DNA of 53,750 nucleotides. Source: Nemertoderma westbladi. Its lineage: Eukaryota > Animalia > Xenacoelomorpha. Positions 1 to 53,750 of this stretch are shown one piece after another (position 1 is the first letter of the stretch; each line of letters opens with the position of its first letter). The translations under genes and the position numbers were made by a program. The DNA lies in contig JAUCBJ010002582.1 in assembly GCA_032718475.1 (NCBI GenBank), forward strand, positions 1-53,750, read 5' to 3'. Under the pieces are notes generated by a model that saw nothing but the letters and a program-made list of their open reading frames with translations, did no database searches and had not been told where the DNA came from.

Positions 1-1249
1 ATGGGTAACTAGGGCAACCTTCCCAAGCAGGCTGGCCAATCGAACAGCTCAGATCCCTCCTAAAGGATTCCAACGCCTTGGAGGGGGGAACTGGTTAGCA
101 AAGAAAACAAATCAGTCATATCCCAGAAAAACCTTTACAGTAGGTTTCAGAGTATTTTAGCGTATGGGGGAAAAACTGGGTTGCGGGGCGAAGGGCCAGT
201 TACATCCCACAGAAGCTTTTACAGATAGTGTTAAACGTACCGGTAACTTGGGATAAATATCCCCGACTGAATATGAATCTCTTTATTACGCATCAAACAC
301 ATAGTAGAGTAGAGTAAAATAAAGTATCACTTCCTCAAATTAAACGACACTATATTCCAGGATAGTTAATAATAATTCCCCTAAATAATATCAGTTCCTC
401 ATTATATTGAAGTCGTAATATTAATTTATCTCAGCATATTGATATTATGTATCAATAACCTAGTTGTCTATTAAATCCAAGACAGTAAGAAGCGAATACT
501 GTTAAGGTATATTGACACGCATATTGTCTTACTTGAGATCCTCCGAAAGGGCCGATATGTCTTCGGGGGATTCAGACAGGAGTCCCGCTGGTTTAGGCAG
601 GATAATAAACATAGCATGATGGTTCTTAAAGAATAAGCGGCCGCCCCAACTCCAAGTCCAGCAGTAGCTTCATCTCTACATCAGATAAATAACTAATTTT
701 ACTCTCCTTCGTGAATTTCGATGGACGATGGACGGTTTCTTTTTAATGGCGGTCTCCGAGGAATTTGAGGTATTTAGCACACTGAAGTCGGAACAGATTC
801 CGGGGGTACTGAATATATCGCCAGTATAAATGTACAAATGTTAGTGGAAGCGGAAGGCCCTGGTGTCATCTGTTCTGTAGAAGACCCCTGACTGCCTGAC
901 GAGTCGAACTAAGTAAGTGCCATTGTAGACCGAGCGCGCGAGCGGCATCTATACACACAGCACTTTCCAACTATAACTGTTACGGCCTGCATACAGATTC
1001 AGATACTATGTCCAGACCAAGATTAGGCCCCCGAGGAGCCGTGGCTACCAGCCGCCAGCCCGGGTAGAGGTGATAATAAATAGTCAAATAATAACAGGTA
1101 CGGACGTAATTCAATTTCAAGGTAATTAGGTAATATACTGTAATAATGATAAGGCATTAGTAACACAGTAACAGGATAATGCAGTCAGCACTCAGTAGTA
1201 AATGTAATGCCTAACACAGTAGTCAGGTAGTGCAGTCCAATACCACAAT

Positions 1250-2118
1250 TTTATAAACCTTGCCAATGAAATCAGTACAATTCTAAAACCTCAATAGCCA
1301 AACTATAAGACCAAATTTACCACTTTTGGCTATTTTAAAATTTCGAGCTACTTGTAATTTTGGTGCTCTTTTAGTGTCTATTATAAAATAAACAATGACA
1401 ATTTTGCTTCTAATCTTCCTTTCGATAATAATTAATTCAACAAAACAAAAAAGGTTATGGTTTAATGGTTTAAAGAAAAAAAAAGGTTTAATGGTTATAC
1501 CAAAGTCTTGAAGGGTGGTGTATTTTGAGTAATTTTATCATTTCCGAAAAGTGCTGATATGGTATGTGTGCCAGGAACTCCTCATATCTCGAAAACTACT
1601 GGAGATATTAAATTTTTATTTGTCTCATCTGAAAGAGGACATAATTTTAGTTAGGGAAAAGTAATTTCGACGCGCTAGACATATTGTTTCAGGGGTTCTA
1701 TCTAAGAGAAATAACTGGGCCACTAACTTTAGGGGCTTTGCAGCAGCTTGGCGGGTCGTATCTATAGTAGGTCATGTCCCCACAAATAAATAAAATTAAA
1801 TTCTCCATTGTTCATAATTAGCACTTTAAAGTTTTACTGCCCATGTTTTATTATTTCCCTGCCATCAGGTCTCGAACTAATAACACAGTACCCTGTCGGT
1901 CGACTGGCTATAATTTTGCACTTTCTATCACAAATTTAGGGATAGAAAGTTGGTGAACGTGAAAGATGCACTTTCTTGCTCTGTTTTCTACAAATTTTAG
2001 TGAGAAAAAATGTGAACTTTTCAGATAAAAATATTTTTTTTCACAGGAATAACACGCTGAGAAAAAATGACCCGAATTATCGGCTGGCCCAAACGCGCCT
2101 TATATGCCTTAAGGTTAA
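1250..2118. mobile_element. Possible non-autonomous DNA transposon remnant with a piggyBac-like right end
   Basis: Ends ...GCCTTAAGGTTAA (AGG followed by TTAA) at ~2118. No matching left end was found, so the left boundary is a guess. Confidence 0.25.
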
Positions 2119-2144
2119 TCCGGCACTGCTAAATTTGTAGGAAG

Positions 2145-2335
2145 TGGCTTCCAGATTGTTAGTAATACCGCTTTCTTTGAGGATAGATCGGAGACTGGAA
2201 TGGCTGAGAACAGTTCATTGCTGACAAGGTATCAGGGTGGTTGGATATCTTCAGCTTACGTTGGGGTTATCCGTTATATTCAGGCCGTATGGGACTGCAC
2301 CCAGAACAACAGATGGTGTGTGGTGCCTGGAGATC
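2145..2335 (+). mobile_element. Internally deleted copy of the degraded retroelement fragment at 26575-27310 (shared 3' flank of Rab copies A and D)
   Basis: TGGCTT(C/T)CAGATTGTTAGT, AACAGTTCATTGCTGACAAGGTATC and TGTGTGGTGCCTGGAGAT occur both here and at 26574-27308. Confidence 0.6.
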
Positions 2336-2741
2336 AACAATTATATTCATGTTATATGTTATTGTATTATTTTAATAATTTAACACTTATATATACTTAT
2401 AAATATTAATCAATTGTTTCTTGAAAATTGATAATAGATACATTGTAGAAATGATTAAAAAAAATCATTTAATATAAATAAATAAATAAAATAAAGATCA
2501 CTAATTATTTTTATTTATTTTTGTGGAATTAATTTCACACTACGAAATCGCCCGGGCGGCATATTTTCCAGCTTTATAACACAGTGCGACATAATATCTC
2601 ACTTCCCTACGCCATACAAATCCTACATACATTCCCCACAAATAAATATAATTAGATTCGCCATTGTTCATAATTTAGCACATTAAATATTTTACGGCCC
2701 TCGTTCTATTATTTCCGTACCGTAATGCTATAATGTGCCAT

Positions 2742-3710
2742 TATAACGAACCTGCCTATTAATAGGCCAGGGTAGTACTTGTTATTGTCAAGAGTTAAGC
2801 CGTTCAAAAACACGATGTGGTAGGGTGTATGTGTGTGTGTATAACCATCCAATATCTCTAAAACTCAAGCAGGTACGCAAAAATTTTAATAACAAACTCT
2901 AAATAAATTTTGGTTGCGCACAAGACTGTATATTTTTTGTGGCGTTTCGATCACGGGGTCACTGAAAAATTGCGGTTTTGAAAATTTAATGTCGAATTTC
3001 TCCGATTTCAACTCGTCGAGTATGTACCAACTTTTAGCTGGCTTTCTAGTATGAACAATGACGTAGTTAATACCTAATACATCCTTAGTTAGCATAATAA
3101 AAACATCGGAGCAACCAATATAATGTACATGTACAAGTCTCCTATGAAAGTTTGTGAAATCTTCCATAAAGCAACCACCATTGGTACCCGTCTGACACCC
3201 TGGTTCAGTTTCCTGGTTTTGTTAGTTTAATCGACAGCTGTTGTAAACATCCCAGATATACAAAACCTAATAAGACTTTACATTACAATTGAGCTTGGCC
3301 TGAGTTGACAATAGGTCCTATAGATAGATACATACGATATATAAATGATGTACTGCTTGACATTATACTAACTGACTGAATAGAGATAGAACAATAATTA
3401 ACGATATAATAATTAATGTAATTAACTCCAATTGACAATATGTAGTGAAAAGTTGTTCAGCGTCAAAATGTAGTTGTGGGTATTTAATTTCGCGTTCCAT
3501 AATGTTGATAATATGCTAATATTTCTAATATCGCAAATCGAATCGTTCGCAACTTTTTTATTCAACAACTAGATACTAATTGATAAATAGTCGCGTTTAC
3601 AATTTTTGAGATAATGGATGGTTATACACACATACACACACATCGTGTTTTTGAACGGCTCAACTATTGACAAGAACTACCCAGTCCAGTCTGAAGACAG
3701 GTTCGTTATT
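2742..3710. mobile_element. ~970-bp non-autonomous element with ~120-bp imperfect inverted ends (foldback or Helentron-like), ending 35 bp past the Rab A stop codon
   Basis: ATAACGAACCTG...GCCGTTCAAAAACACGATGTG...GTGTGTATAACCATCC (2743-2850) is inverted at 3615-3709 (GGATGGTTATACACAC...CATCGTGTTTTTGAACGGC...CAGGTTCGTTAT). Confidence 0.7.
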
Positions 3711-3744
3711 AAATAAAGATAAATAAACCAAAGGGGACGACCAA

Positions 3745-4353
3745 TCACAATACTGTGCATGTGCAATTCAATTTGATCTTTCGTTTACGTTTAGCGGCCG
3801 ATGCAGCCAGCTGTACCTTTTTATGGTTATGAAGAGCAATCTCCGCAATCCGATGAAACACTTTCTCGACATTAATATTTTCCTTCGCACTAGTCTCATA
3901 GAATTCTATGCCGTTCTGTTCTGCATACGAGTTGGCGTCGTCGAATTCAACAACCCGAGCGTCCGGCCCGCAGTCGCATTTGTTGCCGACCAACAATATG
4001 CCAATGTTGTTGTCACAATTCTGTGCTATTTCGTTAATCCATCTTTTAACGCTAATAAATGTGTGAGCGTTCGTGATGTCATACACGACGATAACACCGT
4101 GCGCACCGCGGTACCAAGTGGATGTTATTATGCGAAAGCACTCCAATCCAGCTGTATCCCAAATCTGCAGTTTTACCTTTTCACCTTCCGGCATTACAAT
4201 TTTTGTGACATTGTAATCAACACCGATTGTTGGCATAGGAGAGACTGTAAAAGTATCATTAACAAAACGTCTGAGAAGATTGCTTTTACCAACAGGAGAA
4301 TCACCAACAATTATCAGTTTAAACATATAATCATAACCCTTATCAGTGGCCAT
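3745..4353 (-). CDS. Rab35: Rab35-like small GTPase, copy A (202 aa, intronless; G3 reads DTAGL; C-terminus KRKRKIKLNCTCTVL)
   Basis: G1 GDSPVGKS, G2 PTIGVDY, G3 WDTAGLE, G4 GNKCD, G5 ETSAK. Rab35-type signatures GEKVKLQIW, YRGAHGVIVVYD, VKRWINEIAQNC and SAKENINVE. It is a divergent paralog, not necessarily the true ortholog. Confidence 0.9.
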   Translation of the reverse strand: MATDKGYDYMFKLIIVGDSPVGKSNLLRRFVNDTFTVSPMPTIGVDYNVTKIVMPEGEKVKLQIWDTAGLECFRIITSTWYRGAHGVIVVYDITNAHTFISVKRWINEIAQNCDNNIGILLVGNKCDCGPDARVVEFDDANSYAEQNGIEFYETSAKENINVEKVFHRIAEIALHNHKKVQLAASAAKRKRKIKLNCTCTVL

Positions 4354-4599
4354 TACCAGATCGATGGTATAGGATTATTACAAATTCACTACTACCATAG
4401 TTTCCACTACTACAAGAATGTATAGGTTTGCTAAATCAATAACATAATTGAACTTAATTTTATTATTTTTTTGTAAGATTGAATCCTCTAACCACGTTAA
4501 ATTAAATCTACAATTTATATACCGGTACTACAGTAGTAGAAATCCATTTATTGGATTTATTTATTCTCGGGAAATACCTGATGAACGTGAGATGTAGGA

Positions 4600-4849
4600 G
4601 ATCCCAACCAACGCGGACGCGTGACGGGGATGCGTCAAGCGTTAAGCGTCAAAAGCAATAAGAGGGGAGCGGGATTTTTAAATATTAATTTTTAAACTGA
4701 AATTCAAAATGGATGCTGAGGATTTACTGCTGCTTGCAGTCATTAACCGCAGAAGAAACAGAAAAAACCGTCGTTTCTGGATACATCCCTTGTGGTCTCG
4801 TTTCTGGATACATCCCTTGTGGTCTCGTTTCTGGATACATCCATTGTGA
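4600..4849 (+). mobile_element. 5' fragment of a PIF/Harbinger-type transposase gene
   Basis: ATG at 4709 reads MDAEDLLLLAVINRRRNRKNRRFWIHPLWS. A hydrophobic patch, then an Arg-rich run, then W(V/I)HP is the typical N-terminus of animal Harbinger transposases. The ORF runs into the 27-bp array and stops in the third unit. Confidence 0.6.
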
Positions 4850-6120
4850 TATCGTTTCTGGATACATCCCTTGTGGTCTCGTTTTTGGATACATCCCTTG
4901 TGGTCTCGTTTCTGGATACATCCCTTGTGGTCTCGTTTCTGGATACATCCCTTGTGGTCTCGTTTCTGGATACATCCCTTGTGGTCTCGTTTCTGGATAC
5001 ATCCCTTGTGGTCTCGTTTCTGGATACATCCCTTGTGGTCTCGTTTCTGGATACATCCCTTTTGGTCTCGTTTCTGGATACATCCCTTGTGGTCTCGTTT
5101 CTGGATACATCCCTTGTGGTCTCGTTTCTGGATACATCCATTGTGGTCTCGTTTCTGGATACATCCCTTGTGGTCTCGTTTCTGGATACATCCCTTGTGG
5201 TCTCGTTTCTGGATACATCCCTTGTGGTCTCGTTTCTGGATACATCCCATGTAGTCTCGTTTCTGGATACATCCCTTGTGGTCTCGTTTCTGGATACATC
5301 CCTTGTGGTCTCGTTTCTGGATACATCCCTTGTGGTCTCGTTTCTGGGTACATCCCTTGTGGTCTCGTTTCTGGATACATCCCTTGTGGTCTCGTTTCTG
5401 GATACATCCCTTGTGGTCTCGTTTCTGGATACATCCCTTGTGGTCTCGTTTCTGGATACATCCCTTGTGGTCTCGTTTCTGGATACATCCCATGTAGTCT
5501 CGTTTCTGGATACATCCCTTGTGGTCTCGTTTCTGGATACATCCCTTGTGGTCTCGTTTCTGGATACATCCCTTGTGGTCTCGTTTCTGGATACATCCCA
5601 TGGAGTCTCGTTTCTGGATACATCCCTTGTGGTCTCGTTTCTGGATACATCCCTTGTGGTCTCGTTTCTGGATACATCCCTTGTGGTCTCGTTTCTGGGT
5701 ACATCCCTTGTGGTCTCGTTTCTGGGTACATCCCTTGTGGTCTCGTTTCTGGATACATCCCTTGTGGTCTCGTTTCTGGATACATCCCTTGTGGTCTCGT
5801 TTCTGGATACATCCCTTGTGGTCTCGTTTCTGGATACATCCCTTGTGGTCTCGTTTCTGGATACATCCCATGTAGTCTCGTTTCTGGATACATCCCTTGT
5901 GGTCTCGTTTCTGGATACATCCCTTGTGGTCTCGTTTCTGGATACATCCCATGTAGTCTCGTTTCTGGATACATCCCTTGTGGTCTCGTTTCTGGATACA
6001 TCCCTTGTGGTCTCGTTTCTGGATACATCCCTTGTGGTCTCGTTTCTGGATACATCCCTTGTGGTCTCGTTTCTGGATACATCCCTTGTGGTCTCGTTTC
6101 TGGATACATCCCTTGTGGTC
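4770..6120. repeat. 27-bp tandem minisatellite, ~50 copies, consensus TCGTTTCTGGATACATCCCTTGTGGTC
   Basis: Read directly; very homogeneous, with recurrent variants (CCCATGTAG, CTGGGTACA). It explains the overlapping repetitive ORFs in all six frames. Confidence 0.98.
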
Positions 6121-7429
6121 ATGCAGACCAGCAATGGGAGACTACTTTGTGCAATAGACCAAGCTGCCTATATGGGAACCACCATTACCGTTCCTCCTGG
6201 TATCCATCAAGAACGAAAGTGAACAGGTGGCGACCTACAAATGGCTCAGCAGAACTCTCAACATTTCACTGTCGGAGAACACCGAGTGGACAATATGATC
6301 CTGCTATCACTGCTCCAATCTCGCACTCGCTATTAATTGAATACTATTGCGATGTCTATATTTTATTTCTGTGCCGTAATCCGAATTTTGTATATAAATT
6401 ACCGCTTGGGAATTATTTATTACTGAAAGTGAAATAGTTTTTATTATTAAAAACTTAATACGCAAAATAATATTTTGCGGATTAAGTATTTTGTAGAACC
6501 AAACAATAACTATGTAAATAATGTGATGTATTGTCTTACAATTTAGCAGCTTTAGAAATATTTTCTGTCTACTGATTAGGAGTTTATATAGAGGATAGAG
6601 TCAAGTCAGTGGAATTATCTCTTGTATTTTATCATCATATTAATATCCAAATATAGTCTGCGATAGATAATAAATCAATGAGCTCACATGGGGTAGGATA
6701 ATTACCAGACAATAGTAAAAGAGATAATTATAATATTGTGTCAGTGTCTGCGAACTATTATATTAGCATGCGTTGTTTGGACTGGACGCAAAACCACGCC
6801 TCATTGTTAAATTCTCAATTTAGGGAAAGGAGCAGGTTACAGTGGAACGTTATTTTAACCAAAACAATAAACTAAACACAATAGAACAGGTTACAGTTTC
6901 GTTTTTGCTCGTAAACAGGAAACCGCTGTTATTTGCGTCCAATTTCCCCTGGTGAGTTTAGGGTCTGTGGCAGCCCTAACGCCTCCGATTTTAGTAAAGA
7001 CTCGGGGTTAAATTTGTATTGCGTCCAGTTCCCCCCCCCCCCCCCCCCCCCTATCTGTATTAAGGCAACAATAAAAAGCGCAAATAACTTAAACTTCATG
7101 ATTTGAGAAACCAAGATACTAAAAAACAGCTGACGTTTCGATTTATTTAACAATAATCATTATCAAAGCAAAAACAAATACCTGAAAATTAGTGAAAGAC
7201 AGTGCTAAATACAAAATACAATATCTGTATTGTTTAGAGGGTGTGTGAGGTGCCCGGAGACCAACAAATTCATTTCACGATCTGGCTGAAACCCTGATTT
7301 AAGGTGTAGTCGAGTTTTGGAGCCTTTTTGGCTATCACTCCCTCGGGATTCGCTTAATGCAAGAAGTCACATTGTACCTCATTGCCGTAATCTAATATTT
7401 GTCACGAACCACTATTATTCATACGTCTA

Positions 7430-7960
7430 CATTCTTATGCATTTTGATTGCACCAACGAACCTTTCGGTCGACTTGGACCCTTAGATACGGCTTGTATTC
7501 CCAAGTAGGATGCGCCATCGCTCCATCGGGATTGATGAAGAACCACTGGTTATGACACAGGCCTTTACAATGGAATTATCTGAACTATTAACATGAGAGA
7601 AAATGTAAAATATATTTGAACGTAATACAGATTTAAAGGTATTAACTCTATTAAACACAATTATAGTGTTGGCATCATCCGTTCCAGAATATTTGAAAAG
7701 AAGGTGGAATGATGTATTACATGATACTTTCAGTTTACGTAGATTTTCTACTAACAGCAGTAAATGCTATAACAGAAACATAACGTTTTAAATAATGCCA
7801 GTTTAACTAAGTCTTAACAAAGTCTACATCCTCGCCATTAGAGGCAACCGAGTTGAAAATGTTATTATATTTCGTTTGAAAAATATCAGCAATATCATCG
7901 CAACTGGTTGCCTTACCAACAGTAGTTAGTACGTGGTGTAGTTTTAATACTATTTTGTTT
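7430..7960 (-). mobile_element. Internally deleted copy of the RTE-X-like LINE fragment at 19105-20640
   Basis: Matches 19120-19470 and then jumps to 20497-20640. Confidence 0.7.
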
Positions 7961-8339
7961 TTTTACATATGTAAATAATTAGTCAGTCTTTTACTTAATT
8001 AATTGTACCGCCTCATTTTCACGGGACTGTTTACACTAGTGAATTATATAAATGATCATTTGCTGTCAGGAAATGAACGAATCAGTGAATTAGGGCGCTA
8101 CCGGAAAAAAGAGGCATATAAAAGAGGCATATTCAAGCGTCCTTCACTATGAAGGTGAACTATAGCGCACTTACGTTTGCGTATGTCACTCAGGGGAATT
8201 TATTGCCAAACATCCGACACTGTAATAAAATCTTATGACACTAAAATTGTGGGTAAAACCATTTTCGTTCAAATGCGCTAACACATTGGTTTATCTTTAA
8301 ACCATGGGAAATCACAGGTATTCGCCCCTCACGGTGCTG

Positions 8340-9580
8340 ACCGAAAGCCCAACTCACTCCGACAGTCAATCCCAGTCATTTCAAGCGCTCTAACTCTGTT
8401 AGGGTCTCCCATCGGCCCTCAGCCATACTGCCATGAGGTTGTTTTGCAATGTGTAAGCAAAGTGAGTGATATCATTGCCCGATTACCTGACTTAAAAGAC
8501 TAAAAGATTAAAATACTTCCTGTTATGATAGTGTCTGTCATACCAAAGGTCGTGTTTGCTCTCTCCTCCAAATTACATATGTCTGACTCCTCTGAGTTTG
8601 ACGCCAAACTCAAGGAGGCCTTGTCATATATAGTTGGTGGTAGTAGCTGGCTCAAAGCATCCCGTCCATCTTCAATGGGTGGCCTAGGTCTACGTAAGAC
8701 TGCAGATCACACCCCAACAGCATATGTTGCTTCAGCCCGCCTATCACACAATTTAGTTAACTGAATCCTCAGCCAACGCCCCCTACAGACCCTCACCTTA
8801 TTACAGCCATATAAAAAGTCTTGCCTGTGCAGAGGAGAACCCTGAATGGTCATTATCAGATAGGCTTCCTTCTCCTCTGACGCAACGCGCACTGTCTCAT
8901 GCCATTGACACGGCAAACCATGACCATTTAATATCCATAGCTCCAAACACCCGTTCCATTGCTCTGTGCAACTCCACCTCATTAACTCATGCCGAAGATT
9001 AGCCACACGTCATCCTATCTGCTCTACTTGGCCTTCACATATTGTGGATAGGGAATATCACACTTACCTGGAATGCCTGCAATACTGGCTGGGAATACGT
9101 ATGTCTTCTGAACCATCATCCTGCCCTGTCTGTGGGTTAGCATCGGACAATTTTGGGGACCATAACATCGGTTGTGGTGGACCTGACGACCGCATCAGCC
9201 GTCACGACTCTCTCAGGGATGCAATCTTCTCTGCAGTACAATCAGGCATTGTTGTATCCCGCAGCCGCCCAGCTGATGTATATATTCCCAACTGGCGCAG
9301 ATGTCAAGGTCAACCTATGGCCCTGGATGTTACAGTTATCTCTAGTCTCCAGGCACTCACTATTCAAGGATGAGCCCGCCACCCGGGCCATGCTCTCACA
9401 GTTGCTAGGGAACGCAAGACAGCCGCCCACACAGCAGACTGCCATTCCTCTGGGGAGGGGTTCACCCCACTTGTAGTCAAAGCGATATTCCAGCGCCTGT
9501 CATTCTATCTGTAACGCCGCAATATGGCTCCACCGCTTAACCACAGTCTAACCATTAATAGACGGAGTACAGTAAATGTA
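8340..9580 (+). mobile_element. Degraded 3' portion of a CRE-clade non-LTR retrotransposon (post-RT region, CCHC finger, restriction-like endonuclease)
   Basis: WLKASRPSSMGGLGLR (LPxxxGGLG motif), CPVC...GDHNIGC zinc knuckle, SRHDSLRD, RPADVYIPNW...ALDVTVIS (PD..D RLE). It has frameshifts and stops. Confidence 0.8.
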
Positions 9581-10160
9581 ATGAATGCCCCACGTGTTTA
9601 CATTTGTGTTCAACTCTCGTGCTTTTTTTTTACACAAAATAATAATTTAGGTGCTCCCTATTAATTTTGTATATAATTAATATTATATATATATTATATA
9701 TTTTTATATATTTTTATTTATTTATTATATATTATATATATTATATAATTAATTCTCGCTCTCACCATTATTTTCGCTGTGTAAAGTAAAATTATTTAAC
9801 GTAGTGCTTGTGCCTTCAACTTAATTTGTAAACATAAACATTAACATCGGTGCTTATGTATTCTGATTACGAGTGAATATTTATTTATTATTGAATTATT
9901 AAAAAAATTGAAAAAAGTTTTGAAAAAAATTAATTATAAGCAAATAACTATATTAATTTGTTTGGTGGTATACATTAGAGAAAGTTTAATTTTAAACTCA
10001 AATATTCGCGATATCTCTTTTAAATGACATGATATAGGCCTAATACAACATATAAAATAGAAAAACAAGTTAATTAAAATTAATTTAGAGTTTATTAAAA
10101 TAAACTCAATCTAATTAATATAGTCGAAATATTGTCAGCAATGAATCTATTGGGCATCTA

Positions 10161-10772
10161 TTATGATACTGTGCAGTTCAAATTGCTATTTCGTTTAGGT
10201 TTAGCGGCCGATGCAGCCAGCAGTACCTTTTTATGGTTATTTAGAGCAATCTCTGCAATCCGATGAAACACTTTCTCGACATTAATATTCTCCTTCGCAC
10301 TAGTCTCATAGAATTCTATGCCCTTCTGTTCTGCATACGACTTGGCGTTGTTGAATTCAACAACCCGAGCGTCCGGCCCGCGGTCGCATTTGTTGCCAAC
10401 CAACAATTTGGCCACGTTTTTCCCACAATAATGCGATATTACTTTGAGCCATCTCTTTTCAATGCTACCGAATGTTTCAGCCCTTGTGACGTCATACACA
10501 ACAATAACACCGTGAAAAAAATCAAAGGTCGGAAATAGTAGGCTGAATGGTGGGCGCCCACTTCCATTTAATATATAAACTTTAAGTTCCACTTTTTCAC
10601 AACTCGACATTAAAATTGTTGCGCTCATTAAATCCACAATCCCCCTTGTTGGAGGTAGAGTTTCTATAAAAGTGTTATTATTAAAACGACGGAAAAGACT
10701 GGTTTTGCCAACAAGATTGTTTCCAACAATCATCAGTTTAAGCGAATAATCATAATCCTTCTCAGTGGCCAT
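10161..10772 (-). CDS. Highly divergent Rab35-like GTPase, copy B (203 aa; G3 degenerate, possible pseudo-GTPase; C-terminus KPKRNSNLNCTVS)
   Basis: G1 GNNLVGKTS, G4 GNKCD and G5 ETSAK are retained. WDTAGQ is replaced by YILNGS and switch II is unrecognisable. The C-terminal half is nearly identical to the other copies and the ORF is uninterrupted. Confidence 0.85.
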   Translation of the reverse strand: MATEKDYDYSLKLMIVGNNLVGKTSLFRRFNNNTFIETLPPTRGIVDLMSATILMSSCEKVELKVYILNGSGRPPFSLLFPTFDFFHGVIVVYDVTRAETFGSIEKRWLKVISHYCGKNVAKLLVGNKCDRGPDARVVEFNNAKSYAEQKGIEFYETSAKENINVEKVFHRIAEIALNNHKKVLLAASAAKPKRNSNLNCTVS

Positions 10773-11065
10773 TATGAGATCGATGGTACAATTGGTACAG
10801 GATTATTACAAGTTTACTACCCTAACTACAGTACCACAACAATAATGTATAGATTTAGGGTCTGATACTGAAATAACTAATATTTTAGAGTTTAATACAG
10901 TACTAAAGAGAGAGACTAAAACTACTGTAGACTTGACTTGACATTCCTGAACCATTGAATTACGATTTTAGGATAAATAGGCATACAGTATATAACAAGA
11001 TTGATGTGGTGTTTATAATAAATCATAGTAAATCTTATCTTAAGCTCAGCGAGTGTTGGACAATG

Positions 11066-12080
11066 CTTGTAGACGACTCCTGTTACCTGGGATCATGGAT
11101 CCAGAAGTCAGGTGAGGACCAGGAGAGAGAAATGCATGGGCAGCATTGAATGGGCTTTCCAGGACTTGGAAGTCACTCAGAATTCATTGGAAACTTAAGG
11201 TCCAAATATTTAGAGCAGCAATAGTTCCAGTACCCCTCTATGGGAGTCCATGCTGGGCTCTACTGCTGAGGACCCAAATCTCTGGATTATAACCTTTTGT
11301 TGGGCACAGCTTTTGCAAAGTCGGCAATGAATTCCAGGTGGGATCGAACTGGTGACCTCCGGGTTGGAAGGCTGACGCTCTAACAGTTCAGCTAGCGGCT
11401 CAGGTAAAAGATAGACCTGGAAATACTATCCTTGTTTGTCCTTGTTTGTCCGCAATATACCTTCTCATGGCCATCTGCCAAAATCCATCATATGCTGCCA
11501 CTGTGCTCAACCCTATCGTACTTGGCCGTCTTTAACCACTCGCTACAATGAAAGGGTAGTGTATATTAACCATGAACCATCACGGCCACAATGATTAATT
11601 AAACACTCTAGCTACTAATTTAGATAGGACAGTTACACCCATAGAGAAATGCGACCGATATATTTATAATTTTTATTGGTGTTATGGGTGAATGAGTAGT
11701 TTCATATTATGAATAGATAAATATAAATACATATAATGAATGGTTTCTGGGTGGCATATTCACGTAAAGTTCACGTCTGGTCAAGTACAGTATAATGCGC
11801 ACATCTCCAACAAGACACTATATAACATTGGCGGTGTCTCATTGGTTCCCCCAAGATTGACACTAGAACAAAGCCGCTTCTGCTTTGAAAGAGCCGTTAG
11901 AGCCGTGAAAGAAGCCGTTAGGACCACCCTGTGCACAATCTCCCTGTGCAGCCCCATGGATAAAATAAGCATAGTGGACAGCCTATGGCTTTCATGAGAA
12001 GCCCCCTAAAGGACACTGGCTTTGGAGATGCGGATAATCTCGTGAATATCATGGGGGATAGGGAGATGTGGCGGTGCAAT
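11066..12080 (+). mobile_element. Degraded 3' fragment of the same RTE family as 22276-24927, split by a ~460-bp insertion (11288-11745)
   Basis: DDSCYLGSWIQKSGED and YNAHISNKTLYNIGGVSLVPP match the RTE ORF. The RTE sequence breaks at TCTGGAT (11281-11287) and resumes at TCTGGGT (11746-11752). Confidence 0.85.
11331..11400 (-). other. tRNA-derived (SINE-like) module with Pol III A and B boxes; not a functional tRNA call
   Basis: Minus strand reads GCCGCTAGCTGAACTGTTAGAGCGTCAGCCTTCCAACCCGGAGGTCACCAGTTCGATCCCACC. The acceptor stem does not pair. A related sequence lies at 52005-52075. Confidence 0.6.
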
Positions 12081-12702
12081 AATGTTTTGCGATTAAAAAA
12101 ATGTATCTTGCAATATTAAAAGCTTGAACATTCCAACTCCCATATATCCGCTTTATCTCAATAAAATTTAATGGTATTTGGTATAAACAAAATTAACATT
12201 AAAATTATTTCATGGACATGCTCTGCTACCTAGGATACAGCTATGTGTATATACTGAGCTATACAGCCATGCTAGTACAACCTCATCCTGCGTTCTGACC
12301 TGACAAACTGCTGAACTGTATGTAATACAGTAGTGACGTGGTTCGGTTATGTCTAGCCTCAAGCTGGTACAAGCTCGCCCAACAACAGTACTGCAGTAAG
12401 CCTACATCTGCACATATGTAATACTTTCCAGGAACATGGCAAGTACCTGCAAAACATGAGAGAGAAAAGTAACACTTGCAATATAACCTAAAGCAAATTA
12501 AGAAATAACTTAACCTAAAGAAATAACTTACATGCTCTGTCAAGTTTACCAAATTTTTGTTACTAAACATATTTTGACAAATTATAATAAACTGAAAGCA
12601 AGTAACTTGCAAAACTTAGGAAATGTACTATGAATTTTCAACAGGGCTTTGTTGGTAAGCCGGCATAGCATTCTTAATGCACGCTGCATTCGGCTTGCCT
12701 AT

Positions 12703-13195
12703 TGTGGCGAACTGGGCGTTGAGAGATGCAGAGTCCTTCGATTTTAGAATCCCAGTTGCCGAAGGAACTGTGTGTCGGCTCCCAAAGTAGAGGTAGAAGA
12801 GATTTCTTAAGGTGAAGGTTGAAAAAGTTGATTTTGAGTGAAAGCGATAACTGAGTTTATTTTTAATAATTCAATAAATAAGAAGGAAATAGAAGAGGAA
12901 ACAATTAAATCACTAAACTTTGTAGCAGGGGTTTGCACAAGGAAAGGGTCGTCGACTTGGAAGTGAAGAAAAAGTGGCGGACAGCTCCTTAAATACCTTC
13001 CCAGGAAGCGTCCTGATTGGGTAGCCAAGGAGACTGCTGAGTGGCCAGTTAGTTACGTTTCGATCCTAAGAGGGCCTGCCAACCTTCCCGCTAGAGGGAA
13101 GTTGGACAGAGTGCTGTAAAGACAGCAGATTACGTTTCGATCCCAAACAGATAAATTTGAAAGTTCGGTCGACAACCTGGCGATTATTTACACCA
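12703..13195 (-). mobile_element. Possible solo-LTR-like repeat
   Basis: Starts TG and ends CA. On the minus strand it has CCAATC, TATTTAA and AATAAA in LTR-like order. No clean TSD. Confidence 0.25.
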
Positions 13196-14412
13196 ATTGT
13201 GGATTGCATGTTGGTGTCAAAATGTTTTTGTTAAGCTGGCATAGCATCTCAATGAGCAGTCAATGTGCATTGTGCAACCCGATTATAGTAGTAGGCCTAC
13301 AGTAGTAGTAGTAGTAGTGTTGGTATGTCGGAGCTTCGTTCTTGTGTTTCGGACCTTACACTTGATTGTTTCAGACCTTTGTACAATTGAGAATTTTGTC
13401 CCATTCGAACCTTCATTCTGTTGTTTTGGTCCTTCAAATATGGTGTTTCGGACCCCAATTCGGACCATCGTCCTATCAAGACGTTTTAGTAAGTCCTGTT
13501 TCATTCAGGCCTTCACCCTAAATAGTAAAATAGGTCTTACGTAATTAAATTGTAACAATGTTCTAGAACATGATTCAAGTAGCAAATTACAAAATAGCTG
13601 CTAGTGAAAAATTTAGGTACTAGAATAAGAAATATTTCTGCAAGTGTAGAGGCTCATAGTTTTAATAAATTGCAAATATGCAACATAACACAATCTTAAA
13701 AGAAAACAATCACAAGCTATTCGAAAAAATTCAGATTTCAGATTTCAAGTGCTATTTGATTTATCTCTTGACAGTAAATAAAAGGTCTTGAAAAGTGGAT
13801 GAACACTATTTTTTATTCTACAGTAGGAGGATATACAGTAGGCCTACATCTAGACTTTTATTATTTTCTATTATAGTTTGTCATTTGATTATCGATTCAA
13901 TATTTTCTAGAATAATTCGTTTAAAAATTGAAAGAGAACAAAATTGTTTCTAAAAAGATAATACGTACAATAATAATTTTATCACCAACAATAATAAGAT
14001 TTTGACGAATGCCTTTTCGTGGAATTTGCGAAATTCGCGAAGAATAGGCCTAGGCCTACAGTGAGCGCCCTACTCTTAATTATTACATGTAGTATAGGAA
14101 TTATGGTCTGGTTACAATTAAATAAGTAATACTGAAATAAAATAGATACAGTATTATAAGTATTTACTGTTTGATGTGTGGATTATTGGGTACTGTATTT
14201 AGTTGAACCAACCATTAGTTACTGTACTGTAGACTTATATAATGTGATGTAGTGGGGCCTGTGTGCTGAATAAGAAAGAATTTACATAGAGGATAGATAC
14301 ATAGCAGACTGTTAACCAAATATAGTCTGCGAGAGATAATAAAATAATAAAACAATGTGCTCATATGGCCATGGGTTAAGATAACTTGTCTACCAAACAA
14401 TAATTAAGTGAG

Positions 14413-15023
14413 TGTGGGGCGAGACACGTAGTCGGCGAGCCTTTGCATACGGTTCATATAGGGCAAATGGGGCATGTCCGTCTGTCTGTCCGTCTGTCTG
14501 GTAAATGTTTGAACGCGAATTTCTCGGCATCGCTCGTTCGGAATTGAACCAAACTTAGTAGGTAAGTAGTAGAGAGAAAGTTTAGAAAGTTTGTAAAGTT
14601 TGGTGAAAAATCATGCAGTCTGACGTCAGCTACGACAGATTATGTGGTTTTTAGAAAATGTTAAATTTCTCGGGAAGGCCTCATTTTCCTGAGCTGAAAT
14701 TTTGGTGGCCTGTAGAGAATCATGAAGTCTATCTTTTACGAAATTGAAAAGTTAAGACATTTAATTGGGGATCCGCTAGAGACTCAGAAGTAATGACATA
14801 GGCCTACCGGTACGGTACTGCTGTACAGTGCTGCACTGGTAAGTACGAAATTGCAGAATAACAATTTGACACCACCTAGCGGATTAACATATGATTGTAG
14901 ATCGAATGAATACATTTATAGCATGGGATATGGGGTCCAAACTAGACATGCCCCATTTGCTCTATATGAACCGTATGCCAAGGCTTGCCGACTACGTGCT
15001 GCGCGAAGTCCCCACGAACGTGT
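14413..15023. mobile_element. Helentron/HINE (DINE-1-like) non-autonomous element, copy 1
   Basis: One end is TGTGGGGCGAG, the other GTCCCCACGAACGTGT with a terminal hairpin CACG-AA-CGTG. It has ~54-bp subterminal inverted repeats (14425-14478/14945-14998) and an internal GTCT/GTCC microsatellite. Confidence 0.65.
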
Positions 15024-16945
15024 AAGAGATAAGTATAAGATTGTGTGGGTGTATTCTAGAGTCCCGCTCACCAACAGAGAGTGCCATCGGATCCGATCTG
15101 AACCGATCGGATCCAACAGCTTCAAACACTTTGCACAACAAACTCCAACAGTCCGATAACTTCCAACAGATTCAGACAGCTTCAAACAATTTCAGATAGC
15201 TTCAAACAGAATCAGACAACTTCCAACAACCTGTCAATCACTCCGAATTAATGGCGAATTAATATCCCGCCTCAATTTTAAATTCTCAATCTAGGGAAAG
15301 GAGCAGGTTATAGTGAAACGTTATTTCAACCAAAACAATAAACTAAACACAATAGAACAGGTTACAGTTTCGTTTTTGGTCGTAAACAGCTGTTATTAGC
15401 GTCCAATTTCCCCTGGTGAGTTATTAATTTTTATTGCGTCCAGTTTCCCCCCCTATCTGCATTGTTTAGAGGGTGTGTGAGGTGCCCGGAGACCAACGAA
15501 TTCCTTTCACGATCTGGCTGAAACCCTGATTTAAGGTGTAGTCGAGTTTTGGAGCCTTTTTGGCTATCACTCCCTCGGTATTCGCTTAATACAAGAAGTC
15601 ACATTGAACCTCATTGTCGTAATCTAATATTTGTCAAGAACTACTATTATTCATACTACTGTTGACAGATCACAGAGTAGGCCTAATATTCAGTCCACTG
15701 TCAATAAACTGATTACTATTGGTTGGTCTAGACAGATAAATTAACTGGTGCTACTGTAGTATAATAATCTGATGATCGGATTTTTAGGCCTTATTCTCAA
15801 CTCAAAAAGCATTCAAACGGTAAACAAGCTAAGGCATCTCTTTAATTAAGAGAAAACAAGGGGATTCCACCGTGAACTTATGAAACCGTAACAAAATAAG
15901 TTATATAAAATTGTTATACAGTATACAGTATGTTAAATAAACAAAATAAGTTACAATGGCCTACGGGAAACTTTACTACAGGAAAGATTCTTTAGAAAAC
16001 TCTGAAAAAAACATCACCTGACAAGAGGTGATAATTAACTCTAGAATTCACCAATCTCGATACAGATTAATTATTGAGCTGGGAATCGACCAATCAGAAG
16101 GTTTTTACCGGTCAAAAAGGTATACAAGGTGCCGACAGAGAAAGTAGTTTCAGTTAAATTACTTTCGGCCCTTGCGACTGCCCGTAATTCTTCCATCGAT
16201 ATTTTCGGCAGTACCAAAGTCGAAGTGTGTTCTCAGCGCTAAAAGTTTCCAAGTAAAGCGAGAAAGGCTAAATTTCCAGTATTTTACGGTCGTTTATCAG
16301 AACCTAATTTTTTATGGCCTTCAACATTTAGATAAATTACCGGTACGGTATTATTATTCTCGGGGCTAGTTTATATTATTTCAAAGTTCTCACTATTTTT
16401 GTGAACGATTCTAAAAGGTAGGTCTGTAACTTCACTGCGACCTCAGAACCTTTTACCCGGTTTCTATAATATCTTTTCTCATTCCTGGAAGTAAATGAAA
16501 GTACAGTAGTTATTTATTTCATATACTTCATATATTAATTGAATGCCACCCCAAATTAGATGATTTCACAATAAAAAAATTATTTAGCACCAAATATATT
16601 TATTTGTAGCACCAATTTACATCCCCCAATTTTGAATATCTCACCAATAACAATTATTAATTCCCCAAAAACAATAATTCATCCCCCATAAACAATTATT
16701 AATCCCCCAAAAACAATTATTCTTTCCCCCAAATCAATTATTCATACCCCATTCAATAATTATTTATTTCCATAAATCAAACAAAATGTTTAATCATATT
16801 ATACAGACAATCCTCATACCAATAGTCTGCAACTGAGAAGCGCCACCTAACGTCGCTATAGGCGCCCTAGTTTAAATGTCTCCTCATGTGTTATGGTGGT
16901 GCTATTGGGCCGTTTCAGACTATTGTATAAGCTTAAACACGTGAC

Positions 16946-17767
16946 CAGGGACGGATTAAGGGGGGGGCAACAGGGGCAGCTGCCGGGGGCCCGTAAGTTG
17001 GAAGGGGCCCGCAAGTTGGGAGAAATTTACCGATCATTATCTCACTGATAAAGCAACCTCATTTATTTATTAATTTCTGGCTGTTCAATAAATATTTAGA
17101 GTATATCTCACATATAGCCTCACCATTCAGAACACTGTGTCCCATAGAAGTGTTTTAAAAAAATATTTTAAGTGTAATGTAATGCTTAAAGGAAAACGTT
17201 AGAAAAAACAAAATTAACCAAAAAAAAAAGCTATTTAAAATAATAGTAAACTATTACTGTATTACAATTAACATTTAATTTACCTTTCAATTAATATTAT
17301 CTGAAATCATTCACGAGTGCAGTAGGTTAGGAAATTGCTATTTTTAAGTAATTTTGTGTCTAATTTATTGATATACCGACAGCGTCAATATATTATTCGT
17401 TCCTAAATATAGAATTGATGTCTTTTGGATGGTGAAATTTTAGGAAAAAATTATTATTATTTAAATAATAAAGGACTATTATTCGATAAAAAAAAAGTAA
17501 GCTAAAAAGAAATCACCGCTTTTTTAACTGATATTATATATTCAATTTAGCGAAATTCAACTATTCTCTCTAAAGTGTTTTCCGTTACGTTTTTATATCG
17601 AATATATTGTTTTATTTGAAAAAAATATCACCAGCGTTACTTATTTGTACCAACGGGGACCAACATTTTTTGCAATTGGTTTTCGTCGGGGGGGGGGGGG
17701 GGGGGGGGGGGGTAGGTGCCCGTAAGTTGCGACTGCCGGGGGCCCGAAAATCCATAATCCGTCCCTG
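16946..17767. mobile_element. hAT-type MITE, 822 bp
   Basis: TIRs CAGGGACGGATTA / TAATCCGTCCCTG; 8-bp TSD CACGTGAC / CCCGTGAC (1 mismatch); subterminal GGGGCCCG repeats. Confidence 0.9.
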
Positions 17768-18666
17768 CCCGTGACTAAACCCGCACCTCATTGTAATTAT
17801 TACAATTTTGTACAATGATTGTTATTAAGCGCCCGGTTAATTTTATTGACTGGAAATTATTACAATATTTACTATTCAATATACTATTCTTTATCTATTA
17901 TTCAATTTATTATTTATAAATATTAATATTGTTCAATCAAATACATTCAAATATTATTTGATATAATTAATTATAATTAATAATTATAATTAATATAATT
18001 AAGTGTTAATTATTATTATTTGCTGAAGCTTAGTATCAATAAAATATCGCATATAAGACGAAAGGAGAGACACTTTATTGACACCCAACCCAGGTAGGTC
18101 TCTATAATTGAACATTATTGAGAATCTGGGCAATCTTGTTAGACCTGTGAGTGCCGGCTTACACCCTAATCCATTAAATAATTACAGTATGGCGATATTA
18201 TTTGCAATCAGTAATACGATTGAAGCTTTCAATATCGATAATATCATGATTGAACATGAACATTATTGTCCTGGCGCCACTATATTGATTTATTGTATAG
18301 CAATATATGGCCGGATCTACTGTAACTGGATCTAAGGTCCCTCATACTACAGCTGTCACTGTACTGCTGTACCGCGTACCGGTACTGTTGTTTGGGGTAT
18401 ATTATTATTCCCGCATTCTGTCTGTGTTGTGTATTAGTCTTATTGCAGTATTACGGTTGGCTGAAAGGTTACATTATTACAGTATTATAGCATTCGCATT
18501 CTTTTATTATAAACTGTCGTAGATTGAATATTATATAGTAAAAATACATTTCCCCTACAAAAAGCACATTTCCAAACTAAGCCCATATGTTTTATTTATT
18601 TGGGTTATCGGGCCGAGACCCATTGTACATACTGATATATCATACAGTATACTGTACACATTAGTA

Positions 18667-19008
18667 ACACGTTCGTAGGGTCTTCGCGCAGCACGAAGTG
18701 AGCAAAGCCTTTAGCATATGGGTACCATTAACGAGTTGTCTGCCGTTAGTCAGAAGTCTTCAACACAATACTCGTCATCCTCTTGTGCCTCGTTGCGTTC
18801 GTTCGTTTTTGACGAAACTTCAGATTCTTTCTAAACTTTTGAAGGACTACATACATACCAAGTTTCGTTTAATTTCATCAAGGAATAACCGAGTTATTAG
18901 CGATCAAATATTTACGACTGACAACGGCAGACGACGACGACGACGACAGACAACTCGCCAATGGCACCCATATGCTAAGGCTTCGCTCACTTCGTGGCTC
19001 GCCCCACA
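18667..19008. mobile_element. Helentron/HINE-like element, copy 2 (opposite orientation to copy 1)
   Basis: Same termini (ACACGTTCGT(A/G)GGG..CTTCGCGCAGCACG ... CGTGGCTCGCCCCACA), its own ~37-bp inverted repeats (18692-18729/18960-18996) and a (GAC)n tract. Confidence 0.65.
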
Positions 19009-19104
19009 TTACACAATAGCAAAAAATCTACTGTATTACCTACTGTATAATTAGGTCATTGGTGGTTCGTAAATATATAAACCAAAACAAATAATGATAA
19101 CCAA

Positions 19105-20640
19105 ACATTCTTCAACGTATTTTGATTGCACCAACGAACCTTTCGGCCAACTTGGACCCTTAGATACGGCTTGTAATCCCAAGTAGGATGCGCCATCGCT
19201 CCATCGGGATTGATATGGATTGGGAGAAATATTAACACGAGAGAAAATGGAAAACATATTTGAACGTAATACAGATTTAAAGGTATTAACTCTATTAAGC
19301 ACAATTATAGTGTTGGCATCATCCGTTCCAGAATATTTGAAAAGAAGGTGGAATGATGTATTACATGCTACTTTCAGTTTACGTAGATTTTCTACTCGAA
19401 ATATGGACCATACAGTAGTGAACAGCAGTAAATGCTATAACAGAACGTTTTAAATAATGCCGTTTTAACTAAATTAGAGCAAACTGAGAAATTACGGGCT
19501 AATTGGTTACCACGACAATATAAATTACTACGCATACGCATAATATCAGGTTCATCGGATAAGTCACAGCTTATAATGCGGCCTATATAATTAACCTGTT
19601 TACACAGGCAATCAATCAATTTACCATTTAAGAAAACGTCACCAACAAGTCCAAATTTGTAAGGTAAGAAGTAAACACAGTGAGATTTGGTAGGATTGAA
19701 AGTAATATCGAATTGTAAACCATATTGATCACAAATCTTCAATAATACCACGTAAGCCAAAGATGCTAGGGGACAATAAGCAAAGGTCGTCCGTGTAAAG
19801 TATATGATTCAACAACAATGTTCCTATTCGGCATCCTGCGTTTATGGTATTTTCGAACACTTAACTCGCTCACATAAATGTTGAAAGGAAATGGACTAAG
19901 AACACTTCCTTGACGGACACCATTAGACACAGTTTAATACTTTGAGACTGAAGATCCCTTATACCTAAAATTATCCCTAAAATACGCACAATACTGATAG
20001 GAACAGTAATATTTATTAATTTTCGAAAAAGTTTAAAATGGTTCACTCGATCGAATGCTTTAGATGCATCTAGGAAAGCGGAATATATACATTAGAGTCC
20101 TTCCTAATGTATAAATGCACTGCCTGATTCAGAGTAAAAATACACATCTCGGTACCAAGACTTTTACTAAAGCCAAATTGGTTTTCCGCAATTTGAGCGT
20201 TATTGATTTGAATTAATTACACAGCACTTAAAAATCTTTGAACAAATATTGGTTTTCGTGATTGGTCTATAATTGGTGTCATCATTCAAGCCAATATTTT
20301 ATCTTTCACAATAGGAGAAATACACGATGAAATAAGCGCTCACCAGCAAGGATGCTCACCAGCAAGGATGTAGCTTTCAGAGAATATATTGTCCAGACCT
20401 GACGCCTTGTCACGTTCTAAGTCCTCAATACCTGATCTCACATCGGAGCATGAAATGTGAATATTTGACGAACCGCCGCAGTTGTTAAAAACATCATTAA
20501 CAAAGTCTACATCCTCGCCATTAGAGGCAACCGAGTTGAAAATGTAATTATATTTCGTTTGAAAAAGATCAACAATATCATCAGAACTGGTTGCCTTACC
20601 AACAGTAGTTAGTACGTGGTGTAGTTTTAATACTATTTTG
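19105..20640 (-). mobile_element. Degraded non-LTR retrotransposon RT fragment (RTE-X-like)
   Basis: Minus-strand motifs FLDASKAFDRVNHFKLFRKL, SNGVRQGSVLSP, LNHILYTDDLCLLSP, FNPTKSHC and LYCRGNQLARNFSVCSNLVKTALFKTFC; frameshifted. Confidence 0.8.
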
Positions 20641-22275
20641 TTTTTTTACATATGTAAATAATTAGTCAGTCTTTTACTTAATTAATTGTACCGCCTCATT
20701 TTCGGGGACTGTTTACACTAGTGAATTAGTGAATGGGGGGGCGGGGGGGGGGGGGGGGGGGCGAATCGGACCCTTCCTAGTTTTTAGTTGCTGTAACTAG
20801 CAACCACATTACGTACCGGCCCAATTTTTATTGAGAATTAGCCAAATTTAATGCCGCATCTTTTGCAAAAAACCACGTTGCAATTGGATTTCTACTTTTC
20901 GATGTGGGTGCCACCTCAAAATTTGGTCTCCAGCTCCAAATTTTTTGAAATTTTCTAATTTTACAAAGTCATTCGTGATTTAGTAATTATTTATGTTTGG
21001 GCTATTTTTATTGGTTTGGATCACTCTAATGCTCTATACAAGTATGTAAGTGTAGTGGTACGTCATTTTTGGAGCACCAAAATTAGGGCGTGGCACTTTA
21101 AAATTTCAAAATTACTTTATTCGGAAAATTTACTAAAGTTTGGATTTCGAAGCAGTTTTATTGGTTTTCTGGAGCGCTGAATAAATTGAAAGTAATATAG
21201 AAGCCTGAAGACTTAGTGGTTCGCCATTTTTGGTGCACCAAAATTAGGGCGTGGCACTTCAAATTTTGAAAAATACGATACGGAAAATACACTAAAGTTT
21301 TGATTTGCAATGCATTTTTATAGGAACGAATCAGTGAATTAGGGCGCTACCGGAAATAAGTGGATATAAAACAGGCATATTCAAGCGTCCTTCATTATGA
21401 AGGTGAAATATAGCGCACTTACGTTTGCGTATGTCACTCAGGGGAAGTTATTGCCAAACATCTGACACTGTAATAAAATCTTATGACACTAAAATTGTGG
21501 GTAAAACCATTTTCGTTCAAATGCGCTAACACATTGGTTTATCTTGAAATCATGGGAAAACACAGGTATTCACCCCCCACGGTCCTGACCAAGATCCCAA
21601 CGCATTCCCACAGTCAATCCCAGTCTCATTTCAAGCGCTATAACTCTGTTAGGGTCTCCCGTCGGCCCTCAGCCATACTGCAATGAGGTTGTTTTGCAAT
21701 GTGTAAGCAAAATGAGTGATATCATTGCCCGATCACCTGACTTAAAAGATTAAAATACTTCATGTTATGATCGTGTCTGTCCTAACCAAAGGTCGTGTTT
21801 GCTCTCTCCTCCAAATTACATCATGTCTGACTCCTCTTTGAGGCCAAACTCAAGGAGGCCTTGTCAGATATAGTTGGTGGTAGTAGCTGGCTCAAAGCAT
21901 CCCTTCCATCTTCAATGGGTGGCCTAGGTCTACGTAAGACTGCAGATCACACCCCAACAGCATATGTTGCTTAAGCCCGCCTATCACACAATTTAGTTAA
22001 CTGAATCCTCAGCCAACGCCCCCTACAGACCCTCACCTTATTACAGTTGGGTTAGTTGGGTTAGCATCGGACAATTTTGGGGACCATAACACCGGGTGTG
22101 GTGGGCCTGACGACCGCATCAGCCGTCACGACTCTCTCAGACATGCAATCTTCTCTGCAGTACAATCAGGCATTGTTGTTGTATTCCGCAGCCGCCCAGC
22201 TGATGTATATATTCCTACCTGGTGCAGATGTCAACCCATGGCCCTGGATGTTACAGTTATCTCTAGTCTCCAGGC

Positions 22276-24927
22276 TAGTACTAGGATCGGCATGCTGCAT
22301 TTTTAAGAATGCTGTGCCGGCTTATCAACAAAATTGCACCGCCACAACTCCCTATCACCCATGACATTTGCTAGATCATCCGGATCTTCAAGGCCAGTGT
22401 CCTTTAAGATGCGTCTCAAGAAAGTCATGGGCTGTCCACCATGCTTATTCACTTCATGAGGCTGCCAAAGTACAAGATTATGCACTGGCTGGTCCTCAAG
22501 GCGAAAGCAATGTCCTGCAAGGCGGAGGCGATTTTGTTCTAGTGTCAAGCTTGGGGGAACCAATGAGACACCTCCAATGTTATATAGTGTCTCGTTGGAG
22601 ATGTGTGCATTGTACTTGACACAATGAACCCGGCGTAGCATTCTTGTGAATGTGCCATCCAGAGATTTGGTGTCCTCAGCAGTTAGAGCCCAGCATGGAC
22701 TCCCATAGAGGAGTACTGGAACTACTGCTGGCCTAAATAATCGGACCTTAAGTTTCCTATTAATTCTCGGTGACTTCCAAATCCTGGAAAGCCTATTCAA
22801 GGCTGCCCATGCCTTTCCCTTACGTATTCGATGGTCCTCACCTGACTTCCGGATCCATGATCCCAGGTAACAGAAGTCATCCACATGCTCAAGAATACCA
22901 TCTTTTGAGCTTATGCTCATCCGATCAGAGACTTGCTGAGGACTTTCAAAGTTAACTGTCAAAATTTTTGTCTTTCTGGAGTTAATAAAAAGACCAACTC
23001 TAGAAGCAGCATGTTCTAATGAGCTGAGAAGCCATTGGGATCCCTCTAGTGATTCTGAGAGTACTCCTAAGTCATCAGCAAAGTCTAGATCAGTTAGGTA
23101 CTTGGCAGGATTTCCTCGACTTCTGGAGCCAGTAGGTGGAGTTATCATCACCCCATCATCATTATGATGATCTAAGGACATGCGTAGAACATAGTCAACA
23201 ACAATTATGAACAAGAATGGTGCAAGTGTGTCTCCCTGGAGGACGCCCCATAACACTTCAAATGGTTCTGTGTCACCGTCAACAGTAGACACAAATGTTG
23301 TCGAACCATCGTATACTAATCTGATTGCTGCAACAATTTCATCAGGAATCCCATATAATGAAAGTATGCTGAACATACGTGAGCGAGAGACTGAATCAAA
23401 GGCCTTGAAGAAGTCAACAAAGATAACAGCCAGATGCCTGTCTTTCTTTTGATAACTCTTCAATTATCCTTCTAAGTGCCAAAATGGGCTCCACGGTCCC
23501 ACGACCTTTACGGAACCCATTCTGATTTCCACGGAGCAGTCTCTCAATGGGATCCCTGATGCGATTTAATAGAATTCTATTGTATAGCTTTGCAGCAATC
23601 GAGATCAATGAGATTCCCCGAAAAGAACCATAGAGTGTTAGGTTGCCCTTCTTGGGAACTGGCGCCAACTTATCTGTTTTCATTTCTTGTGGGACTCTTG
23701 TTGTTCGGTACATGTCTACTATGATGGGATAGATGAGCTTTAAACACTAAGGTATTTTAAAGACCTCAGGGGGAACACCATCTATTCCACTGGCACGATT
23801 GGTCTTAATGCTCTTTGCAGCAGCCTTCACTTTTGCAAAGGAGATATCACCAATGGGAATATCTGGGAGTACAGACTCAGACACTTTTACTTCTATAAAG
23901 TTATCAGGCAATACCCTGTCATTATTGAGGAGCTTTTCAAAGTGGGCCTTCCAACCATTGAGGCGATCGGCTGGTGATTCAAGCCTTAACCTTGGTTGTT
24001 GTTTGGCTTTTTCGACCAGCAAGCAAGTTGATCGATCTCCATGCCTGGGATGATTGCCTGCTGTCGTCAGCATCATTGATGGCATCAACCTGTTGGTTTA
24101 TTAGCTCCTGTAATTTAACAGAGTACTGCCTGTTCAGGGACCTAGATGCAGCCTTAACTGCATTCTTGGCCGCTGTTGTCTGTTTGAGTCGGGACACTTT
24201 CTGCGCCTTGTAGAGGTAATTTCGGCACTTCTGAATTTTGTTGTCAGTCCAGGGGGCCCGTTTCCTGTTTCGAGGGTATACAGGAACTGTTTCTGCAGCT
24301 GCTAACTTAACTGCCTCTGTGAAGGCAGGATAGCCCTCACAGTGATCTGCCGCCTCAGAGACAAGAACCTCATACCTGTTGCTCAGCTGTAGTGTGAAGC
24401 TGGATTTCACACTTGGCTGTTGCAACAGAGAGGACCAGTCATGCCGCGGCAAGGCAGATTTCGTTGTTCTGCTAGCACGCAGACTAAGTCTTAAGTTATA
24501 GTTCATATCCGTACCGATGGTATTTTCGTATTGCAAAAATAAGACTATAAGTATGAAATACCCTATGTTATTGAGATAATGTTTATTGTTATGGTTAGAA
24601 AAGCCCACCACTGTAACCTCCTCCTTTCCGTTAATTAAGTAATGGAGATTAGTTTATTGTTTTGGTTAGAAAACACCACCACTGTAACACCATCGGTACG
24701 CATATGAACGATAACCAAGTCTTACCTTGGCCACAATAAGGCGGTGATCACTGGAGAAGGGTCGTAGTGTAAATGCATTACAGTCTTGTATACAGCTCCT
24801 GTATTTCCTACGAAACAGGATATGGTCTATCTGGGACTTGTGACCACTGGGTCCACTATGAGTCCATAGCTTTCCAGTTCGCTTCTTGAACTGGGTTCCA
24901 GCTGAAAACAATCCATTTCCAGAGATC
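22276..24927 (-). mobile_element. 5'-truncated RTE-clade LINE (C-terminal part of the AP endonuclease plus reverse transcriptase), frameshifted, with a 22-bp TSD
   Basis: APE end IDHIL...SDHRLIVAKV; RT motifs FRGISLISIAAKLYN, NQNGFRKGRG, FVDFFKAFDSV, GVLQGDTLAPFLF, DLDFADD. TSD CAGTTATCTCTAGTCTCCAGGC at 22254-22275 and 24928-24949. Confidence 0.95.
24494..24716. mobile_element. 223-bp MITE inserted in the RTE, with an 8-bp TSD
   Basis: ~28-bp TIRs (AGTTATAGTTCATATCCGTACCGATGGT / ACCATCGGTACGCATATGAACGATAACC); TSD AAGTCTTA at 24486-24493 and 24717-24724. Removing it restores the RTE reading SDHRLIVAKVRLSLRASR. Confidence 0.9.
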
Positions 24928-25687
24928 CAGTTATCTCTAGTCTCCAGGCACTCACTATTCAAGGATCAGCCCGCCACCCGGGCCATGCTCTCACAGTTGC
25001 TAGGGAACGCATGACAGCCATCCACACAGCAGACTGCCATTCCTCTGGGATGGGCTTCACGCTACTTGTAGTCAAAGCGATATTCCAGCGCCTGTCAGTC
25101 TGTCTGTAACGCCGCAATATGGCTCCGCCGCTTAACCACAGTCTAACCATTCATAGACGGAGTACAGTAAATGTAATGCCCCACTTGTGTTTACATTTGT
25201 GTTCAACTCTCGAGCTTTTTTTTTTTTTTTACACAAAATAATAATTTAGGTGCTCCCTATTAATTTTGTATCAGATTCATTCTCGCTCTGTCTATTATTT
25301 TCGCTTTGTAAAGTAAAATTATTTAACGTAGTGCTTGTGCCTTCAACGTTAATTTGTATATATATAAATCAAAATCAGTGCTTATGTATTCTGATTACGA
25401 GTGAATATTTATTTATTATTGAATTATTTTAAAAAAATTGAAAAAAGTTTTGAATTAAATATAAGCAAATAACTATTTTAATTTGTTTGGTGGTATACAT
25501 TAGAGAAAGTTCAATTTTAAACTCAAATATTCGCGATATCTCTTTTAAATGACATGATATAGGCCTAATACAACATATAAAATATAAAAACAAGTTAATT
25601 AAAATTAATTTATTAATTTAAATTAATTTATTACTATCTAATTAATATAGTCTACATATTGTCAGCAATGAATCTATTGGGCATCTA

Positions 25688-26299
25688 TTATGATACTGTG
25701 CAGTTCATATTGCTATTTCGTTTAGGTTTAATGGCCGATGCAGCCAGCAGTACCCTTTTATGGTTATGAAGAGCAATCTCTGCAATCCGATGAAACACTT
25801 TCTCGACATTAATATTCTCCTTCGCACTAGTCTCATATAATTCTATGCCGTTCTGTTCTGCATACGAGTTGGCGTCGTCGAATTCAACAACCCGAGCGTC
25901 CGGCCCACAGTCACATTTGTTGCCAACCAACAATTTGGCGACGTTTTCCTCACAAATCTGCACTATTTCGTTAATTCTTCTTTTGACGGTAATAAATGAT
26001 TCTGCACTTGTGATGTCGTACACGACGATAACACCGTGCGTGCCGCGGTACCATGTGGTTGTTATTCCGCGAAAGCGCTCATTACGCTCCTGTCCAGACG
26101 GAACCCAAATGTGCAGTTTTACCTTTTCACCTTCCGGCAATATAATTTTTATGATATTGAAATCAATACCGAGTGTTGGCATAGGAGAGACTGTAAAATT
26201 ATCATTAACAATACGTCTGAGAAGATTGCTTTTGCCAACAGCAGAATCACCAACAATCATCAATTTAAACAAATAATCATAATCTTTCTCAGTGGCCAT
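25688..26299 (-). CDS. Rab35: Rab35-like GTPase, copy C (203 aa; G3 WVPSGQ with a 3-aa ERN duplication; C-terminus KPKRNSNMNCTVS)
   Basis: G1 GDSAVGKS, PTLGIDF, YRGTHGVIVVYDITSAESF (close to Rab35), GNKCD, ETSAK; intact ORF. Confidence 0.9.
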   Translation of the reverse strand: MATEKDYDYLFKLMIVGDSAVGKSNLLRRIVNDNFTVSPMPTLGIDFNIIKIILPEGEKVKLHIWVPSGQERNERFRGITTTWYRGTHGVIVVYDITSAESFITVKRRINEIVQICEENVAKLLVGNKCDCGPDARVVEFDDANSYAEQNGIELYETSAKENINVEKVFHRIAEIALHNHKRVLLAASAIKPKRNSNMNCTVS

Positions 26300-26574
26300 T
26301 ACCAGAGCGATGGTACATGATTATTATATCTACCATAACTACCACTACAATACTGTATAGATTAGGGTCTGTTACTGGAATAACTAATAAAGTAGAGTTA
26401 TAATACAGTCGGCCTACTAAACAGAGAGACAAAACGCTTAATCTCTACCATAATTATTTAATTATTTTTTTTACATTTTATTAATTTTCAATGGGTGACA
26501 CTGACAGACAGAATGTAACAATGATTGAAGGTGACTGCAATTTTGTTACATTGAATCCTCTAACTATGATATCT

Positions 26575-27310
26575 GGCTTTCAGATTGTTAGTGGTCAATG
26601 CTTTCTTGGAGGATACATCGACTACGGAGGATATGTACATCGACTATCGATACTGGAAGGGCTGAAAACAGTTCATTGCTGACAAGGTATCCGAGTTTGC
26701 TGAGATTGCAAACTTATTTCCTCAATCAGCTCACATTGGGGTTATGCGATATATTCAGGCCGAATGGGACTGCAACCTTTGAGTGGGTCCCCCCAGTGAT
26801 CCAGAGAGTTTGCCCTGGTATGCATAGCACGTCTCCGGGGGAGTGCATACCATCACAGTTTGAGACTTCATTGGAAGCCAATCAGGTCAATTTTTTGCTA
26901 CCCGTCTTCCATGGTGGTATTGGCTTGTGAAACCAAATTTAGGACGAACTCTGTTAATCTAGCATCCATGGGTGGCACTGGCACCACATCTGTGGTCATT
27001 CATGCCATTCTCAAACGGCAAAATCTACAAGCTGGCGATTGCCTTGCCTAGCTGAGTAATACGATGAAGGGGATGCATACCAATCTTGATCTCTCATACT
27101 AGACCAAGCCACACTCGAGGCCTCCTTAGAACAGCTTCACCCTGCATTATAAAGGTTGACATATGTAAATATTTGCAACTGACTGGAGCTGGAGGATGGC
27201 TAACTGCACAGGTGTACAGCCCTCAGTCCAAACTAATCTGAGTGGGGATGAATCCCATCTCTAGCTCTCACTTGTTGGTACCACAGAATGTGTGTGGTGC
27301 CTGGAGATTA
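26575..27310 (+). mobile_element. Degraded CRE-like retroelement fragment between Rab C and Rab D
   Basis: LLPVFHGGIGL resembles the LPxxxGGLG post-RT motif. GC-richer than its flanks; partial copy at 2145-2335. Confidence 0.4.
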
Positions 27311-27580
27311 ACAATTATATTCATGTTATATAATATTGTATTATTTTTATAATTTAACACTAATTACAAATTATAATCAGTTGTTTCGTAAAAATGGATA
27401 CTAAACACAGTGGAGATTAGATTTAAAAAATTCAATATAAAAAATAACTATTCTAAATTGTTTTGTGGTAGAGAAAGTTCAAACTTATATATAATATATA
27501 TATAAATGACCTGATATACAATATATAATATTTAATATTTAATATTTAAAATTGTCAGAGACGAAACCAAAGGGGACTGA

Positions 27581-28186
27581 TCACAATACTGTGCACTTCA
27601 ATTTGCTCTTTCGTTTACGTTTAACGGCCGATGCAGCCAGCATTACCCTTTTATGGTTATGAAGAGCAATCTCTGCAATCCGATGAAAGACTTTCTCAAC
27701 ATTAATATTCTCCTTCGCACTAGTCTCATATAATTCTATGCCGTTCTGTTCTGCATACGAGTTGGCGTCGTCGAATTCAACAACCCGAGTGTCTGGCCCG
27801 CAGTCGCATTTGTTGCCGACCAACAATTTGGCGACGTTTCCCTCACAATTCTGCACTATTTCGTTAATTCTTCTTTTAACGGTAATAAATGTTTCAGCTC
27901 TTGTGATGTCATACACAACGATAACACCCTGTGCGCCGCGGTACCATGTGGTTGTTATTCCGCGAAAGCGCTCCTGTCCAGCCGTATCCCAAATCTGCAG
28001 TTTTACCTTTTCACTACTTGGCATTATAATTTTTTTGGTTTTGAAATCAACACCGATTGTTATCATATAAGGTGAGACTGTAAAAGTATCATTAAAAAAA
28101 CGACTGAGAAGACTGCTTTTACCAACATCAGAATCACCAACAACCATCAGTTTAAATAAATAATCATAATCCTTCTCAGTGGCCAT
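27581..28186 (-). CDS. Rab35: Rab35-like GTPase, copy D (201 aa; canonical G motifs; C-terminus KRKRKSKLKCTVL)
   Basis: GDSDVGKSSLL, TIGVDFK, KVKLQIWDTAGQERFR, YRGAQGVIVVYD, GNKCD, ETSAKENINVE; the most canonical copy. Confidence 0.92.
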   Translation of the reverse strand: MATEKDYDYLFKLMVVGDSDVGKSSLLSRFFNDTFTVSPYMITIGVDFKTKKIIMPSSEKVKLQIWDTAGQERFRGITTTWYRGAQGVIVVYDITRAETFITVKRRINEIVQNCEGNVAKLLVGNKCDCGPDTRVVEFDDANSYAEQNGIELYETSAKENINVEKVFHRIAEIALHNHKRVMLAASAVKRKRKSKLKCTVL

Positions 28187-28311
28187 TACGAGATCGATGG
28201 TACAGGATAATTATAAGTTTACTATCCTACTGTAACTCCCACAACATAACAATAATGTAATTATCTACACCATAACAAACCATCGGGATGCAAGCAAAAA
28301 ATCGAGCAATA

Positions 28312-28358
28312 CCAGCGCAGATCGTTTCGGCCGGCATCAGGCCTCGTCAGACACACTG
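28312..28358 (-). ncRNA. Minimal type I hammerhead ribozyme core (probably degenerate)
   Basis: Minus strand: CAGTGTGT-CTGACGA-GGCC-TGATGCC-GGCC-GAAAC-GATC-TGCGCTG, i.e. CUGANGA, a 4-bp stem II and GAAA. Stems I and III are imperfect. A decayed mirror copy lies at ~30350-30390 (+). Confidence 0.55.
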
Positions 28359-29799
28359 CCTCGTGCGTGACACTAGATTAACAACTATTTCAGTAATTGA
28401 CAACTACATGTATGCAATGCTGTAAAATGGATGCCAAACATAACAACTATTTAGAATTTGCGGAGTGGGTCGTAACCGCTGAATAACTTTGACTACAGAT
28501 TAAAGTCATCCGTTAGGATGGGCTGCAGTCAATAGTATCCGTTAGGATACTTATAGACAATAACATTATGTTGGTTTGCTAGCATTAAGTCCAGTATGCC
28601 AGTACTGTACTGTGTACTGTACTGTGTACAGTACTGTTGACTATGTTTAAAGTATAAATTTACTGTTGTATTTTGATCCTGTCGTCAGTGTACTGCCTTT
28701 TGCATGCACTTTTTACACGTTCGTGGGGACTTCGCGCAGCACGAGGCCTAGTTATTATATACAAATTAAAATGCAGCGACTGTATCACAAAATCAGGTTT
28801 TGAGAAATTTACCCACACCACCAATCAATCAAAGAAAGGTGGACAGTACGTGTTCACCCCTTTTAATCTCCCCCCCCCCCCCCACCCTTCCCAACCACCA
28901 ATACATAACCGCGACATCTACCACCCACGGAAGGGTAGCACGAACTTATTTCCAATCGCACGTTAAATATGCAAAGCCAGGTGGTTTATAGGAATATAAT
29001 AAACGCAGTACTCGTTTTCATTATAAGCCTCTTTGCGTTCGTCCTGTTTTGTATTTAAATATATTTCTTAAACGCAAGCTAGGACGATCTTTATAATAAT
29101 AATAACTAGGGATGCGATCAATATGTGAAGCCAGGTGGTTTATATAATAATTTAGTCAACGCAGTACTCGTCTTCATTATATGCCTCGTTGCGCTCGTCG
29201 CTTGTCCTGTTTTGTCATAAAATATTTTTCCTAAACGCAGACTGACGATCTTTATACAGTTATAACTATGCGAAGTTTCGAAACTGTGCGAGTAACTGTT
29301 GATACATCTATGTGGAGATGTGTGATATGTGGAGATGTGTGATACAACGCCAACGCATCTTATGCCGATGTAGTAATATGGGTATTGAAATAATATTAAA
29401 TCAATGTACACTCTTAAAGCTGCAGCGAAAAAATGTAGCTAATTTCCTAGGTTACATATAAAATAATAATATTATTTTTAAGAACATTAATTTTACTACT
29501 TTGCAAAAATTCAATTAAAAAATAACCAGACATATACATTGTGGAATAAACTATTTCAGAAGCCTACAACAGCCATGCCATGGATTGTATTTATGTTATT
29601 ATATCTGTCATTTAACTGAGATAGCAATAGTAGTAATAGTCGAACGGTTATGCGGCCCGTCCAGCCTATAATAAACACAATTCAGTGATTGGGCTGGAAT
29701 AGCAATACTGGTTGCCTCTATTACAATTCCTCTCAGGTTAGTCTACAGCCACAACTCCCAGCAGCTAGCTCCACACCAGCAGAGACTTGACCAATAATG

Positions 29800-30284
29800 G
29801 GAAGGATTAAATTTGTACTCAATAATTGTGCGGTTTAATTACGTTTAGATCAATTAAAGACACATTTATTAAAGCAAATCACTTAAACTAATTAAAAACT
29901 ATAATAGAATGGCGTATGGGGATTATATCTGTATAATTTTTAAGTATAATTATTTAAATCTTATACTGTAAAACAATTAATTTCCTTTAAAAGGCAGGTT
30001 GAAAATGGCGTTTTCACCGCAATCAACTTAATTAACTAATTAACTGCTATTATCTTAGCTTCTCGAAGGCCACACGGAAATTCTACTTGGAAAATTTCTA
30101 AACTTTTGCCAAACAACATGTGTACCAAGTTTGGATAGATTTCATCAAAGATTGGCCGAGTTATTAACGTTTAAAATTGAACACGACAGAACGACAGAAC
30201 GACAGAACGACAGAACGACAGAACGACAGGTTGATTAATGGTACCACTACGCTAAGGCTCACTCACTTCGTGGCTCGCCCCACA
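29800..30284. mobile_element. Partial Helentron/HINE-like element, copy 3, containing an (ACGACAGA)n tract at 30182-30228
   Basis: Ends GCTAAGGCTCACTCACTTCGTGGCTCGCCCCACA like 18975-19008, with internal similarity to 18855-18930. The family's other terminus is seen at 28715-28743. The left boundary is approximate. Confidence 0.55.
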
Positions 30285-31561
30285 GTAGGATGGCCTTTTG
30301 CCTTTGCTTTCTGTATCTAGTGTCACACACGAGGCACTGGAGGTAGTGTTTGTGACGACGCCAGATTCCGCCCGAAACGCTCTGTGCTGGTATTGCTCGA
30401 TTTTTTGCTTGCATCCCGATGGTTTGTTGCTGTTTATTCATCTATCGTCCCATTCAGTCATTCAGTAATTAACAAGAATGTAATTATCTTTAGGTCTATT
30501 TCTGGTACTAAAATCACTAATATAGTAGATTTATACTATAGTTCTAAACAGGGAGACTAAAACACCTATATACTGTATGTACCATAATTATGTACCATAA
30601 TTATGTTTTTTACTACTTTTTTAATTTTCAATGGGTGATAGACAAGACAGTATGTAATCATGATTGAAGGTGACATTGAATCATCTAACTGTGATACATT
30701 CGAACCACATTTTATTCTGCTATGGTCTGAATGTAACATAAAATATACATTAATTTAAAGAATTTCAGGAATTAATTGATGAAACCCGAGTTGTGCTTGT
30801 CTGCTCTGTGGAGATCGGGTCTCACTCCACTACCTACCAAACTACAACCACAACATCAAATCGCAAATTATTAGGCCGATTTCAACAGCTAACGGAAGGC
30901 CATCTACTGTATTAACTAGCTGGCGGTGCTTGCGCACCGCGAAAGGAGCTCTCTAGCTTCAGACGACTGTTCCACTGTCCACCTCTTCGTTCAAGTTACA
31001 CTCCGGCCAGCTACAAAGTTGCAAAAACAAGTTTCGGAAACAAGTTAGCAGCAACAAGATTCCCGCGTGTGAGGAGTCCAGCAACAAGTTACAGAAACAA
31101 GTTGCTCCGTGTTAGGGGGCCATATAGACGGACTTATTTTATTTATTTTTCATAGATAATAAAATATTTTAGATCGTCTTTATAATACAGGTAGATCGCT
31201 GTTTCTTTAAAAAAAATTATACAGTAGTTAGTCACTTGATTAACGTCAGAAAATTTTCTAGAATATAATTGACCGCAAAAATATTAATGCAATGTCTGTG
31301 TAGTTTACAAAATTCAAGAATAATGTTGATTTCTGTGCCCTCCCTTGTCCAAATTAGTATTGGAATTACTGTCTGGTGATAAATTAATACTGGAGTGAAA
31401 TACAGTATATAGTCGATACGAAAAAGTATCTACTATACTTTTGCGGATTATTAAGTATTATTTTTGTAGTTAATAGATAATAAATCCTTAAACCGACTAA
31501 AACACAACGCGTTTATAAAATATTATTCGCGATCAGGATGACCTACTGAATACAGTTAGGC

Positions 31562-31790
31562 AATAGTACAGAATAGGATATAAGCAGTAGGCCTACCGGT
31601 CCGGTAAGCACCTACAGGTAAAATTTAACATAACTCTGCCAAGAATAGAAACATATGGTATCCAGATTACAGTAGGCCTAGTATAACTCAATTGTTTGAA
31701 TTAATTGAATTTCTATTTTTTCAACCATGTTTTTCTTGGCAGTTATATTAAATATAACCTGTAGGTACTTTTATCCTATGCTGCACTATT
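31562..31790. mobile_element. Small foldback MITE-like inverted repeat
   Basis: AATAGTACAGAATAGGATA...ACCTACAGGT...TGCCAAGAA is inverted at 31726-31790. Confidence 0.6.
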
Positions 31791-32640
31791 TATTGCCGTG
31801 CCACGGCATTAATTCATTGACTAACAAATTAGCAATATATCAATGGTTAAAGTTCGGTAGCTAAACACAAATTTGTACGACAAATTGAATAGATCTGGTT
31901 ATAAAGTATGGTTGCCTCCCTTACCCACAGTATTTGTGGGAGCACTTACCATATGTAAAAGATATTTATCTCGATACGAAACGACAGACGCTAGATATTG
32001 GTAGCTGTAAACTGAAACTGGACAACACTACAATTCCAGAATTTCAGTTATACTTCATACAAATAGAGACAGAATGATATAGTAGTGTGGCAAAATAGTG
32101 TGTAATAGTGCGCGACCCAGTGGGAAAGTAATAACACAACTACAGTAGGTCGCTTTGTCCCTCAAGTGCAGTGGTCGATCGATACTTATAATAATTGATA
32201 TCTGAAAATAATTAAACCTACAGACTTTTATACAAACAGTTCCGTTAGGGTTGCGGTACTAGTAGTATTAGAAAGTTCACGGGAAGTGCGATAACTCAAG
32301 AATAAAATGGCTACAAAATCATTATATCATTCAGTGATAAGGTTTATACTGTACGTACTGTATACTCCAAAAACAGACAACAAGTCAACAGGCTTATGAA
32401 AAGCTCATAAATAAATAGGTTCATGAATAATGTCGGTAATTTTATCTTGAGTTGTGGCCTAGAAAATAATAAACTAATTCACCCAGTGCACTATGAACCA
32501 GAATACTATAGCTAGTAAACCCATCTAGAACTCACCAATATAATATAGATACGCGAAAGAACATTCCGTTGTCTATCATATACAATAGGCGATAAAAAAC
32601 AATACCGTATAACAATGAAATATTTACAATTACACAAAAC

Positions 32641-32858
32641 TATAGTGGTTCAGAGTGGCCAGTTTTGTAATATCTTCTTTTGTTTCCCCTACTTTTGCAA
32701 ACTCGTTCGAACGACTTTACAAAACTCGGGTAAATAAAATAAGATTACAAATAACAAACTTTTGTTTTCCTGAGTTTTGTAAAGTCGTTCGAACGAGTTT
32801 GCCGAAGTAGGGGAAACAAAAGAAAAGATTACAAAACTGACCGCTCAGGCCCACCATA
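32641..32858. mobile_element. Foldback MITE-like element, ~95-bp arms
   Basis: CAGTTTTGTAAT...TTTTGTTTCCCCTACTT...CAAACTCGTTCGAACGACTTTACAAAACTC is mirrored by GAGTTTTGTAAAGTCGTTCGAACGAGTTTG...AAGTAGGGGAAACAAAAGAA...ATTACAAAACTG. Confidence 0.8.
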
Positions 32859-33524
32859 ATAACTATTAGTTGTTTCATGAAAACGGATAATAAACTGCGT
32901 TATGTTATGATACCGCATGAACTGCACCAGACCTACTTACTGTAGTGTATTGTATGTAATAGGACTGCATATATCTGTAGGACAATGGTAGGTAATACTA
33001 ACACAAGCATAATGGATCAACATGAAGATAACACACAAGTAGGATAACAGTGTATCGATATTGAATATGATTGACAGGTCCAATATAACGGACGACCTAT
33101 CTGTCTCAGACAAAGTCCGTGTAATTAATGAGTTAATGAAATCACACCAATTTTATTTCAGCGAATTCCTGAAATTCTAGTTTAGAATTTCATTTAATTA
33201 CTCTGAGTTTTTTATTTTAGATATTTACTTTCAGTAGTTTTCAAAAATTTAAATAAAATTTTAGTGACTTCGGCGGGTGGGTGGAGATTTATAATCATTT
33301 CCATCCTCCTGACCAGTCAAATTTTAAAAATAAATTAAATAAACCAAAATTACTATTTCAATTTGTTTGGTGTCAATCTTGTATAATTGAATTCTAAACG
33401 CAAATATGAATGTTGTGCTAATTAAATGACCTGATATATAATATATCATATTAATTAAATAAACATAATGTAATTAATATCTAACAATTAATTGTCAGTA
33501 TGAAACCACAGGGCATTGAGCACA

Positions 33525-33573
33525 CTACTTACTTACTGTGCACATTTTGCATTTTCGTTTACGTTTAGCGGCC
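33525..33573 (-). pseudogene. 3' remnant of a fifth Rab35-like copy (E)
   Basis: Minus strand encodes AAKRKRKCKMCTVSK*. TTTCGTTTACGTTTAGCGGCC is identical to copy A (3779-3799). The adjacent 33340-33520 resembles the Rab 3' flank (TGTTTGGTG, AAATGACCTGATATA, ATTGTCAG..GAAACCA). The rest of the CDS is absent. Confidence 0.75.
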
Positions 33574-34914
33574 TATGTAGGCCTATATTTCCCACACGTT
33601 AGTATTTTGCTGCTGTGTCGTTGCTAATTTAATTAATACTTAATTTAATTGTTAGGATCAATAATTTACTGAATCAATATTAATAATTAATTAATGGTCT
33701 AAATTTAACTTTATTTAATTATTTTCATAATATAATAGGCCTAACTACTGTATTAATAATAGAGGCCTAACTACTGTATTAATAATAGGGTATGTGTGCA
33801 AAAAATGGTGGCTAGAAACTAGTTAGTTACAAGGTGCCCTGAATCGGGTGTCGGGTATGTTTTTTGTAAAAAAAACTCAAGGAAACGGTCGAAATGGCGG
33901 GTTTAAGTAAGCCAATTTTGAAAATCGGCCGTGATGATTGGCTGCTACAGATATCGCGCACTAACCCTATTCTAATCGGTGGTATCGTGAAAATGTTTAA
34001 TAATAATTATGAATAATCGAAATTCAATGTAATCGATTTCAATTTGTTTAGTGGTAAGAGAGTGTTCAATCTTGAATGATTCAAAACGTAAATAAGAATG
34101 ATATTATGATCAATATAAATGACGACCTGATACAGTATAAGACTACACCATCTCCCTTAATACAACAACCATGTTCGGAGCCCCCCCCCCCCCCCCCCCA
34201 CCCCCGCCCCCTAATTTGTTTCAAATTTAAATAAAATGCTAGGAAATTTGGTATGATGATAGATCGACACCTTTTCTTACTGGTGGCCTGGGCGGATTTT
34301 TATATTTCTCAGTTACGTACTGTATTTCTATACAACAAGTCCTTAAAAATGTATATTTAGCAATGTTTAACCACCTCCGTAGACTTTATTTTACGTCTTT
34401 GAAATGTAATCTAGATATCATTAGAACCGCTTTCGTCTGTAGATTCCGAATCGGAAAACCGTTTTAAATTTAACCAAAAATTGGCAATGATATTATCAAA
34501 ATACCCATCCAATAGTGCAGTCTGAGTGTCTTAGAATCAAGATTACCAAAATAAAGGTCTATAACTAACAGTTGAATGCGCCAATTTTAGATAATAATTC
34601 ATAATGATTTTCAGCAAAAAAACAGCCCTTCATACCAACTTTACGTTATTCGGTATTGGATTAGTTGGATTAGTAAACTAAATATAATTGTTTTTTGTGG
34701 AAATTATATAAATACATTATCTTTTGAAAATATATGAGGTGTGGTTGGCGTTGGTGTGGTCGAAATTTGTTTAACATAAAGTTAAGTCAATCTAGACAAG
34801 ATGTTTCAATTTGAAATATAAAATTATTGTAAAATATTAACCAGCTCCAATAATCGCTTATTAACCAATAACATATAACCAATATCATATAACCATATAC
34901 AGTAAACCAGTGAG

Positions 34915-35485
34915 TGACATATATACCGGTAACATAAATACCGGTAACATATATACCAGTAACATTTATATTAGTAACATATACATTAGTAACATATATA
35001 CCAGTAACATATATACCAGTAACATATATACCAGTAACATATATACCAGTAACATATATATTAGTAACATATACATTATTAACATATATACCCAGTAACA
35101 TATATACCAGTAACATATATATTAGTAACATATACATTATTAACATATATACCCAGTAACATATATACCAGTAACATATATATTAGTAACATATACATTA
35201 TTAACATATATACCCAGTAACATAAATACCGGTAACATATATATTAGTAACATATACATTATTAACATATATACCCAGTAACATATATACCAGTAACATA
35301 TATATTAGTAACATATACATTATTAACATATATACCCAGTAACATATATACCAGTAACATATATATTAGTAACATATACATTATTAACATATATACCCAG
35401 TAACATATATACCAGTAACATATATATTAGTAACATATACATTATTAACATATATACCCAGTAACATAAATACCGGTAACATATA
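34915..35485. repeat. AT-rich minisatellite of 15/16-bp TAACATATATACCAG-type monomers, organised into a 46-bp higher-order repeat
   Basis: Read directly; the triplet ...ACCAG / ...ATTAG / ...ACATTAT...CCCAG repeats from ~35030 to 35470. Confidence 0.92.
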
Positions 35486-36379
35486 TAAGTTGCTGTTATT
35501 ATAATTTTGTTTGTAACGGTAATCTTCTTCTCCCATGTAGAATACAATCTGCATAATAAATAATAATATTAATATATTAACTTGTATAAGTATATAATGT
35601 ACTTTATGGAATGGGTGCTAAATTTATTTAATTTATCATGAATGACATTCCATATTTTAGAAATCATATATTATTTGAAGTTTTTAGAAAACAAATATTC
35701 CAAAAGGTATAACCAAGGTGACTGATGGATATTGTACATTAGCTTCTTATATTATTGAGCGGTGTTTATGGAAATTAGGTTAGTGATGATGATTTGTGAC
35801 TAACGGGAAATTGTTATTAATAACTATACAAAAAATACTTTATTTTGTAAAAGATGTGGGTTTCTTTTAAATGTTCACTTTTTAATTAGTAGCTTAGCGT
35901 AATACTATCTAATAGCTATAGAATAGCTAATAACTTCTACATAGATTATTTATTGGATATAACTATTTACATACTTGTGTTTAAAGTACAGTAGCACTTT
36001 ACACAGTGTGATGATCCGAATGGCTTTGTTACACGAACGAACGTTAGTGAGTGAGTGAAAATAAAGCCACGAGGATCAGAACACTGTAAAGTACTTTGCA
36101 ACAAGTATGCATGTAGTTTTATTCCAAAATTTTAACATTACGAAATTATTGTACATATACATTATAGGTGATAGAAACTGCACAAATTATATTAGTTGCT
36201 GTATAAATAAATGTAAAAATGACTTAAATTATGTTATAAGTAAGTTGGCGTATATTTATGGTGGCGTTTGGAGCCATATTATAATATTATAGCTAGGCCC
36301 TACTGGTTATTAATAGCTATACCCCGCCTACCGGTAGGTAATGCAGTAGGCCTATCTGGCTGTCAGGCAAATTTCCACC

Positions 36380-36470
36380 TATTGTTTACGTGGTATCCAA
36401 TGACGGCGTTAAGTAATGTCCCCTTAGTGGACATTACTTAACGCCGTCATGGGTTACCACGTAAACAATA
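36380..36470. repeat. Near-perfect hairpin, 42-bp arms with a 7-nt loop
   Basis: TATTGTTTACGTGGTATCCAATGACGGCGTTAAGTAATGTCC / GGACATTACTTAACGCCGTCATGGGTTACCACGTAAACAATA, 2 mismatches. Confidence 0.9.
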
Positions 36471-37651
36471 TCACCAAATACAATGCTAAATGTACAGGCC
36501 AATACAATGCTGTAATGTCCTCTAAAGTTGTAAAGTGCTAAATAACAACTCGCTGTTAATACTAACGGCGTTGAGTAATGTTACAATTTTTGAAAAAAAT
36601 ATTTTTTCTTTTAATAATTAACTTTTATTCTTAAATTGATACTTTTTCGCTAGAATTTAGACCAGAATGTTGCTCTTTTTTCCCTAGGGAATAAAAGTAA
36701 CGCATGGGATTGCATTGATTTTACTTTTTTCTCGGCGAAAATAGTAAAATAAAAAGTTTTTGACGGTATATCTTAAATTTTATTAAATATGTTCAAAGAG
36801 CATTGACGTAGAAAAGGTTTGCACGTAATTTGTGCAAAAACCATGCATGCACTCAAAAGTTATGGAAATTTGGTGTCTGCGAGGCGTACTCCATAACGGA
36901 ACTCAATCCATTATTGATTTATATGTTGTTAAGCGGCTCTCTAGTTACATAACAAATATCAGGAGTTGAAGAGTGCAGTTATTTGAATTGCAGTAACTAT
37001 GGAAGCAATATTACACGCACCCCTTGAATTATTTAATTACACAATGGTGCATAGGTGCCTAATTGACACATCAAATTTGCGATAACTTTGTTACTTCTAT
37101 TGTAATTCAAAAGATAATATTTTAAGGAAAGATTAAGGGGCAGCTAGAATGGTACTCAATGTACCTTCAACTTCCAATAATTTGAATTTAATATATTCAT
37201 AAATTAATATTAGTATAATATTCCAAATGTGGGTTGATTTCGGTCAAAAATTCGTTTTTCTCCGCATTTTTGCGGGGAAAATGTGAATTTTTAAAAGAAA
37301 ACAACATCTTCTTCTGTACAAAAAGAAATCATTTTTTTGTCCACACTTTTTAATCCGCATTTCCTCGAAATCTCGAAAATGAGGATAAAAAAATTGGACA
37401 AAAAATTGTAGTTTCTTTTTGTAAAAAAACAGTTATGATTCCGATTTTTGGAAGATTGATTGGATAATTATTACTTTATTGTCTGCAAATGCATGCGAAC
37501 ATTAAATTATTGTCCGCACTTTTGTGGACAATAAAGAATAGGAAAAAAGAAAAATTCAAACTTTTTATTTAAAAAGTTATAATTAAATGTAACAGTTCGT
37601 TCCCCAAAATACATCATACAAATTATTTACATCGATCTAAAACTTACAGTT

Positions 37652-39910
37652 TCATTCAATCCAAATCTTCATTTCAACGCGAGAAACCGGATTGTTTCCA
37701 GTAAACGTCTTCCAACTAGGTCCTTTATTTTCCAGACTACCATAGATTCCATTCAGGTTGGTACGGTGACACTTATTGTACCACCACCCTCCTTTATATT
37801 CTACAGCGCAGTTGCGCTTTGATTTGCCATCATGATCGCGGTCCTTGGTAGAGAACGGGTGACCATTGTGATAAACCAAATCGTCACCGGCAGTGCCCTG
37901 ATAACCGGTTACATGTAGGCGGTAATTAGTTGATTCTGATCCGAGATAGAAGTTGTTGTATTCCGCATATTTGTGTTTATTATTATACCACAGATCGATT
38001 CTTAACTTCACTCCATCTTTACTGACCTTGTAGATGGTCTCCAACCCCAACCAAAAGTTTGTATTCGGGTCACCAAACCTGTGCATATAGATGTTCCAGT
38101 TACGATAGAAATCAACAGATCCATCAAGCCTTTGCTGAATCTTTACCCACTGACTTGGTATTAGCAACATTTTACTAGGCGGTGGGTTGGGTATTAGATT
38201 GTTGTAAATGCGGAAGTTATTTAGCACTCCAGTTAGATTCGCAATTATGTTGTCGTGATTGGACATTGCTTCTTTAAACTCCGTATCCTGGTCTTTCAAC
38301 TCTGTAAGCTGCTCTTTCAATAATGTATCCTGTTCTCTCAACACTGTAACATTTTTTTTGATCTCTGTATCCTGTTCTTTCAACAATGAGTTCTGCTCGT
38401 CCAACTCTATAACCTGACCTTTCATCTCTGCATCCTGTTCTTTCAACAATGAATTCTGTTCTTTCAATAATGAGTTCTGCTCGTCCAACTCTATAACCTG
38501 ACCTTTTATCTCTGCATCCTGTTCTTTCAACAATGTATTCTGTTCTTTCAACGCTGTCACATGTTCTTTGATCTGTGTATCATGTTCTTTCAACAATGTA
38601 TTCTGTTCTTTCAACTCTGTATCCTGTTCTTTCAACAATAAGTTCTGCTCGTCCAACTCTATAACCTGACCTTTTATCTCTGCATCCTGTTCTTTCAACA
38701 ATGTATTCTGTTCTTTCAACGCTGTCACATGTTCTTTGATCTGTGTATCATGTTCTTTCAACAATGTATTCTGTTCTTTCAACTCTGTATCCTGTTCTTT
38801 CAACAATGTATTCTGTTCTTTCAACTCTGTAACCTGTTCTTTCAACAATGTATTCTGTTCTTTCAACTCTGCATCCTGTTCTTTCAACAATGTATTATGT
38901 TCTTTCAACACTGTATCCTGTTCTTTCAACACTGTATCCTGTTCTTTCAACACTGTATTCTGTTCTTTCAATTCTGTAAGCTGCTCTTTCAATAATGTAT
39001 CCTGTTCTCTCAACACTGTATTATGTTTTTGCAACACTGTAACATGTTTTTTTATCTCTATATCCTGTTCTTTCAAAAATGTTTTCTGTTCGTTCAACTC
39101 TGTTAACTGCTCCTTTAACAATTTAACCTGTTTTTTCAACAATGTATCCTGTTCTTTCAACAATAAGTTCTGCTCCTCCAACTCTATAACCTGACCTTTT
39201 ATCTCTCTATCCTGTTCTTTCAACAATGAATTCTGTTCTTTCAATAATGAGTTCTGCTCCTCCAACTCTATAACCTGACCTTTTATCTCTCTATCCTGTT
39301 CTTTCAACAATGAATTCTGTTCTTTCAATAATGAGTTCTGCTCGTCCAACTCTATAACCTGACCTTTTATCTCTGCATCCTGTTCTTTCAACAATGAATT
39401 CTGTTCTTTCAATAATGAGTTCTGCTCGTCCAACTCTATAACCTGACCTTTTATCTCTGCATCCTGTTCTTTCAACAATGAATTCTGTTCTTTCAATAAT
39501 GAGTTCTGCTCGTCCAACTCTATAACCTGATCATTTATCTCTGCATCCTGTTCTTTCAACAATGTATTCTGTTCTTTCAACTCTGTCACATGTTCTTTGA
39601 TCTGTGTATCATGTTCTTTCAACAATGTATTCTGTTCTTTCAACTCTGTCACATGTTCTTTGATCTCTGTATCCTGTTCTTTCAACAATATATTATGTTG
39701 TTTAACCTGTCCTTTAATCTCTGCAAGCCTCTCTATAACATGTTCTTTCAACAACATATTATGTTTTTTCAACATTGTAACGTCGAAATCATGTATGTTG
39801 CGTATTGTATCAGTATCAGTTAACTTTGCAATTTTACTGTCTTGATAAAATGGAGAGTCCTTGAAGTCTGTAAAATGTTTTCTAAATTCCTTTTCTTGGT
39901 CATTAATATC
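37652..39910 (-). CDS. Terminal exon of a fibrinogen-related protein (FReP; angiopoietin/ficolin-like architecture): long heptad coiled coil plus C-terminal fibrinogen domain
   Basis: FReD motifs IQQRLDGSVDFYRNW, FGDPNTNFWLGLE, YRLHVTGYQGTAGD, FSTKDRDHD, NCA...GGWWYNKCHRTNLNG. The frame stays open upstream of the listed ORF start (DINDQEKEF...) to a phase-0 acceptor ttgttttag|GAT at 39910. Confidence 0.92.
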   Translation of the reverse strand, partial: DINDQEKEFRKHFTDFKDSPFYQDSKIAKLTDTDTIRNIHDFDVTMLKKHNMLLKEHVIERLAEIKGQVKQHNILLKEQDTEIKEHVTELKEQNTLLKEHDTQIKEHVTELKEQNTLLKEQDAEINDQVIELDEQNSLLKEQNSLLKEQDAEIKGQVIELDEQNSLLKEQNSLLKEQDAEIKGQVIELDEQNSLLKEQNSLLKEQDREIKGQVIELEEQNSLLKEQNSLLKEQDREIKGQVIELEEQNLLLKEQDTLLKKQVKLLKEQLTELNEQKTFLKEQDIEIKKHVTVLQKHNTVLREQDTLLKEQLTELKEQNTVLKEQDTVLKEQDTVLKEHNTLLKEQDAELKEQNTLLKEQVTELKEQNTLLKEQDTELKEQNTLLKEHDTQIKEHVTALKEQNTLLKEQDAEIKGQVIELDEQNLLLKEQDTELKEQNTLLKEHDTQIKEHVTALKEQNTLLKEQDAEIKGQVIELDEQNSLLKEQNSLLKEQDAEMKGQVIELDEQNSLLKEQDTEIKKNVTVLREQDTLLKEQLTELKDQDTEFKEAMSNHDNIIANLTGVLNNFRIYNNLIPNPPPSKMLLIPSQWVKIQQRLDGSVDFYRNWNIYMHRFGDPNTNFWLGLETIYKVSKDGVKLRIDLWYNNKHKYAEYNNFYLGSESTNYRLHVTGYQGTAGDDLVYHNGHPFSTKDRDHDGKSKRNCAVEYKGGWWYNKCHRTNLNGIYGSLENKGPSWKTFTGNNPVSRVEMKIWIE

Positions 39911-40049
39911 CTAAAACAATAATTAATGTGTAATTAATTGCAGATTGTTTATTTATATATTTATATTATAATTGTAAATTTTTTTTTATCGGACCGTTCC
40001 TAACTCCAGTACAAATACAACATGCTGACAGTTTAGCGCCTATTGTGGT

Positions 40050-41113
40050 CTCACCTCACCGAAGTATTGCGATCATAGTCTTTGCTGGGCAACCTTGTGA
40101 GGGTCGATTGTGGGCTGACGATATCCTCACAAGGTTTTGAAGTCCTCCAGTAATAGTCGAGCCTGGTCCTACCTGTCGACCCCTCCCACTAAGGGTAGAG
40201 ATGAGTTGGTTCCTACCAGTCTGGGTGTTGGCCAGTCCGTTACTGCCAGTTCAGGTATCGGTTTTTCAGTTCTGACTAGTCTGGGTACCGGTTTGTCCGG
40301 TTTGCCAACCTGACAACATGTCAGGTTGGGTGTCAGCTTGTTGATCACTATCAGTCCATGTGCCAGTCAGATGGTAATTCCCAGTCCAGATGTCAGTTTG
40401 TCGGTTACTGCAACTCCGGATGTCGGTTTGTCAGTCCGGGTGTTGGTCAGATGATACCTACCAGGTCTGGGTCAGTTTGTTGGTCCCTACCGTACCCAGC
40501 ATTGGTGTCAGACAGTCAGTCAGTTCCACTTAGGGTCAGTTTAGGTAGGTCAATTCCTCCAGTCCCAGTTGGTGCTCCGTCTTGTTCCCGGGTACACTGG
40601 AGAAGTGTGCCCAGAGTGAGTTAACAACGACCAAATCCAATGGTAGATTACGATCTGATAGTTGCCTGGAGGTGTTCCCTCTCCTCTCTCTGAACTATCT
40701 TGGACTATCTGACCAGTTACCACCAGCTGTAGAATGAGTGGGATATTCTGGTCCTGATGAGGTGTTGGAAAACACGGCAGCTGCGTACAGGTCCCAAAGG
40801 CATCCAAGTCTAATTTGGCTGATATGTTTTTGTTTCACCATCACTGTATTCCACTCTCTTGCAACCCAAATAAACCTGTTGATCGCAAACTTTGGTTGGT
40901 TCAGAGAGAAGTTCTCTACTGCAGTCACGCCCTCCAGCCTCAACTCGTCAGACTACATCATCTGAATCGGTGCAGATGGAATCGGTACAGATTGAGGATG
41001 GTGACATAAAGGTGCCTATTCAGTTGGCCACCTCTAATACTGTAGTCAGGTGGCTTAGGGAAAAAATCACGACAAAGGTGAGGGAAGCACCATTTTTTCA
41101 CTATATATGTAAA
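40050..41113 (-). mobile_element. Inverted, degraded 5' part of an element related to the CRE copy starting at ~41760
   Basis: 41043-41113 is the reverse complement of 41756-41835 (TTTACATATATAGTGAAAAAATGGTGCTT.CCTCACCTTTGTCGTGAT...CCCTAAGCCACCTGACTA). The GC-richer body continues to ~40050 (boundary approximate). Confidence 0.5.
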
Positions 41114-41229
41114 TGATAAAGGATAATGTAAATATATGTAAATGATAAAGGATAATGTAAATATATGTAAATGATAAAGGATAATGTAAATATATGTAAA
41201 TGATAAAGGATAATGTAGAATGATAAAGG
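41105..41229. repeat. 29-bp tandem repeat, ~4 copies (ATATGTAAATGATAAAGGATAATGTAAAT)
   Basis: Read directly. Confidence 0.9.
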
Positions 41230-41759
41230 AGTTCTTACAGTACAATATTTATAGTGGAACCCATGGATGGCAAATCGAGTGCAATACATGTAAACCCTTT
41301 AACTATTTACAATTATTATAGCTGAGCTGTAAAATGGACGGAGACATATAAAAAAATGTATGTATTCTTTTCTATCATTGTCAACTCCCGTATATGGGGC
41401 TATGGTTACCTGTACCGGTACATTCCAAGTCGATTAACTAAAACAATTTAATAAGCTGTAAGGCCTCTCTCTGGTGTGAACAACAGAAATATATTTGATG
41501 ATATGTTGAGTACTGTATCCGAAACATCATCAAGTTCATCATATCTATCTGCGAAACAAACCTTTCTAAAACGTTTCAACATAACTAGTATAATAAGCTT
41601 ATAATAATACGCAGTGTCATGTATGTTTTCTGTGAATAAACAGAAATATTATGATCGTTAATTTACATTTTCTCACTCTTTCAATCCATCGATATCAATG
41701 TCATCCACTCTACTACAGCTTTGGATACCCTTCGAAATGGATTCTACGTAAAATTTTAC

Positions 41760-44715
41760 ATATATAGTGAAAAAATGGTGCTTTCCTCACCTTTGTCGTG
41801 ATATGGATATTTTTTAACCCTAAGCCACCTGACTATAAGGACACCATTGCACCAGTCACCTTACAAATTATAAAGGGGAAACACCCATGAGACCCACAGA
41901 TAGGAGAGACCCATCTCCAGAAGTACATCATTCCGCTAGACAGTGTTCACTTACTGTCACCCAAATGTTGATAGCTTTGTTTCCCTGTGGCAGTGCCAGA
42001 GGACCAGATGGGATGTAGCCCCAGATACTAAAGGACCTGGTCAGGTCAGTCCAACTAACAGTGAGGCAGCTGATCGCTTCTTACTTTTCTGTCACGCTTT
42101 GTTGATGTCACCATTGCTGGCGAAGTGCCACTTGTCATCCACCCTTTTTCTTTGGGGCGAACCTCTTTGCATTTAAGACGACAAGTGTAGGAATCAGGCT
42201 CATAGCAGTAGGAGTACCTCTTTGGCATTTATGCTCAAAGTTTGCCTGTTTATTAGTGGTGGATGACCCTACAAACTCCTATCTCTCTGTCCAGCTTGGT
42301 ATCGGGTGTAAGTTGTGTGTAGAGGCAGCACCGCATGGTGTGAGGATGCCAGTGACAGTGGTTAATCAGCATGGAATGGTGTTGCTGAAAATAGATTTCA
42401 GCAATGGTTTTAATGCCATTCGAAGGGACACCATGCTCGAGTCTATCCATGAGCGCCATGCCTCGGTTTACAATTACACCCTCGCAGCATATGGGAATGC
42501 GACCTTTCTCCTCCATGGCAACCAAGTGCCTCCTCTCCAGTGAGGGAGTTAAGCAGAGTGATCCCAATGGCCGCCGCTCTTTGGTGATACGCTAAACCCC
42601 ATCATCCAGCCATTGACATCTTCTTTCAATGTTTGTTACTTGGCCGACGGGAACCTGGCAGACAACTTCCCCATTGTCTTGGATGACTTGAAGGAAATCA
42701 TCAGAGTAAGGGGAGATGTGGGCTGTCGATAAACCCCGGGAAGAGTGAGCTGTTCTTCCTGGGCCAGAGTCAGAAGAGTCTCGCTCTCAGATCCGTGAAA
42801 AGATTGTTTTTTGAAGTATTCCCAAACCAATAAGCGACATAATTAAGAGAGTAAAAACTGAGGATGAGATATTGGCTATAGCGTGAGTGATGGTAAGACA
42901 TGGTTACAAAGCCATTAAGAAAGGTGTGAACGCATACCGAGGCCCAAATCGAGTGTTAAACATTATGTATTGGCAGACCGAACAATGATGCAATAAAGTA
43001 CTGTAGGAATATAATACAGTAGGAACAATGCTTCTAGATATTTGTTACGGTATAAAGGGAACTATTATTACATAGAGGGAAATACCAGGGGTCACTCACG
43101 GCTTAGGAAGGGTAGCGAACAATGTGTGCATAACAGGTGAAGATGTTATCTGGATTATTAGAGATTAATCAGATGTTTGGTAGTGATTATTTTCAATATT
43201 GCGGTGTATATAATATTGTGTTTTGGGTTAAAGTACTTCATTCCTTAGGTGCATTCCTACATTAAATGTCACCTCTCTCTCTACTCTACCCTATTACTCA
43301 CCTTGCTTATTCAGTAGTATTTACAATGTGTTATTGGTATTACGCTACTTCGCACCGTACGTGCAATAGCTATTATTGGTGAGATATATTAGTTATTGCC
43401 TAGTAAATGCCATTATACTGCAAGTCAAACCGAACCCTCTCATTTTGTTACACTGATTCCGGGGTCTAACACAAATCCTCGGCAGGCTACTTGTGGACCG
43501 ACAGCAGATTCCCTGACCAAAACCGAAAGTCACGTGGGAAGGGAGGTAGGCATTCCACTAGAGAGCATCTAAGGGATCGTATTTTGTGAGATAGTCTTTC
43601 GACTATCTCACACACCCGACGAAAGATATCCCTCTAGTGACCTTTACTGGAGGAGTTCCCTTACAGATGGCCACCATCTGTTTTGGCTTTCAGTGCCTGC
43701 TGCTGGACCAGTTGATGATACTGGGTGCCCTTATTGGAAACACAGCCATCAAATCGTTTTTTGACTGACAAAAAAGGTGGGGGGGGGCCTTTCCACCCTT
43801 GATGCCCACCATGGATTTTTTCTTCTGAAGAACTTATTTGCGATTCCATGCCTGATGTACTTTCTCTGGACAGTTTCCATGCTTTCAATTCCCAGACCCA
43901 CTAATGGCCTATGACTGGATTCTCCGTAGTGCAGTCAAGATATTTCCAGCTGTTAATATAGACGACCCTGCATGGTCCCTGGTATGCCTCTGCGCATGGG
44001 TGGGCGGTCTTGGATTGAGCTCAGCAGTGCAGCAGCTCGCACCCTCTGCCCTCTTGGCTTCTGGGGCTGCCTAGATTGCTCCATCGATTCGCTTGTTCCC
44101 TTTAGCGGCAGCCATAAGCCTTTAGCGCTCACTCTCTGTAATGCCATGCTACCTCACAGTTCACCACCACCTACAACGACCATTCAGAGGGCGTGGATGT
44201 CCCCTGTACATGATGCAAATGATTGCCTCTTCAGCTTGCTGCCCCACCGAATGGCCTTAGCTGATGGCGCAATGTGTTGCCCTGCTCCTCCTTGGCACTG
44301 AAACTCGACAATACACAGTTCCGAATCACCATTGCTACGATACTGGGGTGTAAAGTCGTCAAACCCCCCACCTCCCGTTGTGGCACTCCCGACGCTACTG
44401 ATGGCCTCCACGGACTCTGCTGCCAGTTGTGCGCTGACTGGACATCTGCCACGCTATTATGGTAAATTATATCATTAGCGGGCCCTGGTTAGTTGTGGGG
44501 TGCCTTCTATCCCCGAACCCCCTGTTTATGTCTTAGCGATGGGAGGAGAGTTGATTCAGTGACCATGACTCAATGGTCCCAGGGAAGAACCCTAGCATGG
44601 ACACCACAATGGTACATCCACTGGTCCCCAGCCAAGTTCAATAGACCATCAATGCTAGTGGACGAATGGTAGAGGGGGCAGAGCGCGTTAAAAACACAAA
44701 GTACTGCGACGGGTA
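41760..44715 (+). mobile_element. Degraded CRE-clade non-LTR retrotransposon (RT, CCHC finger, RLE), with an unrelated AT-richer insert at ~42795-43470
   Basis: FFGANLFAFK..GIRLIAVG, QLGIG...EAAPHGVR, LLKIDFSNGFNAIRRDTML, EGVKQSDP, CYLADG (decayed YLDD), PLRMGG, LPCSSLALKLDNTQFRI, CG...GLHGLCC, DGRRVDSVTMTQWSQGRTLAW, AERVKNTKY. Confidence 0.85.
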
Positions 44716-44716
44716 T

Positions 44717-47700
44717 GGAGGAGTTGGGTCACAGACAGGTTAGAGAGGACCACGACAGTAGTGAGGAGTTGGGACACAGACAGGTTAGGGAGGACCAGGT
44801 CAGTAGTGAGGAGTTGGGACCCAGGCAGGATAGGGAGGACCAGGTCAGTAGTGAGGAGTTGGGACACAGAAAGGTTAGGGAGGACCAGTATAATAGTGAG
44901 GAGTTGGGACACAGAAAGGTTAGGGAGGACCAGGACGGTTAAGGAGGAGTTGGGACACAGAAAGGTTAGGGAGGACCAGGTCAGTAGTGAGGAGTTGGGA
45001 CACAGAAAGGTTAGGGAGGACCAGGGCGGGTAGGGAAGAGTTGGGACACAGACAGGTTAGGGAGGACCAGGGCGGGTAGGGAGGAGTTGGGACACAAAAA
45101 GGTTAGGGAGGACCAGGAGAGTAGTGAGGAGTTGGGACACAGAAAGGTTAGGGAGGACCATGGCGGGTAGGGAGGAGTTGGGACACAAAAAGGTTAGGGA
45201 GGACCAGGAGAGTAGTGAGGAGTTGGGACACAGAAAGGTTAGGGAGGACCAGGACGGTTAAGGAGGAGTTGGGACACAGAAAGGTTAGGGAGGACCAGGT
45301 CAGTAGTGAGGAGTTGGGACACAGAAAGGTTAGGGAGGACCAGGGCGGGTAGGGAAGAGTTGGGACACAGACAGGTTAGGGAGGACCAGGGCGGGTAGGG
45401 AGGAGTTGGGACACAGACAGGTTAGGGAGGACCAGGACGGGTAGGGAGGAGTTGGGACACAGAAAGGTTAGGGAGGACCAGGTCAGTAGTGAGGAGTTGG
45501 GACACAGAAAGGTTAGGGAGGACCAGGACAGTAGTACGGAGTTGGGAAACAGAAAGGTTAGGGAGGACCAGGACAGTAGTACGGAGTTGGGACACAGAAA
45601 GGTTAGGGTGGACCAGGACAGTATTGAGGAGTTGGGACACAGACAAGTTAGGGAGGACCAGGGCGGGTAGGGAGGAGTTGGGACACAGACAGGTTAGGGA
45701 GGACCAGGGCGGGTAGGGAGGAGTTGGGACACAGACAGGTCAGGGAGGACCAGGACGGGTAGGGATGAGTTGGGACACAGAAAGGTTAGGGAGGTCCAGG
45801 TCAGTAGTGAGGAGTTGGGACACAGAAAGGTTAGGGAGGACCAGGGCGGGTAGGGAGGAGTTGGGACACAGAAAGGTTAGGAAGGACCAGGACGGGTAGT
45901 GAGGAGTTGGGACACAGAAAGGTTAGGGAGGACCAGGACAGTAGTACGGAGGACCAGGACGGGTAGTGAGGAGTTGGGACACAGCAAGGTTAGGGAGGAC
46001 CAGGACAGTAGTGAGGAGTTGGGACACAGAAAGTTTAGGGTGGACCAGGACAGTAGTGAGGAGTTGGGACACAGAAAGTTTAGGGTGGACCAGGACAGTA
46101 GTGAGGAGTTGGGACACAAAAAGGTTAGGGGGGACCAGGACAGTAGTACAGAGTTGGGACACAGAAAGGTTAGGGAGGACCAGGACAGTAGTACGGAGTT
46201 GGGACACAGAAAGTTTAGGGAGGACCAGGACAGTAGTACGGAGTTAGGACACAGAAAGGTTAGGGAGGACCAGGACAGTAGTACGGAGTTGGGACACAGA
46301 AAGGTTAGGGAGGACCAGGACAGTAGTGAGGAGTTGGGACACAGAAAGGTTAGGGAGGACCAGGACAATAGTGAGGAGTTGGGACAAATAAAGGTTAGGG
46401 AGGACCAGGACAGTAGTACGGAGTTGGGACACAGAAAGGTTAGGGAGGACCAAGACAGTAGTACGGAGTTGGGACACAGAATGGTTAGGGTGGACCAGGA
46501 CAGTAGTGAGGAGTTGGGACACAGAAAGTTTAGGGAGGACCAGGACAGTAGTACGGAGTTGGGACACAGAAAGGTTAGGGAGGACCAGGACAGTAGTATG
46601 GAGTTGGGACACAGAAAGTTTAGGGAGGACCAGGACAGTAGTACGGAGTTGGGACACAGAATGGTTAGGGTGGACCAGGACAGTAGTGAGGGAGTTGGGA
46701 CACAGAAAGGTTGGGGAGGACCAGGACAGTAGTGAGGAGTTGGGACACAGAAAGGTTAGGGAGGACCAGGACAATAGTGAGGAGTTGGGACACATAAAGG
46801 TTAGGGAGGACCAGGACAGTAGTACGGAGTTGGGACACAGAAAGGTTAGGGAGGACCAGGACAGTAGTACGGAGTTAGGACACAGAAAGGTTAGGGAGGA
46901 CCAGGACAGTAGTACGGAGTTGGGACACAGAAAGGTTCGGGAGGACCAGGACAGTAGTGAGGAGTTGGGACACAGAAAGGTTCGGGAGGACCAGGACAGT
47001 AGTACGGAGTTGGGACACAGAAAGGTTCGGGAGGACCAGGACAGTAGTACGGAGTTGGGACACAGAAAGGTTAGGGAGGACCAGGACAGTAGTACGGAGT
47101 TGGGACACAGAAAGGTTAGGGAGGACCAGGACAATAGTGAGGAGTTGGGACAAATAAAGGTTAGGGAGGACCAGGACAGTAGTACGGAGTTGGGACACAG
47201 AAAGGTTAGGGAGGACCAGGACGGGTAGTGAGGAGTTGGGACACAGAAAGGTTAGGGAGGACCAGGACAGTAGTACGGAGTTGGGACACAGAAAGGTTAG
47301 GGAGGACCAGGACGGGTAGTGAGGAGTTGGGACACAGAAAGGTTAGGGAGGACCAGGACAGTAGTACGGAGTTGGGACACAGAAAGTTTAGGGAGGACCA
47401 GGACAGTAGTGAGGAGTTGGGACACAGAAAGGTTAGGGAGGACCAGGACGGGTAGTGAGGAGTTGGGACACAGAAAGGTTAGCGAGGACCAGGACAGTAC
47501 TGAGGAGTTGGGACACAGAAAGGTTAGGGAGGACCAGGACAGTAGTGAGGAGTTGGGACACAGAAAGGTTAGGGAGGACCAGGACAGTAGTACGGAGTTG
47601 GGACACAGAAAGGTTAGGGAGGACCAGGACGGGTAGTGAGGAGTTGGGACACAGAAAGGTTAGCGAGGACCAGGACAGTACTGAGGAGTTGGGACACAGA

Positions 47701-50700
47701 AAGGTTAGGGAGGACCAGGACAGTAGTGAGGAGTTGGGACACAGAAAGGTTAGGGAGGACCAGGACAGTAGTACGGAGTTGGGACACAGAAAGGTTCGGG
47801 AGGACCAGGACAGTAGTACGGAGTTGGGACACAGAAAGGTTAGGGAGGACCAGGACAGTAGTACGGAGTTGGGACACAGAAAGTTTAGGGAGGACCAGGA
47901 CAGTAGTGAGGAGTTGGGACACAGAAAGGTTAGGGAGGACCAGGACAGTAGTGAGGAGTTGGGACACAGAAAGGTTAGGGAGGACCACTAGGATCGGCAT
48001 GCTGCATTGCAGCTGCATTTTTAAGAATGCTGTGCCGGCTTGTCAACAAAATTAGGGAGGACCAGGGCGGGTAGGGAGGAGTTGGGACACAGACAGGTTA
48101 GGGAGGACCAGGACGGGTAGGGAGGAGTTGGGACACAGACAGGTTAGGGAGGACCAGGACAGTAGTGAGGAGTTGTGACACAGAAAGGTTAGGGAGGACC
48201 AGGACAGTAGTGAGGAGTTGTGACACAGAAAGGTTAGGGAGGACCAGGACAGTAGTGAGGAGTTGGGACACAGAAAGGTTAGGGTGGACCAGGACAGTAG
48301 TACGGAGTTGGGACACAGAAAGGTTTTGGGAGGACCAGGACAGTAGTACGGAGTTGGGACACAGAAAGGTTAGGGTGGACCAGGACAAGGGTACGGAGTT
48401 GGGACACAGAAAGGTTAGCGAGGACCAGGACAGTACTGAGGAGTTGGGACACAGAAAGGTTAGGGAGGACCAGGACAGTAGTGAGGAGTTGGGAAACAGA
48501 AAGGTTAGGGAGGACCAGGACAGTAGTACGGAGTTGGGACACAGAATGGTTAGGGTGGACCAGGACAGTAGTGAGGAGTTGGGACACAGAAAGGTTAGGG
48601 AGGACCAGGACAGTAGTGAGGAGTTGGGACACAGAAAGGTTAGGGAGGACCAGGGCGGGTAGGGAGGAGTTGGGACACAGACAGGTTAGGGAGGACCAGG
48701 ACGGGTAGGGAGGAGTTGGGACACAGACAGGTTAGGGAGGACCAGGACAGTAGTGAGGAGTTGTGACACAGAAAGGTTAGGGAGGACCAGGACAGTAGTG
48801 AGGAGTTGTGACACAGAAAGGTTAGGGAGGACCAGGACAGTAGTGAGGAGTTGGGACACAGAAAGGTTAGGGTGGACCAGGACAGTAGTACGGAGTTGGG
48901 ACACAGAAAGGTTTTGGGAGGACCAGGACAGTAGTACGGAGTTGGGACACAGAAAGGTTAGGGTGGACCAGGACAAGGGTACGGAGTTGGGACACAGAAA
49001 GGTTAGCAAGGACCAGGACAGTACTGAGGAGTTGGGACACAGAAAGGTTAGGGAGGACCAGGACAGTAGTGAGGAGTTGGGAAACAGAAAGGTTAGGGAG
49101 GACCAGGACAGTAGTACGGAGTTGGGACACAGAATGGTTAGGGTGGACCAGGACAGTAGTGAGGGAGTTGGGACACAGAAAGGTTGGGGAGGACCAGGAT
49201 AGTAGTGAGGAGTTGGGACACAGAAAGGTTAGGGAGGACCAGGACAATAGTGAGGAGTTGGGACACATAAAGGTTAGGGAGGACCAGGACAGTAGTACGG
49301 AGTTGGGACACAGGAAGGTTAGGGAGGACCAGGACAGTAGTACGGAGTTGGGACACAGAAAGGTTAGGGAGGACCAGGACAGTAGTACGGAGTTGGGACA
49401 CAGAAAGGTTAGGGAGGACCAGGACAGTAGTACGGAGTTGGGACACAGAAAGGTTAGGGAGGACCAGGTCAGTAGTGAGGAGTTGGGACACAGAAAGGTT
49501 AGGGAGGACCAGGGCGGGTAGGGAGGAGTTGGGACACAAAAAGGTTCGTGAGGACCAGGACAGTAGTGAGGAGTTGGGACACAGAAAGGTTAGGGAGGAC
49601 CAGGACAGTAGTACGGAGTTGGGACACAGAAAGGTTAGGGAGGACCAGGACAGTAGTGAGGAGTTGGGACACAGAAAGGTTAGGGTGGACCAGGACAGTA
49701 GTGAGGAGTTGGGACACAGAAGGGAGGACCAGGACAGTAGTGAGGAGTTGGGACACAGAAAGGTTAGGGAGGACCAGGACAGTAGTGAGGAGTTGGGACA
49801 CAGAAAGTTTATGGTGGACCAGGGCAGTAGTGAGGAGTTGGGACACAGAAAGGTTAGGGGGGACCAGGACAGTAGTGAGGAGTTGGGACACAGGAAGTTT
49901 AGGGGGGACCAGGACAGTAGTACGGAGTTGGGACACAGAAAGGTTAGGGAGGACCAGGTCAGTAGTGAGGAGTTGGGACACAGAAAGGTTAGGGAGGACC
50001 AGGGCGGGTAGGGAGGAATTGGGACACAAAAAGGTTCGTGAGGACCAGGACAGTAGTGAGGAGTTGGGACACAGAAAGGTTAGGGAGGACCAGGACAGTA
50101 GTACGGAGTTGGGACACAGAAAGGTTAGGGAGGACCAGGACAGTAGTGAGGAGTTGGGACACAGAAAGGTTAGGGTGGACCAGGACAGTAGTGAGGAGTT
50201 AGGACACAGAAAGGTTAGGGAGGACCAGGACAGTAGTGAGGGGTTGGGACACAGAAAGGTTAGGGAGGACCAGGACAGTAGTGAGGAGTTGGGACACAGA
50301 AAGTTTATGGTGGACCGGGGCAGTAGTGAGGAGTTGGGACACAGAAAGGTTAGGGGGGACCAGGACAGTAGTGAGGATTTGGGACACAGGAAGTTTAGGG
50401 GGGACCAGGACAGTAGTGAGGAGTTGGGACACAGAAAGGTTAGAGAGGACCAGGACAGTAGTGAGGAGTTGGGACACAGACAGGTTAGGGAGGACCAGGA
50501 CAGTAGTGGAGTTGGGACACAGAAAGGTTAGGGTGGACCAGGACAGTAGTGAGGAGTTGGGACACAGAAAGATTAGGGAGGACCAGGACAGTAGTACGGA
50601 GTTGGGACACAGAAAGGTTAGGGGGGACCAGGACAGTAGTATGGAGTTGGGACACAGAAAGATTAGGGAGGACCAGGACAGTAGTGAGGAGTTGGGACAC

Positions 50701-50978
50701 AGAAAAGTTAGGGAGGACCAGGGCAGTAGTGAGGAGTTGGGACACAGAAAGTTTAGGGAGGACCAGGGCAGTAGTGAGGAGTTGGGACACAGAAAGTTTA
50801 GGGAGGACCAGGGCAGTAGTGAGGAGTTGGGACACAGAAAGTTTAGGGAGGACCAGGACAGTAGTAAGGAGTTGGGACACAGAAAAGTTAGGGAGGACCA
50901 GGGCAGTAGTGAGGAGTTGGGACACAGAAAGGTTAGGGAGGACCAGGACAGTAGTGGAGTTGGGACACAGAAAGTTAA
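44717..50978. repeat. 6.3-kb G-rich satellite, 45-bp unit (46-bp variants), ~138 copies; consensus GAGGAGTTGGGACACAGAAAGGTTAGGGAGGACCAGGACAGTAGT
   Basis: Read directly; contains one TTAGGG per unit and internal block duplications (e.g. a 588-bp period between ~48053 and ~49200). It explains all repetitive ORFs in this interval. Confidence 0.98.
47988..48051 (-). mobile_element. 64-bp 3'-terminal stub of the RTE family inserted in the satellite, with a 13-bp TSD
   Basis: CTAGGATCGGCATGCTGCAT...TTTTTAAGAATGCTGTGCCGGCTT.TCAACAAAA matches 22281-22333; TSD TTAGGGAGGACCA at 47975-47987 and 48052-48064. Confidence 0.9.
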
Positions 50979-51236
50979 GCTCTAGGCCTACATCATATTC
51001 TGCAAATATATTTGAGTCTGAAATTTAAAAAACGTTAATGTGGTAGAAAAAATTTCACATGATTTCACATTCACAGAATTGAGGATTGCACCAATAATGT
51101 CTTTAGAAAATATTTAGCGCTCCAAAATAGCTGAAACAACTAAAAAATTCACACTTTTTCCAAAGATTTGATAGTTTGTAGTTGGAGCTTCAGTGGTTCT
51201 ACAATGATATTTTACTCAACAATAAATATAACTTAC

Positions 51237-51341
51237 ATTGTCTGTTTCAACAATTTCTTTTTGTTCCTTGATGTTCTCTCCAACGCACTCCACAGCTAAA
51301 AGAGCTGCCAGAGCTAAAATTAGATATGTTGCCTTTAACAT
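51237..51341 (-). CDS. Signal-peptide-encoding first coding exon, probably of the FReP gene
   Basis: MLKATYLILALAALLAVECVG-ENIKEQKEIVETDN (35 codons) is followed by a perfect GTAAGT donor in phase 0. It is on the same strand and in the same phase as the acceptor at 39910. Confidence 0.75.
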
Positions 51342-51910
51342 TGTATATTTTTCGTAAACGAAAATACAGTCCACTACGAATGAATTGAACGACACGACAC
51401 GCCGCCTTATTACAGTAATTTCTACGAAAATATACGCAATAATATATACATTAGGTAATGGCTGCTGCTGCAGAGTTGATGCAAAGTAGTGCAATGTTAG
51501 TAAATGGACCGGTTTATATTAATAAATAATTGGTCTCTTTTATGTATTAAAGTGCCGAACTGTGGTAGACCAACACACTTCCCTACTAAAAATGTGGCAG
51601 CCGTTACATACAGTAATCTAAGGATAGTGGTTTCCGTAAAGAACAAAGGAGCAAACGATTTATATGAATAAAAATAGTTGAAATACCAACTATATAGATA
51701 GTATACATGTACCAACATTACTGTATGTAACATGTACCAACATTATGTAGCCATGCTGTAGGTCTAACAGCAAAAATATAGGGCAATATATGACTTGCAT
51801 TGCAGCACGGTGTAGTGGTGTTTATATGAAACCGTATAGACGAGTTGAATGATCCAAATTGATGTAAATATATGTATAACGCAAATTTATATTTTATTGA
51901 TAAATTAAAA

Positions 51911-52075
51911 GGCGTAGTGGTTAAATCCATTGCGATTCATTTATATCAATCTAGAGGTCGTGGATTCGAACCCCGCAAGTGGGCCGGCTTACAATTTTAA
52001 TTTAAGGTTCGACGTCTGACGCTTTACCATTCCGCCAGCGGCTCAGATTGAATGTAGACATTGAAATACTACCTG
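51911..52075. other. tRNA-derived repeat fragments (A/B-box-like on +, and a truncated - strand copy related to 11331-11430)
   Basis: GGCGTAGTGGTTAA...GGATTCGAACCCC on +; CTGACGCTTTACCATTCCGCCAGCGGCTCAG...TAGAC...GAAATACTA parallels 11372-11428. Confidence 0.45.
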
Positions 52076-52944
52076 ATACCTTATATGTACGTAATTTACG
52101 TCATTACGTCCACATGTCTTCCCATTGATTAACATTATCAACTTATAATTAGGGTGACTAATTAAACTAAAGTGATTAGTTCACGAGATATTGCACAAAG
52201 GAGCAGTCCAGCTCATCCCAACATTTTAAGCTAAAGCGATATAAGGCACCCTTTACGCGATATCTCGAAACTCAACTATAATCAATTTAGTCCGAATCTG
52301 AAGTTTTCTACACCCACTAAATCGATGAGAAACTTATATGAAAATTCTCAAACATTTTTGTTTTTGGCCCAGTCTAGTTTACATTACCACTAACACACTT
52401 TCCTCGCAATTATACTGTTTATTTATATTGTATTCCAGTAGCGGCGGTTTCTCACTTTTTATATTATTGACTTATGATCTAGCTTGCAGACACGAGTGGG
52501 GCCTTCATACCAAAGAACTACGAGCCATCTCAGCGACCATTATAATTATACTATGGCTAATTATATATTGGCTTCCGACAATTACGGCTCCGAGTATATC
52601 CTATGATTTATACAGTAGTATATAGTATTTATCTATCCTGTTATCGTAATGCTCTGACGACACATCCACACCCACACCCCTTGTGACTTTTGGAAAACGG
52701 CCGTAGTATAATTATAAAAGTTTGCAGATGGCTCGTAGTTCCGACTCTCCCTACAAATATCATAATTGATATTGACACCCCATAACCGCACTGTTTAAAC
52801 ATTAATCTGACGATGTATTGATGGCCATGAATGGCGTTATGTTAGTGTATGGTGACGTCGAAACCATGTTTGGTTGCAAATAACATTGTAATAACAAACG
52901 ATTGTGTACGGTGGAAGGGAGTAAGTGCTTTTTCGAGAGCAAAC

Positions 52945-53265
52945 TTTCTTTTCTCATTTGATATAGCACATCAAATTGCATTTATTTACATTACATTTAT
53001 ACATGTCATAATGTCAAAATGTCATTTTCAAATTGACATGACATTTAGACAATATGTCATAATGTCAAAATTTCATTTTCAAATTATAATTATTATGAAA
53101 TTTAGACATTGTCATAATGTTAAAATGTTAAAATTTCATTTTCAAAGTAACATTATAACATTTAGACATGTCATAATCTAAAAATGTCAATTTGAAGATG
53201 ACATTTTGACTTTTCAAAATGACAATGTCAATTTGATGCCGATATGCTGTATCAAAGGAGAAAAA
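52945..53265. mobile_element. MITE-like element with imperfect TIRs and internal TGTCATAATGTCAAAA repeats
   Basis: TTTTCTCATTTGATATAGCA.ATCAAATTG is mirrored by CAATTTGAT...TGCTGTATCAAAGGAGAAAA. Confidence 0.55.
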
Positions 53266-53590
53266 TATGTTTGATCTCGGAACAATTACACTGGCCTCTT
53301 TGGACCACCGTAATTGTAGCTAAAGAATGTAAACAAATATTCAGTAGGCCTATAACTCTGACTCAACTAGGAAATAGGAGGAAGTGAGGCCAAACTACCT
53401 CCGTTTCAAAATTTATGCAATCTCAGTGCGATTTTGCTCCTTTCCCTTAATTGATCATTTGAAATTGAGACGAGATGGGATTTGCGTCCTGCCTTACCAC
53501 CCCCCCCCCCCCCCCCCCCTTCTACAATTTTGAGGGCGAAAGCCAGAGTATTACGTTTTTGGATATAAACCAAAAGTGTAATACACATTC

Positions 53591-53750
53591 ATTCCATAGT
53601 GTATTCTGTGTATTCCATAGTGTATTCTGTGTATTCCATAGTGTATTCTGTGTATTCCATAGTGTATTCTGTGTATTCCATAGTGTATTCTGTGTATTCC
53701 ATAGTGTATTCTGTGTATTCCATAGTGTATTCTGTGTATTCCATAGTGTA
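53591..53750. repeat. 21-bp tandem repeat (ATTCCATAGTGTATTCTGTGT), running off the window end
   Basis: Read directly; >7 perfect copies. Confidence 0.95.

What the first reader, a model, noticed from the sequence alone, without database searches (positions are those of the whole stretch)
3745..33573. Tandem array of intronless Rab35-like genes whose effector-binding switch surfaces are hyper-diversified (candidate undescribed immune or decoy system)
SEEN: four intact 201-203 aa ORFs plus one 3' remnant, all on the same strand and without introns. From GNKCD to the tail the proteins are almost identical, whereas switch I, interswitch, G3 and switch II differ radically and include in-frame indels (only multiples of 3). 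KNOWN: Rab35 is normally a single-copy, intron-containing, very conserved gene acting in endocytic recycling and phagocytosis. Rab1/Rab35 switch regions are targeted by bacterial effectors (Legionella DrrA/SidM AMPylation, AnkX phosphocholination). INFERENCE: a retrocopy-founded, birth-and-death Rab family under diversifying selection on the partner-binding face, as expected for host-pathogen conflict (decoys or effector-resistant variants) or a lineage-specific trafficking role. The neighbouring FReP gene is compatible with an immune locus but does not prove one.
Basis: partly seen in the sequence, partly recalled or inferred. Interest (0 to 1): 0.85.

Follow-up and report, generated by a model that had tools for sequence, protein, structure and literature searches.

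The report
Rab35 copies with unconstrained switch regions
An invertebrate animal carries four side-by-side copies of the membrane-traffic switch gene Rab35 that keep the nucleotide-binding core almost unchanged but have rewritten the normally invariant switch regions, so they likely act as poorly switching membrane tags with copy-specific partners, while an immune or decoy role is untested.

Summary
In detail: four intact Rab35-derived ORFs (A-D) and one tail remnant, all on the minus strand. They form one clade (100/99) beside Rab35. They are not decaying uniformly. Among A, C and D the G4-to-helix-5 core has dN/dS 0.065 (p=9e-8 against 1), while the switches, helix 3 and tail sit near 1.0 with even synonymous rates. 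Site tests for positive selection are only borderline. Key motifs are altered: A carries the Q67L change used in active Rab35 constructs, B and C have lost the G3 aspartate, and all four end in a CaaX box. Copy B is a mosaic: a deeply diverged middle (dS about 0.8) between flanks close to C (dS about 0.06), as expected when gene conversion is kept out of a selected region. Public contigs confirm B's sequence. One run that behaves like RNA holds a polyadenylated C-type contig, a likely 5'-UTR intron and a more distant outside copy. Best reading: a young, functional, deregulated Rab35 family. Retrocopy origin and immune decoy role are not shown. Rab35 expansions are already reported in a clam. 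New variant of a known kind.

The parts
3745..4353 (-). Copy A, 202 aa. G18P, F45Y, Q67L, Y77W (Rab35 numbering); ends CTCTVL
10161..10772 (-). Copy B, 203 aa, most diverged. G3 DTAGQ replaced by NGSGR, triad F45/W62/Y77 all lost; keeps GKT, T40, NKCD, SAK; ends CTVS
   Evidence: switch part identical in contigs of X1 and X4, one difference over 748 bases in X2
10427..10722 (-). Island of divergence inside B (about codons 17-115): 55-77% identical to C in 60-base windows, flanked by 85-100% identity in the rest of the gene and in non-coding flanks
25688..26299 (-). Copy C, 203 aa. G18A, D63V, three-codon insertion in switch II, Y77W; ends CTVS; likely transcribed
26375..26392 (-). Pyrimidine-rich 3' splice-site-like sequence ending 75 bases above the ATG of C; the C-type 5' contig of X3 begins at its AG; similar sequence above A, B and at the displaced upstream of D
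   Evidence: splicing is inferred, no joined exon seen
25382..25417 (-). Two overlapping AATAAA signals and likely poly(A) site of C (25382); the genome is not A-rich there
27581..28186 (-). Copy D, 201 aa, closest to canonical Rab35 (DTAGQ intact); G18D, one-codon insertion in switch I, Y77W; ends CTVL
28274..30428 (.). 2.15-kb element with terminal inverted repeats (89-nt arms, 90% complementary) inserted about 88 bases above the ATG of D
30471..30696 (-). Displaced upstream region of D, homologous to the upstream regions of B and C
   Evidence: self-BLAST
33319..33581 (-). Remnant E: last 16 codons of a fifth copy plus its 3' flank
37652..39775 (-). Neighbour, not shown to belong: single-exon 707-aa coiled-coil plus fibrinogen C-terminal domain gene

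Best explanation
These are four young tandem copies of Rab35 whose nucleotide-binding core (G4 to helix 5) is under purifying selection while their switch regions, helix 3 and tails change freely, so they likely work as lipid-anchored, nucleotide-bound but poorly switching membrane tags that have left the Rab35 regulator and effector network. Shown: the clade, the split constraint, the altered motifs, the CaaX ends and the mosaic structure of B. Inferred: (1) a separate, more distant copy seen in the read data is the parent and keeps the normal Rab35 job, which frees the copies; (2) the CaaX end after a basic stretch would let farnesyl- or geranylgeranyl-transferase I anchor them without the Rab escort protein, removing one constraint on the switch face; (3) A would be GTP-locked (Q67L), B and C would switch poorly (no G3 aspartate), D would cycle most nearly normally; (4) the array grew by tandem duplication, with gene conversion or unequal crossing-over evening out B's flanks with C while B's middle stayed distinct, probably because it has its own partner. 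The most likely setting is endocytic or phagocytic membrane, where Rab35 works; this is by analogy only.
For: Clade of four 100/99, sister to 16 Rab35s (88/87, not starred); grouping with Rab1 rejected, p-AU 2.8e-6; 12-14 of 25 diagnostic columns Rab35-type against 4-6 Rab1-type. Core dN/dS 0.065, p=8.7e-8 against 1; rest 1.01. Core differences of A-C, A-D, C-D fall on third positions (0/0/6, 1/0/6, 1/0/6). 0 of 20000 permutations give so quiet a 58-codon window; synonymous variation is even (p=0.81). Seven of seven coding indels in frame against 1 of 5 in the B/C 3' flank. A neutral sequence at B's distance stays stop-free in 3-4% of simulations. G20, K21, T40, NKxD and SAK are invariant in a 51-row alignment that includes all four. 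WDTAGQ is in 138 of 138 Rab35-like hits but only in D; a single-cysteine CaaX end is in 1 of 138 hits; B, C and D have one, and A ends in a CaaX box with a second cysteine. The Rab35 chain of 6IF2 reads TAGL, as A does. B-C synonymous differences 19 of 54 in the 5' half against 2 of 71 in the 3' half, p=1.3e-6; no such contrast among A/C/D. C-type contig with non-templated poly(A) in X3.
Against: No biochemical or localisation data. dN/dS near 1 fits plain loss of constraint as well as new function. Only four sequences, with recombination, and my own codon-model code rather than PAML. X3 is listed as 'DNA?'; that it is RNA is my inference, and contigs cannot prove an RNA end or level. The parent's full sequence and tail were not seen, so the CaaX end may predate the copies (one cnidarian Rab35 has one). 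Some CaaX Rabs still use the escort protein (recalled, not checked). B's island could equally be a segment imported from an older paralogue. A transposon sits in D's upstream region and one copy is already a remnant.
Confidence: 0.58

Rival explanations
1. Host-microbe conflict: the copies are decoys for, or variants resistant to, bacterial enzymes that attack Rab switch regions, and positive selection drives their switch faces apart.
For: Site models lean positive: all four copies M1a/M2a p=0.008, M8a/M8 p=0.0009, about 31% of sites at dN/dS 2.5; A/C/D M8a/M8 p=0.025. Several normally fixed positions have three or four different residues (G18: P/L/A/D; I41; K46; I47; R48; D63; Q67). Y77 and T72 are changed in all four. 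Bacterial effectors modify Rab1/Rab35 switch II (PMC10115812, PMC7818423, passages). Rab35 is reported expanded in a symbiont-digesting clam (PMC9993606, section 9). Extra copies or alleles exist.
Against: The strongest p-values come from the alignment in which B's mosaic structure breaks the model; with B's middle alone p=0.19 and 0.034, without B p=0.14 and 0.025. A decoy would be expected to keep the attacked surface; these lose it, while T76, the Rab35 residue that AnkX modifies, is kept in all four. Helix 3 and the tail vary as much as the switches. No infection or tissue data. The fibrinogen-domain neighbour is only adjacent.
Confidence: 0.2
2. Slow decay: redundant duplicates whose only remaining constraint is to fold harmlessly (or whose constraint has recently ended); switch changes are neutral or are favoured only because they stop the copies from interfering with the parent's partners.
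For: dN/dS of 1.01 outside the core, not different from 1 (p=0.96). B's middle differs almost equally at the three codon positions (0.37-0.40, 0.31-0.34, 0.40-0.42). One remnant, one transposon insertion, many retroelement fragments between copies. A comparable Drosophila cluster of six Rab loci was reported without detected expression for the two loci tested (PMC3402473, passage).
Against: Strong purifying selection on 58 core codons since A, C and D split; all indels in frame; G1 lysine, G2 threonine, G4, G5 and the prenylation cysteine kept in all four; B still open at dS about 0.8; C likely polyadenylated.
Confidence: 0.17
3. Assembly or alignment artefact: B is a chimera of reads, or the copies are uncollapsed haplotypes.
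For: The window is rich in satellites and repeats; B and C share 80.7% over 1.2 kb.
Against: B's switch segment is reproduced letter for letter by contigs from two samples (X1, X4; one may be the source); a 1623-base contig in X1 joins the start of C to the end of D; copies differ by 11-23%; no frameshift explains B.
Confidence: 0.03

Closest known systems
Canonical Rab35 (PDB 3TW8, 6EKK, 6IF2, 6IF3)
   Same: Best sequence match (60-64% for D, up to 48% for B), Rab35-type diagnostic residues, predicted Rab fold (B: pLDDT 88.5, TM 0.76-0.81 to Rab1/Rab35/Rab8), G4 and G5 intact.
   Different: 27-51 of 115 columns that are at least 90% conserved in 16 Rab35s are changed; G3 lost in B and C, Q67L in A; Y77 and T72 changed in all; CaaX end instead of di-cysteine; tandem copies with uninterrupted coding sequence.
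Rab35 expansion in the chemosymbiotic clam Conchocele bisecta (PMC9993606, section 9 and one row of Table S11 read)
   Same: Multi-copy Rab35 in an invertebrate, linked by the authors to phagocytic handling of bacteria; gene counts for KO K07876 range from 1 to 60 over eight species.
   Different: Counts by KO label only in what I read; I did not see the species header of the table, nor any analysis of sequence, arrangement, motifs or selection. Relationship to this array untested.
Drosophila melanogaster X-linked Rab cluster at 9C-F (RabX2, RabX3 and four near-identical loci; PMC3402473, passage read)
   Same: Young, lineage-specific cluster of Rab duplicates.
   Different: Four of six loci are 99% identical and no expression was found for the two tested; here the copies differ by 19-40% in protein with a selected core and likely transcription.
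Peak of divergence under gene conversion, as in red/green opsins (PMC3924837, passages read)
   Same: B versus C: a diverged coding segment, synonymous sites included, between near-identical flanks.
   Different: Seen here in one pair from one haplotype; import from an older paralogue is not excluded.
Pseudo-Rab proteins such as EhRabX10 (PMC8514894, search listing and start of abstract only)
   Same: Rab fold with degenerate G motifs.
   Different: B and C lose G3 but keep G1, G2, G4 and G5; they are recent offshoots of one animal Rab.

Membership tests
Rab35 subfamily (descent) | Groups with Rab35, not with Rab1 or other Rabs | tested here: met
   Sister to 16 Rab35s, 88/87 (not starred); with Rab1 rejected p-AU 2.8e-6; in one tree the clade was drawn to a long Rab10-like branch. 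Rab8, Rab13 and this animal's own Rabs were not in the tree.
Rab35 subfamily (descent) | Rab35-type residues at columns that separate Rab35 from Rab1 | tested here: met
   12-14 of 25 Rab35-type, 4-6 Rab1-type
Canonical cycling Rab35 | G1 GxxxxGK[S/T], G2 Thr, G4 NKxD, G5 SAK | tested here: met
   All four keep them; G18 within G1 is P, L, A or D
Canonical cycling Rab35 | G3 WDTAGQ | tested here: not met
   Intact only in D; A has Q67L, C D63V, B D63N and Q67R; 138 of 138 Rab35-like hits have it
Canonical cycling Rab35 | Hydrophobic triad F45/W62/Y77 (triad definition recalled; title of the defining paper seen) | tested here: not met
   Y77W in A, C, D; F45Y in A; all three lost in B
Canonical cycling Rab35 | Di-cysteine C-terminus | tested here: not met
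   Ends CTCTVL, CTVS, CTVS, CTVL; 113 of 138 hits end CC, CCX or CCXX(X), 1 of 138 in a single-cysteine CaaX
Canonical cycling Rab35 | GTP hydrolysis, DENND1 activation, GDI/REP and effector binding | not testable with these tools
   Needs biochemistry
Retrogene family | Loss of the parent's coding introns | tested here: inconclusive
   Coding sequences have none; the parent's genomic structure was not seen (no genome held; one search shows only pieces)
Retrogene family | Poly(A) remnant and target-site duplication | tested here: inconclusive
   No run of 8 or more A within 450 bases after any stop; runs at 457 (C) and 529 (B) lie beyond C's likely poly(A) site; target-site duplications not searched
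Positively selected immune or decoy gene family | Sites with dN/dS above 1 on the interaction face | tested here: inconclusive
   p from 0.0009 to 0.19 depending on data and model; region mean 1.01
Positively selected immune or decoy gene family | Induction by microbes, binding of microbial effectors, integration with a receptor | not testable with these tools
   No such data; no receptor domain fused
Neofunctionalised duplicate under gene conversion | Divergence peak, synonymous sites included, between homogenised flanks | tested here: met
   B vs C dS 0.77 against 0.055, p=1.8e-7; sliding identity; cause not established

The most novel reading that the evidence does not exclude
An animal has turned Rab35 into a variable family of escort-independent, locked or non-switching membrane GTPases in an arms race with microbes that attack Rab switch regions: each copy shows a different switch face on a constant nucleotide-bound scaffold, gene conversion shuffles or protects those faces, and copy content differs between individuals.
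Probability: 0.17. Interest if true: 0.85.

Novelty: new variant of a known kind. Interest (0 to 1): 0.56.

Why it matters
Rab35's switch motifs are nearly fixed from sponges to fish (WDTAGQ in 138 of 138 hits). Here they are the free part of the protein while the nucleotide-base pocket and the face opposite the switches are held. The array is a natural series of switch mutants, including the laboratory's active Q67L form, caught early in divergence. It makes two open questions testable: how a new Rab escapes the escort protein, GDI, GEF and effectors of its parent, and whether Rab35 expansions in invertebrates (so far counted, as in the clam, but not dissected in the papers I found) are driven by microbes.

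Tried and rejected
No whole genome is held, so the parent gene, its introns and the full copy number were not examined. Sequencing-run search: no RNA holder listed; this is no evidence either way. Reads were laid only on the copy B region, so C, D and A were seen only where they align to B; the switch regions of A, C and D were not checked against other samples. In X3 the unique middle and upstream of B have no cover, and tails of type A and D are not shown; A-type tail letters appear only in X4 and D-type only in X1/X2; holes in contigs prove nothing, so neither silence of B nor copy-number variation is claimed. Contig depth was not used to rank expression or count copies. Idea that B's middle came from a Rho-type or other GTPase: rejected, its best solved matches are Rab35, then Rab12, Rab18, Rab1; the atlas gave only generic Ras-family clusters. 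Compensated frameshift in B: rejected. Gene conversion as the cause of the conserved core among A/C/D: rejected, synonymous rates are even. Single-sequence fold of B failed (pLDDT 37); the alignment-based fold is driven by the Rab alignment and is not independent proof of folding. No closer relative found: best 64% for D among 7983 candidates scored, 48% for B among the 120 listed, 61% for A among the 150 listed; exact sequences absent. The animal could not be placed from Rab35 or fibrinogen-domain hits. The first tree lacked Rab1 and was superseded. No complex prediction was run. Ten literature searches found no description of such an array; the library lacks most subscription papers. PMC8016483, PMC4431667, PMC11450138, PMC5391186 and PMC13393502 were searched by term and gave nothing decisive; no passage confirming escort-independent prenylation of a CaaX Rab was found.
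Full report
Observation. The window holds four intact minus-strand ORFs of 201-203 aa, here A (3745-4353), B (10161-10772), C (25688-26299) and D (27581-28186), and a remnant of a fifth copy's last codons and 3' flank at 33319-33581. All match Pfam Ras. D's best solved relatives are three Rab35 constructs (208-212 bits), ahead of Rab1 (180), and its best database hits are named Rab35 at 60-64% identity. None of the four sequences is in the protein collection. The source is an animal, but the hits do not place it; earlier unchecked notes call the genome an invertebrate with intron-bearing genes.

Descent. In a 30-row tree the four copies form a clade (100/99) that is sister to 16 Rab35s (88/87, below the starred level). 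In a 28-row tree they were drawn towards a long Rab10-like branch, but holding them with Rab1 was rejected (p-AU 2.8e-6). At 25 columns that separate Rab35 from Rab1 they carry 12-14 Rab35-type and 4-6 Rab1-type residues. They are one young Rab35 offshoot, not several old subfamilies.

Selection. Among A, C and D, codons with amino-acid variation number 4 of 14 (N-terminus), 28 of 71 (P-loop to switch II), 12 of 34 (beta4-helix3), 2 of 58 (G4 to helix 5) and 11 of 23 (tail); synonymous variation among the unchanged codons is 2 of 10, 5 of 43, 5 of 22, 8 of 56 and 0 of 12. A codon model that I coded myself (GY94 type, F3x4) gives dN/dS 0.49, 1.01, 0.93, 0.065 and 1.66; only the core differs from 1 (p=8.7e-8). 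The regions were drawn after seeing the alignment, so I also ran a permutation test that allows for the choice of window: 0 of 20000 shuffles gave so quiet a 58-codon stretch, while synonymous changes showed no such stretch (p=0.81). The core is therefore held by purifying selection on protein, not by conversion. All seven coding indels are in frame, against 1 of 5 in the B/C 3' flank. Positive selection is not established. With all four copies, M1a/M2a gives p=0.008 and M8a/M8 p=0.0009, but B's mosaic structure violates the model; on the middle region alone p=0.19 and 0.034, and without B p=0.14 and 0.025. The variable zone also includes helix 3 and the tail, so it is not confined to the partner-binding face.

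Copy B is a mosaic. B and C are 87-92% alike in 60-base windows from 140 bases upstream to the start, 55-77% alike over roughly bases 40-370 of the coding sequence, and 87-100% alike from there through more than 300 bases of 3' flank. Synonymous sites follow: 19 of 54 differ in the 5' half against 2 of 71 in the 3' half (p=1.3e-6); A-B 16 of 52 against 5 of 68; B-D 15 of 56 against 5 of 65; the A/C/D pairs show no contrast (p=0.58-0.79). Model dS for B-C is 0.77 against 0.055. No frameshift explains it, and B's middle still matches Rab35 best. A peak of divergence between homogenised flanks is the published signature of selection keeping gene conversion out of a region with a new function (PMC3924837, passages). 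Import of the segment from an older paralogue gives the same picture and is not excluded. A neutral sequence at this distance stays free of stops in 3-4% of simulations, indels not counted.

Motifs (Rab35 numbering). All four keep G20-K21-S/T22, T40, NKxD and SAK. G18 is P, L, A and D. G3 is intact only in D: A has Q67L, C has D63V, B has D63N and Q67R; WDTAGQ is present in 138 of 138 Rab35-like database hits chosen by length and the RGTHG motif. The Rab35 chain of the effector complexes 6IF2/6IF3 reads TAGL like A; that this is the standard GTP-locked form is established knowledge. Y77 is W in A, C and D and missing in B; T72 is changed in all; T76 is kept in all. All end in a CaaX box after 3-7 basic residues; only 1 of 138 hits ends in a single-cysteine CaaX, and 113 end CC, CCX or CCXX(X). 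FTase and GGTase-I act on CaaX boxes, preferring Ser and Leu at the end respectively (PMC8389838, passage), whereas ordinary Rabs must first bind the escort protein through the G domain (PMC5902221, passages). With an alignment, B is predicted as a complete Rab fold (pLDDT 88.5, lowest in switch II at 61; TM 0.76-0.81 to Rab structures); this leans on the alignment.

Public reads. Four runs of one organism from three studies hold part of D's words; none is on record as RNA. Laid on B, contigs of X1 and X4 reproduce the switch segment with no difference and X2 with one difference in 748 bases, upstream of the ATG; a 1623-base contig of X1 joins the start of C to the end of D. One of these samples may be the window's source. 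X3 behaves like an RNA library. Its 541-base contig carries C's diagnostic letters and ends in an A-run at the place matching 25382, 26-30 bases after two AATAAA signals, where the genome is not A-rich. Its C-type 5' contig begins exactly at the AG of a pyrimidine-rich acceptor 75 bases above the ATG, which suggests a 5'-UTR intron; no joined exon was seen. A second contig has D's count of differences (10 over 88 bases). A 1004-base contig is a copy absent from the window: it differs from B at 11 of 84 bases where A, C and D differ at 2, 2 and 4, has the canonical Phe before ETSAK, and is four codons shorter than B between two anchors. It is the candidate parent; its switch sequence, tail and introns were not seen. 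X1, X2 and X4 also show contig types that fit no window copy (a third type at 10228; up to four with T at 10290), so further copies or alleles exist. The tool showed only part of its tables (32 of 112 pieces).

Surroundings. A 2.15-kb element with 89-base inverted arms sits 88 bases above D's ATG and displaces D's upstream region to 30471-30696. Retroelement fragments lie between the copies. A single-exon coiled-coil plus fibrinogen-domain gene lies 4 kb beyond the remnant; nothing ties it to the array.

Mechanism. The best-supported account is a functional family released from the Rab35 network: a parent keeps the old job; the copies keep nucleotide binding and a lipid anchor, likely no longer need the escort protein, and so can change their switches; A would be locked on, B and C would switch poorly, D would be nearest to normal. 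I give this 0.58. The conflict or decoy reading gets 0.2. Bacterial enzymes do modify Rab1 and Rab35 switch II (PMC10115812 and PMC7818423, passages) and a Vibrio protease cleaves Rab tails (PMC10153396, abstract and passages), but the selection signal is borderline, T76 is kept, and a decoy should keep the attacked surface. Slow decay gets 0.17. The first two are not exclusive.

Comparison with what is known. Rab35 arose from Rab1 before animals (PMC3425129, passages). Rab35 is reported as expanded in a symbiont-digesting clam, with KO counts of 1 to 60 over eight species (PMC9993606, section 9 and one supplement row; the species header was not seen). Drosophila has a young cluster of six Rab loci, four of them 99% identical (PMC3402473, passage). 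So multi-copy Rab35 and young Rab clusters are known. I found no account of this pattern of constraint, the natural Q67L and G3 losses, the CaaX ends or a conversion island in a Rab in ten searches of an open-licence library. By descent these are Rab35; by the G3, triad and C-terminal tests A, B and C are not canonical Rab35 and D only partly.

Verdict. Real feature, observation confirmed with corrections, interpretation partly supported. New variant of a known kind; interest 0.56, or 0.85 if the arms-race reading (0.17) proves true.

Noticed in passing
window 37652-39775 (-): Single-exon 707-aa gene: about 67 copies of a 21-base unit encode a long coiled coil ahead of a fibrinogen C-terminal domain; among proteins of 320-2000 aa the best matches to the domain are 38-52% identical. 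No signal peptide is evident in the ORF as listed, so a 5' exon may be missing.
   Followed up: partly
window 4771-6120: 50 copies of a 27-base unit directly upstream of copy A, open in several frames; probably a minisatellite, may affect A's promoter.
   Followed up: no
window 44708-50974: 6.3-kb purine-rich satellite of 45-46-base units with strong strand skew.
   Followed up: no
window 28274-30428: Non-coding-looking element with terminal inverted repeats in the upstream region of D; no ORF of 90 aa or more inside.
   Followed up: partly
window 22303-24506 (-), fragments at 11065-12086: Decayed non-LTR retrotransposon with reverse-transcriptase match, inserted into another repeat that is duplicated at 7222-9672.
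   Followed up: no
window 32641-32858: 218-base imperfect palindrome just downstream of remnant E.
   Followed up: no
window 34913-35487: 15/61-base AT-rich tandem repeat between remnant E and the fibrinogen-domain gene.
   Followed up: no
run X3, record 22, laid at window 10695-10740: A 774-base contig matching only the P-loop region with 8 differences in 46; probably another Rab of the same animal.
   Followed up: no
copies A, C and D, codon for Rab35 W102: W102, conserved in Rab35 and part of helix 3, is R in C and D but W in A and B.
   Followed up: no

What the first reader, a model, noticed from the sequence alone, without database searches (positions are those of the whole stretch)
10430..10700. 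Rab B switch region has diverged far more than the dead transposon DNA duplicated with it
SEEN: Rab B and Rab C sit in paralogous duplication units. Their non-coding flanks and decayed TE fragments align almost base for base (e.g. 9755-10160 vs 25279-25687; 8200-8800 vs 21445-22045), as does the 3' half of the CDS. In contrast, the codons from switch I to switch II (10515-10670 vs 26040-26200) are barely alignable, yet no stop or frameshift has arisen. INFERENCE: the flanking junk DNA acts as a neutral clock, so the excess coding divergence implies strong positive selection or patch replacement from a divergent donor by gene conversion.
Basis: partly seen in the sequence, partly recalled or inferred. 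Interest (0 to 1): 0.75.

Follow-up and report, generated by a model that had tools for sequence, protein, structure and literature searches.

The report
Chimeric Rab35-like gene in tandem array
One of four tandem Rab35-like genes has a front half that differs from its neighbours as much at silent sites as at amino-acid sites, most likely because it is an old copy whose back half and downstream DNA were recently overwritten from a neighbour, so the matching junk DNA likely dates that exchange rather than revealing a burst of selection.

Summary
The contrast is real, but the clock is not. The window holds four intronless Rab35-like genes (A, B, C, D; minus strand). B matches C at about 95% from codon ~118 through 3.4 kb of downstream DNA (117 of 2573 sites differ), but only 59% over codons 18-120. 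Silent sites in B's 5' half are as diverged as replacement sites (branch dS 0.45, dN 0.37); a flank-like dS is rejected (p below 1e-5). Positive selection is not shown (p 0.15). Contigs from two studies bridge the junction unchanged, and no second B-like copy (donor) was seen. Best reading: B is an old paralog whose 3' half and downstream DNA were replaced from a C-type unit by one recent exchange. What remains notable: B kept an open frame through about 0.45 changes per site while losing G3 (DxxGQ) and most RabF motifs, so it is a likely hydrolysis-deficient pseudo-Rab. A new case of a known process; the scan had no related earlier finding.

The parts
10161..10772 (-). Rab B, intronless Rab35-like ORF, 203 aa, chimeric; single-cysteine CXXX tail shared with Rab C
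   Evidence: Pfam Ras 2.4e-33; best PDB sequence hit Rab35; Rab fold
10420..10722 (-). Old diverged core of B, codons 18 to ~118: P-loop, switch I, interswitch, switch II, helix 3; 59-64% identical to C, A and D; dS about equal to dN
10515..10575 (-). Remodelled G3 / switch II: DxxGQ lost (no Asp, no catalytic Gln), RabF3 and RabF4 lost; alignment ambiguous
   Evidence: model pLDDT 58 for residues 71-80
10407..10428 (.). Junction between the old 5' part and the C-like 3' part (change-point interval); bridged by single contigs in two studies
   Evidence: (X1 contig 10293-11060, 1 other letter; X2 contig 10353-10924, 0 other letters)
6797..10406 (.). Young block: 3' half of B plus downstream DNA with decayed retroelement fragments, about 4.5% diverged from the C unit
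10323..10382 (-). Five B-only charge-raising replacements (residues 131, 141, 142, 144, 150, around helix 4) inside the young block
   Evidence: 5 of 6 B-only replacements raise charge; post hoc P about 0.001
10722..10920 (.). Intermediate-age patch: codons 1-17 and 148 bp upstream, 11% from C; second change point at 10722
   Evidence: 0 of 1000 permutations reach the gain
10920..11068 (.). Distal upstream DNA of B, barely alignable but colinear with that of C
25688..26299 (-). Rab C, 203 aa; G3 Asp lost, 3-codon in-frame duplication in switch II; source type of B's 3' block
15268..25687 (.). Downstream region of C that matches B's young block in eight pieces, separated by insertions or deletions
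27581..28186 (-). Rab D, 201 aa, the most canonical copy (G3 intact); control paralog
3745..4353 (-). Rab A, 202 aa; catalytic Gln of G3 replaced by Leu; control paralog

Best explanation
Rab B has a 5' half as diverged at silent as at replacement sites and a 3' side nearly identical to the Rab C unit, most likely because it is an old paralog whose 3' half and downstream DNA were replaced in one recent unequal exchange from a C-type unit, with the junction inside the gene near codon 118. Shown: the step in divergence at 10407-10428, uniform 4.5% divergence downstream, high dS only in B's 5' half, the older 5' flank, the open frame, and the loss of G3 and RabF2-4. Inferred: the direction (old B overwritten by C-type DNA); a single event (unequal crossover with later loss, or one long conversion tract); an earlier, smaller exchange that reset codons 1-17 and 148 bp upstream; and that exchanges resolved at the conserved motifs on either side of the core because only there was the sequence similar enough. 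Before the exchange B's 5' half evolved as a translated gene with little constraint on the canonical Rab switch surface (omega about 0.85). The protein is predicted to fold as a Rab, to still bind guanine nucleotide (G1, G2 Thr, G4, G5 kept), to hydrolyse GTP poorly, and not to engage normal Rab35 regulators or effectors.
For: Silent differences at same-amino-acid codons, columns 18-120 vs 123-208: B-C 14 of 37 vs 3 of 74 (p 9e-6), B-A 14 of 40 vs 5 of 69, B-D 12 of 41 vs 6 of 68; the controls C-D, A-C and A-D show no such contrast (p 0.58, 0.78, 0.39). ML B branch: 5' dS 0.45, dN 0.37; 3' dS 0.03, dN 0.05; dS of 0.15 or less rejected for the 5' half; robust without switch II, with the MAFFT alignment and with site-varying dN. 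In the core, C is the least similar paralog to B (59%, against 63-64% for A and D), while the tail and downstream DNA pair B with C. Eight downstream blocks share one divergence (p 0.82), as one copying event predicts. Distal 5' flank: B-C barely alignable, C-D clear. B keeps two residues of outgroup Rab35 that A, C and D share in changed form (residue 33 and the Leu after the helix-3 Trp, read by eye). Frame kept: the flank rate of 16 frameshifting indels per 117 substitutions predicts 15-22 in B's 5' half, and none is seen; P(no stop) 0.015-0.04. Junction present in independent contigs.
Against: Topology tests on four sequences are weak: B+C is not rejected in the 5' half (AU p 0.06-0.09), nor A+B in the 3' half (p 0.22). 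dS is not significantly heterogeneous among six 5' segments (p 0.22), so the second, older exchange rests on total-site change points and on the upstream flank. B-C (16 of 128) is not significantly closer than C-D (25 of 129) in the proximal patch (p 0.17). The distal 5' flank gives no numeric clock, and B-D colinearity there is not significant (P 0.14). A simple crossover should leave a full old B copy, which is not in the window, so a later loss or a very long tract must be assumed. No whole genome is held, so the donor search is incomplete. B's amino-acid changes are no more conservative than neutral simulations (P 0.12-0.64), and B could have died after the exchange (P no frameshift 0.15, no stop 0.57).
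Confidence: 0.62

Rival explanations
1. Selection-guarded island: B and its neighbours exchange sequence repeatedly, and selection for B's distinct switch surface removes any tract that overwrites codons 18-118, leaving a peak of divergence at silent and replacement sites alike.
For: Younger patches bound the core on both sides (change points 10722 and 10420), and the spared part is the effector-binding face. The frame is kept over about 0.45 changes per site. The mixture fit gives 30% of sites at omega 4 (not significant). 5 of 6 new B-only replacements in the young block raise charge. The model is described for opsins in PMC3924837 (passages).
Against: Uniform 4.5% divergence across eight blocks separated by kilobase indels fits one event better than ongoing conversion. 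Divergence itself blocks exchange, so no selection is needed. Site tests are not significant (p 0.15, 0.86).
Confidence: 0.2
2. Patch import: B is a young duplicate of C whose 5' part was replaced by conversion from a divergent donor paralog elsewhere in the genome.
For: It explains high dS equally well; the proximal 5' flank is C-like (16 of 128). A fifth, unplaced paralog appears as loose ends in all 4 runs.
Against: No second contig lies on 10504-10695 at 80% likeness or more in X1, X2 or X3, and no other letters are listed there. The fifth paralog's loose ends at the core boundary are not B-like. No donor in the window. Best protein relatives are 47% (whole B, best 120 of 1529 listed) and 45% (residues 1-122, best 150 of 4747 listed). 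B's distal upstream DNA is also old. Limits: identical copies collapse in contigs, the tool filters records, and a donor may have been lost.
Confidence: 0.13
3. Burst of positive selection since a recent duplication: B and C split at the age of the flanks and only replacement sites raced ahead.
For: High dN, a long B branch in the protein tree (1.94 against 0.14-0.17 for A, C, D) and an intact frame.
Against: A B-branch dS of 0.025-0.06 is rejected; silent differences at unchanged codons are about nine times those of the 3' half; C is not B's closest relative in the core.
Confidence: 0.03
4. Assembly chimera joining two different loci at 10420.
For: Near-identical tandem paralogs are prone to mis-assembly.
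Against: Single contigs bridge the junction in X1 (10293-11060, 1 other letter; X1 may be the source sample) and in X2, another study (10353-10924, 0 other letters); X3 likewise (10383-10774). B carries private changes on both sides of the junction.
Confidence: 0.02

Closest known systems
Rab35 (Rab1-derived, Rab group I; PMC3425129, passages)
   Same: Best sequence hits for B and D are Rab35 (47% and 60-64%); Rab fold, TM about 0.9 to Rab1a and Rab35 structures; G1, G2 Thr, G4 and G5 kept.
   Different: Four intronless tandem copies on a long common stem with omega near 0.6-1; single-cysteine CXXX tail, where most listed Rab35 end in two cysteines; B lacks DxxGQ and RabF2-4. The tree leaves the clade beside, not inside, the sampled Rab35 group.
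Mosaic paralogs made by interlocus exchange (opsin peak of divergence, PMC3924837 passages; copepod GOT1p1/p2, PMC3728101 abstract)
   Same: An island of high divergence, silent sites included, inside otherwise homogenised duplicates.
   Different: Here the 3' side looks like one long, dated event rather than continual conversion, and selection on the island is not shown.
Drosophila X-linked cluster of six rab loci at 9C-F, including RabX2 and RabX3 (PMC3402473, passage; Hutter 2007 seen only as a reference title)
   Same: Lineage-specific cluster of recently duplicated rab loci, with function of some members in doubt (no expression found for RabX2 and RabX3).
   Different: Different organism and, from recall only, a different parent Rab; the passage seen reports no chimeric member.
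PseudoRab EhRabX10 of Entamoeba histolytica (PMC8514894, passages; in-silico study)
   Same: Rab fold with non-canonical G motifs.
   Different: EhRabX10 lacks G2 and has altered G3-G5; B keeps G2, G4 and G5 and loses only G3. Unrelated origin.

Membership tests
Ras-superfamily small GTPase (canonical, catalytically active) | G domain fold | tested here: met
   Pfam Ras 115.5 bits (cut-off 21.6); model pLDDT 86.8 (built on a Rab alignment, so it leans to this fold); Foldseek top hits Rab1a and Rab35
Ras-superfamily small GTPase (canonical, catalytically active) | G1 GxxxxGK[S/T], G2 Thr, G4 NKxD, G5 SAK (definitions from PMC6767298 passage) | tested here: met
   G17, G22, K23, T42, N127, K128, S158, A159, K160 invariant across 50 aligned sequences including B
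Ras-superfamily small GTPase (canonical, catalytically active) | G3 DxxGQ with catalytic Gln | tested here: not met
   B has neither the Asp nor the Gln in either alignment tried
Ras-superfamily small GTPase (canonical, catalytically active) | GTP binding and hydrolysis | not testable with these tools
   needs purified protein
Rab family | At least one RabF motif (Rabifier rule and motifs, PMC3192815 passages) | tested here: met
   RabF5 4 of 6 and RabF1 3 of 5 by eye; the MAST scan itself was not run
Rab family | RabF1-4 surface for REP and GDI (PMC3504004 passage) | tested here: not met
   B: RabF2 1 of 5, RabF3 1 of 3, RabF4 0 of 5; 9 of 24 specified positions in all, against 22 of 24 for D (by eye)
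Rab family | C-terminal prenylation cysteine | tested here: met
   single Cys in a CXXX context, a form listed for some Rabs in PMC3504004; prenylation itself untested
Rab35 subfamily | Best hit Rab35 at over 40% identity | tested here: met
   47% for B, 60-64% for D
Rab35 subfamily | Placement inside the Rab35 clade | tested here: inconclusive
   A-D form one clade (97/97) on a long stem beside the 34 sampled Rab35-like rows; long-branch warning
Selection-guarded divergence peak under gene conversion | Local peak of silent and replacement divergence between homogenised flanks | tested here: met
Selection-guarded divergence peak under gene conversion | Ongoing frequent conversion and selection against it at the peak | tested here: inconclusive
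   uniform downstream divergence suggests one event; omega above 1 not shown; no population haplotypes

The most novel reading that the evidence does not exclude
The array is a diversifying family of decoy or escape Rabs. B is an expressed, hydrolysis-deficient pseudo-Rab whose whole switch face has been rebuilt under recurrent selection and shielded from homogenisation, and which is now gaining a basic helix-4 patch beside a polybasic CXXX tail, so that it reaches membranes without REP/GDI and evades or traps proteins (for example microbial effectors) that recognise Rab1/Rab35 switches.
Probability: 0.12. Interest if true: 0.65.

Novelty: new member of a known kind. Interest (0 to 1): 0.3.

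Why it matters
As a method lesson: in tandem arrays, near-identical flanking junk can date the last exchange and not the gene, so a dN excess over flanks is no test of selection without dS. As biology: Rab35 is normally very conserved, and this lineage has at least four fast-evolving copies, three with altered G3 (A lacks the Gln, C the Asp, B both). B's open frame over about 0.45 changes per site shows long retention as a coding gene despite loss of the canonical switch surface. If B is expressed and under diversifying selection, it would be a natural experiment in rewiring a Rab effector surface; that is not shown.

Tried and rejected
No whole genome is held, so a genome-wide donor search was not possible. 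No RNA holder was listed, so expression is untested. Run X4 (third study, small share) has no contig on B's core and shows only non-B letters at B-diagnostic sites. Its depths and short upstream ends look RNA-like to me, but it is listed as DNA (guessed) and a gap in contigs proves nothing, so I use it neither way. Contig depths were not used as copy number. The downstream flank below 10120 was not checked against runs, so linkage of B to the far downstream blocks rests on the window assembly. A compensated double frameshift in switch II was looked for by eye and not seen. The distal 5' flank was tried as a numeric clock and dropped: its mismatch fraction equals that of shuffled controls (0.39). 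Sliding and structural-segment tests of omega above 1 on the B branch: 0 of 11 bins and 0 of 10 segments significant. Conservativeness of B's replacements against stop-filtered neutral simulation: no difference in 6 of 6 settings; B's changes hit conserved and variable columns alike (p 0.25). No complex prediction was run: no open binding claim depends on it. Earlier findings of the scan: 0 in this genome or nearby, 0 by words, 1 unrelated viral Rab note by sequence. PMC5391186 (passages) held nothing on this point. Literature searches listed no report of a chimeric Rab35 tandem array; the library lacks most subscription papers and no supplements were read.

Full report
Layout. The window encodes four intronless small GTPases on the minus strand: A 3745-4353, B 10161-10772, C 25688-26299, D 27581-28186 (Pfam Ras for all four). 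Best sequence relatives are Rab35: 47% for B among the best 120 of 1529 hits, 60-64% for D among the best 120 of 3149, and Rab35 tops the PDB sequence search. No close relative of the family is in the protein collections. In a 50-sequence tree the four form one clade (97/97) on a long stem beside the sampled Rab35 group, with a long-branch warning, so I call them Rab35-like. No whole genome is held.

The observation. B and C do sit in partly duplicated units. Eight blocks between 6797 and 10160 match 15268-25687 with 117 differences in 2573 sites, at one rate (homogeneity p 0.82). The 3' CDS differs at 16 of 258 sites, columns 18-120 at 120 of 294. A change-point scan over 9756-10920 puts the main step at 10420 (interval 10407-10428; 30% to 5.6% differences; gain 62.2 against at most 11.4 in 1000 permutations) and a second at 10722 (11% to 41%; 0 of 1000 permutations). 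The diverged block is therefore codons 18 to about 118, wider than reported; only switch II is hard to align. The junction is not an assembly error: single contigs bridge it in X1 (1 other letter in 10293-11060), X3 (same sample as X1) and X2, another study (0 other letters in 10353-10924) (4 of 4 runs laid; X4 has no contig on the core).

The clock. Further out (10920-11068) B is barely alignable to C or D, with a mismatch fraction equal to shuffled controls though colinear with C above chance (P 0.0005; B-D P 0.14), while C and D align well. D's upstream DNA had to be read across an inserted element. So the flanks do not date the whole gene.

dS and dN. NG86 for B-C: columns 1-126 dS 0.62, dN 0.45; columns 127-208 dS 0.06, dN 0.06; B is about equally far from A and D in the 5' half, while A, C and D are 0.15-0.21 apart. 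My own codon ML on four sequences gives B-branch dS 0.45 and dN 0.37 in the 5' half (0.37 and 0.27 without switch II) and 0.03 and 0.05 in the 3' half; omega = 1 is not rejected and dS of 0.15 or less is. Allowing a class of sites with high dN does not rescue a low dS: dS 0.025, 0.06 and 0.12 are rejected in all 9 settings (p at most 0.001). Model-free, silent differences at unchanged codons are 14 of 37 in the core against 3 of 74 in the 3' half for B-C, with no such contrast in the three pairs without B. A burst of selection since the 4.5% event is thus refuted. Positive selection over the longer history is not shown: mixture test p 0.15, and 0.86 without switch II; 0 of 11 bins and 0 of 10 segments have omega significantly different from 1. 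Power with four sequences is low.

Direction. In the core, C is B's least similar paralog (59%, against 63-64% for A and D), while the tail and downstream DNA are C-type; the topology tests lean the same way but are not decisive (AU p 0.06-0.09 for B+C in the 5' half). No donor with a B-like core was found in the window, in the contigs of X1-X3 at 80% likeness or more (collapse and filtering limit this), or among proteins (best 45% identity in 150 listed of 4747). A fifth paralog shows as loose ends in all four runs but is not B-like at the core boundary. With the old distal flank and the single downstream rate, the simplest history is an old B whose 3' half and 3.4 kb downstream were copied from a C-type unit once, by unequal crossover with later loss or by one long tract, probably after an earlier small exchange at the 5' end. 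This is inference. The selection-guarded island model (PMC3924837, passages; PMC3728101, abstract) gives the same peak and cannot be excluded; divergence alone also blocks exchange.

Is B a gene? Flanks show 16 frameshifting indels per 117 substitutions, which predicts 15-22 in B's 5' half at 0.3-0.45 changes per site; none is present, its indels are all in frame, and P(no stop) is 0.015-0.04. So the frame was kept by selection for most of that history. Yet the replacements are no more conservative than neutral ones and hit conserved Rab positions freely: 39 of 72 columns conserved in the 46 outgroup rows are changed in the 5' half, against 17-23 in A, C and D, and 0 of 17 in the 3' half. Since the recent exchange B has 6 private replacements in the 3' half, too many for omega 0.2 (P 0.0003) and compatible with neutrality (P 0.27); death after the exchange cannot be excluded. 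Five of the six raise net charge, four of them in or beside helix 4 (post hoc P about 0.001), a hint of directional change that needs independent data. Expression is untested (no RNA holder listed).

The protein. The model (pLDDT 86.8, alignment-guided; switch II block 58) is a Rab fold with TM about 0.9 to Rab1a and Rab35. G1, the G2 Thr, G4 and G5 are kept; G3 DxxGQ, whose Gln serves hydrolysis (PMC6767298, passage), is lost. B matches 9 of 24 specified RabF positions (motifs from PMC3192815, passages) against 22 of 24 for D, by eye; RabF1-4 contact REP and GDI (PMC3504004, passages). B is therefore predicted to bind nucleotide, hydrolyse poorly and engage normal Rab35 partners badly. It works like a pseudo-Rab but was not tested biochemically.

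Comparison and verdict. Mosaic paralogs, lineage-specific rab clusters (Drosophila 9C-F, PMC3402473, passage) and pseudo-Rabs (PMC8514894, passages) are all known. Searches (listings only, apart from the papers named) showed no report of such a Rab35 array, within a library that lacks most subscription papers. Observation partly confirmed; interpretation partly supported (recombination yes, flank clock and selection burst no). New member of a known kind; interest 0.3.

Noticed in passing
window 22275-24928: Decayed reverse-transcriptase retroelement (Pfam RVT_1 on 22303-23376) inserted in C's downstream unit after the B/C exchange, flanked by a roughly 22-bp direct repeat that is single in B's unit (9333-9354).
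   Followed up: partly
window 28267-30490: About 2.2-kb element with imperfect terminal inverted repeats (28274-28378 vs 30428-30315, 84%) and a 13-bp direct repeat, splitting the upstream DNA of Rab D.
   Followed up: partly
window 33300-33580: Relic of a further Rab unit: the last codons of a Rab gene plus downstream flank, without the rest of the gene.
   Followed up: partly
window 3745-4353 and 25688-26299: Rab A has Leu in place of the catalytic Gln of G3; Rab C lacks the G3 Asp and has a 9-bp in-frame duplication in switch II. A and D end in CXXL, B and C in CXXS, which could direct different prenylation (recalled rule).
   Followed up: partly
loose ends at 10257, 10723, 10760: A fifth, more distant Rab35-like paralog, not in the window, appears in all four runs and is colinear with B apart from 6-nt length differences; possibly the parent gene.
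   Followed up: no
window 37652-39775: Intronless 707-aa protein with long coiled-coil repeats and a C-terminal fibrinogen-C domain (Pfam 6.4e-44).
   Followed up: no
window 4771-6120, 34862-35487, 44708-50980: Tandem repeat arrays; the first (27-bp-based) is open in several frames on both strands.
   Followed up: no
window 8075-9672: The shared decayed fragments include a short ORF (9101-9373) with a zinc-knuckle and endonuclease-like pattern typical of RLE-type non-LTR retroelements (recalled, not tested).
   Followed up: no
run X2: C-type contigs are at depth about 4 while A- and B-type contigs are at 11-28, and the B contig ends at 10924 without a loose end; unexplained.
   Followed up: no
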